Assembly: GCF_902459465.1 (NCBI RefSeq)
Contig: NC_047064.1
Location: 13,640,001-13,704,000 of the forward strand
DNA length: 64,000 nucleotides
Direction: 5' to 3'
DNA from: Asterias rubens
Lineage: Eukaryota
Shown here: positions 1 through 64,000 of the stretch, one piece after another
How the letters are laid out: every line of letters begins with the position of its first letter
Numbering within the stretch: position 1 is the stretch's first letter
Position numbers and translations under genes: made by a program
The notes under the pieces: model-generated
The model's input: the letters and a program-made list of their open reading frames with translations, nothing else
The model's database searches: none
What the model was told of the DNA's origin: nothing

Positions 1-679
1 ATGCCAACTCAGGAAAAGAATAAACTGCAAAATTTGAACACACCATCTGAGAAGCGTTTCTATTAATAGAAGCGTTTCTATTAGTAACGCTTCTCAGTAT
101 CAAACATTTTTGGATATTATGTGACATATTTGTCTAAAGCCGCATGCATGCAGTACTTCGAAGTAAAACGTTTTACTGCCGTTATGATTTCGTAACCAAA
201 CGTATACAGACCCTTTAATATGAAGAAGAACCTATACCAGCGCTTTCTGAAATCTGCCATTTGATGTCTAAGTTGTGTACCCTGAATGAGTCATCTTCTA
301 ATTACACACAAATCACTTGCAGATCGATCAGATCGTTTAAATTAAGAACTGGCAGCTTCGTGTGTCAACAAGATTCAAAATCGGTAAAGTGGTCTTCTTT
401 CTTTCTTAAAAAAAAAACTCAAACAAAAGATGTCTGTCATAAACCCTACGTGTCATGTTCTCAGCAGCGACAGAAGAATAAATCCATTTGTCAAATATTG
501 AGATTCGGCATTAAGAATGGGGGGAATTACAATAGTGGGCAATGGTTTCTAGGAAAAAAGGAAAGGCGCATCTTTTAACGGCAATGTTTAACTAGGGTCT
601 CATAAAATAACAGGTTAAAATGTTTAATCGTATAAATATCGATATACGATATTGATAAACAAGGTATATTCTAAGGTAC

Positions 680-1054
680 TTAAAGGGCAGGTACACATTT
701 GGTAATTACTCAAAACAAATACTAACTTAAAAACTGACTTGGCAACGAGCATTGAAGAGCTGTTGATAGTATAAAACATTGTTAGAAACGGCTCCCTCTG
801 AAGTAGCATAGATTTTGAGAAAGAGGTAATTTCTCACTTAAATAATAAAAGACTTTTAGCCAGAAGTCTTTTATTCCTATCTGTAAGCACATAAATTCGT
901 CCAACAAGGGTGTTGTTTCTCTCAACATTTTCTCGCAAATTCGATGATACATTTAACTCAAATTTTCACAGGCTTGTTATTTTCAGCTTATGTTGGGATA
1001 CACCAAGTGAGAAGACTGGTCTTTGACATTACCAAACGTGTGCCTTCCCTTTAA
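680..1054. mobile_element. Kolobok-like non-autonomous DNA transposon, family K1 (about 375 bp)
   Basis: TTAA at both ends, AG...CT termini, imperfect TIRs (agggcaggtacacatttggtaat / attaccaaacgtgtgccttccct). The internal core 'agaaacggctccctctgaag' recurs more than 10 times in the window. Confidence 0.75.
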
Positions 1055-1321
1055 AGTGTTCCCTTTGAAGCATCACAAACGTAGCCAAACCAATGGTGGA
1101 AGATTGTACACTTCAAAAGGCCAATGAACTGCCTCCAGTTAACTTCTACTTGAATCTTAAAACTGTATGCATTTTGTTCTGGTTGGAAAAGGTATATTTA
1201 CAATAGGCCTGTTTTTCTGTCAAAAATTGTGATATCACTCCTCTTCATTCGCAAAATTATGTCAAAAAGCAAACTCATATCAATGCAATGTTGACTGAAT
1301 ACCAACGAAATGGTGGCAAAT

Positions 1322-2439
1322 CTAAATGACTTCATTAAGGTGTCCAAGCTCCATACCGACATCATACTGGGATTGCGACGTGTCTTGTAGGGTAACGGCA
1401 GTATACCCACAGCCAGCTCGTCGACGACTGGCGTTTCGGTGACAGCATTGTGTCAAAGCTTGACGGAATGTATTGCTTATGAGTAGGATGACGTACGGGT
1501 TCAGGGTGGAGTTGACTAGAGTCATATAGAACGGGATGTTGACAAGTGACTAACTTCTAGAAATGGCGGACGGGTCTGCCGTAAGGTCTTGGTAGTTGGC
1601 CCACAGATTGTAGAAGTGATGTGGGAACCAGAACAACTCAAAGGAAATCACGAGAAGGAGAACAACGACTGCGAGACGGTGGGTCTGTCTGCCGGATTGA
1701 TCACGGGGGACTGGTGTTGAATCAGACGGTTGACTCTCCGAAGTCTGTCCCGCTCGGTGGTGCTGGATCAGGACTCTTGCCATGTTGGCGTAGCAATACG
1801 TCATAGTGGTTAAGGGAATAATGTACATGGTGGTGACTGAGCTGTGAAAAAGACCCGAGCTGAATGAGTGAAATAGGGTAATGGTTTGCAGGACCAGTAG
1901 CCATGCTGTTCGGCCATGATGAGCAGTGGCACACCGTGGATGAGGGAAAGACACCATATTGCCAGGACAGCTACAAGAGCAAAGCGTCGACTACTATCAC
2001 GACGATGTCCCATCACCAAACTGCAGTACCGATCGATGCTAAGTGCAGTCAGGGTGAACACACTTACTCCGTGAGCCACTGCCTCACCAGCTGAAGCAGC
2101 TTTACAGATGACCCGCCCAAACTGCCAACATGGGTGGAGGTCGGTCTCCACCTTCAGCGGCACAGTGATAAGGAACAGTAGAGTGTCACCCAACGCCAGG
2201 TTAAGAATGAGGGCGTTGGTCGCCGTCCGGAGACGCTTGACGGTGGCGAAGAGAAACAGAACACACCCATTTCCAAGGGTTCGTAGAACACACAGCACAA
2301 GCATGACAACGGCTCTGCTTAGAAGATTTTCCACATGGAAATCACAGAAGGTGTCCCAAACCAAATTGGTTCCATTATTGTCTAATTGAGGGTCTTCAAC
2401 AGCATCCAAAGTGGTGAAGTTTTCAAGCTCCATCATCAT
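1322..2439 (-). pseudogene. Intronless rhodopsin-class peptide GPCR (bombesin/GRP/CCHamide/endothelin-B receptor-like), probable pseudogene
   Basis: Three ORF pieces join into a 7TM protein: TM1 'TLGN', TM2 'LILNLALGD', ECL1 'CWQFGRVICK', TM3 'SVFTLTALSIDRY', TM4 'IWCLS..GVP', TM5 'MYIIPL', TM6 'FWFPHH', TM7 'NSTLNPYVILLIS' (cf. NSCVNPFALYLLS of GRPR/BRS3). A 1-nt frameshift lies near 1835-1840 and an in-frame TAG at 1550-1552. Span 1118 nt + 1 = 373 codons. Confidence 0.85.
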
Positions 2440-2559
2440 CTCTCCTGTTTTTACGAGTTGACAACAATCAATGCTGTAATCAAAGATACTGTATGTCGTC
2501 TGTCACTCTTTCGAAACGGTAAATGGAATGCTGTGTTATATTCGGTGTCATCTGAGACT

Positions 2560-2908
2560 TTAAAGGCACTGGACACCTTTGCTAATCGTCGAAAGACCAG
2601 TTTTCTCAATCAGTGTATCCCAAAGTACAACAAACCTGGGAAAATTTGTACTCAATTGGTCATCGAATTTGCAAGAGAATAAAGAAAGAAAAAAAAACAT
2701 TGTTGCATTTTCAGATGCATAATAAAAGGCTTCAGCCTGATGTATTTTATTATTTGAGTGAGAAATAACTGTCTAAAAAACAACGCTAGTTCAGAGGGAG
2801 CCGTTTCTCACAGTGTTTTCTACTATCAACCTCTCCCCATTACTCGTTACCAAGTAAGTTTTTATGCTAACAAATATTTTAGGTAATTACCACTAAATTC
2901 CACTTTAA
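2560..2908. mobile_element. Kolobok-like MITE, family K1-related (reverse orientation)
   Basis: Starts ttaaaggcactggacac, contains cagagggagccgtttctcaca...ccaagtaag, ends ttaa. Lies about 120 bp upstream of the GPCR start. Confidence 0.65.
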
Positions 2909-3369
2909 ATTTGAAGTATGCTGATAAAGCAAAACAAAAGAAAGCAAAAGAATAGTATTTCGATAAAGAAGTATGTGTTGAAACTAAATACCATCTTTGA
3001 CCTTTTGATGCAGTGTAAGTCGAAGACCTGATAGAGTTTCCATTTGCTTGATAGTTAGGCCTGCTGGAAAGCGAAAATGTCAAGTCGAATTCCATTTAAA
3101 ATCTTTTCAATGAATAAGAAAATCGAGTCATAATGATTACAAATAGATTTTAATTATTGTGTATAAGAAAAAATTGCGAAAAGCTCCGTTACGTAATCAC
3201 TCTCACAACGTCATAGTTGGGAGCTCCAATTTGTAAAGCTGCTTTGTTGTAGCGTGGAGGTACAACAAAGCAAACATCCACAAATGACGTCAAAGCATTG
3301 TCCTTTGACGCGCGCCGTCAACGGCAAAAGTGTTTTTAGTTTTTCAAAACCTTTAGGTTGGGGCCTGAT

Positions 3370-3845
3370 TTTTAACTCGATAATACGAAAAATTCAGAAG
3401 TGTACACATATCAAAATTACATTTAAATGGTGAACAAGTGCATAAAAAACAAGTTAAAATACCAATCTGTTGAAAAAAATCCGCTCATGTAGCTGTTTAA
3501 GGTTTACTCTAACTCAGACTTAAAACTGTTATTTAAAAAAACATTAAAAATGTAAATTAGCTACACAAATTTGTTCATCTTTATCTGAAATAACAATGTT
3601 GTTGAATTTTTAACTCGATAATACGAAAAATTCAGAAGTGTACACATATCAAAATTACATTTAAATGGTGAACGAGTGAATAATAAACAAGTTAAAATAC
3701 CAATCTGTTGAAAAAAATCCGCTCATGTAGCTGTTTAAGGTTTACTCTAACTCAGACTTAAAACTGTTATTTAAAAAAACATTAAAAATGTAAATTAGCT
3801 ACACAAATTTGTTCATCTATATCTGAAATAACAATGTTGTTGAAT
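3370..3845. repeat. Tandem duplication, 2 x 238 bp
   Basis: 'ttttaactcgataatacgaaaaattcagaag...aataacaatgttgttgaat' is repeated head-to-tail with very few mismatches. Confidence 0.9.
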
Positions 3846-3949
3846 ACAACCTAAATCCAGAGCACTGTGATTATTTACACGACGTATCCATGAAAAAATC
3901 ATTACAACGAAAGAGGAGAACACCTGTTATACTCATTTGATATTTTTCT

Positions 3950-4140
3950 TTAAAAATCAAGCATCTGAAAGCACGCAACTTCGTGTGACAAGGGTGTTTT
4001 TTCTTCCATTGTTATCTCGCAACTTCGATGATCAATTGAGCTCAAATTTTCACAGGTTTGTTATTTTGTGCATAATGTTGAGATGCACCAAGTGAGAAGA
4101 CTGGTCTTTGACAATTACCAATAGTGTCCAGTGTCTTTAA
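3950..4140. mobile_element. Kolobok-like K1, 3' half
   Basis: aaatcaagcatctgaaagca...gacaattaccaatagtgtccagtgtctttaa matches the right half of K1. Confidence 0.7.
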
Positions 4141-4466
4141 ACTCCGAATGCCTCAAATATTTTGTTTTTGAGCTTTCACAATAATTTATTTCTAGCGCAC
4201 CAAATCGTTTCTTTTGCGCGTTATGATTTTGAGCGCACAAAATAATAAGGGCTGGGTATAGTTGCAATTCGTCAGCCAGAGGTAATACTGTTACATGATT
4301 ACACCTAATGAACGATCAGCCGACTATACATATGAACTTAGTGAAATTACACTTTTAGTTTCCGTTTTTCCATTCTGCTATTTCAACTCAATTCGCTGTA
4401 AGGGATCTATTTAATAAAACCAATATGTGTTTGGTATATGCCCGTACGCATCATACCCGAACTTGC

Positions 4467-7400
4467 CTAATCTACACAGCCCTGCAGAAAATCTAGAAGA
4501 GCCTTAGTGCGCAACTTTCTGGGCATCTTAAACTGATTATAATTGGCCGTAGAGGTCGCTATAATGTGATCTTTCAGTTTATTGAAGGAGCCAGGGCGAA
4601 CGACGGCAACGCGAGCCTCGCAGATTGTGCCCACTTTCCGGTACTGCTCGTAGAACTCGTGCTGTTTCCGCAGAGATTTGTCGAACTGAAATAAAATTGG
4701 AGAATAGTCATTTAAGTTGTATACACCAAAGGTATTTGTCATAAATAAAGGTTTGGCTATTTGTCATAAATAAAGGTTTGGCAAGTTGTAAGGTGATGTC
4801 TGTCCATGTAGGACACTTACATAATGTGACGATTTAAATGAACATTTCAAGTCGTTGTTTATTTAGGAGATATTACATACAATATCTCGACTATTCTTTT
4901 TTAGTCCGCACGATTAACAGAGTATTTGAAAAACTACTAAAGCCTAAAGCCGATGTTTCGAAAACAAGTATGTCCGAGACAAAAGATGAACTTATAGACA
5001 AGTCTAAAAACATGGTCTAAACGGCATATAAAACAAATTGTTACAAAGTCTATGTATTTACCATTGACATCTGATCAGCAGATAATCGAATCTCCTTGTC
5101 TGATTCGAGCTCAACGAAAAGCAAATAATACATGTCGTATGCACCACCTGGAAGCAAGACAAAGTGGTACAAATTTAGTTTCTGTTTTTACATTTGTCAA
5201 AAACAGAATGAAAGTTGATGTTTACTTTGTTCCTGCCTATTAAAGGAACACGTTGCCTTGGATCGGTCGAGTTGGTCTTTGAAAAGCGTTTGTAACCGTT
5301 TGTTATAAAATGCATATGGTTAGAAAGTTATTTTAAAAGTATAATACAATGATCCACACACATTTGCCTCGAAATTGCGTGGTTTTCCCTTTTAGTTTGC
5401 GAACTAACACGGTCGGCCATTTATGGGAGAGTCAAAAATTTGACTCCCATATATGGCCGACCGTGTTTGTCGACGAGGTAAAAGGAAAACCACGCAATTT
5501 CGAGTAATGTGGCTCATTGTATTATACTTTTAAAATAACTTTCTAATCATATGCATTCTATAACAAACGGTAACATACGCTTTCTAAAGACCAACTCGAC
5601 CGATTATTGTTAAAAATTACGCGGCTAATTTACTGCCCAAATGCATAACAAATGCACGGGTTCTGTTCCTCACTTCCCTCCCATGCACAACTTCAAATTG
5701 TTACCATTTTTGTCATCGTGCAAAAGTGGGCTCTCTGCGCATGTCCATTCTACTAGAGTAGCTCCATCCCATCCTTCTAAGCTTTCTTGAATGGCTTTGT
5801 TGACCACCAGTTTGTTAATCTTCTCACTGCGTAGATTCAGTAGCTCTCCAGTTCTAGAAATGAGACCAACGTAAATCAAACCTTTCTAGTGATTGTTATG
5901 TCGCCTTATTGTTCAACCCAAAAGACCCTTTTCATGAATATTTTTTTTATGCTCATTACATTCATACATGCGTACATACCCTTTTGGTTGGAAAATGCCA
6001 TAAGGTTGTGCATCAAGCACACGATGTTCCCTCATGTTTCTAAACATAATTTTAGTGCGCAAGCGCTAATGTGCAATATTTCGTGGGAAGGGGTAGTAAT
6101 TGTTGTATTGATTATTTTTCTAAGCTCTTGCACGATCAACTCAATATGTAATTTAGTGCTGGTTTCACTCTAAAAGCACCCGGACAAGAATTGACCCGAA
6201 GTTCTCGTCCAGTGAGCTGACCCATTTACGGGTCTGTATTACCCAAAATCTGTCTCAAAATGATCACGAAAATGTTCAAACCATGGAGGAAGAACTGACG
6301 CATGCAATTCAATTTTAAATTCCATTTTTGTAAAATACAATTTCTGGGTCGGCCTGAACCAAAAACTGAGCCCAATTTCATGGATCTGCTAACCGCCGAA
6401 TTATGCGCTTACGATCACGATTCCCCGCTTGACATGCTAGCGCCGAATTTCTGTGATATGTATTAGTAACGTGGAGTACGCACGCGCACAAGCCAAAATT
6501 TGCCGCTAACCCGTGAAATACGCTTGCCGTAAGCATAGAATTCGCTGCTTCCGTGAGCGCCGATTCTGTGCTTACGGTAAGCAGAGCCATGAAATTGGGC
6601 CCTGGTCTTTGACATTTACCACAGGTGTCCAGAGCTTTTAATGTCGGTGGTTCTTTTTACGCTGAACCATTTTAAAAGTTGTAGAGATACGTAAACATGG
6701 TTGAATAAACAGCACCAGAAAACCTGCTGGTGTCTCTGGTAATTCTGTTCGCTGCAGATTTTGTCCCGAATATGGGAATACCAGTGGGCGCTATTGCGAG
6801 AAGTTTGTACGCAGTTCTCCGTATCGGAGAGAATCTCTGGGGGACACAATTCATTTGACTATCACAACGGTTCAGTATTTACCAAGACTCTGTGGCCCAG
6901 GGTTATGGACGTCAGGCTGATCTGGAAATTCTATAAGAAATGGGATTAACTTGGATTCTGCCAAAATTTGTATGACCCATTTTATGGGCAAGTTTGCACA
7001 TATTTTGGATCTTCTTGACCCAAATGGGTCAGGCCTCAATGGGAACCGGTTCGGGGTAAATTCTACCCCGGAATTGCAGAGACTCAACGGCGCACCCAGG
7101 ATTATGTTTTTTGTTTTTTTTTGTTGGGGGGGGGGGGGGGGGGGGGCTCGAACCAATTTATTGGGTGGGGTCCAGGGGCGAAGCCCCGGTGGGGGTCCAG
7201 CTCTGAGCTTTCTGGCGTTTTGGGGGTGAAAAATCAAGCCTCTTTCTGCACAAATTTAGAAGAAAAACATACTTTTTAAGCACTTCTGATTCATATAAAT
7301 GTATCGTCTACAATTACGAACTGCAAAAATCAGTCAATAATTCAGCAGAGGTTTTTATTTTAAATAGTAATGCTGCGGACGTGGTTGAAAAGAGAACATT

Positions 7401-10400
7401 ATAGACGTTGCTACCTACTTTTCATCACCCCCCGAGCCCCCCCCCCCCTTGGGTGCGCCGTTGCAGAGACTATATAGTTTAGAAGTACGGTAAATAGCCA
7501 TATGTACTGGATATGGTGACCTGGAAAGCAGCAAAAAGATGAAAAAGCAAATAGCTGTTTTTTGAGTGCATTGATGAGTGTGCAGAAAATCAGTGTAGAG
7601 TTACGAGCTACTAAAATAGTAGGCTTTTAAAGGTGGTGAATAAGCCCGATTCTTGTTTTCAATCTTAATGTAAAAAAAAAAAAAAAAACATGAAATGATC
7701 CACCTATTACCTGTACGCAACGGTAAACACTGGGCAACTCTCAATGAAATCCACAACCTCGACCACATCACCCATACGGTAACGGTAAAAACCAGATATG
7801 GTCGTCATGGCTATCTCGTACCGTTTGCCAACCTCGACCTCATCCATTAACAGCGTCTCCGGGTTCTCTTCGGAACTGGATTGGGAAACAGAATAAGTCT
7901 AATCATGGAGGAAGGAAGAGAAGGAGCTCGAACGAAGGGACTTCAAAAGTCGCACTTGGTTCTTCACTCAACCATGGTGTCGTATGTCGTATGGATATAA
8001 TACAGAAAAACAACTTTTTTGAGACCTGATAAAATTTGTGTACACTTGTGCTCACCAAATCGAAAAACACAATTAATCGGTCGTCCAGCTGGAGGTCTCC
8101 TATCTTTTTCCACTGGTCAGACAGGGGCATTGTCAGGGTATTCTTTTGTTACTCTGCGGTTTTGCGGGTCGTTCGAGCTCCTTCTCTTCCTTCATCCATG
8201 GTCTAATCATGGTGTACGGTTATTGTACATTGTCTATCAAACCACTTCCTGAAGCAGAACTGAGGCAGACCCTTGCTCTAGGGCTGTGTTAATCACACGT
8301 GCCCCCCAAGATGGAAGAGTTTGGAACGCTAGGTGGCAGCAGACTTACCACGAAAAATCCATTGTTTACATACAGTTCTGAGCCTGCGAACAATTCCTGA
8401 AAAAATTGATTTATCTGGTATGTCTGCTGCCACATAGTGTCCTCTAAAGCCTCCCATTGCAATGATTAATTTGACCATGTGTCATTATACCGCCTTTCTA
8501 TAGGCTGAACCATACTCATATCCAGTACTGCTCATTATCGCATTTTTTTCTAGTCTTCATCGGACCATATCGGACTGTCCTTGCTCTATGCTCAGACCTA
8601 CCTCAGATGTTCTGGGATTAACTCAATCAGCATGTCGTTAGGGAGGAACGTGTACTGCTGTGGTGTCTTATCTTTCCATGTATTAACGCCAATAAACCCT
8701 TCTGTGCACCCATAGCCTGACGTGTATAGTGGGACACCTGCAGTGAAGATAATTTGCGTAGAATAACTATATTATGCTCAGTTGATTTCACGGGAAAACT
8801 AGTCTAACTTCACTTCTTCATCAAAACTTCTTTAAAAGAGACGCCTAGACTTGCCTCAAATCCCAATCCCGTGCCATCGCCATAAAACTATTGTTTTGTG
8901 ATGCTCTGCATTCCCCAATCTGTTCCCCAACCATTCTGGGACCATAATATCAACATTTTGACGGCGGGTATACTTAGGGAACTCTCGCACCAGAATTGGA
9001 CTTGAACCAAGCCTAACGATAACGCGACTTGAATCAAGCCTAGGAGACGCCATGACACAGGTGGGCGATCCTAATATTATGACTTTTCTCTTTTCGATGG
9101 GTGAGGGCGTGTGGACTATTTTGTCAGGAGGATCAAAAACATGTACATGTACTATTATGCAGTTTTATACATGAAAGTTTTGCCAACCAGTTTAACCTTG
9201 CCATCCCACCACCAAGACTGTATTATTAGTTGAACAAACATTGTGAACTTTGTGTTAAAATGCCGTTCTCACACATAATTACCTTTGGTATATCTTGCAT
9301 CGAGCTTCTTTATGTACCCAGAGATGTCGACAGACAATACATGGGCAACAAAAGGCCAGATTCTACGCATGATGCCCACGAAGCCTTTTGCAAACTCCCT
9401 CCTCAGTTCGTCTGCTCGAGCTGGGTCTGCCGTCAAAGCTGCGTCCAGAGACCGTCGAATTCCCTCATCAAGCTGTAACTTCGGGTTAACCCTTCCTAGA
9501 GTCAGATCCTCCAGGAACATCTCCTGTTCGTCTTCCAGCATTTTCATTGCCCTGTAGACTTGCGAGGTAAAAGCCCCAAAAAACTGGCAGATATTTTTGT
9601 CCGTGAGACCGAAGAGCATGCTGACGTAAGTGGCTTCGAAATCGGAGGAAATCTGGAAGCCACTGGGCGGCATGTTCTGGACAGTGGACATAAGAAAATT
9701 TGAGGCGGTACTATCAGGGAAAAACAACACTGGCGCAATACGTGCGCCAGATTTTGTAAATTTTTCCGCGGGCTTCGAGTAAAGAAAGACCATTTTCTGT
9801 ACTGAGTCTGATGGATAGAGTAATCTTGAAACAGCGTTGCCTGCTTTGTGATAATAACTTGAAGTGACCATTGGGATAAGCTTGCCCTTTCCTGTTGTGC
9901 CAGACGAAGTTCCAAATCGCTCCAGTGTTGCCGCAACGCAGACGTTCTTTTCCCCGTCAGCCAGCCTGGTGAAGTAATCTCGATAGTGTTCATACTTAGT
10001 GAGTGGATGCTTCTCACGGAACTCTTGAAGAGATTTGATGTCGCTGAAGCCATGTCTCATGCCGTACTCCGTCTTCGCATCACGGGCGAGCAGCTTCAGA
10101 AGAAAACTCTCATGCTCTTTCCTTGGACGTTTCCAGATTTTTTGCATGTTGCTGTAAACTGAAGGCGCTGTGAGATCAATAATCTGGAAAAACAAGTACT
10201 TGACCAATAGAGTCGCCAAAGTGTGGGTTTCGGAACAACGTTGAGTTGAGATGTGAAGAGCTATCATAGTTGATAGACCGCACAGACCGGCGAAGATGCC
10301 TGGGGAAAAATAAAACAAAAACAATAGAACAACTTCACAATCACATCGGACTTCCTTGGCCGCACTTCTTTGCCTGCATCCTGTTTCCCATCTGCACATC

Positions 10401-13400
10401 AAATCTCTCTCACGTCAAGGGTATTAAGGTGAATGGGTTTCTTTTGACTCTTCAAAATCTATGCTTTCTTTTTTTTCTCTTCATGTCCGCACCTCAAGTG
10501 TTCTTTTTGTTATGTTATTTAGGCGACTTCCAATAAAAACAAATTATCCAACAACAAAAATTAATAATTTTGTGTTGAACAAAAAGAGGGGAAACAGCGG
10601 GTCGGGATTTGAACCCTCGATCTTCGGAAGCGTGCCGGTGCCATAGGGGATTCCACTACGAACATTTTTTATGTCCGACTTTTGGAGAACATGTGCTGAA
10701 GGGAAGGAGATTGATTTAAAAGAAGACACTATCACTACACGTATTTCTTTACATTAGACCGCATCACAATTAATACTCAGTACGTGCACGTAAGGCGTGG
10801 TTTGATGTGCTCGGCACGCACCTCAATCGAGCACGATGCTGGTCCATCGCGCACAAAATCGGGTACACCCCTTTGTTCCATGATTTCTATGTTTTGACAC
10901 CCCGGGCACCCCCATAGTGTTGTTGTATTTCAACACAAACTCAAGCGTGTAAATCATCAGCAATTTTTTCGGAAAAAGATCGTATATGAACATTGCGGCG
11001 ATATATAGAATTCGGAATGTACTACCCTTATTGAACTAATTCTTCAACATTTTGCGTAGCGGCGATTATTAAAAGAAAATGGAATTCGGGCTTTCTTTCC
11101 CTTTAAAAAATAACCCTTTTCGATGGGAACATTTGCAGAGCGGCGATGTTTACTAAAACATGGAATTCGGGCTTTCTTTCCCTTTTTGAAATAGGCCCCT
11201 AATCCTTCATTGGGTGACACAGGGCGATATTTATAGTCACCTGGAAGTGGAATTTTTTTTAAATAAAGCTTTTGTCACTAAAATATGTGTTTTTATGAGA
11301 GGAATGTGAATAAAAAGTTAACTAAGGTCTAAAAATATTAGTTTTGATTGTATTTACAAATTTACGAGTAGGCCCCGACCCGAGAGGGCGCTGTTCGTGA
11401 CGTAATTCAAGGCGCGATATTTGAAGAGAAAATTTGTAGTCAGGCCCCCGTACTCTACGTCTGGGAACATGGCACATCAAAACAAATTCAGACACGATTT
11501 TACACACATACGTATATTGAAACTTGAACATGTTGAACGCCTAGTGGTTTTTACAAAAGCTATTGCTGCTATTTTTATTTAACTATGCGACTTTTTAGTG
11601 ACCAAATGGGTTGTAAGATGTGGGTCTGCCTACGTATTATTACAGAAATACGGCCACGGAGCAGACTGCACGCACGCACTATGGCTGCTGTATAATGTGC
11701 GGACGGTCACATAGGACCTGCACGCACGGTGAATCGCATGCGGTACCAACAAAAAATCGTGTCACTTGGCAAAAGCTAAAAACATACCCTCAAAGTTCAA
11801 AGTTCTCCTCTGGGTTCGTCACGTATTTCAGATACCTTCTTCGACTTCCCACTAGCTGGAAAAATTGTTGGGACGGCGTCGTAATTAAGAATGGCTCTTC
11901 TCGTCATGTCAAAATGAGTGGTGTATCCCGGATTCGAAGCACGACGGCTCGAAGTGTTCGCTGCATAGCGCTGAAAAAGACGTCGGACCGGACCACTTTG
12001 CTCTAGTTAAGCTGACTTTGGCAGCCCACAACCGCCTATACTTGGGATCTGCAGGAAACAGATGAAGACTGACCCCATCTTAAGTTGTTTTGCTGCATTC
12101 AGCAGCAATACACCTGGTCGGCATTGCCGGGAAAATGCCAGAAAAAACTTTTTTCGCAGCCTACAAACTCACGTCTTAGAATTACATGTACTTTTGCACG
12201 TGTGTTTATCTACGCATCGAGGGGGGTCTATGTTTGATCGAGGCAAAGTCTTCCTTTTCCTACGTCACAAAAGGGGTAGGCGGAGTCAAACCCCCAAGCA
12301 CTTAATTAATTTTTTAACATATAAATCGTGACAAAAAATTACTAAAAAAATTGTTTTATTGTTAATAAACATATACTCTTATGTTTAAAAGAAAAAATTC
12401 CTATTTCCAGGTGCCTTTATAATTAATACATGGAATTCGGGCTTGCTTTCCCTTTTGATAGAATCCTTCAATGGGAGTATTTGCACATGGCGATATACAT
12501 GGCATTATGGCTTTCTTTCCCCCCTCTAAAAATAATCCTCCAACAGGGGACATTTTCATAGCGGCGTAAGAACAATGGAATTCAGATTTTCTTTCCCTTT
12601 TGAAAAAATCCTTTAATGGGAAAAATTTGCATAGCATAATATTTATTAATACATGGAATTCGGGCTTTCTTACACTTTTTTCAAATATTACAGGCCTTGC
12701 GGCGATATTTATTAATATGTGGAATTCGGGCTTTCTTTCCCTTAATTGAAATAATCATTCAATGGGGGACACTGCATTTGCATCTTTTTATTTACTTGAT
12801 ACATGGAATTCGGGCTTTCTTTCCCTTTATTGGGACATTGTCGGCGATTGTTTGGTATTATAGGAGCCGATATGCCTGTTTTGAAAGATCAGGATCAGAG
12901 GTTTGGCAGTTAAAACGAACAAACGACGTATGCGTAGAAATTACAGGATGTATATGCCATCACAAACGAACAAGCATACACTATAGATCGACCGTCTTCC
13001 ATGCTAACACACAGCACACTACTTAGTGCGATTGTGCGATCGACCGTAGACTTGATTTCAATTCTTAGATCGCAGTTATTCTTCTCCATATCAGCCACGA
13101 AAAACGCTCCCACATCACGCGCCTCGCCTGAACGTCCGACGTCATACTTTGAGGCTCATGAATAACGCCAGAGACCGGCATCCAAAACCGGCGTGTAGAT
13201 TCACCTTTGACCTCTGTCATTTCACATGCATTTCCACGTACAATACTATACATGTACATAGCGCTATACAGCACAGTGCATGTCATGTAACATACACAGT
13301 GTACAAGTGCGATCACTAGACCGTGACTGAGTAGCTGTAGCCGGCTAGCAAAGTGCCCCTTGAAACCAGGACCGTGTTTACATAGGCCATTAGGCCTCCC

Positions 13401-15304
13401 TAGTTGGTTAACGCTAGACATACATGACATAATCTATTACTCTAGGATCTATGTATAGCGTTAACCAAACAGGTACATGTACATGATTAACTGGCTAAAC
13501 ACTACATGTAGGCCAAATGCACTGGTGGTCGGGTAAGAGGCCCAGTAGGTATCTAGCATGAAACGCTACCTAAGCGAACGTAGGATAAAAAAAAACCAAT
13601 TAAATTTCCATGGAGATACGAACTCGCAGGTATCAGTGATGTAAGCGCGACTGATGACCACTAGGCCATGAGGCCCAATGCATAATACGAGGGTTAACAT
13701 GTATTTGTATCAACAGAGGGGATTATAATCCGGCGAATTAATTCTCGTGTCATGATTTTGCAAACATTGTCACTAAATATGAACTGCTAACGCCTTTAAC
13801 TATGAAGTAGGGTTAAAATGTAGTATAAGATGCCTTTAGGGGTTTTTGACGATGACGTTGTCGTCGTCAAAAACCCCTATTCAATTACGCACGTTCGTCC
13901 ACGGAGGACGCCACCTCGGAGTCTAAATTTGACATTTTTTCACTCATTTCTCAAAAACTACAACACCACAGCAAGTAATATTTTAAGGGAAGCTTTCAAC
14001 TGTCATTATCTTCAAACTGTTTAAGTTTAGTGTAATTCTGTGGACACCATGGTATGTCGTCGTCGTCAAAAACCCCTATTTATATACGCACGTTCGTTAA
14101 ACGAAAACCCTAAGCCTTCGTGTACAAAGCATATTTGTCCACAAAGCATATTTGTCCAGAACTCGGTTATGAAACGAAGAAACAGAGACTGCGCTGTGGT
14201 CCAGAACGTATGTAGAAAAACAAGAAAAAGAGACTTGAGTAGACTCCTCTCAAGAAGTCACAACTCATGATAGGTACATACTGAATTGCATTTACCATAG
14301 AGAATGTTTAACAATAACATGGAAGTGACTGCATCCAGTTATGTTCAAACGCCTAGACTCATCTCAAGAAGTCACAACTCATGATAGGAACAAACTGTAT
14401 GGCATTTACCAAAGAGAATATTTAACAATAACATGGAAGTGACTGCATCCAGTTATATTCAAATGAAGATTATGTGGCTAATTAATGAAGATTTTTAATT
14501 TTGTTTACATTTAGAGGTAAGCTTATGTTCTAAGCTTCAATTTGGTATATGATTTCACTCTTTTGAAGTTATGGTCTAGGAGATTAGGTTTAAAGAAAAA
14601 AACGTGTGCAATTGCTATGGGTTTTAGGCAGAAACAAAGATCTCGACAGAAACAATACCTGTTCCGACTGTAGGTCGGAACAGCTAAAAACAATTCTGCA
14701 ATAAAAAATGAATGAAATTGAGTGAGCACATGTATTTAATAACAGAAGTTACATCCTTATCCCTGGAAAGGTATAAATTTATCAAAATGTATTTTCAAAC
14801 ACAAGTGATAAGTCAGAAATAAACAATTTTGTTTTCTTTCTCAGTCATGGCAAAGCCCCTGCGATGCACCCCTCTCAGCCAGTTTTTCTGATTGCTCCTA
14901 ACGTAAAGTCCTCATTCTGGGGCCCATATTGCCCTTTATTAGAGTAAATACCAAACAGTGTAATTGCGCAGTCGCCGGTGTAAAGCTCCGGACAATGCAT
15001 GCAATGGGCAGATCGTCTGTCATTCATCGGAGCCATTGATGAATGGAGTTTTATAGGGCCAGTTACTTTACCAAGGCAATTTCAGTGCAGCAAACGTTAT
15101 ACGTTCGCTTATGTAGCGTTTCATGCTAGATACCTAGTGGTACATTCTACACCACAAACTCAATGGAGGTATAGTCAATTTACCTGCAGCGGCTTTCACC
15201 GTCCATGATCCGTCACTGGCCCAGCAGTAGTTGGCAGCATACGCCGTGACAAACCCAGACAACATTACCCAAACCAAACACCGAAACTTCCATGTTACCG
15301 CCAT
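4467..15304 (-). CDS. GHDC: GH3 domain-containing protein, paralog A (630 aa, 7 coding exons)
   Basis: Exons (minus) 15184-15304, 9283-10299, 8602-8737, 7711-7875, 5705-5853, 5062-5147, 4467-4685. All GT-AG, phases compatible, total 1893 nt. Motifs FGTSSGTTGKGK, SGYGCTEG, GFYRYRMGD, NQFKMPRK. The symbol denotes the family (GHDC-like); one-to-one orthology is not established. Confidence 0.9.
4733..4782. repeat. 25-bp tandem duplication in the last intron of paralog A
   Basis: tatttgtcataaataaaggtttggc x2. Confidence 0.85.
5240..5604. mobile_element. Foldback (near fully palindromic) Kolobok-like MITE, family K2
   Basis: Starts ttaaaggaacacgttgccttggatcggtcgagttggtc. Arms mirror around gggagagtcaaaaatttgactccc. 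Right end truncated. Copies at 27881-28095 and 48185-48576. Confidence 0.8.
6371..6605. mobile_element. MITE with cccaatttcat...atgaaattggg TIRs
   Basis: Terminal inverted repeat shared with the element at 57208-57443. Confidence 0.6.
7085..7463. mobile_element. hAT-type MITE (379 bp) with perfect 8-bp TSD
   Basis: TIR caacggcgcaccca / tgggtgcgccgttg. CAGAGACT duplicated at 7077-7084 and 7464-7471. Internal poly-G and poly-C tracts. Confidence 0.85.
7904..8200. mobile_element. MITE (297 bp) with about 32-bp TIRs in intron 3 of paralog A
   Basis: catggaggaaggaagagaaggagctcgaacga / tcgttcgagctccttctcttccttcatccatg, flanked by duplicated gtctaat (7897-7903, 8201-8207). Confidence 0.8.
8318..8460. 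mobile_element. Short palindromic MITE, family P (ggtggcagcagacttacc...ggtaagtctgctgccacc)
   Basis: About 140-bp hairpin element. Further copies at 19977-20125, 27424-27570, 42500-42658 and 61530-61658. Confidence 0.75.
10995..12850. repeat. Degenerate minisatellite (about 70-85 bp unit) split by a transposon insertion
   Basis: Core atggaattcgggctttctttccc at about 11079, 11160, 12430, 12507, 12576, 12652, 12718 and 12801. Units also share gcggcgatattt and aatcctt.aatggg. Confidence 0.8.
11235..12416. mobile_element. Kolobok-like non-autonomous element, family K3 (1182 bp), TTAT target duplication
   Basis: TIR agtcacctggaa / ttccaggtgcct with TTAT on both sides. Both ends are homologous to the TTAA-flanked element at 28386-28968. 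Confidence 0.8.
14241..14463. repeat. Tandem duplication, 2 x about 114 bp
   Basis: agactc.tctcaagaagtcacaactcatgatagg...aacatggaagtgactgcatccagttat x2. Confidence 0.85.
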
Positions 15305-16179
15305 TTTTGTAGTCGTCTTATATATATTGGTTGACGACCTGCAACTGTGGAGACAAAATGAACCTCAATGTTCGTTTCAATGCACTTTTACAAACAAGCG
15401 CTCGTAAATGCTGATGGTATAACAATGCACAATCCATCAAACAACTGACGTCACTCTTCAAGTCACCGGTTACATTAAGCATTGTTATACCTCGGTAACA
15501 AATTGTGAAGATTGATTGGTCGAGAACCTATGACGTAATGTGACAAAAATAAACAAGTATCTCGGCTATTGTACATGCGTTTTTGTTTACATGTGAACAT
15601 AACCTCGATCGTTCCCACCGTTGGTCCATTTCCAACGCATTTTGTACGAAACATCTGCGGGTTCGAGGGAACAGTGAAGACATTTTTTTGTACTAAATAT
15701 CAAACAAAAACAATTACTGTTCGTCTGCTTATTAAACTATGCAAACTCCGTCGTAATAATGTTTGAAGATTACAACAGAACTTAGGCGCCCTTTCCCCCT
15801 CGGGTGTACAAAACGGATGGACCCATTCACAGCGTGCAACAATATTGTGCAATGTCCAACCTTCGAAACCGCTAAGTCGTGCCATTGTACGTTTGACCTT
15901 TCATGCTATATCCTCGATTACGCCGCAGCCAAAAGACTGTTTACTTTTTCAACCTTTGGTTAATGATTAATAAAATATACCGAGCATTCCAGACTGTTTG
16001 TTGATTGCTTATTACACATATTTTTTGGGGGGGTTACAAACTTCCGGGTCAGAAATACCCGATTCTGGGTTCCGTGTCCTGGCCACCCGGGTCAGGCTGA
16101 CCAGGAAAAGGTAACTGTTGCGACACCCGCTGCCAAAACATAGGATTCGAACTGCCTTTAGCTACCGGGCAATTTTGGT

Positions 16180-16370
16180 AGTCTAGTTGGTAAGACACTG
16201 CTCTAGAATTACAACGGTCGTGGGTTCGAATTCCACCCGAGTAATCTACCTGTGATATTTTTTCACAAGACTCGGGAAAGTACTGAGTAAACACTGCTAG
16301 CACACATGGGGTGTATGGGTAAAACAAAACAAAATTAGTATCCTTATCCCCGAGGCAAACTTAACATCGA
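16180..16370 (+). mobile_element. tRNA-derived SINE fragment
   Basis: A-box-like ggtagtctagttggtaagac and B-box gggttcgaattcc, followed by a non-tRNA body. Confidence 0.6.
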
Positions 16371-17057
16371 TTACAGGAAAAAGTAGTTGAAAGCTGGATT
16401 TTAACTCAAATTTTGCGTCAATGATTTGACCCATTGTGATGACACAGAGTTCCGGTTGAAACTAACCCCAGAGTGGGCAGGCCCCACGGAACCCAGATCC
16501 GGCGTGGCATGAGATTCTGTCCCCCAGAGATTATGTCCCGTAAATGGCAAACTGTGTCCAAACTTCTTCTGATAGCGACTTTTTTTATTTTATTTTAAAT
16601 CCTCCTCCTCCAACCCATGTTAGTTTTCCATATGGGGGATGGACAGAGTCTCCGGTGTGGCAGGAGATTCTGTTGGTGTGGGTTGCGTCTAATTTTAGGT
16701 TTATTATTATCATACCTCTCTCGACAACGGTTGATTGTGTGCAGACAATGAATAAAAGAGAATGGTTTTTGTATAGCATTGTGTGGACCTCTATTGAGTG
16801 TATGGCATGCAAGGTCATGCTCAAACGTACACACTAACCAAACGCATCTAGTAGGCTATATGGCATTGATGATTACTAGCCTCAACAAGTGACGTTAAAG
16901 CTTCATAATGCAATGCGCCTTCGGTTCAGCAAATACCTTCACATGTTCGCGACATTTATCCGATAAATCTATCCAATATTCATAGGTTGATTTTGTCTCC
17001 GTCCGGACGGGTTCTTGCACGGTTGCAGGTCGGCCAATAAGGGGACTTGTGGCAGTA

Positions 17058-20000
17058 ATGGCGGTAACATGGAAGTTTCGCTGTTTGGTTTGGGTAATGT
17101 TGTCTGGGTTTGTCACGGCGTATGCTGCCAACTTCTGCTGGGCCAGTGACGGATCATGGACGGTGAAAGCTGCTGCAGGTAAATTCATTTCATATGATTT
17201 GAAGAATGAGTTTGTTATTGTTGGAAAGAAGTCTCTGTCATAGCGTTCAACCGCGTAACAAGCTCATGAGTTATCAAAATGTGTGAAGTTCGTTCTTTGA
17301 TATTGTATAAATTTTCCTGGTGTAAGTTTTTCCCACAGATATTATGTTTTAGGCGTAAAAAATGACAAGAAGACAACAATTATGGACAGTATAAAGACTT
17401 AATTTTGCAGTAATGTACTTATTATTTGAAGTTAACAAAATAGGTACACCGCCAACTATAACTTTAGATGGCTCGGTTTGTACATCACCGATGTTGCAGG
17501 AGATTTTGCCCCCCCCCCCTCCCCATCATACGGGCGGCGAATGGTCAAATTCAGAGCCGTATATTAGGAGAGTTTCAAACACTTGCGATTAGAAGCCATT
17601 TTGTTCCTCAAGAAACGCATGGGCGAACACGGGGTGCCAGACTAGTCTGCCCATTGGGTTGTGCTGCGTTTGGAGACAACATGGCGCCCAGCAACCACGT
17701 GACCAAAGAAAAGTGGTCCCACCATTTCACAACTCTCTCAATACACAGCTCGGGTCAAATTGTAATGGTAGCGCCCTCGGATGAATCAACTTCCTATAGC
17801 CCATTTAAGACGGGGTGGGGTCTCTATTAAAAGACACCGGCATTCTAATATTGTTATGGAAGTCTCAAAGAAGTCACAAGGCACAAAAGCCATTGGGAAA
17901 GGTGAGACAGAAAATGAGAACATAATGGAAGCATAATTTGTTCCTTACGCTGGAAATGAGGGAGATTATGGGCAGCAGCAGGGGAACATGATGCACGCAG
18001 GGAATTCCGGAGTGAAGTTATTATACTGTTTTCTTTTACTTTCTCCCAGGGATCTTGGCTGGTTTGTGCGGATTGTCAACTGTGATAGCTCTTCACATCT
18101 CAACTTTACGCTGTTCCGAGACCCACACCCTAGCGACTCTATTGGCCCAGTATTTGATAATGCAGGTTTTCGATCTCATAGCTCCTTCAGTTTACAGAAA
18201 CTTAAAAAAAGTCTGGAAGTATCCAAGGAAGGAGCAAGATAATTTTCTTTTGAAGCTGCTTGCCCGTGATGCGAAGACGGAGTACGGCATGACACACGGC
18301 TTCAGCGACATCAAATCTCTTCAAGAGTTCCGTGAGAAGCATCCACTCACCAAGTATGAGCACTATCGAGATTACTTCACCAGGCTGGCAGACGGGGAAA
18401 AGAACGTCTGCGTTGCGGCAACACTGGAGCGATTTGGAACTTCGTCTGGCACAACAGGAAAGGGCAAGCTTATTCCGATGGTCACTTCAAGTCATTTTCA
18501 GAAAGCAAACACGGTTCTTTCAAGATTACTCTATTCTCCAGACCCAGTGCAGAAGGTGGCTATTCTTTACTCAAAGCCCGCGGAGAAGTTTACGAAATCT
18601 GGCGCACGTATTGCGCCATTGGTGTTTTTTCCCGACAGTACCATCTCAAACTTCTTTATGTCCGCTGTCCAGAACACGCCGCCCAGTGGCTTCCAGATTT
18701 CCTCCGACTTCGAAGCCACTTACGTCAATATGCTGTTCGCTCTCACGGACAAAAATATGGGGCAGTTTTTTGCGCCTTTTGCCTCGCAAGTCTACAGAGG
18801 ATTGAAAATGCTGGAAGACGATCGGGAGATGTTTCTAGAGGATCTGACTGAAGGAAGGGTCAACCCGAAGATACAACTAGATGAGGGAATTCGACGGTCT
18901 CTGGATGCAGCTTTGACGGCAGACCCAGCTCGAGCAGACGAGCTGAGGAGGGAGTTTGCAAAAGGCTTCGTGGGCATCATGGCTAGAATCTGGCCTCATC
19001 TTGTCCACATGTCGACTATCGACATCTCTGGGTACATGAAGAACCTTGAGGCAAGATACTCAAAAGGTAAAGAAACTAACAGAAGTCCTTTTCAATATTA
19101 GCTTTAGACATTTTTTTACGCGAAGTTCATTTCACATTTAATGTGTAAAACGCCATTGGTTTTCATCTTCTGTTTTGCATGCCTCTTCAAATACAGGTCA
19201 TAAGCTGGACAGATGTAATTGGTTGACAAAACTCTCTTCAGATAATTATACGTCAGTGCATTGAAAAAAATCAGATTGGTTGACACAACTCACTATTAAT
19301 ATACGTATATGTGGGCTGGCAATATCTGATTGGTTGATAAAAATCTCTTCAGCTTCAGTGGATTGGCAAGATCTTGATGGTTGGCAAAGCTCTCTTTACG
19401 TCATTTGCTCGCAATATCTAATTGGTTCACAAAACTCTCTTTAAATATACGTCAATGGGTTGGCAAGATCAAGTCGGTTGGTCCGTGACAAACGAGCCCA
19501 CGAAGTGAGAACAATTCTCCTTCAACTTGCGATCGCCCCCCTGGCGTCAACATACATATTCTTTCAAAGGAGTTTTAATGAGATGAGTCGTACAAGAAAT
19601 GAAGAAGAAGTGAAGTTTGAGACTGGTTTACTGTTTATAATAAACGACTTTTCCCTGTTTGTTTTCTGCTATAACATCATGTTACGCATGTTATCTTCAC
19701 TGCAGGTGTCCCACTATACACGTCAGGCTATGGGTGCACAGAGGGACTGATTGGCTTGAATGCATGGAAGGATAAGACACCACAGCAGTATACGTTCCTC
19801 CCTAATGACATGCTGATTGAGTTAATCCCAGAACATCTGAGGTAGGTCTGAAACAGCCCCACCAAAGGAGATTCCCCCGAAGAAGTGATAAAGTTTGGAA
19901 CAAAATGTGATTTTGAACACTGGTTATAAAGGCCCATTGAAAGGTGGCAATACCACCAATTGCAAATTAATAATTGTACTGTGGGACTTTGAGGGGGTGG

Positions 20001-22743
20001 GGCGGGGGCGACGAGATGGCAGCAGAATAACCAGGTAAATTCATTGTTCTCCAAATTGTGCTCATGATCAGAACTACGTAAACTTTGGAAATTTAGATGG
20101 AGAGTCTGCTGCCACCTAGCGTTCAAACGTCTTCCATTGTGAGCTGAACGGTATGACCGTAGACCAAGGTTCTCGGGAAGTAGCCTGGACGTCTGACGTC
20201 ATTCTTCGAGGCTCGATAAAGACAGGGGCTCAGTCTACTCGGGAAGTTGTTTGATAGACAATGTACAACTACCTGTACACAAAGATTATACTTATCTATT
20301 ACTGTTTCCCCAATCCAGTCCTGAAGAGAACCCGGAGACGCTGTTAATGGATGAGGTCGAGGTTGGCAAACGGTACGAGATAGCCATGACCACCGCATCA
20401 GGGTTTTACCGTTACCGTATGGGCGATGTGGTCGAGGTTGTGGATTTCATCGAGAGTTGCCCAGTGTTTACCGTTTCGTACAGGTAAAAGATGAATCACT
20501 ACTAATTTGTTGTTAAAAGTTAGATTGAAAAAAGATTGAGGCTTAAAAAGTGTGCATTTACGCACTCGTAAAACAGCTTGCATATTTCCGCTTTTTACTG
20601 CTTTTCCACCAGGTGATAAATATTGATCCAGATCCATCCGTGGCTAATTCGGATTTTTTGCTCGGATTCAGCGTAAATTTCTGGGTATTTTTGACACAGA
20701 TTATTGGGTCCAGTGACCCTGAAATGGGTCAATACCCCAGGGGACAACATTTTGGGAAATTGTAGCCGAAAGTTATTTTAGAGTGAAGAATCAGTACTAA
20801 ATATCACATTGTTCGATCGGGAAGAACTTGGAATAATAATCAAATACAAAAGATATTCTTTCGAGTGGGACCATTAAAGCAATAGAACAATCACTAGAAA
20901 AACATAATAAACCTTTGGTCTCATGTCAGAACTGGAGAGTACTGAACCTAAATAGGTCTTCTCCTCTAACTAATTATCAAACACAGAAATTCAAGACAAT
21001 CACTTGAAAAAGTATGGTTTACTTTGTTTTAATTTCTAGAACTGGAGAGCTACTGAATCTACGCAGTGAGAAGATTGACGTACTGGTGGTCAATAAAGCC
21101 ATTCAAGAAAGCTTAGAAGGATGGGATGGAGCTACTCTAGTGGAATGGACATGCGCAGAGAGCCCACTTTTATATGAAGACAAAAATGGTACGATTTGAA
21201 GTGTGTATGGTTCCAACAGGGAAGAACAGACATCTTGCATTGGCCACCATGTTTGAGTCAAACAATGAATACGTGTCAATCACGTGAACGCGTCCTGCGT
21301 AGGTCTCAGTCATTGGGTGCGTTCGTTTAGCTTCCCTGGGTCGACCCCGGTGTGTGGCGTTTTCTTTTTCCAGGACGAACGTGTGCAGATAATTACCCAC
21401 GTTTGTCCTGGAAAAAAAAACCGCCACACACCGGGGTCGACCCAGGGAAGCTAAACGAACGCACCCATTATTACAGGCCCTAATTTTAACCAAGTGAGGG
21501 CGCTGTATGGGCTTGCCACGATGTAGAATGCAAGCAGTCGTAATGTGTTTACTGACATCATTTTAATAGCAAGTATCCAAAACTGTACCCGTCATTTTTA
21601 ATCTTAGATCCGTAGGCCTACCGTATTTCTTTTAAAGGGCAGTTTTAATCACATTAATGTTCAAGACTATAGGCTTTTAATTTGTCTAAGAGGCAGGAAC
21701 AAAGTAAACAAACTTTCATTTTATTCTTGACATTCGGAATCAAATAATTAAAATCTGTTTCATTTTGTCTTGCTTCCAGATGGTGAATACGACATGTTTT
21801 ATTTGCTCTTCGTTGAGCTCGAATCAGACATAGAGATCCGATTATCTGCTGATCAGAAGTCACTGGTAATTATACTTCTTTAACTAATAGTCATTTCATG
21901 CCGGTTTTTAGACTTGTCCACAAGTCAATTAAATTGTTTCGGAGAAAGGAATCTACGTCCCTTTTCGAAAACCGCGGTTTCGGTTAAAGTCCACACCAAA
22001 GTGCACGTTTTCAAACCGACAAAAGCTTAGCCTGACAAAAACCAGTGGTTTCGAAAAGAGGTTATAATTATGCACTAGAAGCACAATCATTTGGCCAATA
22101 ACATCCCTTTAATCGTTTTCAACTCCCTAGGAAATATAGGCCTACAGCCCCGAGCTGCCGTGGCGCTCCGAGGGCTTTTTAATACGCAATATCAACCTCT
22201 ACTCCCGCAGATACCAATTTATACACCTGGGTGAAGAGAAGCAATTATAGTCATTAGTCAAGTATCTTGCTGAATGACACAAGTGTCACGGGCGGGATTC
22301 GAACCCACAATTTGGTGACTGAATTCGATGCTCTTGATCACTCGGCCATGACACTCTATATTATTGAAGTGTGACAAATCGTACTCACGGTAGGGCCTAT
22401 TAATGTAAGGTTATGTGGACAAGAATGAGCTATTGAACGTCAAACATAAACTTGCCCTACCATCTTTGGCATCATGTTCATAACTTAAGGTTATTTTCCG
22501 ATTTCATTACAGTTCGACAAATCTCTGCGGAAACAGCATGAGTTCTACGAGCAATACCGGAAAGTGGGCACAATCTGCGGGGCTTGCGTTGAGGTCGTTC
22601 GCCCTGGCTCCTTCAATAAACTTAAATATCACATCATAGCGACCTCTACGTCCAGTTATAACCAGTTTAAGATACCCAAGAAGTTGCGCACCAAAGCTCT
22701 TCTTGATTTTATGTTGGACTGTGTTGTTAATGATAACGATTAG
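17058..22743 (+). CDS. GHDC: GH3 domain-containing protein, paralog B (634 aa, 7 coding exons)
   Basis: Exons 17058-17178, 18050-19066, 19706-19841, 20319-20483, 21040-21188, 21780-21865, 22513-22743. GT-AG, open frame of 1905 nt. Motifs FGTSSGTTGKGK, SGYGCTEG, GFYRYRMGD, NQFKIPKK. Confidence 0.92.
17555..17760. repeat. Dispersed repeat shared with 25534-25775
   Basis: cttgcgattagaag.cattttgttcc.caagaaacgcatgggcgaacacggggtgccagactagtctgcc is nearly identical at both sites. Confidence 0.75.
21315..21466. mobile_element. MITE family H (GGGTGCGTTCG TIRs) with an 80-bp TGT...ACA core
   Basis: Perfect 36-bp arms gggtgcgttcgtttagcttccctgggtcgaccccgg. The central 21351-21430 segment is itself a hairpin flanked by CCGG. 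Confidence 0.75.
22085..22355 (-). mobile_element. tRNA-derived SINE (second subfamily) in intron 6 of paralog B
   Basis: Minus-strand head gtgtcatggccgagtgatcaagagcatcgaattc...gtgggttcgaatcccgcccgtgacacttgtg. Body fragment repeated at 51725-51838. Confidence 0.7.
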
Positions 22744-24310
22744 GTGTTCGGGTTTAGCGGTGATCGGGTGAGAGGTGCTCGGCATGTGCAAAACGTGAAT
22801 AAAAGGTTAAAAGGATAACAAATTTGTGGGTGCCGAGTTTGCACGGTGCCGAGTTTGTAGTGGTGCCGAGTTGTCAAGGTGCCGAAGTGACCAATACCCC
22901 TTGGTATCATCAAGAGATCCAGTCCAGAGAAATGTGGTATTAAGATCGAGCTGAAATAACACAATAAACTGCAAAACCCCAACTTACTTGAGTGTGTACT
23001 TTTAAACTCAGGATTAATGTGTTTCCCCCAATGTTTTTTGGAATACTTATCTACTAATGCGTATGCTGTGGAGTCTTTTCTGTACGATATTTTATGACAG
23101 GAATGAAGGCCTGTTTTCCATTGTTTGGTGCATTGAGGAAAATGTAGATGCGCTTTAAAACTGCTGTATAATCTGTGTCATATAAAGGGAAGGTATACGG
23201 GCAATACAACTTCTGTGTTTGAATCGCATACTTTTCTTACTTTAAGACCTTTGTAGTTTTAGAGCCTGGTTTAGTTAACTGTTTACATTATTTATTCATT
23301 TAGTATAGATATTATGGATTAACGTCACCTAGCCGCCATCCTGTGCGGTGGAGGAATAGCAAAATATCTACCGAACATCTGACGTCACACTTCGAGGCTC
23401 GTGATTAACGCCAGAGAGTGGCCTCTAGCCTAGATATAGGTCAATTCCCGTCCACCTTCACATTTAACCTACTTTCATTTCACACACAGTCGAATCCATA
23501 CATTACATACAAGTACATACTAAGCAGGGAACTGGGGGTTGACCCGGTTGAGCCCATGGGATGAGACTATTCGAACGCACCGGGGTTGACCCGAACGCTA
23601 ATCGAACGCAACCTTTGTGGATAAAAACAGGGGACAACCTCCTTTTGACCTCTTAGGAGAGGGCACCAGTTCAAAATGGCATCAAGTGTACTAGTCCTGT
23701 ATAGGAATATTCATCTGTGCTGTACAAGCGCGAAAGTGAAAGACGTATACAGGGCTACAAATACATAATGTTTATACGCATCTTTATATATATAAATAGC
23801 TTCCTTCACTATACAACCGTCCTCTTACTTCCGTTTACCAATCATCCTATTTAAACCATGAAACGTCTTGAGCGAAATCCGGTGTAATAAATAAAAACCT
23901 TTATTTTCATGTATACAACGAGTACGGTGTTAGGTTTTGTTTAACCGGGAAGCGTATTTGTACAAAGGACTTATTGAATAATGCAAAAATATATAATAAT
24001 CTCATGTACTGATTTTAATCCTAATCAATAGTACACAGTACACAATGCACAGCCACCAAGGTGAAAGGTATACACCCGACAAGAGGCTTTACTTTTAGGA
24101 AAGTAAATATAGAGACACGGGGAGGAGGCAGTTCCCCGAAATACACATAAAGCAGAATCCACACGTATTATGAACTCAAAAATATAAAATAATCTCATGT
24201 GCTGGTTTTAATACTCAAACGAAAAGTACAAAAAATACACATTGTGCACAACACAGTGACTAAGGGTGAAAGGTCAAGAGGGCATGCGGCTGCCCACACA
24301 CGTTTACAAT

Positions 24311-24899
24311 GGGTGCGTTCGATTAGCTTCCCCGGGTCGACCTAGTCTTGGTTCAGGACTCTCCTGGATTTGTAACAAGAAAGCGCGCTATCACCCCCAA
24401 CGTGCTATCAACCACGAACCGCTATCACAGGAGAGTCTTGGCACATTCGTTAAATCTCCCCCCAAAATCGGGGGAAACATAATGCGCGTGCGTAGGTTTC
24501 CCGCAGAGCCCGCCCCCTTTTTTTTGGGGGGGGGGGGGGGGAGATTTAACGAATGTGCCAAGACTCTCCTGTGATAGCGGTTCTCGGGTGATAGCGGTTC
24601 GTGGTTGATAGCGCGTTGGGGTGATAGCGCGCCCTGTTGTGACAAATCTAGGAGAGTCTTGAACCAAGACTAGGGTCGACCCCGCAGTGATCACTCGGGT
24701 AAGCCCCTGACAAGAACTACTCGAACGATCACTCACCCTCTCGCGTTGACGTCATGCACCTGGGGCCAGCACCAAGTGGCCCACTCCACAAGCAGGGCAC
24801 TTTGGGCTGACCCGGGTGAGCCCCTGGAATGACGTCAAAGCTATTCGAACGTACCGGGGCAGACCGGGGTCGACCCAGGGAAGCTAACCGAACGCACAC
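24311..24899. mobile_element. MITE family H (AT-flanked; PIF/Harbinger-ISL2EU-like) carrying a nested insertion
   Basis: TIR gggtgcgttcgattagcttccc / gggaagctaaccgaacgcac. Uninterrupted copies at 25799-26034, 42660-42906 and 53325-53557. The superfamily assignment is tentative. Confidence 0.75.
24343..24672. mobile_element. Nested long-TIR MITE (330 bp) with 9-bp TSD (Mutator-like)
   Basis: tagtcttggttc...gaaccaagacta with inverted arms over 100 bp. GGGTCGACC duplicated at 24334-24342 and 24673-24681. Confidence 0.8.
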
Positions 24900-25798
24900 A
24901 ATGAAAGATGATTTAATTCAAAACACTACTCACAGATAGCTCCATGACTTTGTCCCTCCCGAAGGAATAGAATTTGGAGCATGACCAAAGCCATGCTCCC
25001 CCAAAACTAGGAAAGCAATACCTGTGCTAAAATGAAGGTGCTCTCTCTCTTGCCCAAAGGTAAAAATAGAAAGGAGAGCAAGCCTATATACAGTGCGCGA
25101 CCCAAACCTTAAATTTACACTATATATAATATGTTAATATGTTAATAAAGTTTGTGTGTTTGTGTTAGATTTGAATATTGTCTGACGTGCTTGGTCACAA
25201 TTAAAAATTACTGTTTAAATTCGAATTCATAAGATAATACAGGCACAGTTACTATTTCACATGACTCGGGCAAGCTTTTGCGTAGTTACGTAAAAGAAAT
25301 GGTTAACATCCATACTCAATTATTCTGAATGAATGAATGTGTATGACACAATGGTACCAGGGTATGCTCATCTGGCTGTACCTAAGCTAACATCATAGCA
25401 ACTGAGGCATTCAAATGTAAGCGGTAACTTGTGACCAAGCAAGTCAATGTACCAGACACTATTCAAATCTAACTCGCAAATGGCTTATTGGATTCGACAG
25501 TTGAACACTGATGGCGCTCTTGGATTCTCTACATCAGAGCCGTATTATTACTATTATTGTTATTGATTCGGCCATTTTACAAAGAACAATAACAGCAGAG
25601 TTACGAAAACTTGCGATTAGAAGACATTTTGTTCCACAAGAAACGCATGGGCGAACACGGGGTGCCAGACTAGTCTGCCTATTGGGTTGTGCTGCATTTG
25701 AAGACAACATGGCGTCCAGCAACCACGTGACCAACGAAAACTGGTCCCTCCACGTCGCCACTCTTTCAATACACAGCTCTACTCTACATTGCAACTAT

Positions 25799-26034
25799 GG
25801 GTGCATTCGCTTAGCCTCACTTGGTCGACCCCGGTCTGCCCCGGTGCGTTCAAATAGCTTTGACGTCATTCTAGGGGCTCACCGTGGTCAGCCCCCAGTG
25901 CCCTGCTTGTGGAGTGGGTCACTTGGGGGTTGCCGTTACCCGAGGTGCATGACAATACCACGAGAGGGAGGGTGTGATCGTTCGATTAGCTCTCGTCAGG
26001 GGTCAACCTATATGGAAGCTAATCAAACGCACCC
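25799..26034. mobile_element. MITE family H, uninterrupted copy
   Basis: gggtgcattcgcttagc...gctaatcaaacgcaccc with the family core ccctgcttgtggagtgggtcacttggg. Confidence 0.75.
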
Positions 26035-26102
26035 AAAGTTTTTTTTCTCAACACTGTACAGAACTGGAATAACTACTTTATTGGTTGTTGTTGACTACAC
26101 AG

Positions 26103-29100
26103 TCAATTATTGTTATTTACAACACACTCCTGCATGAAATCCAACAGCACCTTAGTGCGCAACTTCTTAGGCATTTTGAACTGGTTGTAATTGGCCGTTG
26201 AGTTCGCTATAATGTGCGTTTTAAGTTTGTTGAAGGATCCCGGGCGAACGACCTCAACGCAAGCCTCGCATATTGTGCCGAATTGACGATAGTGTTCGTA
26301 GAACTCATGCTGTTTTCGCAGGGATTTGTCGAACTGAAAAAAGGAAGAACAAAAATAGAACTTGTTTAAGAGAAGGAATGAAATGAAATTATGTTTTAAA
26401 GGCACTGGACATTATTGGAATTACTCAAAATAATTGTTAGCACAACTATTTACTTGGTAACGAGTAATGGAGAGCTGTTGATAGTATACAACATTGTGAG
26501 AAACAGCTCCCTCTGAGGTAACGTGGTTTTTGAGAAAGAGGTAATTTATTACTCAAATAATGAAAGACTTCAGCTGAAGCCTTTTGTTACACATCTGAAA
26601 GCACGCAAAGTTCTTCAACAAGGCTGTCTTCTTTCATAATTCTCATGTAAATTTGATTATCAATTGAGTTCAAATTTTCATGTTCAAGGTTTAATATTTT
26701 ATGCATATGTTGGGATACACCAAGTGAGAATACTGGTGTTTGACAATCATCAGACGTGTGCAGTGCCCTTAAAGACGTTAAACTAGATTCACTTTGCTTT
26801 CGTGTAATATAGAAAACCTCGCCCGAAATCCACCGACTTTATGCAAGTACGAAATGAAAAGGTTATTCAGATTTGATGCTTGATATTTCCGTGTTATAGA
26901 AGACCTCACCCGAAAGCCATCGACTTTGGCTTGATCACTTAAACTTTTGTAAATGTTAAAATACGGTTCACAATCCAGAACCTTGATGTCTCCTCGGGCT
27001 TCGTGACGATTTCAGAACCCCCATCTTGGCTGGAATTTCATCTTTGGGAGGGCAAGGCCATATTCATTCTTCCAGTCTGTTGGGGAACCATTGAAGGGCA
27101 CCCAGGCCAAGACCAGGGCAACATCGCCCATGGCCTCCATGGCTTTCGTAAAATTCCAGTCATGCCCTTTTCAATCAAACTTGTTTTCCAACATCACAAA
27201 CAGATGGCTTGTAAAGTCCCGTTCATAAAATGCAGTTTCGAGTTTCGAGAAAGCATATTTACCATTGACTTCTGATCAGCAGATAACTGGATTTCCTTGT
27301 CTGATTCGAGCTCAACGAAAAGCAAATAAAACATGTCATATTCACCATCTATAAGCAAGAAGACAACGCACAAAGTTGAAGCAATTAATATTTTTGATAG
27401 ATACAAATTTGTTGCACACTTTTATGGGAAACTTTGGGACGCTAGGTGGCAGCAGACTTACCAGGTAAATTTCCATTGTTTACGTAGTTCTGAGCATGTG
27501 GACAATACCGAGAACAATGGATTTTACCTGGTAAGTCTGCTGCCACCGAGTGTCCCAAAAGCCTCCCATTAACCGACTTGTCGTGATATTTTATTTTCTT
27601 CAAACCAACTGTAAAATCTGGTTCAAACAGTTACCATTTTTGTCTTCGTACAAAAGTGGGCTCTCTGCGCATGTCCATTCCACTAGAGAAGCTCCATCCC
27701 ATCCTTCTAAGCTTTCTTGAATGGCTTTATTGACCACCAGTACGTCAATCTTCTCACTGCGTAGATTCAGTAGCTCTCCAGTTCTAGGGAATTAAAACAA
27801 AGTGAAACAGTTAAAACACTCAGATAAAGCTCTGTTAGCAGAGCGCTTGTATACATCATAGGGCAAAAACTGTCATACATTGGTCGAGTTGGTCTTTATT
27901 GAAAACCGTTTGTTATAAAATGCATATGAGTAGAAAGATGCTGTAAAAGTAGAATACATGCCTCGAAATTGCACGGTTTTCCTTTTACCTCGTCGCTTTT
28001 TTAAAACAACTTTCCAACCATATGCATTTTATAACAAACGGTTACAAACGGTTTTTATATACCAACTCGTCCGATCCAAGGCAACGTGTCCCTTTCACCC
28101 CAATGCTACACACAGAGGACATACCTGTACATAACGGTAAACACGGGGCAAAACTCGATGAAATCCACAACCTCGACAACGTCGCCCAAACGGTAACGGT
28201 AAAACCCTGATGTGGTCGTTATAGCAATCTCATACCTTTGGCCAACCTCGACCTCATCCATTAAGAGCGTATGTGGGCTCTCTTTGGTACTGTAGTGAGA
28301 AGAAAATAATACATAATAACTGTGTGGATGTACATCAGCATCAACAGTTCCTTGTGTCATGGTGAATAACTAGAGGTTGACTTAAAGTCACATGGAAATA
28401 TAGTTTTTTTCTTTCAATCATAAGAGTATATGCTTATGAACAATAAAACACTTTTTTTTAGTAATTGTTTGTCACGATTTGTATGTTAAAAAATAGATAA
28501 AGTTGTTTGGGGAGCTGACTCCGCTTACCCCTTTTTAGACGTCAATCGAAAGATGGACGAACCTAACGGAGCGCATGCCAAACTTCGGGTAATTTTGAAC
28601 CTTTGTGAGGGCATGTTTTTAGCTTGCGATTCACCGTACAGGGTTACCCGAGTGGACCGTCCGCATGGCAGTCATTTAGTGCATGGAGTCTGCTCCGTGA
28701 CCGTAGTTCTGTACGTAGTCATCATACCGATCAGGTATCAAGACGTAGTGTACGGAGCCAGACTACACATTTTGTGCTCAAATATCGCGCCTCGATTGAC
28801 GTCACGAACAGCGCCCTCTCGGGTCGGGGCCTCTCTTAAATTTGTAAATAAAATGAGAACTAATATTTAGAACCTTAGTTAATGTTTATCCACATTCCCC
28901 TTATCAAAACACATATATGTTAGTGGCAAAAAGTTTATTTTGAAAAAAAAAAACACTTCCAGGTGACTTTAAGTTTTTAAATATTAACAAAACAAGTGTT
29001 GCATGGTTTAGATTGAAACCTTTACGAGTTTGTATAATCGGCCTACGGAGTTCGATTGTTAAAGACACTAGACACGTTTGCATAATTGTTTTTCTAAAAA

Positions 29101-32100
29101 AGTGTTTTTCTGCATTCAGCAGCAATACACCTGGTCGGCATTGCCGGAAAAAACAAAACAATTTTTTTTGGAAACGTACAAACTCACGACTTGGTCCGTA
29201 CATGTACTTTGCAATTGTGTTTACTCTACGCATTACAGGCAAAGTCTGCCTCGACTGACGTCACGAACAGCGCCCTCTCGGGTCGGGGTCTACTCTTAAA
29301 TTTGTAAATAACATAAGAACTGATTTTTTTAAACCTTAGTTGGCCTACCCAAACATTCGCGGCCCAACAAGAGTAACAGTTCACAAATGCTAGAAAGTAC
29401 CAGGCTACTGTTACAAGTCGGAATCTGAACAAGGAACGATCTGGCCGACCCGAAACTGGTCTATCTGCTGCAAACATCCAATGTTGCATTCCTCATGATG
29501 ATTTTCATTTGGCCTGCGTCCGAACTTGGTAGACCATGGAGGACTGAGAGTTCGTCCACTTTTCTAGCAAATTTGTGAGCAACAAAGCAAAAACCTCACC
29601 TTCCATACTACGGTGTTTGATTCTGTTAAAACCCTTTCATTTTTGTGCGCAAGCCAATTAAAATCTGATTAGTAATTAGCTAGTGCTCACTCATGCGGAA
29701 CAGCAGAGGATTGATTTGGTAAGAATTAAAAAGCTATGACCCTGGTCCACCGAAACTGAGTGCCAGATTTTTGTAAAACTTAAACAAAAAATCCATTTGA
29801 TACATTGTTTCTAAACGTATACTTTTCTTTTAAACATCCTGTATTACCAATAGTGGCTAGTGACTTCAACGAGTTTGTCTGATCGGTTTGAGTTTGGATG
29901 ATCATTGCGAGAGGCTTTACCTGAGATGTTCCGGGATAAACTCTACGACCATTTGATGAGGGAGGAACGTATACTGCTGTGGTGTCGTATCCACCCATGT
30001 ATTCACGCCGATTAACCCTTCTGTGCATGCATAGCCTGACGAGAATAGTCGGGTACCTGCAGTGAAGACAGATCTAACATTATGTTGAGTAGATACAACT
30101 TTACAGCAAGTTGTCCTTTCGTTTTGCTTGTCATTTTGTCCATTTTGCTCGTCTTGTGTTTTTGGAGTTGTTGTTTTTGTTTATTTTCGTATTGCAAATA
30201 CAACGAACCCACACTCTGTTGATTAAAAACACCAGAGTTTGAATCCGGTGTTCTTAACCGCAGGCCATGACACGCCACATATTTTTTATATAGAAAGTAA
30301 GTAGACTAACAACTTCAAACATTACTTTGCAGCTAGTCTCGACCACTAGAAAAGCATTGCATACTCATGACAGAAGATAGCTGAAAACACATTGAGCTTC
30401 TAGTTATTTCGTAATTACCTTTTGTATATGTTGCATTAAGCTTCTTCATGTACCCAGAGATGTCGATAGTCGATACGTGTGTCATATGAGGCCAGATTCT
30501 ACCCACGATGCCCACGAAGCCTTTAGCAAACTCCCTCCTCAGTTCGTCTGCTCGCGCTGGGTCTGCCGTCAAAGCTGCGTCCAGAGACCGTCGAATTCCC
30601 TCATCGAGCTGTAACTTCGGGTTGACCCTTCCTAGAGTCAGATCCTCTAAAAACATCTCATGTTCGTCTTCCAGCATTTTCAGTGCCCTGTAGACTTGCG
30701 AGGCAAAAGGCGCAAAAAACTGGCCGATATTTTTGTCGGTGAGAGCAAAGAGAGTATGGACGTACGTCGCTTCAAAATCGGTGGAAATCCGCAAGCCAAT
30801 TGGTGGCAGGTTCTGAATAGCGGACATGAACAAGTCTACGATTTTGCTCTCCGGAATGAACATTACTGGCGCAATGCGCATTCCAGATTTCGTGAACTTC
30901 TCCGCGGGTTTACAATATAGCATAAAAGCTTTCTGTACCGGGCTCGGCGAGAAAAGTAGGCTTGAGATTGCCAAAACAACTCGCTCAAACTCTTTCGAGC
31001 TGACCATCGGAATAAGCTTGCCCTTTCCTGTTGTGCCAGACGAAGTTCCAAATCGTCGCAATTTGGTCGCAACGCAGACGTTCTTTTCCCCGTCTGCCAG
31101 CCTGGTGAAGTAATCTCGATAATGCTCATACTTAGTGAGTGGATGCTTCTCACGAAACTCTTGAAGAGATTTGATGTCGCTGAAGCCGTGTGTCATGCCG
31201 TACTCCGTCTTCGCATCACGGGCGAGCAGCTTCATAAGAAACTTCTCTTGCTCTTCCATAGGACGTTGCCAGACCTTTTCGATTTCAGAGTAGACAGAAG
31301 AGGCCATGAGACTAGGAATCTGCTGCACAAAGTACTCAACCAGTAGAGTCACTAAAGTGTGGGTTTCGGAACAGCATACAGTTGAGATGTGAAGAGCTAT
31401 AACGGTTGACAATCCGCAAAAACCAGTCAAGATGCCTGGGAGAACGACAAGAAACTCTATTTAAAAGGAACGTACCATTGGTTCTTTGAACCCTTGATTG
31501 ATTTAACCATCATACTAAATGTTACTAGGTCTACATACATGCAGTAAAGCTAAAAAGAAACTGAACATTTCATTCCAAAAGGTGAGTTTAAAGATTGATG
31601 CAAATGAGATACAGTTGAGGTGGTGGTGTCACACCCAGATCACTTTGTTTACAGTCACACATGAAGAGCTTTAAAGGAACATTGCAGAATTGGTTTTGCT
31701 AGCAAACAAGTTGCTGGCAGTATAAGCACTTTATGTAATCCACCATATACATCAACTAACAAACCTGTAAAAGTTTGAGATCGATCGGCCATCTGGGTCA
31801 CGAGAGAATAGTGAAAACCGATTACAAATTTTGCATTGCATCGATGCCCCCCAAAAATGAATAAAACGCTCACTGAGCGATAAACTCAAAATGTGATATC
31901 ACATTATTTGTTTCTCATCAAATATGAAATTTTAGACTGAAATATTTAAATGGATGTTTTCTACTATCATCATCATTAGACCGTGTAAGTTTTATGTAAA
32001 TCTGTGATCTTCACGATTTTTGTTTATTACCAATTCTGTAATGTTCCTTTAACAGTTGATTTGTATAGCTGTTATCTACCCGGAATTTACACCGATACTC

Positions 32101-32223
32101 ACCAATGACAGTTTTTATCATCCACGATACATCACTGGTCCAACAGTAGTTGGCAGCATACGCCGTCACCAACCCAGAAAACATCACCCACACCAAACAG
32201 CGAAACTTCCATGTTACCGCCAT
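26103..32223 (-). CDS. GHDC: GH3 domain-containing protein, paralog C (634 aa, 7 coding exons)
   Basis: Exons (minus) 32103-32223, 30419-31435, 29921-30056, 28125-28289, 27635-27783, 27263-27348, 26103-26333. GT-AG, open frame. Motifs FGTSSGTTGKGK, SGYACTEG, GFYRYRLGD, NQFKMPKK. Confidence 0.92.
26396..26772. mobile_element. Kolobok-like MITE, family K1
   Basis: ttaaaggcactggacattattgg...tgtgcagtgcccttaa. Confidence 0.8.
27881..28095. mobile_element. Foldback MITE family K2, internally deleted
   Basis: ggtcgagttggtc...accaactcgtccgatccaaggcaacgtgtcccttt. Ends about 30 bp from the exon 4 donor of paralog C. Confidence 0.75.
28386..28968. mobile_element. Kolobok-like element family K3, short derivative (583 bp)
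   Basis: ttaa|agtcacatggaa...ttccaggtgact|ttaa. A further internal fragment lies at 29080-29320. Confidence 0.8.
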
Positions 32224-33126
32224 TTTGAAAAGAATTGCTGTTCCTTGTACGGCCGTTCGCGTACAACAACAACACTGATGCAATACGAGGGGGGTGATGG
32301 GCTAATAACTGTTGGCGATCAAGATTAGCAAAACCGAAAATGGCCATGGAATTCGTGAATATCTTATCTAAATAAAGTATAAATCTTATCGTTAAAATAT
32401 GAGTGTAATCTTTAGTAACTGATACGACCTTTGTACTTTTTGCTTTATTTTCTACAATTTTGTTTACTTTTAAGATCAGGCTGAGTCACGACATTGTACG
32501 TGTATTAAGGACCAATCTTTAATCAGGAAGGTCACCTACGGTTTAGCGTTCATATCAGTACCGATCATGCGATTGAGTAATTCCATGAAACCGTGACTGC
32601 AGTTTTATCCTGGAGCATCTCGGGTATGACTTCCTATAACGACCATACTCGATAATAATAATAATAATAATATTCAAAATTTATATTGCGCCCCTTCCAT
32701 ACAAAATGATCAGAGGCGCAGAACACTTGATAAAAAGCACAGATACCAACAAACAAAGATATTGACAAAAGTAATTAACAACTAAAACTAAACATTGCCT
32801 CCGTAACCGATTGTTGTATGGTTAAGTATGTTTTGCTGTTTGTTTCATCGCTTCTGGAGACGAATCTACCTATAACATGACACCGTCGTGCCTTCTTCCT
32901 TCCAGTGCATTGTTGTAATATTTGTAGTTTGTTGTGTTTAGATCAGATGTCAACTGTAAATGAATTCCCTTGGATGGTATTATTTTGATAAATGAACTTT
33001 TGTTAACTCAGACATGTCAGCCATGATTAGCCAATATTTTTTTTTAGTGACAAGGGTTACGACGTTTGAATTGCTTCTGGTAAAGAAGCTTCTCCGGGAA
33101 AACAAGAAACACTGGAAGGGTGGTGC

Positions 33127-33161
<35 letters not shown>

Positions 33162-34090
33162 CACCACGTCCCACTTTGACAGGACTTCAATAACCCGCTG
33201 GTACCCAAGACTGGTCCCCGGAACTTGCTTTTCATAACCAGTGGATACAATGATTTCTTTGCATAAAGTGTGTGTATTGGCGTAAGATACAGAATTAGAT
33301 CCTAGACCTCCATGATTAGATACAGAATGCTACGCCAATGCACAAACTTTATCCAAAAAAATCAAACACAGATCTGTGTTTGATTGGTCCGAGGTGATGT
33401 TTGGCATCTGCACTCGCGCTCGTCTGCACATGAATATATTAGTGAAAGGTGAAGATGGAAGGGGGTTGACCTAGGCTAGAGGCCGCTCTCTGGCGTTATT
33501 CACCAGCCTTGAAGTGTGACGTCAGATGTTCACGTTCAGTCTTGCACCTCAACCTTCGCTCGACCCCAGTGGCCAGGGCTATCTAGGACCGCTTGTTTAT
33601 GGGCATGGCCATGGGCTAATTAGCTTGGACATATTCTTGCCCAGAAAGTACGTCACGCGTGCAGTGTATTTAGATGGTGCAGTGTGAGTTTGATGCATGA
33701 TGACACTGAGCATTTTCTGAATAGACCAATGAGCGTGCTTGACTTTTTTGCCCATCCCAGCGCCCGTGGTTAGGCGCTGGGGCCGAGCGAAAACTCAACC
33801 TCGACTTCAAAGTATTTTTGACCGCGCGAGGGCGTGTGTGTACTGAGTTTACTCGATGCACAGCATGTAAAACTAACATGTGCCATCGTTGGTACCATAT
33901 TGTATACTTTATGAGACTATTGAATCACACAGCATTACATGTACGTCATACAAACTATTATAACACATCTCTTGCTTGTTCTGTATTCTGGTTGGCTGAA
34001 ACACGGTCACGTGGATGAACTAATAAAGGCTAGTGATTGCGCGCGCGTGTTTTGCGGGAGTAGTACCAGAGCAGGCAATAGTCTTTGAAT

Positions 34091-34244
34091 ATAGACCTTT
34101 TCGCAAATACTTGGGCGCGCGCGTAAAGCTTGGAATTAGGTGCATTGTGGTCTAGCTGGTATCCAAATTTGATCCATATCTATCCCACAATGCACCTCAT
34201 TCAACAGTCTGCGCTTGCGCAATGGTATTTGCGAAAAGGTCTAT
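34091..34244. mobile_element. Small MITE with 20-bp TIRs
   Basis: atagaccttttcgcaaatac / gtatttgcgaaaaggtctat, TA-flanked. Confidence 0.7.
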
Positions 34245-34682
34245 AGTGCCCGCGATAACAGCGTCCTCTCTTGACTTAAACCGTGAACAACAACTACAAA
34301 ATTCCTTTTTCTGTTTCATTTGACATTTAAGACCGAGCTGTGTTACAAAACACATATTGACTGGCATAATTCGGTAACTAGTGTACGTCTATTCCCCTCG
34401 GGCCTGTGAGTGTCCAGAGGAGGGGCCTATCACTCAAACTCCCTCGTGGGAATAGACGTATACTAGTTACCTCGTTGCCAGTCAATATGTGTATAAAAGC
34501 AAATCGTTTAACAGTTGCATCGAAAATGGGCTTGTTTGAGAGACAACTGATACTACAATTTCAAATTGGCCACAAGCGCCTCTCTTAAAAAAAAAAAAAA
34601 AAAAAATTTAAAGCAGTCCCACAACATCGGTAGACAGTATTGTCAAAAGGCCCACACTTGTTTATCACAACAATGTTCTAAT

Positions 34683-34886
34683 TAGACTTGTGGACAAGTC
34701 GTTAAATCGGCCCCACGCGCTGAGATAGTGGTCTCGCGAGATCACTGCTCTCGCGCGAACTCGGCCCCACGCGCTGAGATATTTCGACTCGAAATCGGGG
34801 AGCAATCAGTTCGCGCGAGAGCAGTGATCTCGCGAGACCACTATCTCAGCGCGTGGGGCCGATTTAACGACTTGTCCACAAGTCTA
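34683..34886. mobile_element. Long-TIR MITE (204 bp) with perfect 9-bp TSD (Mutator-like)
   Basis: tagacttgtggacaagtcgttaaatcggcc...caagtcta with arms of about 80 bp. TGTTCTAAT duplicated at 34674-34682 and 34887-34895. Confidence 0.88.
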
Positions 34887-34929
34887 TGTTCTAATGAGTG
34901 CAAAAACATCCCCTTTCGATGAATGTGTG

Positions 34930-35312
34930 TTAAAGGCAGTGGACGCTATTGCTAATTACTCAAAATAATTGTTAGCATAAAACTTTACTTGGTAATGAGT
35001 AATAAGGAAAGGTTGATGGTATAAAATATTGTGAGAAACAGCTCCCTCTGAAGTGACATAGTTTTCGAGAAAGAAGTATTTTTCCACGAATTTGATTTCG
35101 AGACCTCAAGTTTAGAATTTGAGGTCATGAAATCAACCATCTAAAAGCACACAACTTCGTGTGATAAGGGTGTTTTTTCTTTCATTGTTATCTCGCAACT
35201 TCGACGACCGATTGAGCTCAAATTTTAGGTTTGTTATTTTATGTATATGTTGAGATACACCAAGTGAGAAGACTGATCTTTGACAATTACCAATAGTGTC
35301 CACTGCCTTTAA
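34930..35312. mobile_element. Kolobok-like MITE, family K1 (full length)
   Basis: ttaaaggcagtggacgctattgctaattac...aattaccaatagtgtccactgcctttaa. Confidence 0.85.
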
Positions 35313-36359
35313 AAGTAAAAAGAAACATTGTTTAAAAACCCCCACAAAAACCCACATCGTCCCCCCTAAGAATGGTCACCAGTCCAAAAGATTGCAGTTC
35401 CGGGAAACAATTCAGCCAGATTTATTCATGTACGTCATATCTTTTGCTCTGAGCCACAAACAAACATTATATACATTACTCTTTACTTCCCATTACCCTC
35501 CACTGCACTCCTGCCTGAGAATTTATGTGTCGTTTATATTCTGTAAATAAAGTTTAAATAATCATGTTTTTAAAGTTATTTTTTATAAATTTGTTACTAT
35601 AACTATCTCATGTAAGTAACCCCTTTTTTTCATGTCCCTTGCACCTATTTCTAATATCATCCTACCTTTGTTCTTGCTACTCTTTATTAACTGACCACTG
35701 TTAGATGCATCATGTTGCAACTTGCTCTCTAATCCTACCCTTTCGTGTTTCCCTGCAATGTTATCGAACAAAGCATTTTACCACTTTCATGGTCCAGCAA
35801 TCCATCCTTTCATACTAAACATCCTTTGTCCACACCACATTACTTTTATTGGTTCATAGCCACCAATAGTTGGGGGTCGATTTCACAAAGATTTAAGATT
35901 GATAGTAACTGCAAATCAATCGTAGTTGCTATGAAAATGGTGATATCACAATACAAATTACTATGGTGATACTGGAAAATTGTCTTGCGATGAATTTTAT
36001 TGCTTTGTGAAATCGGCCCCATAGAAACTTAAAAATTGGCTGAAATTTTCCAGCTTCTTTCTGGATCCTTCTAATCCCTTTACCCTCTCTTTTCCTAATG
36101 GATATGTATTTGAAGAAGGTCCGGTCTGGATTGTAGGCTTTCAACACATTACTCATAGTATACACATGGCCGTAGATAAAGAGATAGCGAGACAGATGGA
36201 GTGTACCCAAAACGCGATAACAAAATAAATACGTTTACCTTCAATAGGGGTCCTATTTGCAGTATGCATCGATATAACGCGATTGATTTTGATAAGGTCT
36301 TGAAAAAAGAATAAAAGAACAGACGTTCAGCCAAATCTATGCACTTGCAGGCTAGCCTG

Positions 36360-36585
36360 CACTCTAAAAACGCCAGGGTCAGAATTTACCCGGATTTCGG
36401 GTCCCAGGGAGCTAGACCCATTTGTGGGTTCGTGTCAAGTGACCAGAAATTTTGTTAAAAGCGGGGATTTTTACTCGGATTCCGGGACACATTGACACGG
36501 GATCCGGGTCAAACTGACCCAGAAATGGGTCTGGCCCCCTGGGACCCAAATCCGGGTCAATTCTGACCGGGATTATTTTAGAGTG
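36360..36585. mobile_element. CACT-terminated MITE (EnSpm/CACTA-like)
   Basis: cactctaaaaa...ttttagagtg termini with inverted subterminal gacccagaaatgggtc / gggaccc motifs. Fragments at 6165-6240 and 20620-20785. Confidence 0.65.
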
Positions 36586-36994
36586 TACTTCAGTTTGTTC
36601 CTGTGCAAAAACTGAACCTACGAATTACTCATACCATCACTCAGTCCCCTGACGATGACTAGAGCAAGCTAGTTAAAGCGTTGAGACCAATTCAAGAACT
36701 GACTCAGCGGTAGTGCAGTATATTACGATCCTAAGCTTAAGTGGTAGGTCCCAGCCAATATTCTATACCTCCCGCCCGGGTAGTAGTTAAAAAGCAGGAC
36801 AGTTCTTTTCAGAACTGAGAAGTCTCCCGACCATCCGATAAATCTACTCCGTGGTAGTAGAATAAAGCAAGACAGTTCAAACTAAGAATAAACTCTACCT
36901 GGCAAGTAAATACACAAATGCGCCGTTACCGCAAACCAATCCCATGCTCATACCATTGAGCTATAGGCCTACTTTTACATGGGGTGGATTAATG

Positions 36995-37378
36995 ATAATA
37001 ATAATAATAATAATAATAAGTGTATTTATAACGCGACTATTGCCAAAGGATACAAAGCGCCAGGTATTATTACTGCAAGGAGTTGAACATTTTTTGAGAT
37101 ATAAGACCTAATCCTTTAGCACCATGTAATGGTTTACAAGGTGCTGTGGCGCAATAATGCTGCAATCCAGCCAGGAACACCGGGGCGAACCGCTTCTCTT
37201 TTCGTTAAGTGCACAACACATGGGACCAACGGCTTTACGTCCCATCCGAAGGACGAAGCAATGTTTAAGTGTCTTGCTTAAGGACACAAGTGTCACGGCT
37301 GGGGAATCGAACCCACACTCTGCTGATCAGAAACACCAGAGTTTGAATTCGGTGCTCTTAACCGCTCGGCCACGACAC
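36995..37378 (-). mobile_element. Full-length tRNA-derived SINE with (TTA)n tail
   Basis: Head gtcgtggccgagcggttaagagcacc (A box) ...gtgggttcgattcccc (B box); body cgtccttcggatgggacgtaaagccgttggtccc; tail tataaatacacttattattatt. Fragments at 30205-30275, 41118-41145, 50870-50940, 59300-59460, 60707-60800 and 62245-62400. Confidence 0.85.
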
Positions 37379-38100
37379 TCGCAATTCTTTGCCTGTTGGG
37401 TGGTTATTTGGATTCTAAATCATTCAGAATTCCCTTTAACTTTTTGTTTTCGTATTTTTAATGTTGTTTAATGTTAACAATGCATATATCGATGTTTAAT
37501 ATATATTTTGTTTATGTGGCAAGACTTTTAAAATTTAAGGCTTTTGGCTACAGTTTTCCGGTTAACTGTTTTAGTTCTGGGCACAATTTGTCCATGACGT
37601 TTTTTTTTAATGGATGTATTTTGTATGTGTTTTAATGCCGAATAAATACAAACACTACCTCCATGCTCTTTCGATTTTCCTAAGCATTGCTAATTCATTT
37701 TTTATGTAAAGGCAAGCCGCTAAAAAAAATAAGCTACCTGGCTTATTTTTTGGCCCGTTGCCTCGACGCGGTTTTCCCGCTAGTTTATTCTTTTCCTGCC
37801 TTTCATGTGCATTACAATGTAGTTCTGTAATAATTTGTGCAAGTGTGTGTGGAAATGCATGCGAATTGAATTGAATTGAATTGAATTGAGTCGAATCAAA
37901 TAATCCCCTTTACGACCTAAAAGGGACCCCTTTGCAGTTACAGCAATTACGTCATTGATTTTGATAAGGTTTGCAAACACAGCGCCACAACTACAGTTAT
38001 AAAACCACCGCCGACCTGTGTGTCACACAACGGAGGTATAAATAACACTACTGCCGAGTACTTCATTGGCAATTCATACTGGGAGGTTACCACATTCAAC

Positions 38101-41100
38101 ATGGCGGTAACATGGACGTTTCGGTGTTCGGTGTGGGTAATGTTGTCTGGGTTTGTCACGGCGTATGCTGCCAACTACTGCTGGGCCAGTGATGTATCGT
38201 GGATGATCAAAACTGCAATTTGTGAGTATTGGGACAGATGCCGTGTAGGCCTAGATCACAGTCAAATGTAATTGATTCTTCCGTGTGAGTCTTTCACTCA
38301 GTAACACTCCCAAGGTTGCAACCTTTGACTGCCCAGGAAGCCAAGTCTATGGGACGCCAAAGAGGCATTATTCAAGTGAACACATCTATCAGTCTTTTGC
38401 ATGGAAACATCAGGAGAGTCACGTACATTTTAGTAGGCCTACCACCTTTTTCTCAAAAACTTTATGACTTATGACGCTGACATTTTTACAGCTAAATTAT
38501 ATTACATACATCTTCATTCAGTGAGTAGGGATACGTGGCATGGCAACACGAAGGGTATCAAACCGTTTAAACGAACTTCAGGAATTTTCGAGGATAAATT
38601 GAACACGTATTTTAATTGATCCTGGAAAGTTCATTTAGTTCGGTGTTATTTAAGTCACTGTTAAAGCAATCGCACAACATCGGTAAACAGTGTTGCCCAA
38701 AGGCCCACACTTCGTGTATCACAACTTATATATGCAAATAATAAACCTGTGAAAATTTAGGCTCAATCGGTCATCGGAGTCGGGAGAAAATAACGGGAAA
38801 ACCCACCCTTGTTTCCGAACGTTTCGCCGGGTCATGACATGTGTTTAAAGACACTGGACACTGTCGGTAATTGTCAAAGATCAGTCTTCTCACTTGGTGT
38901 GTCTCAACATGTGCATAGAATAACAAACCTGTGAAAATTTGAACTCGATTGGTCGTCGAAGTTGCGAGATAACTATAGAAGAAAAAACACCCTTGTCACA
39001 CGAGTTGTGTGTGCTTTCAGATGCTTGATTTCGAGACCTCAAGTTCTAAACTTGAGGTCTCGAAATCAAATTCGTGGAAAATAACTTCTTTCTCGAAAAC
39101 TACGTCACTTCAGAGGGAGCCGCTTCTCACAATGGTTTATATTATCAACCTCTCCCCATTACTCGTTACCAAGTAAGGTTTTATGCAAAAAAAAAATTAA
39201 ATCCGTTATTCTCGATATCGAGAATTGATATTTGTTTAAATGTTTTCTCAAAAATTAAAGCATTTCATGGAATAATGTTTCAAGGGAAGTATTTCGCCAT
39301 TACCTTATGTACACCCTGTAAGTTATTTGTAAGTCTGTGAACTTTTATTTTTTGTTTGTTCAGAAAGTGTCCAGTGTCTTAAAGAATAATCCTAATTATT
39401 TGGTTACAAGTATCAGGGTGTCAATGAACTTATTTAAATCATCATTTTAAATGAGTTAATCAAATGTTTTAGAGTTGTGTTTATGTGCATGCTAACTTCG
39501 TTTAAAAGTAAAAGTTAGCATTATTATGTCCCTCTGTTCGTGTTTGAGTTTCTGAACTGTAAGTAAATCCTTGAAAATTTGGTCTGTGAATTGCCCAACA
39601 ACTTTCACATGACTTCTGTACATGCCCAGATATTGTCTGTTTTTTGCTTCAGTCTTTCTCCTATCCAGTTATTGGTATATTTCTCTAATTATCTAAGCTT
39701 TTTTATATGGCGTGACAACATCCCCAACTGTTATTATACCCCGAAGAGCAAAAGGTCCATCATTTTACTACCACACAATCAAAGATATGTTGATAAATTA
39801 ACGAAAAGCCTGTGGCACCCGACCCCCTCTTAGATAAAAGTGGAATGGTCCACTTTATTATATCAATGAATTGGATTACCCCGATTATTATACTTTGGCC
39901 GTGGCCCTTCAGCTCAGTACTAGAAAGAAAAAAAACAGTTGAAATTAACACAGTGTTTTCACCTTGTTGTCTCCCAGGTATCTTTGCTGGTTGGTGCGGA
40001 TTGTCAACCATTGTAGCTTTACACATCTCAACTCTACGCTGTTCCGAGAGCCACACTTTAGCAACTCTATTGATTCAGTATTTGATGAACCAGATTCCAA
40101 GTCTCATGGCCTCTTCTGTCTACTCTGGCATCAAGAAAGTCTGGCAACGTCCTATGGAAGAGCAAGAGAAGTTTCTTATGAAGCTGCTCGCCCGTGATGC
40201 GAAGACGGAGTACGGCATGACACACGGCTTCAGCGACATCAAATCTCTTCAAGAGTTCCGTGAGAAGCATCCACTCACTAAGTATGAACACTATCGAGAT
40301 TACTTCACCAGGCTGGCAGACGGGGAAAAGAACGTCTGCGTTGCGGCAACATTGGAGCGTTTTGGAACTTCGTCTGGCACAACAGGAAAGGGCAAGCTTA
40401 TTCCGATGGTAAGACCGACAGAATTCACGAAGGTGAGCATGGCAATTACAAGTAAACTGTCCTCGGTAAGTCCCGTGCAGAAAATGTATTCGCTATACTG
40501 CAAACCCGTGGTGAAGATGACAAAATCGGGAGTGCGTATTGCACCTGTGATGTTCGTGCCTGAAGGTAAAATAATGAGTTTGCTGGTGTCCGCTACCCAG
40601 AACACGCCGCCCAGTGGCTTCCAGATATCCACTGATTTCGAAGCCACCTACGTCCAAACCCTCTTTGCTCTCACCGACAAAAATATCGGCCAGATCAATG
40701 CGCCTTTCGCCTCGCAGGTCTACCGAGGATTGAAAATGCTGGAAGACGAACAGGAGATGTTTTTAGAGGATCTCACTCTAGGAAGGGTCAACCCGAAGAT
40801 ACAACTCGATGAGGGAATTCGACGGTCTCTGGACGCAGCTTTGACGGCAGACCCAGCTCGAGCAGATGAACTAAGGAGGGAGTTTTCTAAAGGCTTCGTG
40901 GGCATCGTGGGTAGAATCTGGCCTCATCTGTCTCATGTAGCGGGCATCGACGTTTCTGGGTTCATGAAGAAGCTTGATGCCAGATACACCAAAGGTAATT
41001 ACCGAACTAGCCCAAATGTATACAACAAGTGTTTTATGTTTTCTTTATGTTTTTAATAGTGGCTATTTTAATAATAGTGCGCATATCCGTCACTCAGTGA

Positions 41101-44100
41101 CGCTCAAGGTAAGCAATCGACTCGAACCCACACTCTGCTGATCAGAGTTTATTAGTGTATCAGATGATTGCCCTGCGAGTGGTATCCTACAAACATGATG
41201 TGTTATATTTATACGCAAGTTTCTTTTCAAGACAGGTACCCGACTACACTCGCCAGCCTATTCATGCACAGAAGGGTTTATTGGCGTGAATGCATGGGTG
41301 GATAAGACACCACAGCAGTATACGCTCCTCCCAAATGAAATGGTCGTTGAGTTTATCCCAGAACACCTCAGGTTAGTCTCTCGCTTTACACAATCAAACT
41401 CCGTACACCGATCACAAAAACTCGTCAATGTTTCAAACTAATGCAATATACACCGGGCAAGTTCCCGCACCGTTGACCCCCGAACTCTGTCAGTCAACTT
41501 CTTATAGTGGTGTCCGAGTGGTGTCCTCGGTCAATGATGTTACGGCTGTGTTGTCCCCAGATCTTCCCGTCCCTTTATGCGTGTAGATATTCTCCAGATG
41601 TCACACGCGATCGTTGGTCTACACTAGTCGACTATTTGAAACCAACCTACTGGGCATGGTCGCATCGCTGGTTATCAACCAGTTACATAGCACAGTGCAG
41701 AGTGGACCAGTGTAACACAATGATAACGTGCGTTCAGTTGCAGGTCGCCCTGAGATGACATGACAAGAGTCGATCGCGTTCAACTTCTGTGCGCATGCCC
41801 TACGTACGTCGTTAAACAACCACTCGTTAACTATTGATTCTTGCGCGAACTTGACCCCTGCATTCGCTCCGTTAATAGTTGAAAGTTTAAGTAAACCACT
41901 GTCACCACAACACAATGACATGTTCTGGGGTTGATGTTTATCAACACGGTTCTCAGGTGAAGCATCTCGCACAAACAACCAAACTCCTTAAACCGACCAC
42001 ACAAACTCGTTAAGGTTTCAAACTATACCGTGCAATATAAACTGCTTGTGGTAATATTAAAAGTTTAAGTTATAATAGCTATTCACCACAACACAATGAC
42101 ATGTTCGGGTTGATGATCATTAACACGTTTATTTCTTCTCATTTTCTTCTCACATCCAGTGCCGAAGAGACTCCACTTACGTTGCTGATGGACGAGGTCG
42201 AGGTTGGCAAACGGTATGAGATTGCTATAACGAGCATATCAGGGTTTTACCGTTACCGTTTGGGCGACGTTGTCGAGGTTGTGGATTTCATCGAGCGTTG
42301 CCCAGTGGTTGCCGTTATGTACAGGTATGTAACTTCAATGACATGTAGTGTAAATAAATGCTACAAGGAGCTACATTCTGAGTGCGGAGGTAGATAAAAT
42401 CCACAGATAACTTGGATTGGATTCGAACCACAACCCCCCCCCCATCCCAGCCTCAATACAGATGTCTTAACATTGGGGAAAAACGGTCGTCGACAATTTC
42501 CACAATAAACTAAGAAATCTATATGCATTTCCCTTTACTTGCATGCTTATTATTATAAACTCAAAGTGGCAGCAGATTTACCGGGTAAAATTCCATTGTG
42601 TAATAATGGATTTTACCTGTTAAGTCTGCTGCCACCAAGTGTCCTAAAAGTCCCCATTGCATAGTTCGTTTAGCTTTCCTGGGACGACCCCATTCTGACC
42701 CGGTACGTTCGAATAGTTTGACGGGGTTCACCCGGGTCAGCACCCAGTGCCCTGCTTGTGGAGTGGGTCACTTGGGGTGACCTGAGGTGCATGCCGTCAC
42801 CACGAGAGGGCGAGTGTGATCGTTCGATTAGCTTTTTCTTGTCAGGGGCTCACCCGAGTGAGTGAGCACCGCAGGGTCGACCCAAGGAAGCTTATCGAAC
42901 GCACCCATTATCCATCTGATTATCTGACGTCACACTTACAGACGCATGAATTACACCAGAGAGTGGCTTCAAGCCTAGGATAATCCCCGTCCATAATCAC
43001 CTCTAAACTAAATCACTGGTTCTGAAAAGCAAGTACCTGTTTTTAGGGGACCAGTCCACATTATGCAGTGCAATAGGTGACCGGTAGGCCTGTCATCGTA
43101 CAAGTTTGTACTTTTCCAGTTCCTGGGTCACACCGCATGACCGTCACTTACTTTCCAGATCACAGGTCATTATGCATAACATGAGATTCTGTCCCCCGGA
43201 GATTATGTGCCCTCCCCCCATCCAGATGGCGAACTGTGTCCTAGACTGGGCCCATGTTAATTTCCCATTATGGGGGACTCTCCTGTAGACAGATTTCCCT
43301 GGGACACCGGGCATGATATTAGCAGGACAAGAAGAAACACACAAGTAAACGAATAACTTGTGTTTTATGTGTTTTACTTTGGTCTTATTTCTAGAACTGG
43401 AGAGCTACTGAATCTACGCAGTGAGAAGATTAACGTACTGGTGGTCAATAAAGCCATTCAAGAAAGCTTAGAAGGATGGGATGGAGCTACTCTAGTGGAA
43501 TGGGCATGCGCAGAGAGCCCACTTATGCACGATGACAAAAATGGTAACAATTTGAAGTTGTGCATGGAGCAAACACGGAGCATAAACTTTCGTTCTATTT
43601 TTGACAAATTTAGAAACATGAATTTAAATCTTTTAAATTTTGTCTTGCTTCCAGATGGTGAATATGACATGTATTATTTGCTTTTCGTTGAGCTCGAATC
43701 AGAGAAGGAAATACGATTATCTGCTGATCAGATGTCAATGGTAAATACTATGCTTTCTAAAAAACTTACAACTGTATACTTAATCGAACTTTAAAGACAG
43801 TGGACACTATTGGTAATTGTCAAAGACCAGTCTTCCCACTTTGTGTAACTCAACATGTATGCACAAAATAATAAACCCATAAAAATTTGAGCTCGATTGG
43901 TCGTCGGAGTTGCGAGAAAACTATGAAAGAAAAAACACCCGTGTCACACGAAGTTGTGTGCTTTCAGATTCTTGATTTCGAGACCTCAAATTCTAAATAT
44001 GAGGTATCGAAATCAAATTCGCGGAGAATTACTTCTTTCTCAAAAACTATGTCACTTCAGAGGGAGACTTTTCTCACAATGTTTTATACTATCAACCTCT

Positions 44101-44903
44101 CCCCATTTACTCGTTACCAAGTAAGGTTTATGCTAATAATTATTTTGAGTTATTATCAATAGTTTCCACTGCCTTTATTTAAAGTAAGCTTATTTGTGAT
44201 GTTTGATGAAAAGTATGATTTATAAAAGGGGTTATCAAACAATTAGCCACAAGGAAAACTGACGGCATGGCACAAAAAGGTTCTACCTTGTGAACAGTAA
44301 TTTACAATTTATAAAAGTGACGCGATAAGCCTAAGACAATGTTTCAGTCTATGGCGTCTTTGCCTTGTTGCCCTTTGAATGGTTTCCCAACAGACTGTAA
44401 AGCTTTTCCAATGGAAAATGAATATGGCCTTGCCCTCCCAAGATGAAATTACAAGCCAAGCTAGAAGGGGGTTCTGAAATCGTCACAATGCCTGATACAT
44501 CAATGTCCTGGTTTGTGAAGCGTAGTTTAAAGTTTACAAAAGTGACGTGATAAGCCAACGAAAGTCGATGGCTTTCGGATGAGGTCTTCACAAAAGTATC
44601 AAGCATAAAGTCGTGATAACCTTTTCATTTCATACTTTCTTCTAACATATTCTGTTCTTTTAAAAAATTCAGTTCGATAAATCTCTACGGAAACAGCATG
44701 AGTTCTACGAGCAGTACCGGAAAGTGGGCACAATCTGCGAGGCTCGTGTTGTAGTCCTTCGCCCTGGCTCATTTAACAAGCTGCAAGAACACATCATAGC
44801 GACCTCAACGGCCAGTTATAACCAGTTCAAGATGCCTAAGAAGTTGCGCACTAAGGCGATGTTGGATCTTATGTTGGAGTGTGCAGTAGTTGAAAACACT
44901 TAG
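38101..44903 (+). CDS. GHDC: GH3 domain-containing protein, paralog D (634 aa, 7 coding exons)
   Basis: Exons 38101-38221, 39978-40994, 41236-41371, 42160-42324, 43395-43543, 43655-43740, 44673-44903. GT-AG, open frame. Motifs FGTSSGTTGKGK, PAYSCTEG, GFYRYRLGD, NQFKMPKK. Confidence 0.92.
38661..39382. mobile_element. Kolobok-like element family K4 with a K1 element nested at 38844-39185
   Basis: The outer element (ttaaagcaatcgcacaacatcgg...gtgtccagtgtcttaa) matches the uninterrupted copy at about 51008-51380 in reverse. The K1 insert starts at an internal ttaa. Confidence 0.75.
42660..42906. mobile_element. MITE family H in intron 4 of paralog D, abutting a family P MITE
   Basis: Family H core, right TIR gaagcttatcgaacgcaccc|at. 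Confidence 0.75.
43791..44178. mobile_element. Kolobok-like MITE, family K1 (reverse)
   Basis: ttaaagacagtggacactattggtaattgtc...tttccactgcctttat. Confidence 0.8.
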
Positions 44904-44924
44904 TGATAGTTAGTAGTTTATTAT

Positions 44925-45590
44925 GGGTGCGGTCGATTATCTTCCCCGGGTCGACCCCGGTCTGCCCCGGTGTGGCGGTTTCAGTTATCCGCCGTGTTCA
45001 GTTTTCCGGGTGACGTAGTCGGACATATCAACATGTTGTTCGAACGGTTTTAGCTTTCCGGCGTGTTCAGTTTTCCGGGTGACCTGTCGGATACCGCCGC
45101 GAGTACCCTGGCGAGTACTGTAGTTCTCTCAGCAGTGACCCCAAATTGTTTATATTACGATTCTTTTCTGTGTAGTCACATAATCTCTTGCCCCATCTTT
45201 ACATGTATTCATGGGTACAACTTTAGGCAGGTCACACTCTGCTTGCATAAAAAACCCCCATACGATCCACGCGTTTGCCGCTAGTTGTACTCGACTCGTG
45301 GACGCCGCCATGACAGCTATCGGAGGGTTACGGATGACTCAATACGGCACTAAAAATGGACTACTTTCGCTTGCTGTGCGCAGGCATCGCATGACGTAAT
45401 GCTACCGTATTTGGTCATTCGGAAAACTGAACACAGCGGAAAGTTGAAACCGCCACACCTGTACGTTTGCTGGCCCGAGGTGCTTGACATCACCACGAGA
45501 GGGCGAGTGATCGTTTGAGTAGTTCTTGTCAGGGGCTCACCCGAATGAGCACCCGCGGGGTCGACACAGGGAAGCTAATCGATTGCGACC
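44925..45590. mobile_element. MITE family H with nested 487-bp TGT...ACA element (44971-45457), starting 22 bp after the paralog D stop
   Basis: Inner TIR tgtggcggtttcagttatccgccgtgttcagttttccg / cggaaaactgaacacagcggaaagttgaaaccgccaca; flanks ccgg / cctg. Confidence 0.7.
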
Positions 45591-45916
45591 TTTAATTATT
45601 TGACGCATGAAGACGGTAGTACAGACTACAGAAACATATTTTGTTAAGAGTAATGGATGGTAAGAATAATAATATGAACTTGATAGAGCTATATATGCAC
45701 TTAATCAACTATATACTATGAGGTTGGCTCAGTGGTTTCTATTCCTGGTTTTCACCTCTGTGAGCCCCGGTTTGAATCTCACCTCGGACCAAAGCAATTC
45801 ATGCGTATAGTGGGTTCCAGTCCCTATCCTATCTGAGTGAGTGAGTTGCTTTCCCACAATTGATTTCCATCCACATTTAAAATCGTACATTTTGTTCTCG
45901 TTTCATACTAGTCCTG

Positions 45917-46312
45917 TTAATGGCGGTGGACACTATTGGTAATTACTCAAAATAATTTTTAGCATAAAACATGTCTTGGTGACGAGTAAATGGGAGAGGT
46001 TGATAGTATAAAACATCGCGAGAAACGGCTCTCTCTGAAGTGCCATAGTTTTTTAGGTTTTTGAGAAAGAAATAATTTTCCACGAATTTGATTTCGAGAC
46101 CTATGATTTAGAACTTGAGGTCTCGAAATCAACCGTCTAAACGCACACAACTTCATGTGACAAGGGTGTTTTTTTCTTTCATTATTATCTCGCAAGTTCG
46201 ATGACCGATTGAGCTCAAATTTTCACAGTTTTTTTATTTTATGTATATGTTGAGATACACCAACTCTGAAGGCTAGTCTTTGACAATAACCAATAGTGTC
46301 CACTGCTTTTAA
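45917..46312. mobile_element. Kolobok-like MITE, family K1
   Basis: ttaatggcggtggacactattggtaattactc...caatagtgtccactgcttttaa. A further half copy lies at 46527-46755. Confidence 0.8.
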
Positions 46313-47277
46313 TTGCGCTATAGATGTGCTGTTGGATTATTATTTAATTAAATAACTAATTACTAAAGTTATGCTTTATTTTAACGGTAGTAAATACTTT
46401 CTGCAGGTCGACATAAGGATAGTTATTGGACTGAGATAAATATGTATTTACATTTTTTTGATTGACATACTCAATACACGTAGGTGCAGAAAGTTCAAGA
46501 TTAATGGTTAACATGCCTCATCTATGTTAAAGACACTGGACACTATTGGCAATTGTCAAAGACCAGTCTTCTCACTTGGTGTATCTCAACACATGCAGAA
46601 AATAACAAATTTTAAACTAACTGAGCTCAGTTGGTCGTCGAAGTTGCGAGAGAACAATGGAAGGAAAAACACGCTCGTTGCACAACTTGTGTGCTTTCAG
46701 ATGCTTGATTTCGAGGCCTCGAAATCTATCTCTGAAGTCTCGAAATTAAAATATAATATTTTAGTTAGAAGTTTACACGGTAAGTTGTTTAATAATGCAT
46801 TGGATTTGACAATAAAGAACTAATATGTAACATGACTTGCGTTGCATTCGACTGGCTGATCTTTTTGTTTGTGTATATTTAATACAATTATGCTTTTGCC
46901 CGTTTATTGTTAACTTTTGTTTTCTTAACTATGATTTTAAGTGAGTGTATTAGATGCTTACTTTTATCAGTTTATTGTTTATTTCAAATGTCTGTTTACT
47001 TTTTAAACTTGAATGGTGTCAGCATTTTTGTCCTTGTTATAATTTAAATGAAGTAAACATTAATAATATTATTGATGATCCACCGACGGTAAAGAATGCT
47101 TGCATATTATGCCATACCAGCACCCAGGAAACTTTGTTACCAACTTATTATCATATATCTTTTGAGAACTATCGAACCGAATTCCACAAGCAGCGGTGTC
47201 GTATTCTTGCTCACGCGAAGCTTTACTCCTACAAATGACGTCACACAATAATCAGGGACAAAACAAAGGATGCGTTC

Positions 47278-47460
47278 GTTTATCGCATATATATTGCAAA
47301 TTATCGCACATATATTGCAAATTATCGCACATATATTACAATTTATTGCATATATATTACATTTATTGCATACATCAAATGAATATCGCACATATGTGAC
47401 AATTATCGCATATATATGAGAAACATCGCACATACATTGTACATTATCGAATATTGCAAC
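47278..47460. repeat. 21-bp minisatellite upstream of paralog E
   Basis: About 8 degenerate units of tatcgcacatatattgcaaat. Confidence 0.8.
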
Positions 47461-47622
47461 GTTTGACACGCCATACTGGGTCGACTCTTTACAGCGTGTA
47501 TTGTTTAAGGCATTGGGTCGACCCGCTGGTTTAGGCACGGGAACGGAATACCACTTTCGTGGTCGTCAGCGCCGTTCACTTTGCATGTGGTCCTGCTCGG
47601 TTGTTGCGCTGGAGTTTCGAAC

Positions 47623-50600
47623 ATGGCTGTTTCATGGAATTTTCGCTGCCTAGTGTTGGGATGTATCTCTGGAGTTGTCACGTCATATGCTGCCAACTTC
47701 TCCTGGAATTTGGGCGATGAGCAATTTATGTTTAAACTTGTGACAGGTGAGACAAGTGTAGGTAGAAGGTACCGCTAGGTGGGTGTAATCAAATCGCACG
47801 TTGTAGTCATATATGCCAGTCCCGTACATAGAGTTACAAATAGCCTCTAGTATAGCAATAAACTCACAATGTATTTTCGTTGATTATCATTTGGTCATTT
47901 ATTGTCGGTTTTTTTTTTTGCATTTATGGTTCACTTGCCGGTAAAGCCTTCATTATGTTTTATTCTGATCATGTATCCATTTCTGTTTTAGTTTTATCCC
48001 AAACTTCATAGACTTTGGGCACAATATTTTCTAGTGGCAATAAACAAACCCTGAGGTATTGATCAAACTTGGCACACATTTAGTGTTTTGTCTCGACGAG
48101 TAAATAACATGTGTCACTGATCTCACATTGGGCATTGAAAAAAATAATGAAAGAAAAACACCCTTGTTGGTATTCAGATGCATATTAAGGAACACGTTGC
48201 CTTGGTCGGTTGAGTTGGTCTATATAAAAAGCATTTGAAACCGTTTGTTATGAAATGCATATGGTTTAGAAAGATGTTTACAAAGTAGAAAATAATTATC
48301 CACACAAGTATCACTCAAAATTGCACGGTTTTCATTATACGTCGCGAACTAACACGGTCGGCCATTTATGGGAGTCAAAAATTTGACTCCCATAATCGGC
48401 CGATCGTGTTCCTGGACGAGGTAAAAAGAAAACCAAGCAATTTCGAGGGATATTTGTGTAGATCATTGTATTCTACTTTTACAACATCTTTCTAACCATA
48501 CCGATTTTATAAAAAACTGTTACAGGACGCTTTTCAAGGACCAACTCGACCGATCCAAGGCAACTTGTTTCTTTAAAAGACTATGGCTGAAGTTTTACTT
48601 GAGTGATAAATTACTTCTTTCTCTAAAACTACGTTACCTCAGATGGAGCCGTTTCTCACAATGTTTTATACTATCAACCTCTCCCCACTACTCGTTACCG
48701 AGTAAGGTTTTATGTTAATAATTATTTTGAGTAATTACAAATAGTGTCCATTGTATATCTACGAGTTTGATTGAGTTGATATCCATATGTATACTGTCTC
48801 ATAGCCATATTTTAGTACAAGGCACAAAATAGAAATTCTGGAAATTACTATGGTCTGACACCGTAGTGCTCCATTATTGTTAATATTGGTCGAAGATGTA
48901 AGTGGGAAAAAAGTTATCAGGGGTTATTTTAAGGTAAGAGGAATCATCAAAATTAGCATGAGATTCGTCGGCCCACCATATCCTATCATTATTATGATCA
49001 TGGAAAGGGACGGGTTATTTGTGAATTTTGATATGAGGTCACGATGATGTAATTTAGTTTGTTAAATGTGTTTGTTTCCAAGGTGTTATTGCTATAGTCA
49101 GTGGGATTGTCACCATTGTCGCGTTACATATCTCGACACTACGATGTTCAGAGACCCACTCCCTGGCCACTCTCCTCCAACAGTATCTTCGGATGAAGCT
49201 GGTCGATCTTGCCTCTATGTTTATCTTATCCAAGATGACGAGAATCTGGAAGAACCCGATGAGGCACCAGGAGATGTTGCTAAAGAAGCTGCTCGCCCGT
49301 GATGCGAAGACGGAGTACGGCAGGAGACATGGCTTCAGCGACATCAAATCTCTTCAAGAGTTTCGTGAGAAGCATCCACTCACTAAGTATGAGCACTATC
49401 GAGATTACTTCACCAGGCTGGCAGACGGGGAAAAGAACGTCTGCGTTGCGGAAGAAATTCATAGGTTTGGCACAACGTCTGGCACAACAGGAAAGAGCAA
49501 GGTTATCCCGTCAAAGGCACTCAGTGGAGTTTCTAACTTTGTATCCTTTCCAAGGCGATTAACCAAAATAAGCCCAGTGCAGAAGTCTGCAATACTGTAC
49601 TGCAAACCAGCTATGAAGTTTACGGCAACAGGTTTGCCTATTGTGCCTTTCTTCTTCACGTCTGAAGACGATAGAAGATTCACGAACGTGACTGTGAATT
49701 CGCCATTCAGCGCCTTCCAAATTATCACAGATTTCGAAGCCACCTATGTCCACATGCTATTTGCCCTGACGGACAAGAACATTTTCCAGTTGGTAGCCGC
49801 GTTTGCCTCGCAAGTCTACAGAGGATTGAAAATGCTGGAAGACGAGCAGGAGATGTTTTTAGAGGATCTGACTCTAGGAAGGGTTAACCCGAAGATACAA
49901 CTCGATGAGGGAATTCGACGGTCTCTGGACGCAGCTTTGACGGCAGACCCAGCGCGAGCAGACGAACTGAGGAGGGAGTTTGCTAAAGGCTTCGTGGGCA
50001 TCGTGGGTAGAATCTGGCCTCATCTCGAGTTCATATCCGCAATCGAAATTTCTGGGTACTTGAGAAAAATTGAAGCAAGATATGCCAAAGGTAAAATTCA
50101 ATTGTTTATGAAACCTTTTACTAGAAGCCGAGAATCCCCCCAAAACAATTTTCAAACAACTTACACCTAGTTTGTTTGGGGCGTGGCCTGGCGGGATGAA
50201 CAACGTGGCTCTTTGTGACAAAACAAGCAACACGGTCGCCGACAAAACGGAAACAAAAGTCGCCCTTTACAAATGTGACCCACTCTGTGAAAATGAGTCA
50301 GATGTCGCCCATATGCTTTATTGTGTAATGGACAGTTTAATGTGGAAAATATAAAAAAATATATATGTCTATATTTTTTGTTGGTACTTTTTAATAAATA
50401 AATAATTAAACCAGCTCTTATGTAGCGCAATTAAAAAAAGATGATATTTGCATGGTTAACCTTTAGCACACTTACTGTTAGGCAATAAAGCTATGAATAC
50501 AACCATTTTGTGATCATACTTTAGTCTTCTTTGTACCCTTTTGCGCGAAATGGTAGTTTAAAACATCACTGTACTTGTATCCCGTTTTTGACTAAAATGA

Positions 50601-53600
50601 TATACTGGCTAATTTCAAATGGGAGTAACTCAGCAACGCGATACACCCAAAGCTTAGACATAATACCAAATAAATGCTTCTGGTGTGGTCTTTCCAGCCA
50701 TTCATACAACTCAATTTTTTAAAATTGTCAACATCTGACTCATTTTCACAGAGCTGGTCACAAATGTTATCATATGTTGTTTCAAATTCGCAGTCTTCAA
50801 ATAACTCAACACTAAATGTTTCTTCCACAAAATATGAATGGTTTAGAAGCAGGAAAAGCACCAGACCAATTATCCACACATTGGTTTGATTTGCTGCATA
50901 TTGCGCCACAGGACCTTGTAAACCATTACATGGTGCTATGTAAAAGGAGTATGTCTCATAATTCCAACGTAGTCCCACATACCTTGCAGGAAGATACTGT
51001 GTATCTAAGCCATTGGACACTCTCTAAACAGAACAACAATTAAAAGTTCACAGAATAACATATAACTTACATGGTTTACAGAAGGTAATGGTGAAAGGTT
51101 TCCCTTGAAATATTATTCCATAAAATGCTTTACTCTTTTAGAAAACATTAAAACAATTATCAATTCTCGATATCGAGAATAACGGATTTATTTTAAACAC
51201 ATGTCATGACAAGGCGAAACGCGCGGAAACAAGAGTGGGTTTTCTCGTTATTTTCTCCCGACTGCGATGACCGATTGAGTCTGAATTTTCACAGGGTTGT
51301 TTTTTTTATAAATGAGTTGTGATACACGAAGTGTGAGCCTTTGTACAATACTGCTTACCGATGTTGTGCGATTGCTTTAAAGCGCAATGAGCGTCACTGA
51401 GTGATGGATATGCGCGATAAAGAAGCCACGATTACTTAGTGTTAGATGTAGAGATACGAGACCTGTCAGAATGATCAAAATAAAATAATTTTTTTTATTA
51501 TTTTCCATTTTGTTTTCCTTCGAAGGTACCAGGTTTTTCACCATAGCCTATGGCAGCACAGAAGGAATAACTGCATATAATTATTTTCTGAACAAGAAAC
51601 CGCCACAGTATGTACTGCTTCCTGACCAAATGGTGGTTGAATTTATCCCCGAACATCTCAGGTATACAATTATTGTATTAATCATAATAACAAAATCATG
51701 CAAACCTCTTCACTTATTTTTGGAGCCAATAACATCCCTTTAATCTTTCTCAGCTCCCATTAGGGAGTATACAGCCCCGAGCTGCCGTGGCGCTCCGGAG
51801 GCTTTTTCATTCACAATGTCAACCTCTACCCTTGCAGGTATGGTGACTTGTAGGCCTTGACGACTAGTATGACTAGTATGAGTTTACTACTCGACAAGTC
51901 GCGCCCGCACAATTAATAGTCGCGACTTCCGACATTTAAGCACAATTGAAGTAAAAGTATGTGTCACTGATGTCTGAATGTGAATAGTCGAGAGCGACAC
52001 AATTAATTCACTAAACAGGTAGTCACGACTATTGTTTTAGTAGTCGTGGCGGCGAATTTAGTCGAGCAGTTGAAAAGGATAGTCGTGACTCGACTAAGCA
52101 ATTAATAGTAGCGACTACTACACTAGATGGCACAGAAGATGTTTTTATAACCCGGAAGAAATAATAAACAACCATTGGCCATTGAGTATTGCGTAGTATA
52201 TAACCCTTTCAGGCAGAACTAACAATGAAATCTTTTCTCATCAGTGGCGAAGAGAATCCAGATACGCTCTTAATGGACGAGGTCGAGGTTGGCAAACGGT
52301 ATGAGATCGTTCTCACCACCACATTGGGATTATACCGGTACCGCCTTGGGGACGTGATTGAAATAGTCGGGTTCCATGAGAGGTGCCCCGTGATTGCCAT
52401 GAGATATCGGTAAGTGCAAATGGGGGTCGTAATCCAAGAGCGTTGTTTAAAAACCTCCGCTGCCCAGCCGGTCTGCAGCAAGTAGACCGTATAATATAAC
52501 TTGTTCATTTTCCTGCAAAAATCTGTGGAAACCCTATAAGTTTTATCCTCACATCGGCATAGCACATGCCCCCCTTTACAGACAGTATGACCAATGGACT
52601 CCGAATATCCAGTTAGAAAACACTATGTACATCTATGATTTGTGCACAAAAATACTGCAGTCTTACAATTGTGAGAGGTTAGAGTGTGCACCATGGTTAA
52701 CTAAAGGTTGACAATAAATTTGACTAAAACCCGGCTAGTCGACCGCTGGTTAACAACCGTGGAACACCGTTTGAACACTGGTCCCAATAGCCTGTTATAT
52801 TTGAACACGTGTAAAGCGCAGAGAACCATGGTGACGCTTAAATACCGTGGTACCGACGGTTGAATGACTAGGCTTTCAATCAAGTCGTTCGAGTGAGTGC
52901 GTCACTGCGCGACTAAAATGTGCCCACTCAAACATGCTACATATATTGCTCTCCCTTGTGTTTTATTACATGACAATTTAATATATTCATTAATAGCTGA
53001 TTGTGTAAAGGATTGAGTGAGTTTTTTTCCCCGTTAATTTCCGTATAGTGAATACAAGTACAAATACACATCTTTGTTGGATCGTGTTGGTGGTTTGAGT
53101 CTAAATGTTGTTCTTTCATGCTAAAAAATTACTCCATTGAATACAGAACTGGTGAGTTACTCAATCTACGCAGTGAAAAGATCGATGTGCTGGTGGTTAA
53201 CAACGCCGTCCAGGACTTACTGGCAGGACTGAAAGAGACGAGTCTAATCGAATGGACATGCGCAGAGAGTACACTTATGTATGATGATGGTAAGTGTTTA
53301 TTTATAAAACTGATCTTCAGTAATGGGTTCGTTTAGCTTCCCTGGGTCTACCCCGCGGTGCTCACTCGGGTGAGTCCCTGACAAGAGCTAAACGAACGAC
53401 CACTCACCGCTCTCGTAGTGACGTCGTTTACCTGGGGCCAGCCCCCAAGTGACCCACTCCAGAAGCAGGGCACTGGGTGAGCCCCTGTAATGACGTCAAA
53501 AGCTATTCGAACGCACCGGGGCGGACCAGGGATGACACAGGGAAGCTAAACGAACCCATTAATTAACCCCTTGCATATAATGACGTCACACTCTCAAAAA

Positions 53601-55082
53601 GCACCATCACAAGAGGAGGTACATCATTAGACTGGGCCCTGTCTTTAACCGCATATCTAAAGACACGTACTTGCTTTTCAGAACCAGTGAGTTCATTGGG
53701 TACAATTCATTTCATAAGACAGCTTTCTATATCTGTGTTTTGATTGGTCACAGGTGACGTTTGGCAGCTGCACTTGCAGTCGTCTGCATATGAATCTATG
53801 TGAAAGGTGAACATGGACTGGGGTTTACTTAAATGTTAGAGGCCACTATCTGGCGTTATTCACGAGCCTCAAAATATGAGGTCAGATGTTCAGGTTAGCC
53901 CATCATCGTACGATACCGTTGTTTGTGCGAATACAAGATCGCGAATGCGAGGCGAATTTTAGTGACAGTAGCAATATATTTAAGTATGTAAAACTTGTTT
54001 CTTTCGGCTTTAAGATTGTGAGTATGACATGTTTTACACGCTGTTTGTGGAGCTAGAATCTAAGAGCAAGATCCACTTATCTGCCGAGCAGAAGTCACTG
54101 GTAAGTGATTACAGATAATGTTGAACTTAGAACCGCGAAAATACAATATATCTCCCCATCCCCACAGCTTCCATACCTTTTCTTGTGTTAAACATTATGA
54201 GGTAATTACTCACAAAAAAGTTTGCATAAAACCTTTCTTGATTAAGAGTAATGGGGAGAGGTTGACGTTATAAAACATTGTGAGAAACGGCTCCCTCTGA
54301 AGTATATAGTTTTCGAGAAAGCAGTAATTTTCCACGAATTTAATTTCAAGACCTCAGATTCAGAATTTGAAGTCTATGTTTTTTTTCTTTCATTAATATC
54401 TCGCAACTTCGACGACTGATGGAGCTCAAATTGTCGCAGGTTTGTTATGTTATTCATACGTTAAAATACACCTGTGAAGACTAGTCTTTGACAAATACCA
54501 GTAGTGTCCAGTGTCTTTAATATTGACATACTTCATTCAAGAAATCAAGAGTGCAGGAAATTATTAAAACCAAAGAGGTGGAGATGGGCAGGTAACCTAC
54601 AGCAAGGAGGAGGCATGACAACAGCTGGATAAGAAAAAAGAGGGAGACCAAACAGAAGATGAAGAAAAGGGCATTGCTTGGCAACATACAGGGTAGGATA
54701 GAGTGAAATGAGAATTGGTGAACAGGCTTTCCTCCTGCAGTAGAGTGAAACACAGGCTAGACAGGACAGGACTTCTTTTAAACTACGGCCACCCCTATTA
54801 AAGCGATATTGTTTTCATCAGTAAAGAATCGGTTTTTAAAAACTTTTTTTTAATTTTCAGTTCGATAAATCTCTGCGGAAACAGCATGAGTTCTACGAGC
54901 ACTATCGTCACATCGGCACAATATGCGAGGCTCGCATATTAGTCGTTCGCTCCGGATCTTTCCACAGACTGCAGGAGTTTATAATGGCGACCTCTACGGC
55001 CAGCTATAACCAGTTCAAGATGCCGAAGAAGTTGCGAACCAAGAAGATGGTGGATTTCATGTTAACAAATGTTGATGAATAA
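47623..55082 (+). CDS. GHDC: GH3 domain-containing protein, paralog E (627 aa, 7 coding exons, divergent)
   Basis: Exons 47623-47746, 49083-50090, 51526-51661, 52245-52409, 53147-53289, 54015-54100, 54861-55082. GT-AG, open frame of 1884 nt. Motifs FGTTSGTTGKSK, IAYGSTEG, GLYRYRLGD, NQFKMPKK. Confidence 0.9.
48185..48576. mobile_element. Foldback MITE family K2 (full length)
   Basis: ttaaggaacacgttgccttgg...ccaaggcaacttgtttctttaa. Central palindrome atgggagtcaaaaatttgactcccat. Confidence 0.85.
51008..51380. mobile_element. Kolobok-like element family K4, uninterrupted
   Basis: Ends accgatgttgtgcgattgctttaa; reverse match to 38661-39382 without the K1 insert. Confidence 0.7.
53325..53557. 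mobile_element. MITE family H in intron 5 of paralog E
   Basis: at|gggttcgtttagcttccctggg...gggaagctaaacgaaccc|at. Confidence 0.8.
54200..54520. mobile_element. Kolobok-like MITE, family K1
   Basis: K1 core, right end gtagtgtccagtgtctttaa. Confidence 0.75.
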
Positions 55083-57047
55083 AATAGCATTTTAAACATT
55101 TTAATGTGTACGCACGCGCACAAGCCAAAATTCAAAAGGAAGCTTCATATCATCATTATCTTTTAACTTGCGTTTTGGGTTATAAAAGATATTTAAAGGT
55201 TGACGAAAGAAGCGAAGTGTTTTTTTGTGGGGCAGTAGAGGATGAGATTGGGAAAACAAAGTTAATTTCTACATGCGATAGCTGCTGCTGTAATATAAAC
55301 AGCGGACTGTTACAATACAGATGTAACGCCCTTGAGAAAACGAAATCCAGAAATGTATTTGTTTTTTTGTGACCTTTGTTCAAGTATGATGGGGAGGTAC
55401 ACGGTTGGTAATCACTCTTATGGCAGTAAAACTAACTTGGTAAGATTTACAGCAACTTTCGAAATAAGTATAGAGCATTTTGAGAATAATTTAATTCCAC
55501 AATAATGTAGTTATGGAACAATTATAGTTTTTAACCCACAATTTTTTAATATGGAAAACGTTTCTGTCAGATACGTTTCTCAATTGTGTGTTCCAACACT
55601 ATGGCATAATCTTCTTGCGTGGACAAACCGCGGCGATATTTAAAAAAACAACCAACTTTTTGGATTTTTGTCTTAAATAAATCAAAGGTTGCTTTAAACG
55701 GCTTGTAAAGCAAACAATAGTACGACAATTTTAATGAAGAGCTCATATGACCCGTACTTGTTTATTGTTGCACCATTCTCGAAAAAGTCATATGACTGTG
55801 TAAAGTCCAAAGTGAACAAGTAGCCTATATAGTTATCTTTCCGACCGCTGTCTAACCCCTGCTTTCCAAATAAAACTTGTTTAAAACTATCGATCAGCAG
55901 TGTCTTTGCTGTCATGAGTCACGGATTCTATATCACCCTGGATAATCCTAGGTTTGTTTAAAGTATTATTATGGACAATTCTCTTACTTTAAAATAGAAC
56001 ATGTTGAGGTTTTTGCGTCAAGCATTCAGAAAACTTCATGGGCCTCCGTGCAATTAGCCTTGATTTTTGTAACATCCATTGACAAGACAAAAAGGAAAAG
56101 TATGCCACAGTGGTACAACCCGCCGTTCAAACGCACAATTAACATTATAATTACAGAATCATTTAAGATTTTAAGAATTGGGTTGATAAGTTTTTGAGTG
56201 TCAGTGATTAGACTCACTTTTGCTAATCCTGGTCGACATAGAATGGGCTTTGGGATTGTCTTGTCTGATTTCATAGTTGTTGTATTACTGTTGCCATGTC
56301 AATATCAGTTTTCCGTTTTTAGTTATTGTTCTGGGGGGTCAAACGACTTTAAAAGTATTATGTTGTTTCTTGTATACCCTTGTTTCCTTTTCTGAAGACA
56401 TTGTCTTTGAGGTACGAGGGGTCGATTTCACAAGGATGGAGGTCCTAAACTTTAAATTAAGGACTAGCTCTATGGAACCCCTTAAGAGTTATTAAAAACA
56501 TAAGGCTCCTAAGTCAGAACGAGCAACTCGTCCCACATCGAGATAAGACTATAGTGGGGTAGCATTGTACAATTAACTGCCCCGTAGTAGTGATATGGGC
56601 AAACACACCTGTAATCAAGGACATCATGTTTACCCACTTTTGTTTGTACTCATTCTCCAGGGATCCCTATTGTTCTCTTTTGAGGCCACCAGTCTGAATG
56701 GATTGGTAGGTAAACATTCTTTGGTAACATTAAACTGGTTACTTAAAAGTGAATAATCAATGTTTGTTTTTATGAAAGAGGGATCTCAAAAGAGGGACAA
56801 TACTAGGTCCTCGATTGCAGAAAACCCACCCGTTATCTTTGACTTATAACACAGAAGCTTGACGTTTAGCTTTTAAAATGGCCAACTCCCTTATCTTTGC
56901 CGATTACTGTTTACACTGTGGCAAGAATGGAGTCAAAATGCAACGTTCACAAGTACCATTCGACTATTACACAGTTCTTTCATATCAGTTCATATTCGAC
57001 GTAGAGAGAAGTGCGACACCAATATCTTTTTTTTTTCAGAAATCAAG

Positions 57048-60000
57048 ATGGCGATAACTTGGGGAGTACGGTTTTTGGTGTGGGGATTTATCTCGGCGTT
57101 TCTCTCTACGATTACTGTAAAGTACTGCCTGACCAGTGAAGCATCAACTCTTCTGAAAGGACTTGCAGGTAAGGCTAAATGTAGGCTATAACCATACCAG
57201 ACTAGTCCAGGGCCCAATTTCATAAAGCTGCTTAAGCACAATATTTTGCTTAAGCAAAAAAAATCCTTGCTCAGTAAAATCAGATTACCGGCCAAGACTC
57301 CACTCAATTGTATGCTAAGTAAACAACAGCTAAATACCAGTCACAAGCAATGTTTAATATGTGTCATGACATTTTTGCCAGTAACATGTGCACAATAAGT
57401 GAGCTATATTTTGCTTAAGCAGCTCTATGAAATTGGCCCCTGGCCTTTATTACTTTGTCAATGGTCATTAAAGGCAGTGGACACTATTGGTAGTTACTCA
57501 AAATAATTATTAGTATAAAACCTTACTTGGTGTCGAGTAATGGGGAGAGGTTGTTGGCAAATAACATTGTGAGAAACGGCTCCCTCTGAAGTGCAAAAGT
57601 TTTCGAGAAAGAAGTAATTTTCCACGAATTTGATTTCAAGACCTCAGATTTAGAACTTGAGGTCTTGAATATCAACCATCTAAACGCACACAACTTCGTT
57701 TGACAAGGGTGTCCTTTTTCCTTCATTTATCTCGCAAGTTCGATGACAGTTTGAGCTCAAATTTTCACAGGTTTGTTATTTTATGCATATGTTGAGATAC
57801 GCCAACAGCGAAGGCTAGTCTTTGACAATTACCAATAGTGTCCACTGCCTTTAACTCGTTGTATAACTTGGTCTATAACGCGGACACTAACCTTGTATCC
57901 TCGGTCATATTAAGACAGTTCTCTAACCATATTGGTCTCTTACTCGGCTAACAACACGATTTCTAATTCGGTCAATATAGGCCATCCTAACCCGTGCTCT
58001 TACTTTGTCTTTTATTCGGTCACTAATCTTATCTGTAACTCGGTCACCTACCCGGTCACTTTGTAAAGCAATTTGACACTTTCCTGTCTAACTCGGTCAC
58101 TTACCCGGTCTTCCCGTCGGTCTCTAACTTGGTCTTTAACTCCGTTACTAGGTCTCTAACTCGGTCTATTAAATATTAAACTGGGACTCATTCAATCTCT
58201 TACCCCCCCCCCTATCTCATAAACTAACACAATTTATTTGGATGCCGATTTCAGGGGTTTTTGCCGTTGTCATCATCCTGTCGACCGTGGTGGCTCTCCA
58301 TATTTCGACTCTTCAGTGTTCTGAAAGCCATACACTGAAAACCCTACTACTGCAGTATTTCATGGTGAAACAAATTGATTTCTTCGTTCCGTTTCTCCTC
58401 TATAAGATGACGAAAGCCTGGAAGAATCCCATGCAGGCGCAAGAGAAGCTTCTTCTGAAGCTGCTTGCCCGTGATGCGAAGACGGAGTACGGCATGACAC
58501 ACGGCTTCAGCGACATCAAATCTCTTCAAGAGTTCCGTGAGAAGCATCCACTCACTAAGTATGATCATTATCGAGATTACTTCACTAGGCTGGCGGACGG
58601 GGAAAAGAACGTCTGCCTGGCGGCAGATATTTACCGATTTGGAACTTCGTCTGGTACAACTGGAAAGGGCAAGCTCATTCCCATGGTGTTATCGTCAATA
58701 TCAGGCAGCTTGATTTTTTCAGTCATGAGAATTGTCAATCCGCCCAGTCCTGTCCGGAAATTGGCCTTGTTGTATTGTAAGCCTACTCCACAGAAGACCA
58801 AAACAGGAATTGACATTGCACCTGCATTTTTTATGCCAGACTATGCAAAATTCTACACGGATATGTTTCAGAATACACCGTTTTGTGCATTTCAAATTTC
58901 CACCGATTTCGAAGCCACCTATGTCCACATGCTATTTGCCCTGACGGACAAGAACATTTTTCAATTTCTCGCTCCGTTTGCCTCGCAAGTCTACAGAGCA
59001 TTCGCGATGCTTGAAGAAGAACAGGGGATGTTCCTAGAGGATCTGACTCTAGGAAGAGTTAACCCGAAGATACAACTCGATGAGGGAATTCGACGGTCTC
59101 TGGACGCAGCTTTGACGGCAGACCCAGCTCGAGCAGATGAACTGAGGAGGGAGTTTGCTAAAGGCTTCGTTGGCATCGTGGGTAGAATCTGGCCTCATCT
59201 CCATTATGTCCTGACTGCCGACATTTCAAACTTTTTTAAGAAACTTGACGCCAAATACACAAAAGGTAAGGAGTATAATATAGAACAGTTTAAATCCCAA
59301 ATGTCCTTCGGGATGGGACGTTAAGTCGTAGGTCCCGTGTGTTGTGTGATGTGCATACACTTATCGTTCGGATAAGGGTTTCGCTGCGGTGCTTTCTGGT
59401 ATGATTGGCTGCAGATTGCAAAACTGCACTTGTGTAAATCATTACATTGTGCTGTGTAAAATAACCTTATAGCTCTTATACTGAGATCATAGCCCCGCAT
59501 GCGTACAGACTGAGTATAAATATTTCTGTTTATGGCACCTTTTGTAGATCAGGTTTTTGACCGTGACTTAAATCCCTACTATCTGTGAATGAAGGTTTAT
59601 GTGATAAAAAAAAGTGAAATTATCAGATTAATGTTTTCAAGGCGCGTGTATAGGCTATCCGATGTAAACGCTAAAAATAATGTCGTCACTCTGAGACGTA
59701 GACATGAATAATTTTTTGCGAAATTGTTTTCCTTATTTCTTAACAACTACAGCTGCTTGTAACAAGTAGAAGGGGCGTGGTCGTGTCAGTTGCGCGTTGA
59801 TTCTCCGCTGTGCCACGAGGGTTTTCCAGACCGTGTGGTTTTTCTCCCTCGGGAAAAATCAAACACTCTTGATCTCTGGCTGTGCTCCGTGGTCATAATG
59901 GGTTGATGTGGCTGGCAGCCAGAGGCGCCCTTGCATGCCTGCTTCTCAAACACGTTGTAGCCGCGTCCTTCGCAATTTAGCTCTTATATGCTTGTGATGA

Positions 60001-62730
60001 TGGTTAGCCTCCCAAATTATTATTATTGGAACATTTTAAAGGAAGCTTTCTACCATCATTATCTTTCAACCGTGTAAACCTGTGGATGTGGGCTTGTATG
60101 GCCTGCCCCCGAGGAAATATTTCAATATGGACAATAGGTCCTCACTAAGCGTTTCTCTGTTTCAATGGGTCCTAGTAATTTGTGTGCAAAACCAATAGGG
60201 ATTCCTTCAATACAGGAACATCAGAAAGTACAATCGGTGTCCTATAACGTAATGGTCAAACACGATGTGGTGTTGGCATGTCTACTACTGATACCAGAGG
60301 ACATTAACAAAAGGGATCCGGGAAAAAGGCACACCGGGGACAGTCCTCGGTAGATTTTGTGTACAAAACCAATGGGGACGTCTGAAAAATAAAATGTCCA
60401 AACAATGGGATAACAAAGAGAAGTCCTCGGTCTGCACCATGAACATGCCTGCGTGCGTGCGTGTGTGTGTTTCGTGTCGTACAAAAATTACCCAAACCCT
60501 TGAATCGGCTTTTATGATTGGTCCGTCTCACACAGGAACTAAGCTGTTTTCTGGAGCTTATGGTTGTACTGAAGGTTTTATTGGCGTCAATCTCTGGATA
60601 GACAAACCACAGATGGAATATGTACTTATTCCAAATGACATCATTGTTGAGTTCATCCCTGAAAGTCTTGTGTAAGTACACATTAAGGTGTTTTATTTTC
60701 CTGACGCAAGTGTCACGACCGGGATTCGAACCCACACTCTGCTGAACAGAAGCACCAAAGTTTGAGATCGGTGCTCTTATCCACTCGGCCACGACACCGC
60801 GGTACTTCACATCATTATAACTCGAGATAAGACTCGTCTGAACTCTATGTAAAACTTCACCCTAAGTGTAATAAATCTCCTATGAGCTTTCGTGGCCCTG
60901 AGAAGTACACTCGTTTAACAACTCGACGTTTTGATAAGTATGCTCTGATTGTCTTCGAGAGAATGCTCGACTATTTGCTATGTTGCTTAAGTATTGCCGA
61001 TAAGGTTAAGCTTGAAGGGTAAACAAACAATCAAATTATTTGAGAAACATTTCACTTCGAAGTAATCTGGTTATGGAAAAAAACAAGTTTTTATCCCCCA
61101 AAGTTTGAATCTGAGAAACGTTACTGTCAGATACGTTTCGTAGATTGTGAATTCAAATTAAGGATTATTATTCCTGCAGGGAACAAAACCGCTACCACAT
61201 TTTGAAATGTGAGTTTCACAGACTAGTGCTATCGTAAATAAATATTTCTATATGATTAAAACAATAATTTTTTTGATTGATTATTTTTCTTTAACTAATA
61301 AAGTGACGAGGAGAATCCGGATACTTTGTTTATGAATGAGGTCGAGGTTGGTCAACGGTACGAGGTTGCGTTAACCACATTATCTGGGTTTTACCGTTAC
61401 CGTATGGGCGACGTGATTGAGGTAGTCGGACACCATGAGAAGTGTCCGCTGGTTACGGTCAAGTACAGGTTGGTGAACCATTATTTATCCGATTGCTTTT
61501 ATCAAAATGCTGCAATAGGAGACTTAAGAACTATTGGTGGTAGCAGACTTACCACAAATTTGTCATCGTTGGTTTAGTTCATGTGCACATTACCGACAAC
61601 CATAGGTTTACCTGGTAAGTCTGCCGCCACCTATTAGCATCCCAAAAGTCTTCCATTGTCAGTGTGGCATTTAAAGGGGCACATATACTCAAAATTTCTC
61701 AAAAGGTTGCCGTTTGGAATTTCTCCTTTAGTCAATCACAATTACAAAGTTTAGCAGATGAAATGGCAATGAAAAAGCTTAGCCCGAATCAAGAAGAATG
61801 CTGTTGAAAATAATATGCTTGAAGTGGCGAGACCAATTTCAGTATGGGTTGAACTCGACAAGACCGGAACCCTGTACTTCATAGTGAAAACCCTCCCCCA
61901 AGATAAGAAATGTAATTTGTGGCTTAAAAATCCTCTCTACATTTCTAGAACTGGAGAGCTACTGAATCTACGCAGTGAGAAGATTGACGTACTGGTGGTC
62001 AACAAAGCCATTCAAGAAAGCTTAGAAGGATGGGATGGAGCTACTCTGGTAGAGTGGACATGCGCAGAGAGCCCACTGTTGTACGAAGATAAAGGTTATA
62101 GTATTTTGTTGTTTTGTGTGACTTTCTTGTCTTTCATTTTGCCACATCAACAACATAAGCTTGGTATAAAAAAAAAAAATTATTTTGTGGTTTATTGATA
62201 TTTTGTGGTTTGAATTTTTTTTAATGATATTTTCAAATATGTGCTTCGTCCTTCGGATTGGACGTAAAGCCGTTGGTTCCGTGTGTTGTGTAATGCACGT
62301 AAAATAACCCAGTCAGTTGATATTGCAGAAAGAAGGGGTTCACCCTGGTGTTCCTGGTTTGCTCGACTGCACATTGCCAACTTTGTAAATCATTACACGG
62401 TATCAAAACACTTGGTCCAAAAACGATGAGTTCTCAGTATAAAATCTTTATGAACTGTGTATTCTCTACCTCTAACTAAGAGGAAAACCAAATCCAACTT
62501 AAATTTTGTTTAATTATCTAACAATTTTTTGGGTTTTGTTATAAACCTTGTTGTAAACCTTCCCAAGGGCATTGGATTTGTTTAAATTAGGAATACAATT
62601 TATAAGACACACAAATAATATAATTATTAATTGTCTTCTTGCAGAGTGTGATTACGACATGCATTACCTGCTCTTCGTCGAGTTAGAATCAGAAACAGAC
62701 ATACACCTATCGGCTGATCAAAAGACACTG
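57048..62730 (+). CDS. GHDC: GH3 domain-containing protein, paralog F (partial: coding exons 1-6; final exon not found in window)
   Basis: Exons 57048-57168, 58255-59265, 60536-60671, 61304-61468, 61949-62094, 62645-62730. GT-AG, open frame. Motifs FGTSSGTTGKGK, GAYGCTEG, GFYRYRMGD. No FDKSLRKQHEF-type exon seen in 62731-64000. Confidence 0.88.
57208..57443. mobile_element. MITE with ccagggcccaatttcat TIRs in intron 1 of paralog F
   Basis: ccagggcccaatttcataaagctgcttaagca / gcttaagcagctctatgaaattggcccctgg. Confidence 0.75.
57468..57854. mobile_element. Kolobok-like MITE, family K1 (full length)
   Basis: ttaa|aggcagtggacactattgg...ccaatagtgtccactgcct|ttaa. Confidence 0.88.
57860..58170. repeat. 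Degenerate 12-bp repeat tract (taactcggtcwc)
   Basis: Many ctcggtc / cttggtc / cccggtc units, often in 12-bp phase. Confidence 0.6.
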
Positions 62731-63304
62731 GTAAAGTATATTAGCTTTTGAATTTCGGAATGATTTGTCATCTGAGAAGCTGTGGCTTTCAATTTAGGGA
62801 ATGTTTACGTTTGGTAATCACTCCTAAAATGCAATTATTATTATTATTATTACATGTATTGTTAAGTAGTATTTATACAGGGTAGCCCCATCAGTGTCAA
62901 ACACTGATCTCTCTGGGGGCCCTGTAGAAAAAGAAATACACAGAACAAGAGATAAACAAATACACATGTATAAAGGACAACCCCACAAAAGCACCAACAG
63001 CCACCATGAACAAAACAGAGGGGGAAAAAAGCAACAAAAACCAATTATGCAAAATACATGTAGATCAATGACTCCGTAAACGCCAGAACCTAGAAGTGAT
63101 TGAAGTCAATGTTGGCAGTCTCCCAGGCAAACAGTTCCGTAAAAAGGGAACCTTCGTAAGAAATGCTTCTTTTGTCTTCTCAGTCTTCACTTTAGGCACA
63201 CACAACACATTACTCTCTGCATTTCTACAATAACAGGCTTCGGTTAGAATCATTATAAAGCATTTTGAGAAACATTTCACTTCGAAATAATGTAGTTACA
63301 TAAT

Positions 63305-63731
63305 GGTAGTTGACACTTTTGGTATTTACTTAAAATAATTATTAGCATAAAACCTTACTTGGTGACGAGTATTATGGGGAGAGGTTGATGGTATAAAACA
63401 TTGAGAAAAGGCTCCCTATGGAGAAAGAAGTATTTTTCCACGAATTTGATTTCGGCTCCCTCTGAATTGACATAGTTTTGGAGAAAGAAGTATTTTTCCG
63501 CGAATTAGATTTCGAGACTTCAGATTTAGAATTTAGAAGTCTCGAAATCAACCATCTAAACACACTCAAGGGTGTGACAAGGGTGTCTTTTCTTTCAATA
63601 TTATTGCGCAACTTCGACGACCAATTGAGCTCAAATTTTCACAGGTTTGTTATTTTATGCATATTATGTTGAGATACACTAAGTGAGAAGACTGGTCTTT
63701 GACAATTACCAATAGTGTCCAGTGTCTTTAA
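63305..63731. mobile_element. Kolobok-like MITE, family K1, with an internal duplication of about 60 bp
   Basis: gagaaagaagtatttttcc.cgaatt.gatttcg occurs twice; right end ccagtgtctttaa. Confidence 0.8.
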
Positions 63732-64000
63732 AAATATATCCCGGTTTATGCCTCAGAATGGTTACTACAGTAACGCTTATCAGCTTGTGTATTTATATGA
63801 GTTTAATTAGTCTTCAAGTATTTAGGAAAACATGTGGTAATCACAGAGTAATTTTGTCGAAGAATTTTGTGAAATTGATCTAGCAATTTCTCAACAACTA
63901 CAGCACCTCAGCATGTAATATTTCAAGAGAGGATTCATGTAATCATTATCTTTAAACCGTTTAGTTTACATATGTCGACGTTTGTGTTTTGTGTCGTACA

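What the first reader, a model, noticed from the sequence alone, without database searches (positions are those of the whole stretch)
4467..62730. Six-gene tandem expansion of apparently active GH3 acyl-acid amido synthetases in an animal genome: candidate specialised-metabolite conjugation locus
Seen: at least six paralogs, five complete and frame-intact, all keeping the adenylate-forming motifs: P-loop (S/T)SGTTG.K, Y(G/A/S)(C/S)TE, YRYR(L/M)GD and the C-terminal QFK(M/I)P(R/K). Established: these correspond to GH3 motifs I-III and the catalytic-Lys motif (QFKMPR in Arabidopsis JAR1). Plant GH3s ligate amino acids to auxin, jasmonate or benzoates via an acyl-AMP. Vertebrates have a single GHDC of unknown function. 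Inference: retention and diversification of six copies suggests a lineage-specific amide-forming pathway. If the host is a sea star, amino-acid or taurine amides of steroidal or fatty acids (a compound class reported from asteroids) are plausible products. The substrate is not known from sequence.
Basis: partly seen in the sequence, partly recalled or inferred. Interest (0 to 1): 0.88.

Follow-up and report, generated by a model that had tools for sequence, protein, structure and literature searches.

The report
Sea-star GH3 amide-synthetase gene cluster
This stretch of the common starfish genome holds six intact, transcribed copies of a GH3-type enzyme that plants use to join acids to amino acids; similar multi-copy sets occur across echinoderms, and their substrates are unknown.

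Summary
The window is Asterias rubens. It carries six GH3 genes of seven exons each, all with GT-AG introns and no internal stops. Five are complete; the sixth lacks only its last exon, which lies beyond the window end. They are not a simple tandem array: orientations are A-, B+, C-, D+, E+, F+.

All six keep the three nucleotide-binding motifs, and all carry the C-terminal Q-F-K-x-P lysine (for F, in its RefSeq protein). A model of gene B (pLDDT 95.5) matches plant GH3 crystal structures. Genes A and B are spliced in RNA runs exactly as modelled. All six have 1:1 orthologues in A. amurensis (95-98% identity). dN/dS is 0.23-0.34.

Multi-copy GH3 families occur in every echinoderm class with more than one gene sampled, so this is a phylum-wide pattern, not a sea-star speciality. 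Five of the genes (B-F) already have RefSeq models. The substrate is untested. The steroid-taurine idea remains speculation, although such amides are reported from the genus Asterias.

Two additions. The proteins carry an N-terminal two-helix membrane anchor. The genes are mosaics: some blocks are homogenised by gene conversion, while an old, divergent segment after the P-loop has escaped it.

The parts
4467..15304 (-). GH3 gene A, complete, 630 aa. Exons 15304-15184, 10299-9283, 8737-8602, 7875-7711, 5853-5705, 5147-5062, 4685-4467.
   Evidence: Spliced model with GT-AG at all introns and no stops. RNA-run joints fall exactly at introns 2-6, and X1 contigs show 0 mismatches. The orthologue is A. 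amurensis P0005, 94.6% identical. No A. rubens RefSeq protein was retrieved for it.
17058..22743 (+). GH3 gene B, complete, 634 aa, identical to XP_033624241.1. Exons 17058-17178, 18050-19066, 19706-19841, 20319-20483, 21040-21188, 21780-21865, 22513-22743.
   Evidence: 634/634 identity to P0003. Pfam GH3 N, M and C domains are all present. RNA joints match introns 2, 4, 5 and 6. AF2 model has pLDDT 95.5.
26103..32223 (-). GH3 gene C, complete, 634 aa (RefSeq XP_033624676.1 sits in the same 90% cluster). Exons 32223-32103, 31435-30419, 30056-29921, 28289-28125, 27783-27635, 27348-27263, 26333-26103.
   Evidence: The orthologue is A. amurensis P0002, 95.9% identical.
38101..44903 (+). GH3 gene D, complete, 634 aa, identical to XP_033624239.1. 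Exons 38101-38221, 39978-40994, 41236-41371, 42160-42324, 43395-43543, 43655-43740, 44673-44903.
   Evidence: 634/634 identity to P0001. Intron 5 is only 111 nt, in frame and free of stops.
47623..55082 (+). GH3 gene E, complete, 627 aa, the most divergent copy (P-loop TTSGTTGKSK). Exons 47623-47746, 49083-50090, 51526-51661, 52245-52409, 53147-53289, 54015-54100, 54861-55082.
   Evidence: Its own exon 1 has a canonical GT donor at 47747. A. amurensis P0007 has the same length of 627 aa. RefSeq XP_033624240.1 instead joins D's exon 1 to E's exons 2-7.
57048..62730 (+). GH3 gene F, exons 1-6 (aa 1-555 of XP_033624242.1); exon 7 lies beyond the window end. Exons 57048-57168, 58255-59265, 60536-60671, 61304-61468, 61949-62094, 62645-62730.
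   Evidence: 555/555 identity to P0006. There is no exon-7 match in 62731-64000.
18469..18708 (+). Gene B codons 181-260: the divergent segment directly after the P-loop. Homologous segments exist in all six genes.
   Evidence: Up to 4.1 different residues per column among the six paralogs. Identity is 46% within species and 43% between species. dS exceeds 1 for C-D and A-C. The segment is 87.5-100% conserved between A. rubens and A. amurensis orthologues. It holds the equivalents of AtGH3.6 pocket residues Y134, L175 and T193.
18259..18408 (+). Gene B codons 111-160: homogenised block 1. Block 2 is codons 301-350 (18829-18978), and a third block covers codons 481-500 in exon 5.
   Evidence: 98-99% identical among the species' own paralogs but about 70% between Asterias and Patiria or Acanthaster. 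dS is 0.11-0.17, against 0.2-0.4 elsewhere. Exon 5 is 92-95% identical in nucleotides among A, B, C, D and F.
15305..17057 (.). 1.75-kb spacer between the divergently oriented first exons of A and B; a candidate shared bidirectional promoter.
   Evidence: Gene models. An RNA contig covers 17002-17162. Promoter function is an inference only.

Best explanation
The locus is a conserved six-gene array of membrane-anchored GH3-type acyl-acid amido synthetases (ANL superfamily).

Mechanism. By homology with plant GH3 enzymes, each protein should bind ATP/Mg and a carboxylic acid and form an acyl-AMP with release of pyrophosphate. The C-terminal domain should then rotate about the hinge, letting an amine (an amino acid or similar) attack to give an amide plus AMP. 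This chemistry is inferred, not shown.

What is shown:
- Intact genes, with all nucleotide-binding motifs and the C-terminal lysine.
- GH3 fold.
- Transcription and correct splicing of A and B.
- Purifying selection and 1:1 orthologues in a second Asterias species.

What is inferred:
- Two N-terminal hydrophobic helices (about aa 5-29 and 34-58, with K6/R8 ahead of the first) form a hairpin. This would tether the catalytic domain to the cytosolic face of a membrane, which suggests lipophilic acids as substrates.
- The paralogs differ in acyl substrate. The segment after the P-loop and the positions aligned to the plant acyl pocket differ between paralogs, yet are conserved between species.

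Evolution. The array evolves by old duplications plus gene conversion. Conversion homogenises scaffold blocks and spares the specificity segment. The array is one instance of a recurrent, echinoderm-wide GH3 expansion. The substrates are unknown.
For: Family membership:
- Pfam GH3 N, M and C domains all score above their cut-offs.
- Sequence matches to ten solved plant GH3 sequences, down to E 3e-48 over about 525 residues, with motifs aligned.
- S173, G174, T175, E392, Y457, D461 and K611 are invariant in a 23-sequence alignment. In the 93-sequence alignment only E392 and D461 of these stay invariant; the rest are 90% or more conserved.
- Motif table for all six genes.
- AF2 model: pLDDT 95.5, pTM 0.92.
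- The 30 best Foldseek PDB hits are all plant GH3, E about 1e-40. AtGH3.15 gives TM 0.80-0.84 and rmsd 3.2-4.0.

Expression and selection:
- Exon-only coverage with exact GT..AG joints for genes B and A in RNA runs.
- dN/dS 0.23-0.34 across all pairs and 0.12-0.45 in every segment.
- Orthologue identity 94.6-97.9% overall, and 87.5-100% in the divergent segment.

Substrate pocket and anchor:
- 7 of 8 positions aligned to AtGH3.6 acyl-pocket contacts vary among the paralogs, against 46% of all columns.
- Hydrophobic N-terminal segments are modelled as helices.

The reaction mechanism is taken from PMC11253546 and PMC9894192.
Against: - There is no biochemical datum for any animal GH3. No paper on one was found.
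- Raw-read depth on the exons is low, about 0.3-4 in two RNA runs, and the tissues are unknown.
It rests on the existence of RefSeq models.
- The pocket mapping depends on an alignment of about 25% identity, in its least certain stretch.
- Membrane topology is inferred from charge distribution only.
- No segment shows dN/dS above 1, so diversifying selection is not demonstrated.
- The copies could be partly redundant.
Confidence: 0.7

Rival explanations
1. Phase-II style detoxification. The array conjugates dietary, algal or xenobiotic carboxylic acids (benzoates, phenylacetates, indole acids, oxidised lipids) with amino acids for excretion. It would evolve by birth and death like other chemical-defence gene families.
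For: Recurrent, independent, clustered expansions occur in many echinoderms. Pocket-aligned positions vary between paralogs. Selection is moderately relaxed, with omega about 0.3. These are typical traits of xenobiotic-metabolism families, which is general knowledge and not tested here.
Against: Strict 1:1 orthology and high conservation of each pocket segment between two Asterias species fit fixed endogenous substrates at least as well. No induction or tissue data exist.
Confidence: 0.25
2. The enzymes make taurine or amino-acid amides of steroidal (cholestan-26-oic type) or fatty acids. This would be a CoA-independent conjugation route for sea-star polar steroids.
For: Polyhydroxysteroid-taurine amides (microdiscusols A-F) are reported from Asterias microdiscus, as cited in PMC7281419. 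The membrane anchor and the small or hydrophobic residues at pocket-aligned positions (G/A at the M337 and A339 equivalents) would suit a bulky lipophilic acid. That last point is inference.
Against: Nothing connects the genes to these compounds. Equally expanded GH3 sets occur in sea urchins, brittle stars and sea cucumbers. I did not check whether such amides are reported from those groups.
Confidence: 0.12
3. Signal-molecule homeostasis as in plants. The enzymes activate or inactivate small carboxylic-acid signals (oxylipins, retinoid-like or indole acids) by amino-acid conjugation, with each paralog handling one signal or tissue.
For: This is the established role of plant GH3s (PMC11253546). 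Distinct pockets are conserved across species. Low transcript levels would suit regulatory enzymes.
Against: Pocket-aligned residues do not match the auxin-type pocket: Y134 becomes V/L/I/F and M337 becomes G/A. RefSeq names such as 'IAA-amido synthetase GH3.9' vary even between isoforms of one gene and look like similarity-based labels rather than evidence. No such conjugates are known to me in echinoderms.
Confidence: 0.15
4. The copies are largely redundant products of neutral duplication and conversion, or have lost the transferase step, so that the number of copies has no special biochemical meaning.
For: Gene conversion is active in the array. Multi-copy sets are commonplace in the phylum.
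Against: All six are intact after divergence with dS above 1 in the unconverted segment. omega is well below 1. All six are retained 1:1 in A. amurensis with paralog-specific segments conserved. All catalytic motifs are kept.
Confidence: 0.1

Closest known systems
Plant GH3 acyl-acid amido synthetases (AtGH3.15, AtGH3.5/6, OsGH3-8, VvGH3-1, JAR1, PBS3)
   Same: They share the three Pfam domains, the three nucleotide-binding motifs and the C-terminal Q-[FY]-K-x-P lysine motif. They share the two-domain fold with a hinge (E 3e-48 by sequence, about 1e-40 by fold). Presumably they share the two-step adenylation and aminolysis chemistry.
   Different: Only 22-26% identical. The sea-star proteins carry an extra N-terminal extension of about 100 residues with two hydrophobic helices, whereas the plant crystal chains align only from about residue 100. 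Pocket-aligned residues differ from the auxin type. Exon structure is that of an animal gene. Substrates are unknown.
Vertebrate GHDC (GH3 domain-containing protein; function unknown to my knowledge and not found in the paper library)
   Same: It is an animal GH3 homologue with the same three domains and an N-terminal hydrophobic segment (Fundulus P0045).
   Different: In the tree, GHDC groups with amphioxus, mollusc and coral sequences (SH-aLRT 98), apart from the echinoderm clade (91) that holds the window genes. PF25146 (GH3_N_vert) scores 18-22 bits, below its 34.1 cut-off. GHDC has one hydrophobic segment rather than two. It is single-copy in humans (general knowledge), against 7 or more genes in A. 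rubens.
GH3 clusters of other echinoderms (Patiria miniata, Acanthaster planci, Amphiura filiformis, Diadema, Lytechinus, Strongylocentrotus, Holothuria)
   Same: Same protein architecture, including the anchor. They are multi-copy and often sit on one contig. The Patiria cluster (4 genes) and Acanthaster cluster (3 full-length genes in the tree, plus a partial one) form the sister clade of this array.
   Different: They are independent sets of paralogs. The scaffold blocks are homogenised within each species and differ between species.
PaaK-type aryl/acyl-CoA ligases (ANL superfamily)
   Same: Next-best structural matches, at E about 1e-11 to 1e-12. They share adenylate-forming chemistry.
   Different: TM only 0.3-0.6 and 12-15% identity. 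They have no GH3 domains and use CoA as acceptor.

Membership tests
GH3 acyl-acid amido synthetase family (Pfam PF03321 + PF23571 + PF23572) | All three GH3 domains (N-terminal, central, C-terminal) above the curated cut-offs | tested here: met
   P0003 (B), P0001 (D), P0006 (F) and P0004 (E) score 196-207, 75-80 and 47-59 bits against cut-offs of 23.6. Exon 2 of all six genes scores E 1e-58 to 1e-61. A and C align full-length with no gaps in these domains.
GH3 acyl-acid amido synthetase family (Pfam PF03321 + PF23571 + PF23572) | Nucleotide-binding motifs I (T/S-S-G-T-T/S-G-x-x-K), II (Y-x-x-[ST]-E) and III (Y-R-x-G-D) | tested here: met
   Present in all six genes. They align to the same motifs of OsGH3-8, VvGH3-1 and AtGH3.6.
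GH3 acyl-acid amido synthetase family (Pfam PF03321 + PF23571 + PF23572) | C-terminal-domain lysine in the Q-[FY]-K-x-P-[RK] motif | tested here: met
   A-E carry it in the window. F carries it in its RefSeq protein. It aligns to NQYKVPR, NQYKTPR and GQYKTPR of the plant structures. K611 is invariant in alignment A1 and 90% or more conserved in A2.
GH3 acyl-acid amido synthetase family (Pfam PF03321 + PF23571 + PF23572) | Two-domain ANL-type fold with a hinge | tested here: met
   AF2 model with pLDDT 95.5. The top 30 PDB hits are all GH3, with TM up to 0.84 to AtGH3.15.
GH3 acyl-acid amido synthetase family (Pfam PF03321 + PF23571 + PF23572) | ATP-dependent adenylation of a carboxylic acid followed by amide formation with an amine | not testable with these tools
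   Needs enzyme assays. The mechanism is taken from plant work (PMC11253546).
Auxin (IAA)-amido synthetases, group II GH3 (as the RefSeq names suggest) | Conserved acyl-pocket residues of AtGH3.6 (Y134, L175, T193, Y195, I312, M337, A339, S340, S341; PMC9894192) | tested here: not met
   The aligned positions read V/L/I/I/F/V, L/V/M/M/F/F, Q (V in E), V/I/I/I/I/A, G/G/G/A/A/A, G/G/A/S/G/G, C (S in E) and T. Y195 has no counterpart. Only I312 is matched, by I in four of the six copies. The alignment is uncertain in the 181-260 stretch.
Vertebrate GHDC orthologue | Groups with GHDC in a tree and matches the vertebrate-specific N-terminal domain PF25146 | tested here: not met
   GHDC falls in a separate clade with amphioxus, mollusc and coral sequences. 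PF25146 scores 18-22 bits, below its 34.1 cut-off.

The most novel reading that the evidence does not exclude
Echinoderm GH3 arrays may be a CoA-independent, membrane-bound amidation system. It would attach taurine or amino acids to steroidal (cholestan-26-oic) or other lipid acids, with each paralog's unconverted pocket segment setting the acid it accepts. This would explain metabolites such as the Asterias steroid-taurine amides. It would also give the first biochemical function for any animal GH3/GHDC protein.
Probability: 0.1. Interest if true: 0.8.

Novelty: new member of a known kind. Interest (0 to 1): 0.5.

Why it matters
I found no assigned function for any animal GH3/GHDC protein. 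Here that family appears as six distinct, conserved, expressed paralogs whose likely substrate-pocket segments differ. That gives a natural panel for substrate screening.

If an activity is found, it would define an amide-forming route in animals that bypasses CoA thioesters, and it could explain some echinoderm conjugated metabolites.

The array also shows gene conversion homogenising scaffold blocks while a specificity segment is spared.

The claim is tempered by three facts. Five of the genes (B-F) already have automatic RefSeq models. The expansion is common across echinoderms. No function is demonstrated.

Tried and rejected
- Searching 'GHDC' mostly returned bile-acid abbreviations and gave no functional paper.
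- Searches linking GH3 or IAA-amido synthetase to echinoderms or metazoa found nothing relevant.
- The primary plant structure papers (PNAS 2016, Plant Cell 2012) are not held. Pocket residues were taken from PMC9894192 instead of from memory.
- My first automatic model of gene E used a GC donor. Reading the sequence showed a canonical GT at 47747, and the model was corrected.
- F's last exon was looked for inside the window and is not there.
- No GH3 fragments or relics lie outside the six genes.
- Positive selection as the cause of the hypervariable segment is rejected. dS is as inflated as dN there, and omega is 0.2-0.33.
- 'Asterias-specific expansion of all six' is rejected as proven. On the unconverted segment, E and F are unresolved against the Valvatida copies, and conversion biases the full-length tree.
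- The word-indexed protein searches scored only the 8000 candidates sharing most words. Per-species gene counts are therefore lower bounds.
- The Atlas search added nothing on taxa.
- Other long ORFs in introns and spacers have no Pfam match.

Full report
**What is there.** Six ORFs of 325-414 aa each match the GH3 N-terminal domain at E 1e-58 to 1e-61. A six-frame motif scan finds the P-loop in all six genes. It also finds Y-x-x-T-E, YRYRxGD and, for five genes, QFKxP[RK], in the order expected for split genes. A protein search returned Asterias rubens RefSeq proteins at about 100% identity, so the window is A. rubens.

Using those proteins and tblastn I built spliced models. Every gene has seven exons: exon 1 is 121-124 nt, exon 2 about 1 kb, and five short exons follow. 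All introns are GT-AG and there is no internal stop. Genes B, D and F (exons 1-6) reproduce XP_033624241, XP_033624239 and XP_033624242 residue for residue. Gene F's exon 7 is not in 62731-64000, so it is cut by the window end. No GH3 relics lie elsewhere.

Orientation is mixed. A/B are head-to-head with 1.75 kb between their first exons. B/C are tail-to-tail, C/D head-to-head, and D>E>F tandem. Similarity between copies is confined to exons. Introns no longer align except for dispersed repeats.

**Are they GH3 enzymes?**
- Full-length proteins carry GH3 N, M and C domains above Pfam cut-offs.
- They match ten distinct solved plant GH3 sequences, down to E 3e-48, across about 525 residues with the catalytic motifs in register.
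- In a 23-sequence alignment S173, G174, T175, E392, Y457, D461 and K611 are invariant. In a 93-sequence alignment of animal and bacterial relatives only E392 and D461 of these stay invariant, and the rest are at least 90% conserved.
- An AlphaFold2 model of gene B is very confident (pLDDT 95.5, pTM 0.92). Its 30 best PDB matches are all plant GH3 structures, followed by PaaK-type ANL ligases.
- The best whole-chain fit is to AtGH3.15 (TM 0.80-0.84, rmsd 3.2-4.0 A). The other GH3 structures fit worse overall (rmsd 9-13 A), consistent with the known mobility of the C-terminal domain (PMC9894192; PMC11253546).

**Are they active genes?** RNA-run contigs and raw reads laid on gene B cover exons and not introns, apart from repeats. 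Their joints fall exactly at my introns 2, 4, 5 and 6. The same holds for gene A at introns 2-6, with mismatch-free contigs. This matters because no A. rubens RefSeq protein was retrieved for A. Depth in the two raw-read runs is low (about 0.3-4), and the tissues are not known to me.

Pairwise dN/dS is 0.23-0.34. All six genes have 1:1 orthologues in A. amurensis at 94.6-97.9% identity. The array therefore predates that split and has been kept intact.

**Extra features.**
- All copies, and other echinoderm GH3s, carry an N-terminal extension of about 100 residues with two hydrophobic segments. These are modelled as helices 5-29 and 34-58. The coral and bacterial relatives checked have none, and fish GHDC has one.
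- With K6/R8 ahead of the first helix, a hairpin that leaves the catalytic domain in the cytosol is the simplest reading. This is inference.
- The genes are mosaics. Codons 111-160, 301-350 and 481-500 are 96-99% identical among the species' own paralogs. The first two blocks are only about 70% identical between Asterias and Patiria or Acanthaster, and Patiria and Acanthaster show the same within-species uniformity.
- dS in the homogenised blocks is 0.11-0.17. It is 0.2-0.4 in the rest of the gene and above 1 in codons 181-260 for C-D and A-C.
- omega is similar everywhere (0.12-0.45). The 'hypervariable' segment after the P-loop is therefore old divergence that escaped gene conversion, not fast positive selection.
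- That segment is nevertheless 87.5-100% conserved between orthologues of the two Asterias species. Each paralog's version is under constraint.

**Pocket mapping.** I mapped the AtGH3.6 acyl-pocket contacts listed in PMC9894192 through the HMMER alignment. Seven of the eight alignable positions differ among the six paralogs, against 46% of all columns. The nucleotide motifs are fixed. None of the eight positions keeps the AtGH3.6 residue in all six copies; only I312 is matched, by isoleucine in four. The RefSeq names ('IAA-amido synthetase GH3.9' and similar) are therefore not evidence of substrate. The alignment is weakest in this stretch, so this result is tentative.

**How special is the expansion?** On full-length proteins the six genes plus their A. 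amurensis orthologues form a clade. It is sister to the Patiria (4) and Acanthaster (3) cluster genes. On the unconverted segment alone, only A-D remain a well-supported lineage-specific group, and E and F are unresolved. Conversion inflates the apparent species-specificity.

A. rubens has a seventh, dispersed copy (P0039). Named hits give the following lower bounds:

| Species | GH3 genes (at least) |
|---|---|
| Patiria miniata | 10 |
| Diadema antillarum | 9 |
| Amphiura filiformis | 8 (three on one contig) |
| Lytechinus pictus | 5 |
| L. variegatus | 4 |
| Holothuria leucospilota | 4 (three on one contig) |
| Strongylocentrotus purpuratus | 3 |

Single hits came from a crinoid, two hemichordates, amphioxus, a snail, an annelid, a barnacle and a coral. 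The all-against-all search found 458 representative clusters at E<=1e-30. Multi-copy, clustered GH3 genes are thus a general echinoderm trait.

**Function.** No paper in the library assigns a function to animal GH3/GHDC or mentions GH3 in echinoderms. Taurine amides of polyhydroxysteroids do exist in the genus Asterias (microdiscusols, cited in PMC7281419), but nothing ties them to these genes.

My best reading (0.7) is a set of functional, membrane-tethered acyl-acid amido synthetases with paralog-specific acyl substrates. Which substrates remains open among xenobiotic or dietary acids, lipid or steroid acids, and signalling acids.

**Verdict.** This is a new, uncharacterised member set of a known enzyme family. 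Five of the genes (B-F) already have automatic RefSeq models. The locus is of moderate interest, mainly as a tractable entry to the unknown biochemistry of animal GH3 proteins and as an example of conversion-shaped mosaic paralogs.

Noticed in passing
window 38101-38221 and 49083-55082: RefSeq XP_033624240.1 ('isoform X2') joins gene D's exon 1 to gene E's exons 2-7, so D and E are treated as one locus. E has its own exon 1 (47623-47746, GT donor at 47747), and the A. amurensis orthologue has the length that uses it. Whether the D-exon-1/E transcript is real was not tested.
   Followed up: partly
window 1550-2439 (-): A rhodopsin-type GPCR (PF00001) is split over two overlapping ORFs in different frames. 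These cover profile positions 1-127 and 152-228 of 260. This suggests a frameshifted or truncated receptor gene, or an unusual intron, next to the GH3 array.
   Followed up: partly
window 680-1055, 2557-2925, 26396-26774, 34930-35313, 38844-39192, 43790-44177, 45917-46312, 46527-46750, 54201-54520, 57468-57854, 63301-63732: A dispersed repeat of about 380 nt (70-90% identity, both orientations) is scattered through introns and spacers of the array. It is probably a SINE- or MITE-like element.
   Followed up: no
window 5262-5604 and 21314-21467: Palindromic intronic elements (85-91% self-complementary) attract extremely high depth in RNA runs: word depth up to about 2e5, and hundreds of raw reads with loose ends. 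They look like a high-copy, transcribed hairpin-forming repeat family.
   Followed up: no
window 43544-43654: Intron 5 of gene D is only 111 nt, in frame and free of stop codons. Retaining it would insert 37 residues into the C-terminal domain rather than truncate the protein.
   Followed up: no
window 5705-5853, 21040-21188, 27635-27783, 43395-43543, 61949-62094: Exon 5 is 92-95% identical in nucleotides among A, B, C, D and F, against 75-87% for most other exons. B, C and F encode a nearly identical peptide. This points to a recent conversion tract.
   Followed up: partly
window 3368-3845: A 240-nt unit is directly repeated in tandem at 98% identity (3368-3607 and 3606-3845), upstream of the array.
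   Followed up: no

What the first reader, a model, noticed from the sequence alone, without database searches (positions are those of the whole stretch)
18481..18680. Hypervariability confined to segments predicted to line the acyl-substrate pocket
Seen: directly after motif I the paralogs read TSSYYHKAGNAVSRLLYPSDS (A), TSSHFQKANTVLSRLLYSPDP (B), SSKEFERVVLAISSLLFSPSP (C), RPTEFTKVSMAITSKLSSVSP (D), KALSGVSNFVSFPRRLTKISP (E), LSSISGSLIFSVMRIVNPPSP (F). Other variable patches are the QF.A.FAS strand (QFFGAFTS, QFFAPFAS, QINAPFAS, QLVAAFAS, QFLAPFAS), the residues before D(I/V)S (EIS in E), and those before motif II (TSGY, SSGY, SPAY, TIAY, SGAY). Established: in plant GH3 structures (AtGH3.12, JAR1) the helices after motif I, the beta8-beta9 region and the residues preceding motif II form the acyl-acid site. 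Inference: the paralogs have diverged in substrate specificity, possibly under positive selection.
Basis: partly seen in the sequence, partly recalled or inferred. Interest (0 to 1): 0.75.

Follow-up and report, generated by a model that had tools for sequence, protein, structure and literature searches.

The report
Variable pocket patches in GH3 paralogs
Six neighbouring copies of a GH3-type acyl-acid-conjugating enzyme gene in a sea-star-like genome differ most in a short helix just after the ATP-binding loop. That helix carries substrate-pocket residues in plant relatives, so the copies may take different substrates, but adaptive (positive) selection is not shown.

Summary
The peptide strings and coordinates are correct. 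The window holds six intact, seven-exon GH3-family genes (A-F). B is spliced in RNA exactly as modelled. The 21 codons after motif I (B: 18484-18546) are the most variable 21-codon stretch of the protein (permutation p<5e-5).

"Confined to pocket segments" is overstated.

Much of the contrast comes from two blocks in the large exon. They are 93-100% identical in DNA among all six copies, synonymous sites included, which indicates gene conversion.

Seven columns map robustly onto published plant acyl-site residues. All seven vary among the copies, while the ATP/AMP motifs are almost invariant. The register inside the post-motif-I helix is ambiguous.

The helix is also the most variable, indel-prone region across 111 other animal GH3 proteins.

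Site models find a neutral-like class (omega about 1) and no support for omega above 1. The youngest pair, A/B, is suggestive only (24 nonsynonymous to 4 synonymous differences, p=0.14).

Verdict: a likely case of pocket divergence between old paralogs; selection unproven. A new member of a known kind.

The parts
17058..22740 (+). Paralog B, a complete GH3-family gene with seven coding exons: 17058-17178, 18050-19066, 19706-19841, 20319-20483, 21040-21188, 21780-21865, 22513-22740.
   Evidence: tblastn to P0003 and splice-site modelling. RNA joints 19066|19706, 20483|21040, 21188|21780 and 21865|22513 are GT..AG and match the model. PF03321 E=1.5e-59.
18433..18483 (+). Motif I (phosphate-binding loop, FGTSSGTTGKGKLIPMV) of B. 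It lies at the 3' end of homogenised block 1.
   Evidence: Identical in A-D and F; E has four substitutions in this stretch (T121, S128, V130, S133).
18484..18546 (+). Post-motif-I segment of B (TSSHFQKANTVLSRLLYSPDP, columns 135-155). This is the most variable stretch of the protein and is predicted to be an alpha-helix (B residues 137-151).
   Evidence: Entropy maximum with permutation p<5e-5. pN 0.51. 17 of 21 codons fall in the omega=1 class. Helix with pLDDT 87-91 in the AlphaFold2 model of homologue P0003.
18610..18678 (+). IAPLVFF strand plus the following helix of B (columns 177-199). Columns 180/181 are homologous to plant acyl-site residues Val174/Leu175.
   Evidence: both alignments agree on 180/181. 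Paralog residues VLVVFA and LVMMFF at these columns. 16 of 25 codons in columns 175-199 are fast.
18763..18786 (+). QFFAPFAS strand of B (columns 228-235). Column 232 is homologous to AtGH3.6 Val231. Only mildly variable.
   Evidence: 3 of 9 codons fast; mean entropy 0.75.
18997..19020 (+). Strand before DIS in B (HLVHMSTI, columns 306-313). Column 313 is homologous to AtGH3.6 Ile312.
   Evidence: (both alignments agree), plus 68 and 79 (5 of 8 codons fast).
19708..19749 (+). Start of the third coding exon of B (VPLYTSGYGCTEGL, columns 330-343): pre-motif-II residues and motif II. Columns 336, 338 and 343 are homologous to plant Met337, Ala339 and Tyr344.
18232..18456 (+). Homogenised block 1 in B (columns 51-125). 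It is 93-100% identical in DNA among all six paralogs.
   Evidence: Pairwise synonymous difference (pS) 0.06-0.28 here against 0.6-0.9 outside for distant pairs. Nucleotide identity profile. Codon identity test. Tree incongruence.
18829..18969 (+). Homogenised block 2 in B (columns 250-296).
4470..15304 (-). Paralog A. Exons: 15304-15184, 10299-9283, 8737-8602, 7875-7711, 5853-5705, 5147-5062, 4685-4470. Post-motif-I segment at 9803-9865.
26106..32223 (-). Paralog C. Exons: 32223-32103, 31435-30419, 30056-29921, 28289-28125, 27783-27635, 27348-27263, 26333-26106. Post-motif-I segment at 30939-31001.
38101..44900 (+). Paralog D. Exons: 38101-38221, 39978-40994, 41236-41371, 42160-42324, 43395-43543, 43655-43740, 44673-44900. 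Post-motif-I segment at 40412-40474.
47623..55079 (+). Paralog E, the most divergent copy. Exons: 47623-47746, 49083-50090, 51526-51661, 52245-52409, 53147-53289, 54015-54100, 54861-55079. Post-motif-I segment at 49517-49576, one codon shorter than in the others.
   Evidence: Its variable region is held by probable RNA runs.
57048..62730 (+). Paralog F. Exons: 57048-57168, 58255-59265, 60536-60671, 61304-61468, 61949-62094, 62645-62730. The last exon was not found inside the window. Post-motif-I segment at 58689-58751.

Best explanation
The window carries six old tandem paralogs of an animal GH3-family (ANL-superfamily) adenylating enzyme. All six appear intact within the window (F's last exon lies outside it). 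B is shown to be transcribed and spliced as modelled, and E's variable region occurs in probable RNA libraries.

Two stretches of the large exon, and exon 5 of the seven-exon model in five of the six copies, have been homogenised by gene conversion. Between these blocks the original deep divergence survives as islands.

The largest island is the helix that follows the phosphate-binding loop (motif I). It and several smaller islands correspond to the elements that form the acyl-acid pocket in plant GH3 enzymes.

The catalytic and nucleotide-binding motifs are kept, while every position that can be mapped securely onto a plant acyl-site residue differs among the copies, mostly by changes in the size of apolar side chains. 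The most likely reading is therefore that the six enzymes keep the same chemistry (acyl-adenylate formation followed by amide formation) but have pockets of different shape, and so probably different acyl substrates.

Shown: gene structure, the mosaic of converted blocks and divergent islands, the homology mapping, and the neutral-like substitution regime. Inferred: pocket lining in three dimensions and differences in substrate specificity. Not shown: positive selection. The fast sites evolve at omega about 1, and the same helix is the least constrained, indel-prone part of the family in general, so part of its variability is probably tolerated drift on its solvent-exposed face.
For: Six intact open reading frames share intron positions, and B's splicing is confirmed by RNA.

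Family membership: PF03321 E about 1e-60; profile E about 1e-130 to solved plant GH3 structures; AlphaFold2 model of the 57%-identical homologue P0003 with pLDDT 95.8 and TM 0.78-0.84 to AtGH3.15.

Mosaic: dS is 0.13 and 0.23 in the blocks against 0.6-2.4 elsewhere. Among amino-acid-invariant columns, codons are fully identical in 78 of 103 inside the blocks against 48 of 152 outside (p=3e-12). Introns and flanks cannot be aligned. In the blocks the six copies are monophyletic (96% support); in the non-block parts A-D separate (99/97%) from E and F, which fall among homologues not encoded in this window. Columns 430-478 are homogenised in A, B, C, D and F but not in E.

Pocket: all 7 robustly mapped acyl-site columns vary (p=0.04) and 6 of 7 are in the fast class (p=0.006), while motifs I-III are almost invariant. 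The segment is a confident helix, not a disordered loop. In the youngest pair A/B the patches show 24 nonsynonymous to 4 synonymous differences (omega about 2.6) against omega 0.27 in the rest of the gene (Fisher p=0.002).
Against: M2a and M8 add nothing over M1a and M7, in every partition and also with only the four less-saturated copies.

The A/B excess over neutrality is not significant (p=0.14), and the patches were chosen after seeing the amino-acid differences.

Across 111 non-window homologues the same helix has the highest entropy (3.55 bits) and carries indels. Paralog variability tracks family variability (rho 0.47-0.48). The pattern therefore follows the general constraint landscape of the family.

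71 of 100 fast sites lie outside the patches.

The register inside the helix is ambiguous by 3-7 residues, because the sea-star clade is 7 residues shorter there. If the register is counted from the motif-I proline, the plant contact positions (P+5, +9, +13, +16) land on columns 137, 141, 145 and 148. These are less variable (mean 1.36 bits) than the rest of the helix (1.96 bits).

No substrate is known for any animal GH3 protein in the searched literature.
Confidence: 0.6

Rival explanations
1. Neutral mosaic. The patches are simply the structurally tolerant parts of the protein, such as a partly exposed helix and loops. They drifted apart in old duplicates. They look special only because homology-dependent gene conversion keeps erasing differences in the flanking, protein-constrained stretches. 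The paralogs need not differ in substrate.
For: The fast class has omega about 1 with no omega above 1. The same regions are the most variable and indel-prone across the family. The helix near the N-terminus, which has no link to the pocket, is nearly as variable. On the motif-I-anchored register, the putative pocket-facing helix positions are the less variable ones. A short, protein-conserved but unconverted segment (columns 209-226, dS 1.58) fits conversion being limited by the length of homology rather than by selection.
Against: All seven securely mapped acyl-site columns vary, and mostly stay apolar while changing in size (for example A/V/L/F at column 180 and A/V/I at 313). That pattern fits buried pocket positions better than free drift. 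All six genes keep intact frames and catalytic motifs despite saturated synonymous divergence, which argues for retained, non-redundant function. In A/B the nonsynonymous-to-synonymous ratio in the patches is about ten times that of the rest of the gene.
Confidence: 0.3
2. Diversifying (positive) selection. Recurrent adaptive substitution in the acyl pocket, with selection also removing conversion tracts that would homogenise it.
For: A/B show 8.5 nonsynonymous to 0.5 synonymous differences in columns 136-150, 10.5 to 1.5 in columns 301-315, and 24 to 4 across all patches. Block 1 ends at the last residue of motif I in five of the six copies. C and D are close almost everywhere but as distant as unrelated pairs in columns 131-210 (pS 0.65-1.0).
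Against: No likelihood-ratio test is significant. The binomial test for omega above 1 in A/B gives p=0.14, and the windows were chosen post hoc. Deep branches are saturated and there are only six sequences, so power is low in both directions.
Confidence: 0.08
3. Artefact. The copies are assembly duplicates or decaying pseudogenes, so the variable patches have no functional meaning.
For: None found. One metagenome contig (L001) is an A/C chimera, but that could itself be an assembly artefact.
Against: The six open reading frames are distinct and intact with conserved splice sites. The copies have unalignable introns. RNA contigs match B's variable segment with one mismatch over 440 bases. E's variable region is held by probable RNA runs. 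Purifying selection acts on about 60% of codons (omega about 0.1).
Confidence: 0.02

Closest known systems
Plant GH3 acyl acid amido synthetases (AtGH3.6, OsGH3.8, AtGH3.5, AtGH3.11/JAR1, AtGH3.12/PBS3, AtGH3.15, VvGH3-1)
   Same: The same Pfam family, and the same fold by proxy through the P0003 model. The same three nucleotide-binding and catalytic motifs and the same two-domain architecture. In plants, paralogs likewise keep the AMP site and vary the acyl-site residues to take different acids (PMC10747189, PMC9894192, PMC11253546). The variable elements here correspond to those acyl-site elements.
   Different: Only 20-27% identity. An animal lineage with an extra hydrophobic N-terminal exon. 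The post-motif-I segment is 6-7 residues shorter than in plants and other animals. The helix is amphipathic rather than mostly apolar. No substrate is known. Here the paralogs are additionally homogenised in blocks by gene conversion.
Vertebrate GHDC (GH3 domain-containing protein) and other animal GH3 homologues, such as the Acanthaster planci 'GH3.8-like' proteins P0003/P0035 and the Amphiura filiformis protein P0007
   Same: The same family. The window proteins show a weak match to the vertebrate GH3 N-terminal model PF25146 (below its cut-off). The full-length relatives P0035/P0036 start with the same hydrophobic leader. The nearest named relative is 57% identical.
   Different: Here there is a six-gene tandem array with head-to-head pairs. 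In the literature searches run here I found GHDC only as a listed gene and found no paper on its function.
Concerted-evolution mosaics in tandem gene families where function-determining sites stay distinct, for example the primate long- and middle-wave opsin genes (from my own knowledge, not tested here)
   Same: Conversion homogenises most of the coding sequence, synonymous sites included, while short segments that determine specificity remain divergent. Trees built from the two kinds of segment conflict.
   Different: In the opsins the functional role of the divergent sites is shown experimentally and selection against conversion is supported by population data. Here both are only inferred.

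Membership tests
GH3 family (PF03321; ANL superfamily of adenylating enzymes) | Match to the family's N-terminal domain model above the curated threshold | tested here: met
   B, E and F large exons: E 1.5e-59 to 8.4e-61, 202-209 bits against a cut-off of 23.6.
GH3 family (PF03321; ANL superfamily of adenylating enzymes) | Motif I (S/T-S-G-T-T-x-G-x-x-K phosphate loop), motif II (Y-x-x-T/S-E) and motif III (Y-R-x-G-D) | tested here: met
   All three motifs are present in all six copies. Changes are conservative and few: T121 and S128 in E; G/A/S at column 338 (the plant Ala339 acyl-site position); S339 in E; M/L at column 408.
GH3 family (PF03321; ANL superfamily of adenylating enzymes) | Full-length homology to solved GH3 structures | tested here: met
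   A profile of 117 sequences that includes the six window exons gives E 3e-130 to 2e-121 against ten GH3 sequences in the PDB, over profile positions 39-602. B's large exon alone gives E=1e-20.
GH3 family (PF03321; ANL superfamily of adenylating enzymes) | Two-domain GH3 fold | tested here: met
   By proxy only. The AlphaFold2 model of P0003 (57% identical to B) has pLDDT 95.8. The top 30 Foldseek hits are all plant GH3, with TM 0.78-0.84 and rmsd 3.2-3.8 angstroms to the open form of AtGH3.15. The window proteins themselves were not modelled.
GH3 family (PF03321; ANL superfamily of adenylating enzymes) | C-terminal lysine motif (Q-x-K-x-P-R/K) of the mobile domain | tested here: met
   NQFK(M/I)P(K/R)K is present in A-E. 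F's last exon lies outside the window.
GH3 family (PF03321; ANL superfamily of adenylating enzymes) | ATP-dependent conjugation of an acyl acid to an amino acid or amine | not testable with these tools
   Requires an enzyme assay.
Acyl-pocket specificity divergence as in plant GH3 subgroups | Residues homologous to the acyl site differ between paralogs while AMP-site residues are conserved | tested here: met
   Columns 180, 181, 232, 313, 336, 338 and 343 all vary, and 6 of 7 are in the fast class (p=0.006). Motifs are almost invariant. The residue lists come from PMC10747189 and PMC9894192.
Acyl-pocket specificity divergence as in plant GH3 subgroups | The variable residues lie within contact distance of the ligand in three dimensions | not testable with these tools
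   The structure tool returns no coordinates. The helix register is ambiguous by 3-7 residues.
Sites under positive selection (omega above 1) | A significant likelihood-ratio test for a class with omega above 1 | tested here: not met
   My own maximum-likelihood implementation. M1a/M2a 2dlnL was 0.0, 0.0 and 1.4 for the three partitions, and M7/M8 was 2.0. With A-D only the values were 0.0-0.9 and 0.4-2.5. All have p>0.28.
Concerted evolution by gene conversion | Synonymous homogenisation in tracts, conflict between trees of tract and non-tract segments, and a tract that excludes one copy | tested here: met
   p=3e-12; 96% against 99/97% conflicting support; columns 430-478 homogenised in all copies except E.

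The most novel reading that the evidence does not exclude
The array works as a modular enzyme repertoire. A catalytic scaffold is kept uniform by exon-internal gene conversion, while selection protects short pocket-forming islands from conversion. The result would be six substrate-specific acyl-conjugating enzymes in an animal. This would be a first functional clue to the animal GH3/GHDC family and to an unknown conjugate metabolism in echinoderms.
Probability: 0.25. Interest if true: 0.6.

Novelty: new member of a known kind. Interest (0 to 1): 0.4.

Why it matters
My literature searches found no biochemical function for any animal GH3-family protein. A six-copy array with intact catalytic motifs and divergent pocket-homologous residues gives a natural panel for substrate screening, and the helix and strands to swap are already marked. 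It is also a clean example of how gene conversion can make ordinary old divergence look like local hypervariability. Anyone running selection tests on such arrays needs to keep this in mind.

Tried and rejected
Primary structure papers (Westfall 2012 and 2016, Sherp 2018, Peat 2012) are not held by the paper tool. Acyl-site residue lists were taken instead from PMC9894192, PMC10747189 and, for PBS3 Tyr112, bioRxiv 10.1101/601948.

Three-dimensional mapping of the variable residues was not possible. Structure prediction returns no coordinates and none appear in /data.

An orthologue-based constraint test failed for lack of divergence. The metagenome contig L001 is identical to A over about 235 codons. 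Its 5' part resembles C/D, which could be a real haplotype or an assembler chimera across the identical block, so it was not used as evidence. RNA contigs of a second organism label differ from B at only 2 of 247 bases.

The contig carrying P0002 could not be fetched.

Site models for omega above 1 were run on three partitions and on A-D only. None was significant.

A permutation test on the longest run of identical codons was only marginal (p=0.09). The block against non-block contrast is the stronger test.

Searches for literature on echinoderm or other animal GH3 function returned nothing relevant.

The +1-frame ORFs overlapping the large exon in A and B (9544-10053 and 18332-18805) are absent from C-F and were dismissed as chance.

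One search was an empty script.
Full report
WHAT IS THERE

The window is animal DNA. The closest named relatives of the encoded proteins are from the sea star Acanthaster planci (57% identity) and the brittle star Amphiura filiformis.

tblastn with the Acanthaster protein P0003, followed by splice-site modelling, gives six tandem GH3-family genes, A to F. They share intron positions and have intact reading frames. A short first coding exon was then found for each copy. It encodes a hydrophobic N-terminus (MAVTW...). The large exon that holds the finding is therefore exon 2 of seven.

A and B lie head to head, with first exons at 15304-15184 (-) and 17058-17178 (+). C and D are also head to head. 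E and F follow on the + strand. F's last exon is not in the window.

RNA reads and RNA-library contigs reproduce four of B's introns to the base. One 440-base contig covers 18497-18936 with a single mismatch. E's variable region is also held by probable RNA runs.

Family membership is well supported. PF03321 matches at E about 1e-60. A 117-sequence profile matches every solved plant GH3 enzyme at E 1e-121 to 1e-130. The AlphaFold2 model of P0003 (pLDDT 95.8) superposes on the open form of AtGH3.15 at TM 0.78-0.84.

THE OBSERVATION

The finding's coordinates are codons 134-200 of B's large exon.

Columns 135-155 of the six-way alignment are exactly the most variable 21-column window of the protein. 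Their mean entropy is 1.68 bits against 0.56 overall, and none of 20,000 column shuffles reached that value. Pairwise nonsynonymous difference there is 0.51, against 0.01-0.30 in most other segments.

The variability is not confined to the four listed patches. Columns 22-50, part of a helix near the N-terminus, are second (1.28-1.35 bits). Columns 159-161 and 175-199 are also high. The QF strand is close to background. Of 100 codons assigned to the fast class by a nearly-neutral codon model, 29 lie in the patches. The patches are enriched (odds ratio 4.9, p=3e-6) but not exclusive.

WHY THE CONTRAST IS SO SHARP

Two blocks of the large exon, columns 51-125 and 250-296, are 93-100% identical in DNA among all six copies. 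The introns and flanks cannot be aligned even between the closest pair.

Synonymous divergence (dS) is 0.13 and 0.23 in the two blocks, against 0.6-2.4 elsewhere. Among columns where the amino acid is invariant, the codon is identical in all six copies at 78 of 103 positions inside the blocks against 48 of 152 outside (p=3e-12).

A short stretch that is conserved in protein but not in DNA (columns 209-226, dN 0.06, dS 1.58) shows that protein constraint alone does not produce low dS here.

Trees conflict. In the blocks the six copies form one clade (96% support). In the remaining parts of the exon A-D form a clade (99%), while E and F fall among homologues not encoded in this window (97%). Columns 430-478 are homogenised in A, B, C, D and F but not in E. 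A universal nucleotide-level constraint cannot explain that exclusion.

This is concerted evolution by gene conversion. The variable patches are therefore the surviving old divergence between converted tracts.

DO THE PATCHES LINE THE POCKET?

Published acyl-site residues come from three sources:
- OsGH3.8: Arg130, Leu137, Val174, Leu175, Met337, Ala339 and Tyr344 (PMC10747189).
- AtGH3.6 inhibitor contacts: Tyr134, Leu175, Tyr178, Tyr179, Phe184, Thr193, Tyr195, Val231, Ile312, Met337 and Ala339-Ser341 (PMC9894192).
- PBS3: Tyr112, from a docking study (bioRxiv 10.1101/601948).

The single-sequence and profile alignments agree on the following mappings:
- Val174/Leu175 map to columns 180/181.
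- Val231 maps to column 232.
- Ile312 maps to column 313.
- Met337, Ala339 and Tyr344 map to columns 336, 338 and 343.

All seven columns vary among the paralogs: VLVVFA, LVMMFF, APPPAP, VIIIIA, GGGAAA, GGASGG and FLLFIF. Most stay apolar while changing in size. Six of the seven are in the fast class (p=0.006). Motifs I-III are almost invariant.

The post-motif-I segment corresponds to the plant helix that carries Arg130, Tyr134 and Leu137. In the P0003 model it is a confident helix (B residues 137-151, pLDDT 87-91), not a floppy loop. The register inside it is uncertain, however. The sea-star clade is 7 residues shorter here than other animal and plant GH3 proteins, and the two alignments differ by 3-7 residues.

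If the register is counted from the motif-I proline, the plant contacts (P+5, +9, +13, +16) fall on one helical face, at columns 137, 141, 145 and 148. Column 141 is K/K/R/K in A-D, matching the specificity-determining Arg130, but N in E and S in F. These four columns are less variable (1.36 bits) than the other helix positions (1.96 bits). A good part of the helix's variability may therefore sit on faces that do not touch the substrate. Coordinates would settle this, and the tools do not give them.

IS IT SELECTION?

I wrote a Goldman-Yang codon likelihood with models M0, M1a, M2a, M7 and M8. I ran it on the partitions between the converted blocks, using the topology ((A,B),(C,D),(E,F)).
- Columns 126-249: M1a equals M2a (2dlnL 0.0) and M7/M8 gives 2.0 (p=0.37). 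39% of codons have omega=1 and 61% have omega about 0.1.
- The N-terminal partition gives 0.0, and columns 297-429 give 1.4.
- With only A-D, which are less saturated (tree length 1.5-2.2), the largest class estimate is omega=1.24 for 34% of sites, with 2dlnL 0.9 and 2.5 (p>0.28).

The youngest pair, A/B, is suggestive. In the four patches there are 24 nonsynonymous and 4 synonymous differences (omega about 2.6), against omega 0.27 in the rest of the gene (Fisher p=0.002). In columns 136-150 alone the counts are 8.5 to 0.5. The excess over neutrality is not significant (p=0.14), and the patches were defined from amino-acid differences, which biases the comparison.

Across 111 non-window homologues (117-row alignment A1) the same helix is the most variable region (3.55 bits) and carries indels. 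Paralog variability tracks family variability (rho 0.47-0.48).

The regime is therefore best described as neutral-like turnover in the family's least constrained elements. Some of those elements are pocket elements.

CONCLUSION

The inference of pocket divergence is plausible and passes the tests that could be run. Positive selection is not demonstrated.

The mechanism I consider most likely (confidence 0.6) is this: six old paralogs retain adenylation and amide-forming chemistry, have differently shaped acyl pockets, and appear as islands of divergence because gene conversion homogenises the scaffold around them. The main rival is tolerated drift with no functional difference (0.3).

Compared with what is known, this is a new animal instance of the pattern established for plant GH3 subfamilies, combined with a familiar concerted-evolution mosaic. 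My literature searches found no paper on echinoderm GH3 genes or on the function of animal GH3/GHDC.

Noticed in passing
window 15184-17178 and 32103-38221: A and B, and likewise C and D, lie head to head. Their first coding exons are 1.75 kb and 5.9 kb apart, and the A and B first exons encode nearly identical peptides. This suggests inverted duplication and possibly shared bidirectional promoter regions.
   Followed up: partly
window 16172-16243 (+): A borderline tRNA-like match (Rfam RF00005, 30.4 bits against a cut-off of 29) sits in the A/B intergenic region. It may be a tRNA-derived repeat.
   Followed up: no
window 1810-2439 (-): An open reading frame matches rhodopsin-family 7TM receptors (PF00001, E=6e-28, transmembrane helices 1-4). 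It is a neighbouring GPCR gene fragment.
   Followed up: partly
window 21300-21470 and 17547-17745: Short stretches in B's introns have very high depth in RNA libraries (summed contig word depth up to about 76,000), many loose ends and reads that fit two places. They look like copies of an abundant repeat or mobile element.
   Followed up: no
L001:1-2506 (ENA metagenome contig) against window 8311-10304 and 30412-31932: The contig is identical to A over about 235 codons, but its 5' flank and first roughly 45 codons resemble C/D. It is either a recombinant haplotype or an assembler chimera across the identical block.
   Followed up: partly
window 18622: RNA reads and a contig from a second organism label carry G>A here. 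This changes B's Val181 to Met at a column homologous to plant acyl-site Leu175. C and D have Met at this column.
   Followed up: no
alignment A1, between B residues 143 and 144 (window about 18510): The sea-star-like clade (the six window copies plus P0002, P0003, P0004, P0035 and P0079) lacks 7 residues in the post-motif-I segment that other animal GH3 proteins have. Plant GH3 proteins are about 6 residues longer there.
   Followed up: partly
window 21040-21188 and the matching exon in A, C, D and F: The fifth coding exon (columns 430-478) is almost identical in DNA in five copies (pS 0-0.25) but saturated against E (pS about 0.6). This is a conversion tract that excludes one copy.
   Followed up: yes
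window 40412-40630 against 30783-31001: C and D are close over most of the gene (pS 0-0.3) but as distant as unrelated pairs in columns 131-210 and in the last exon (pS 0.5-1.0). Their similarity elsewhere is therefore probably secondary.
   Followed up: partly
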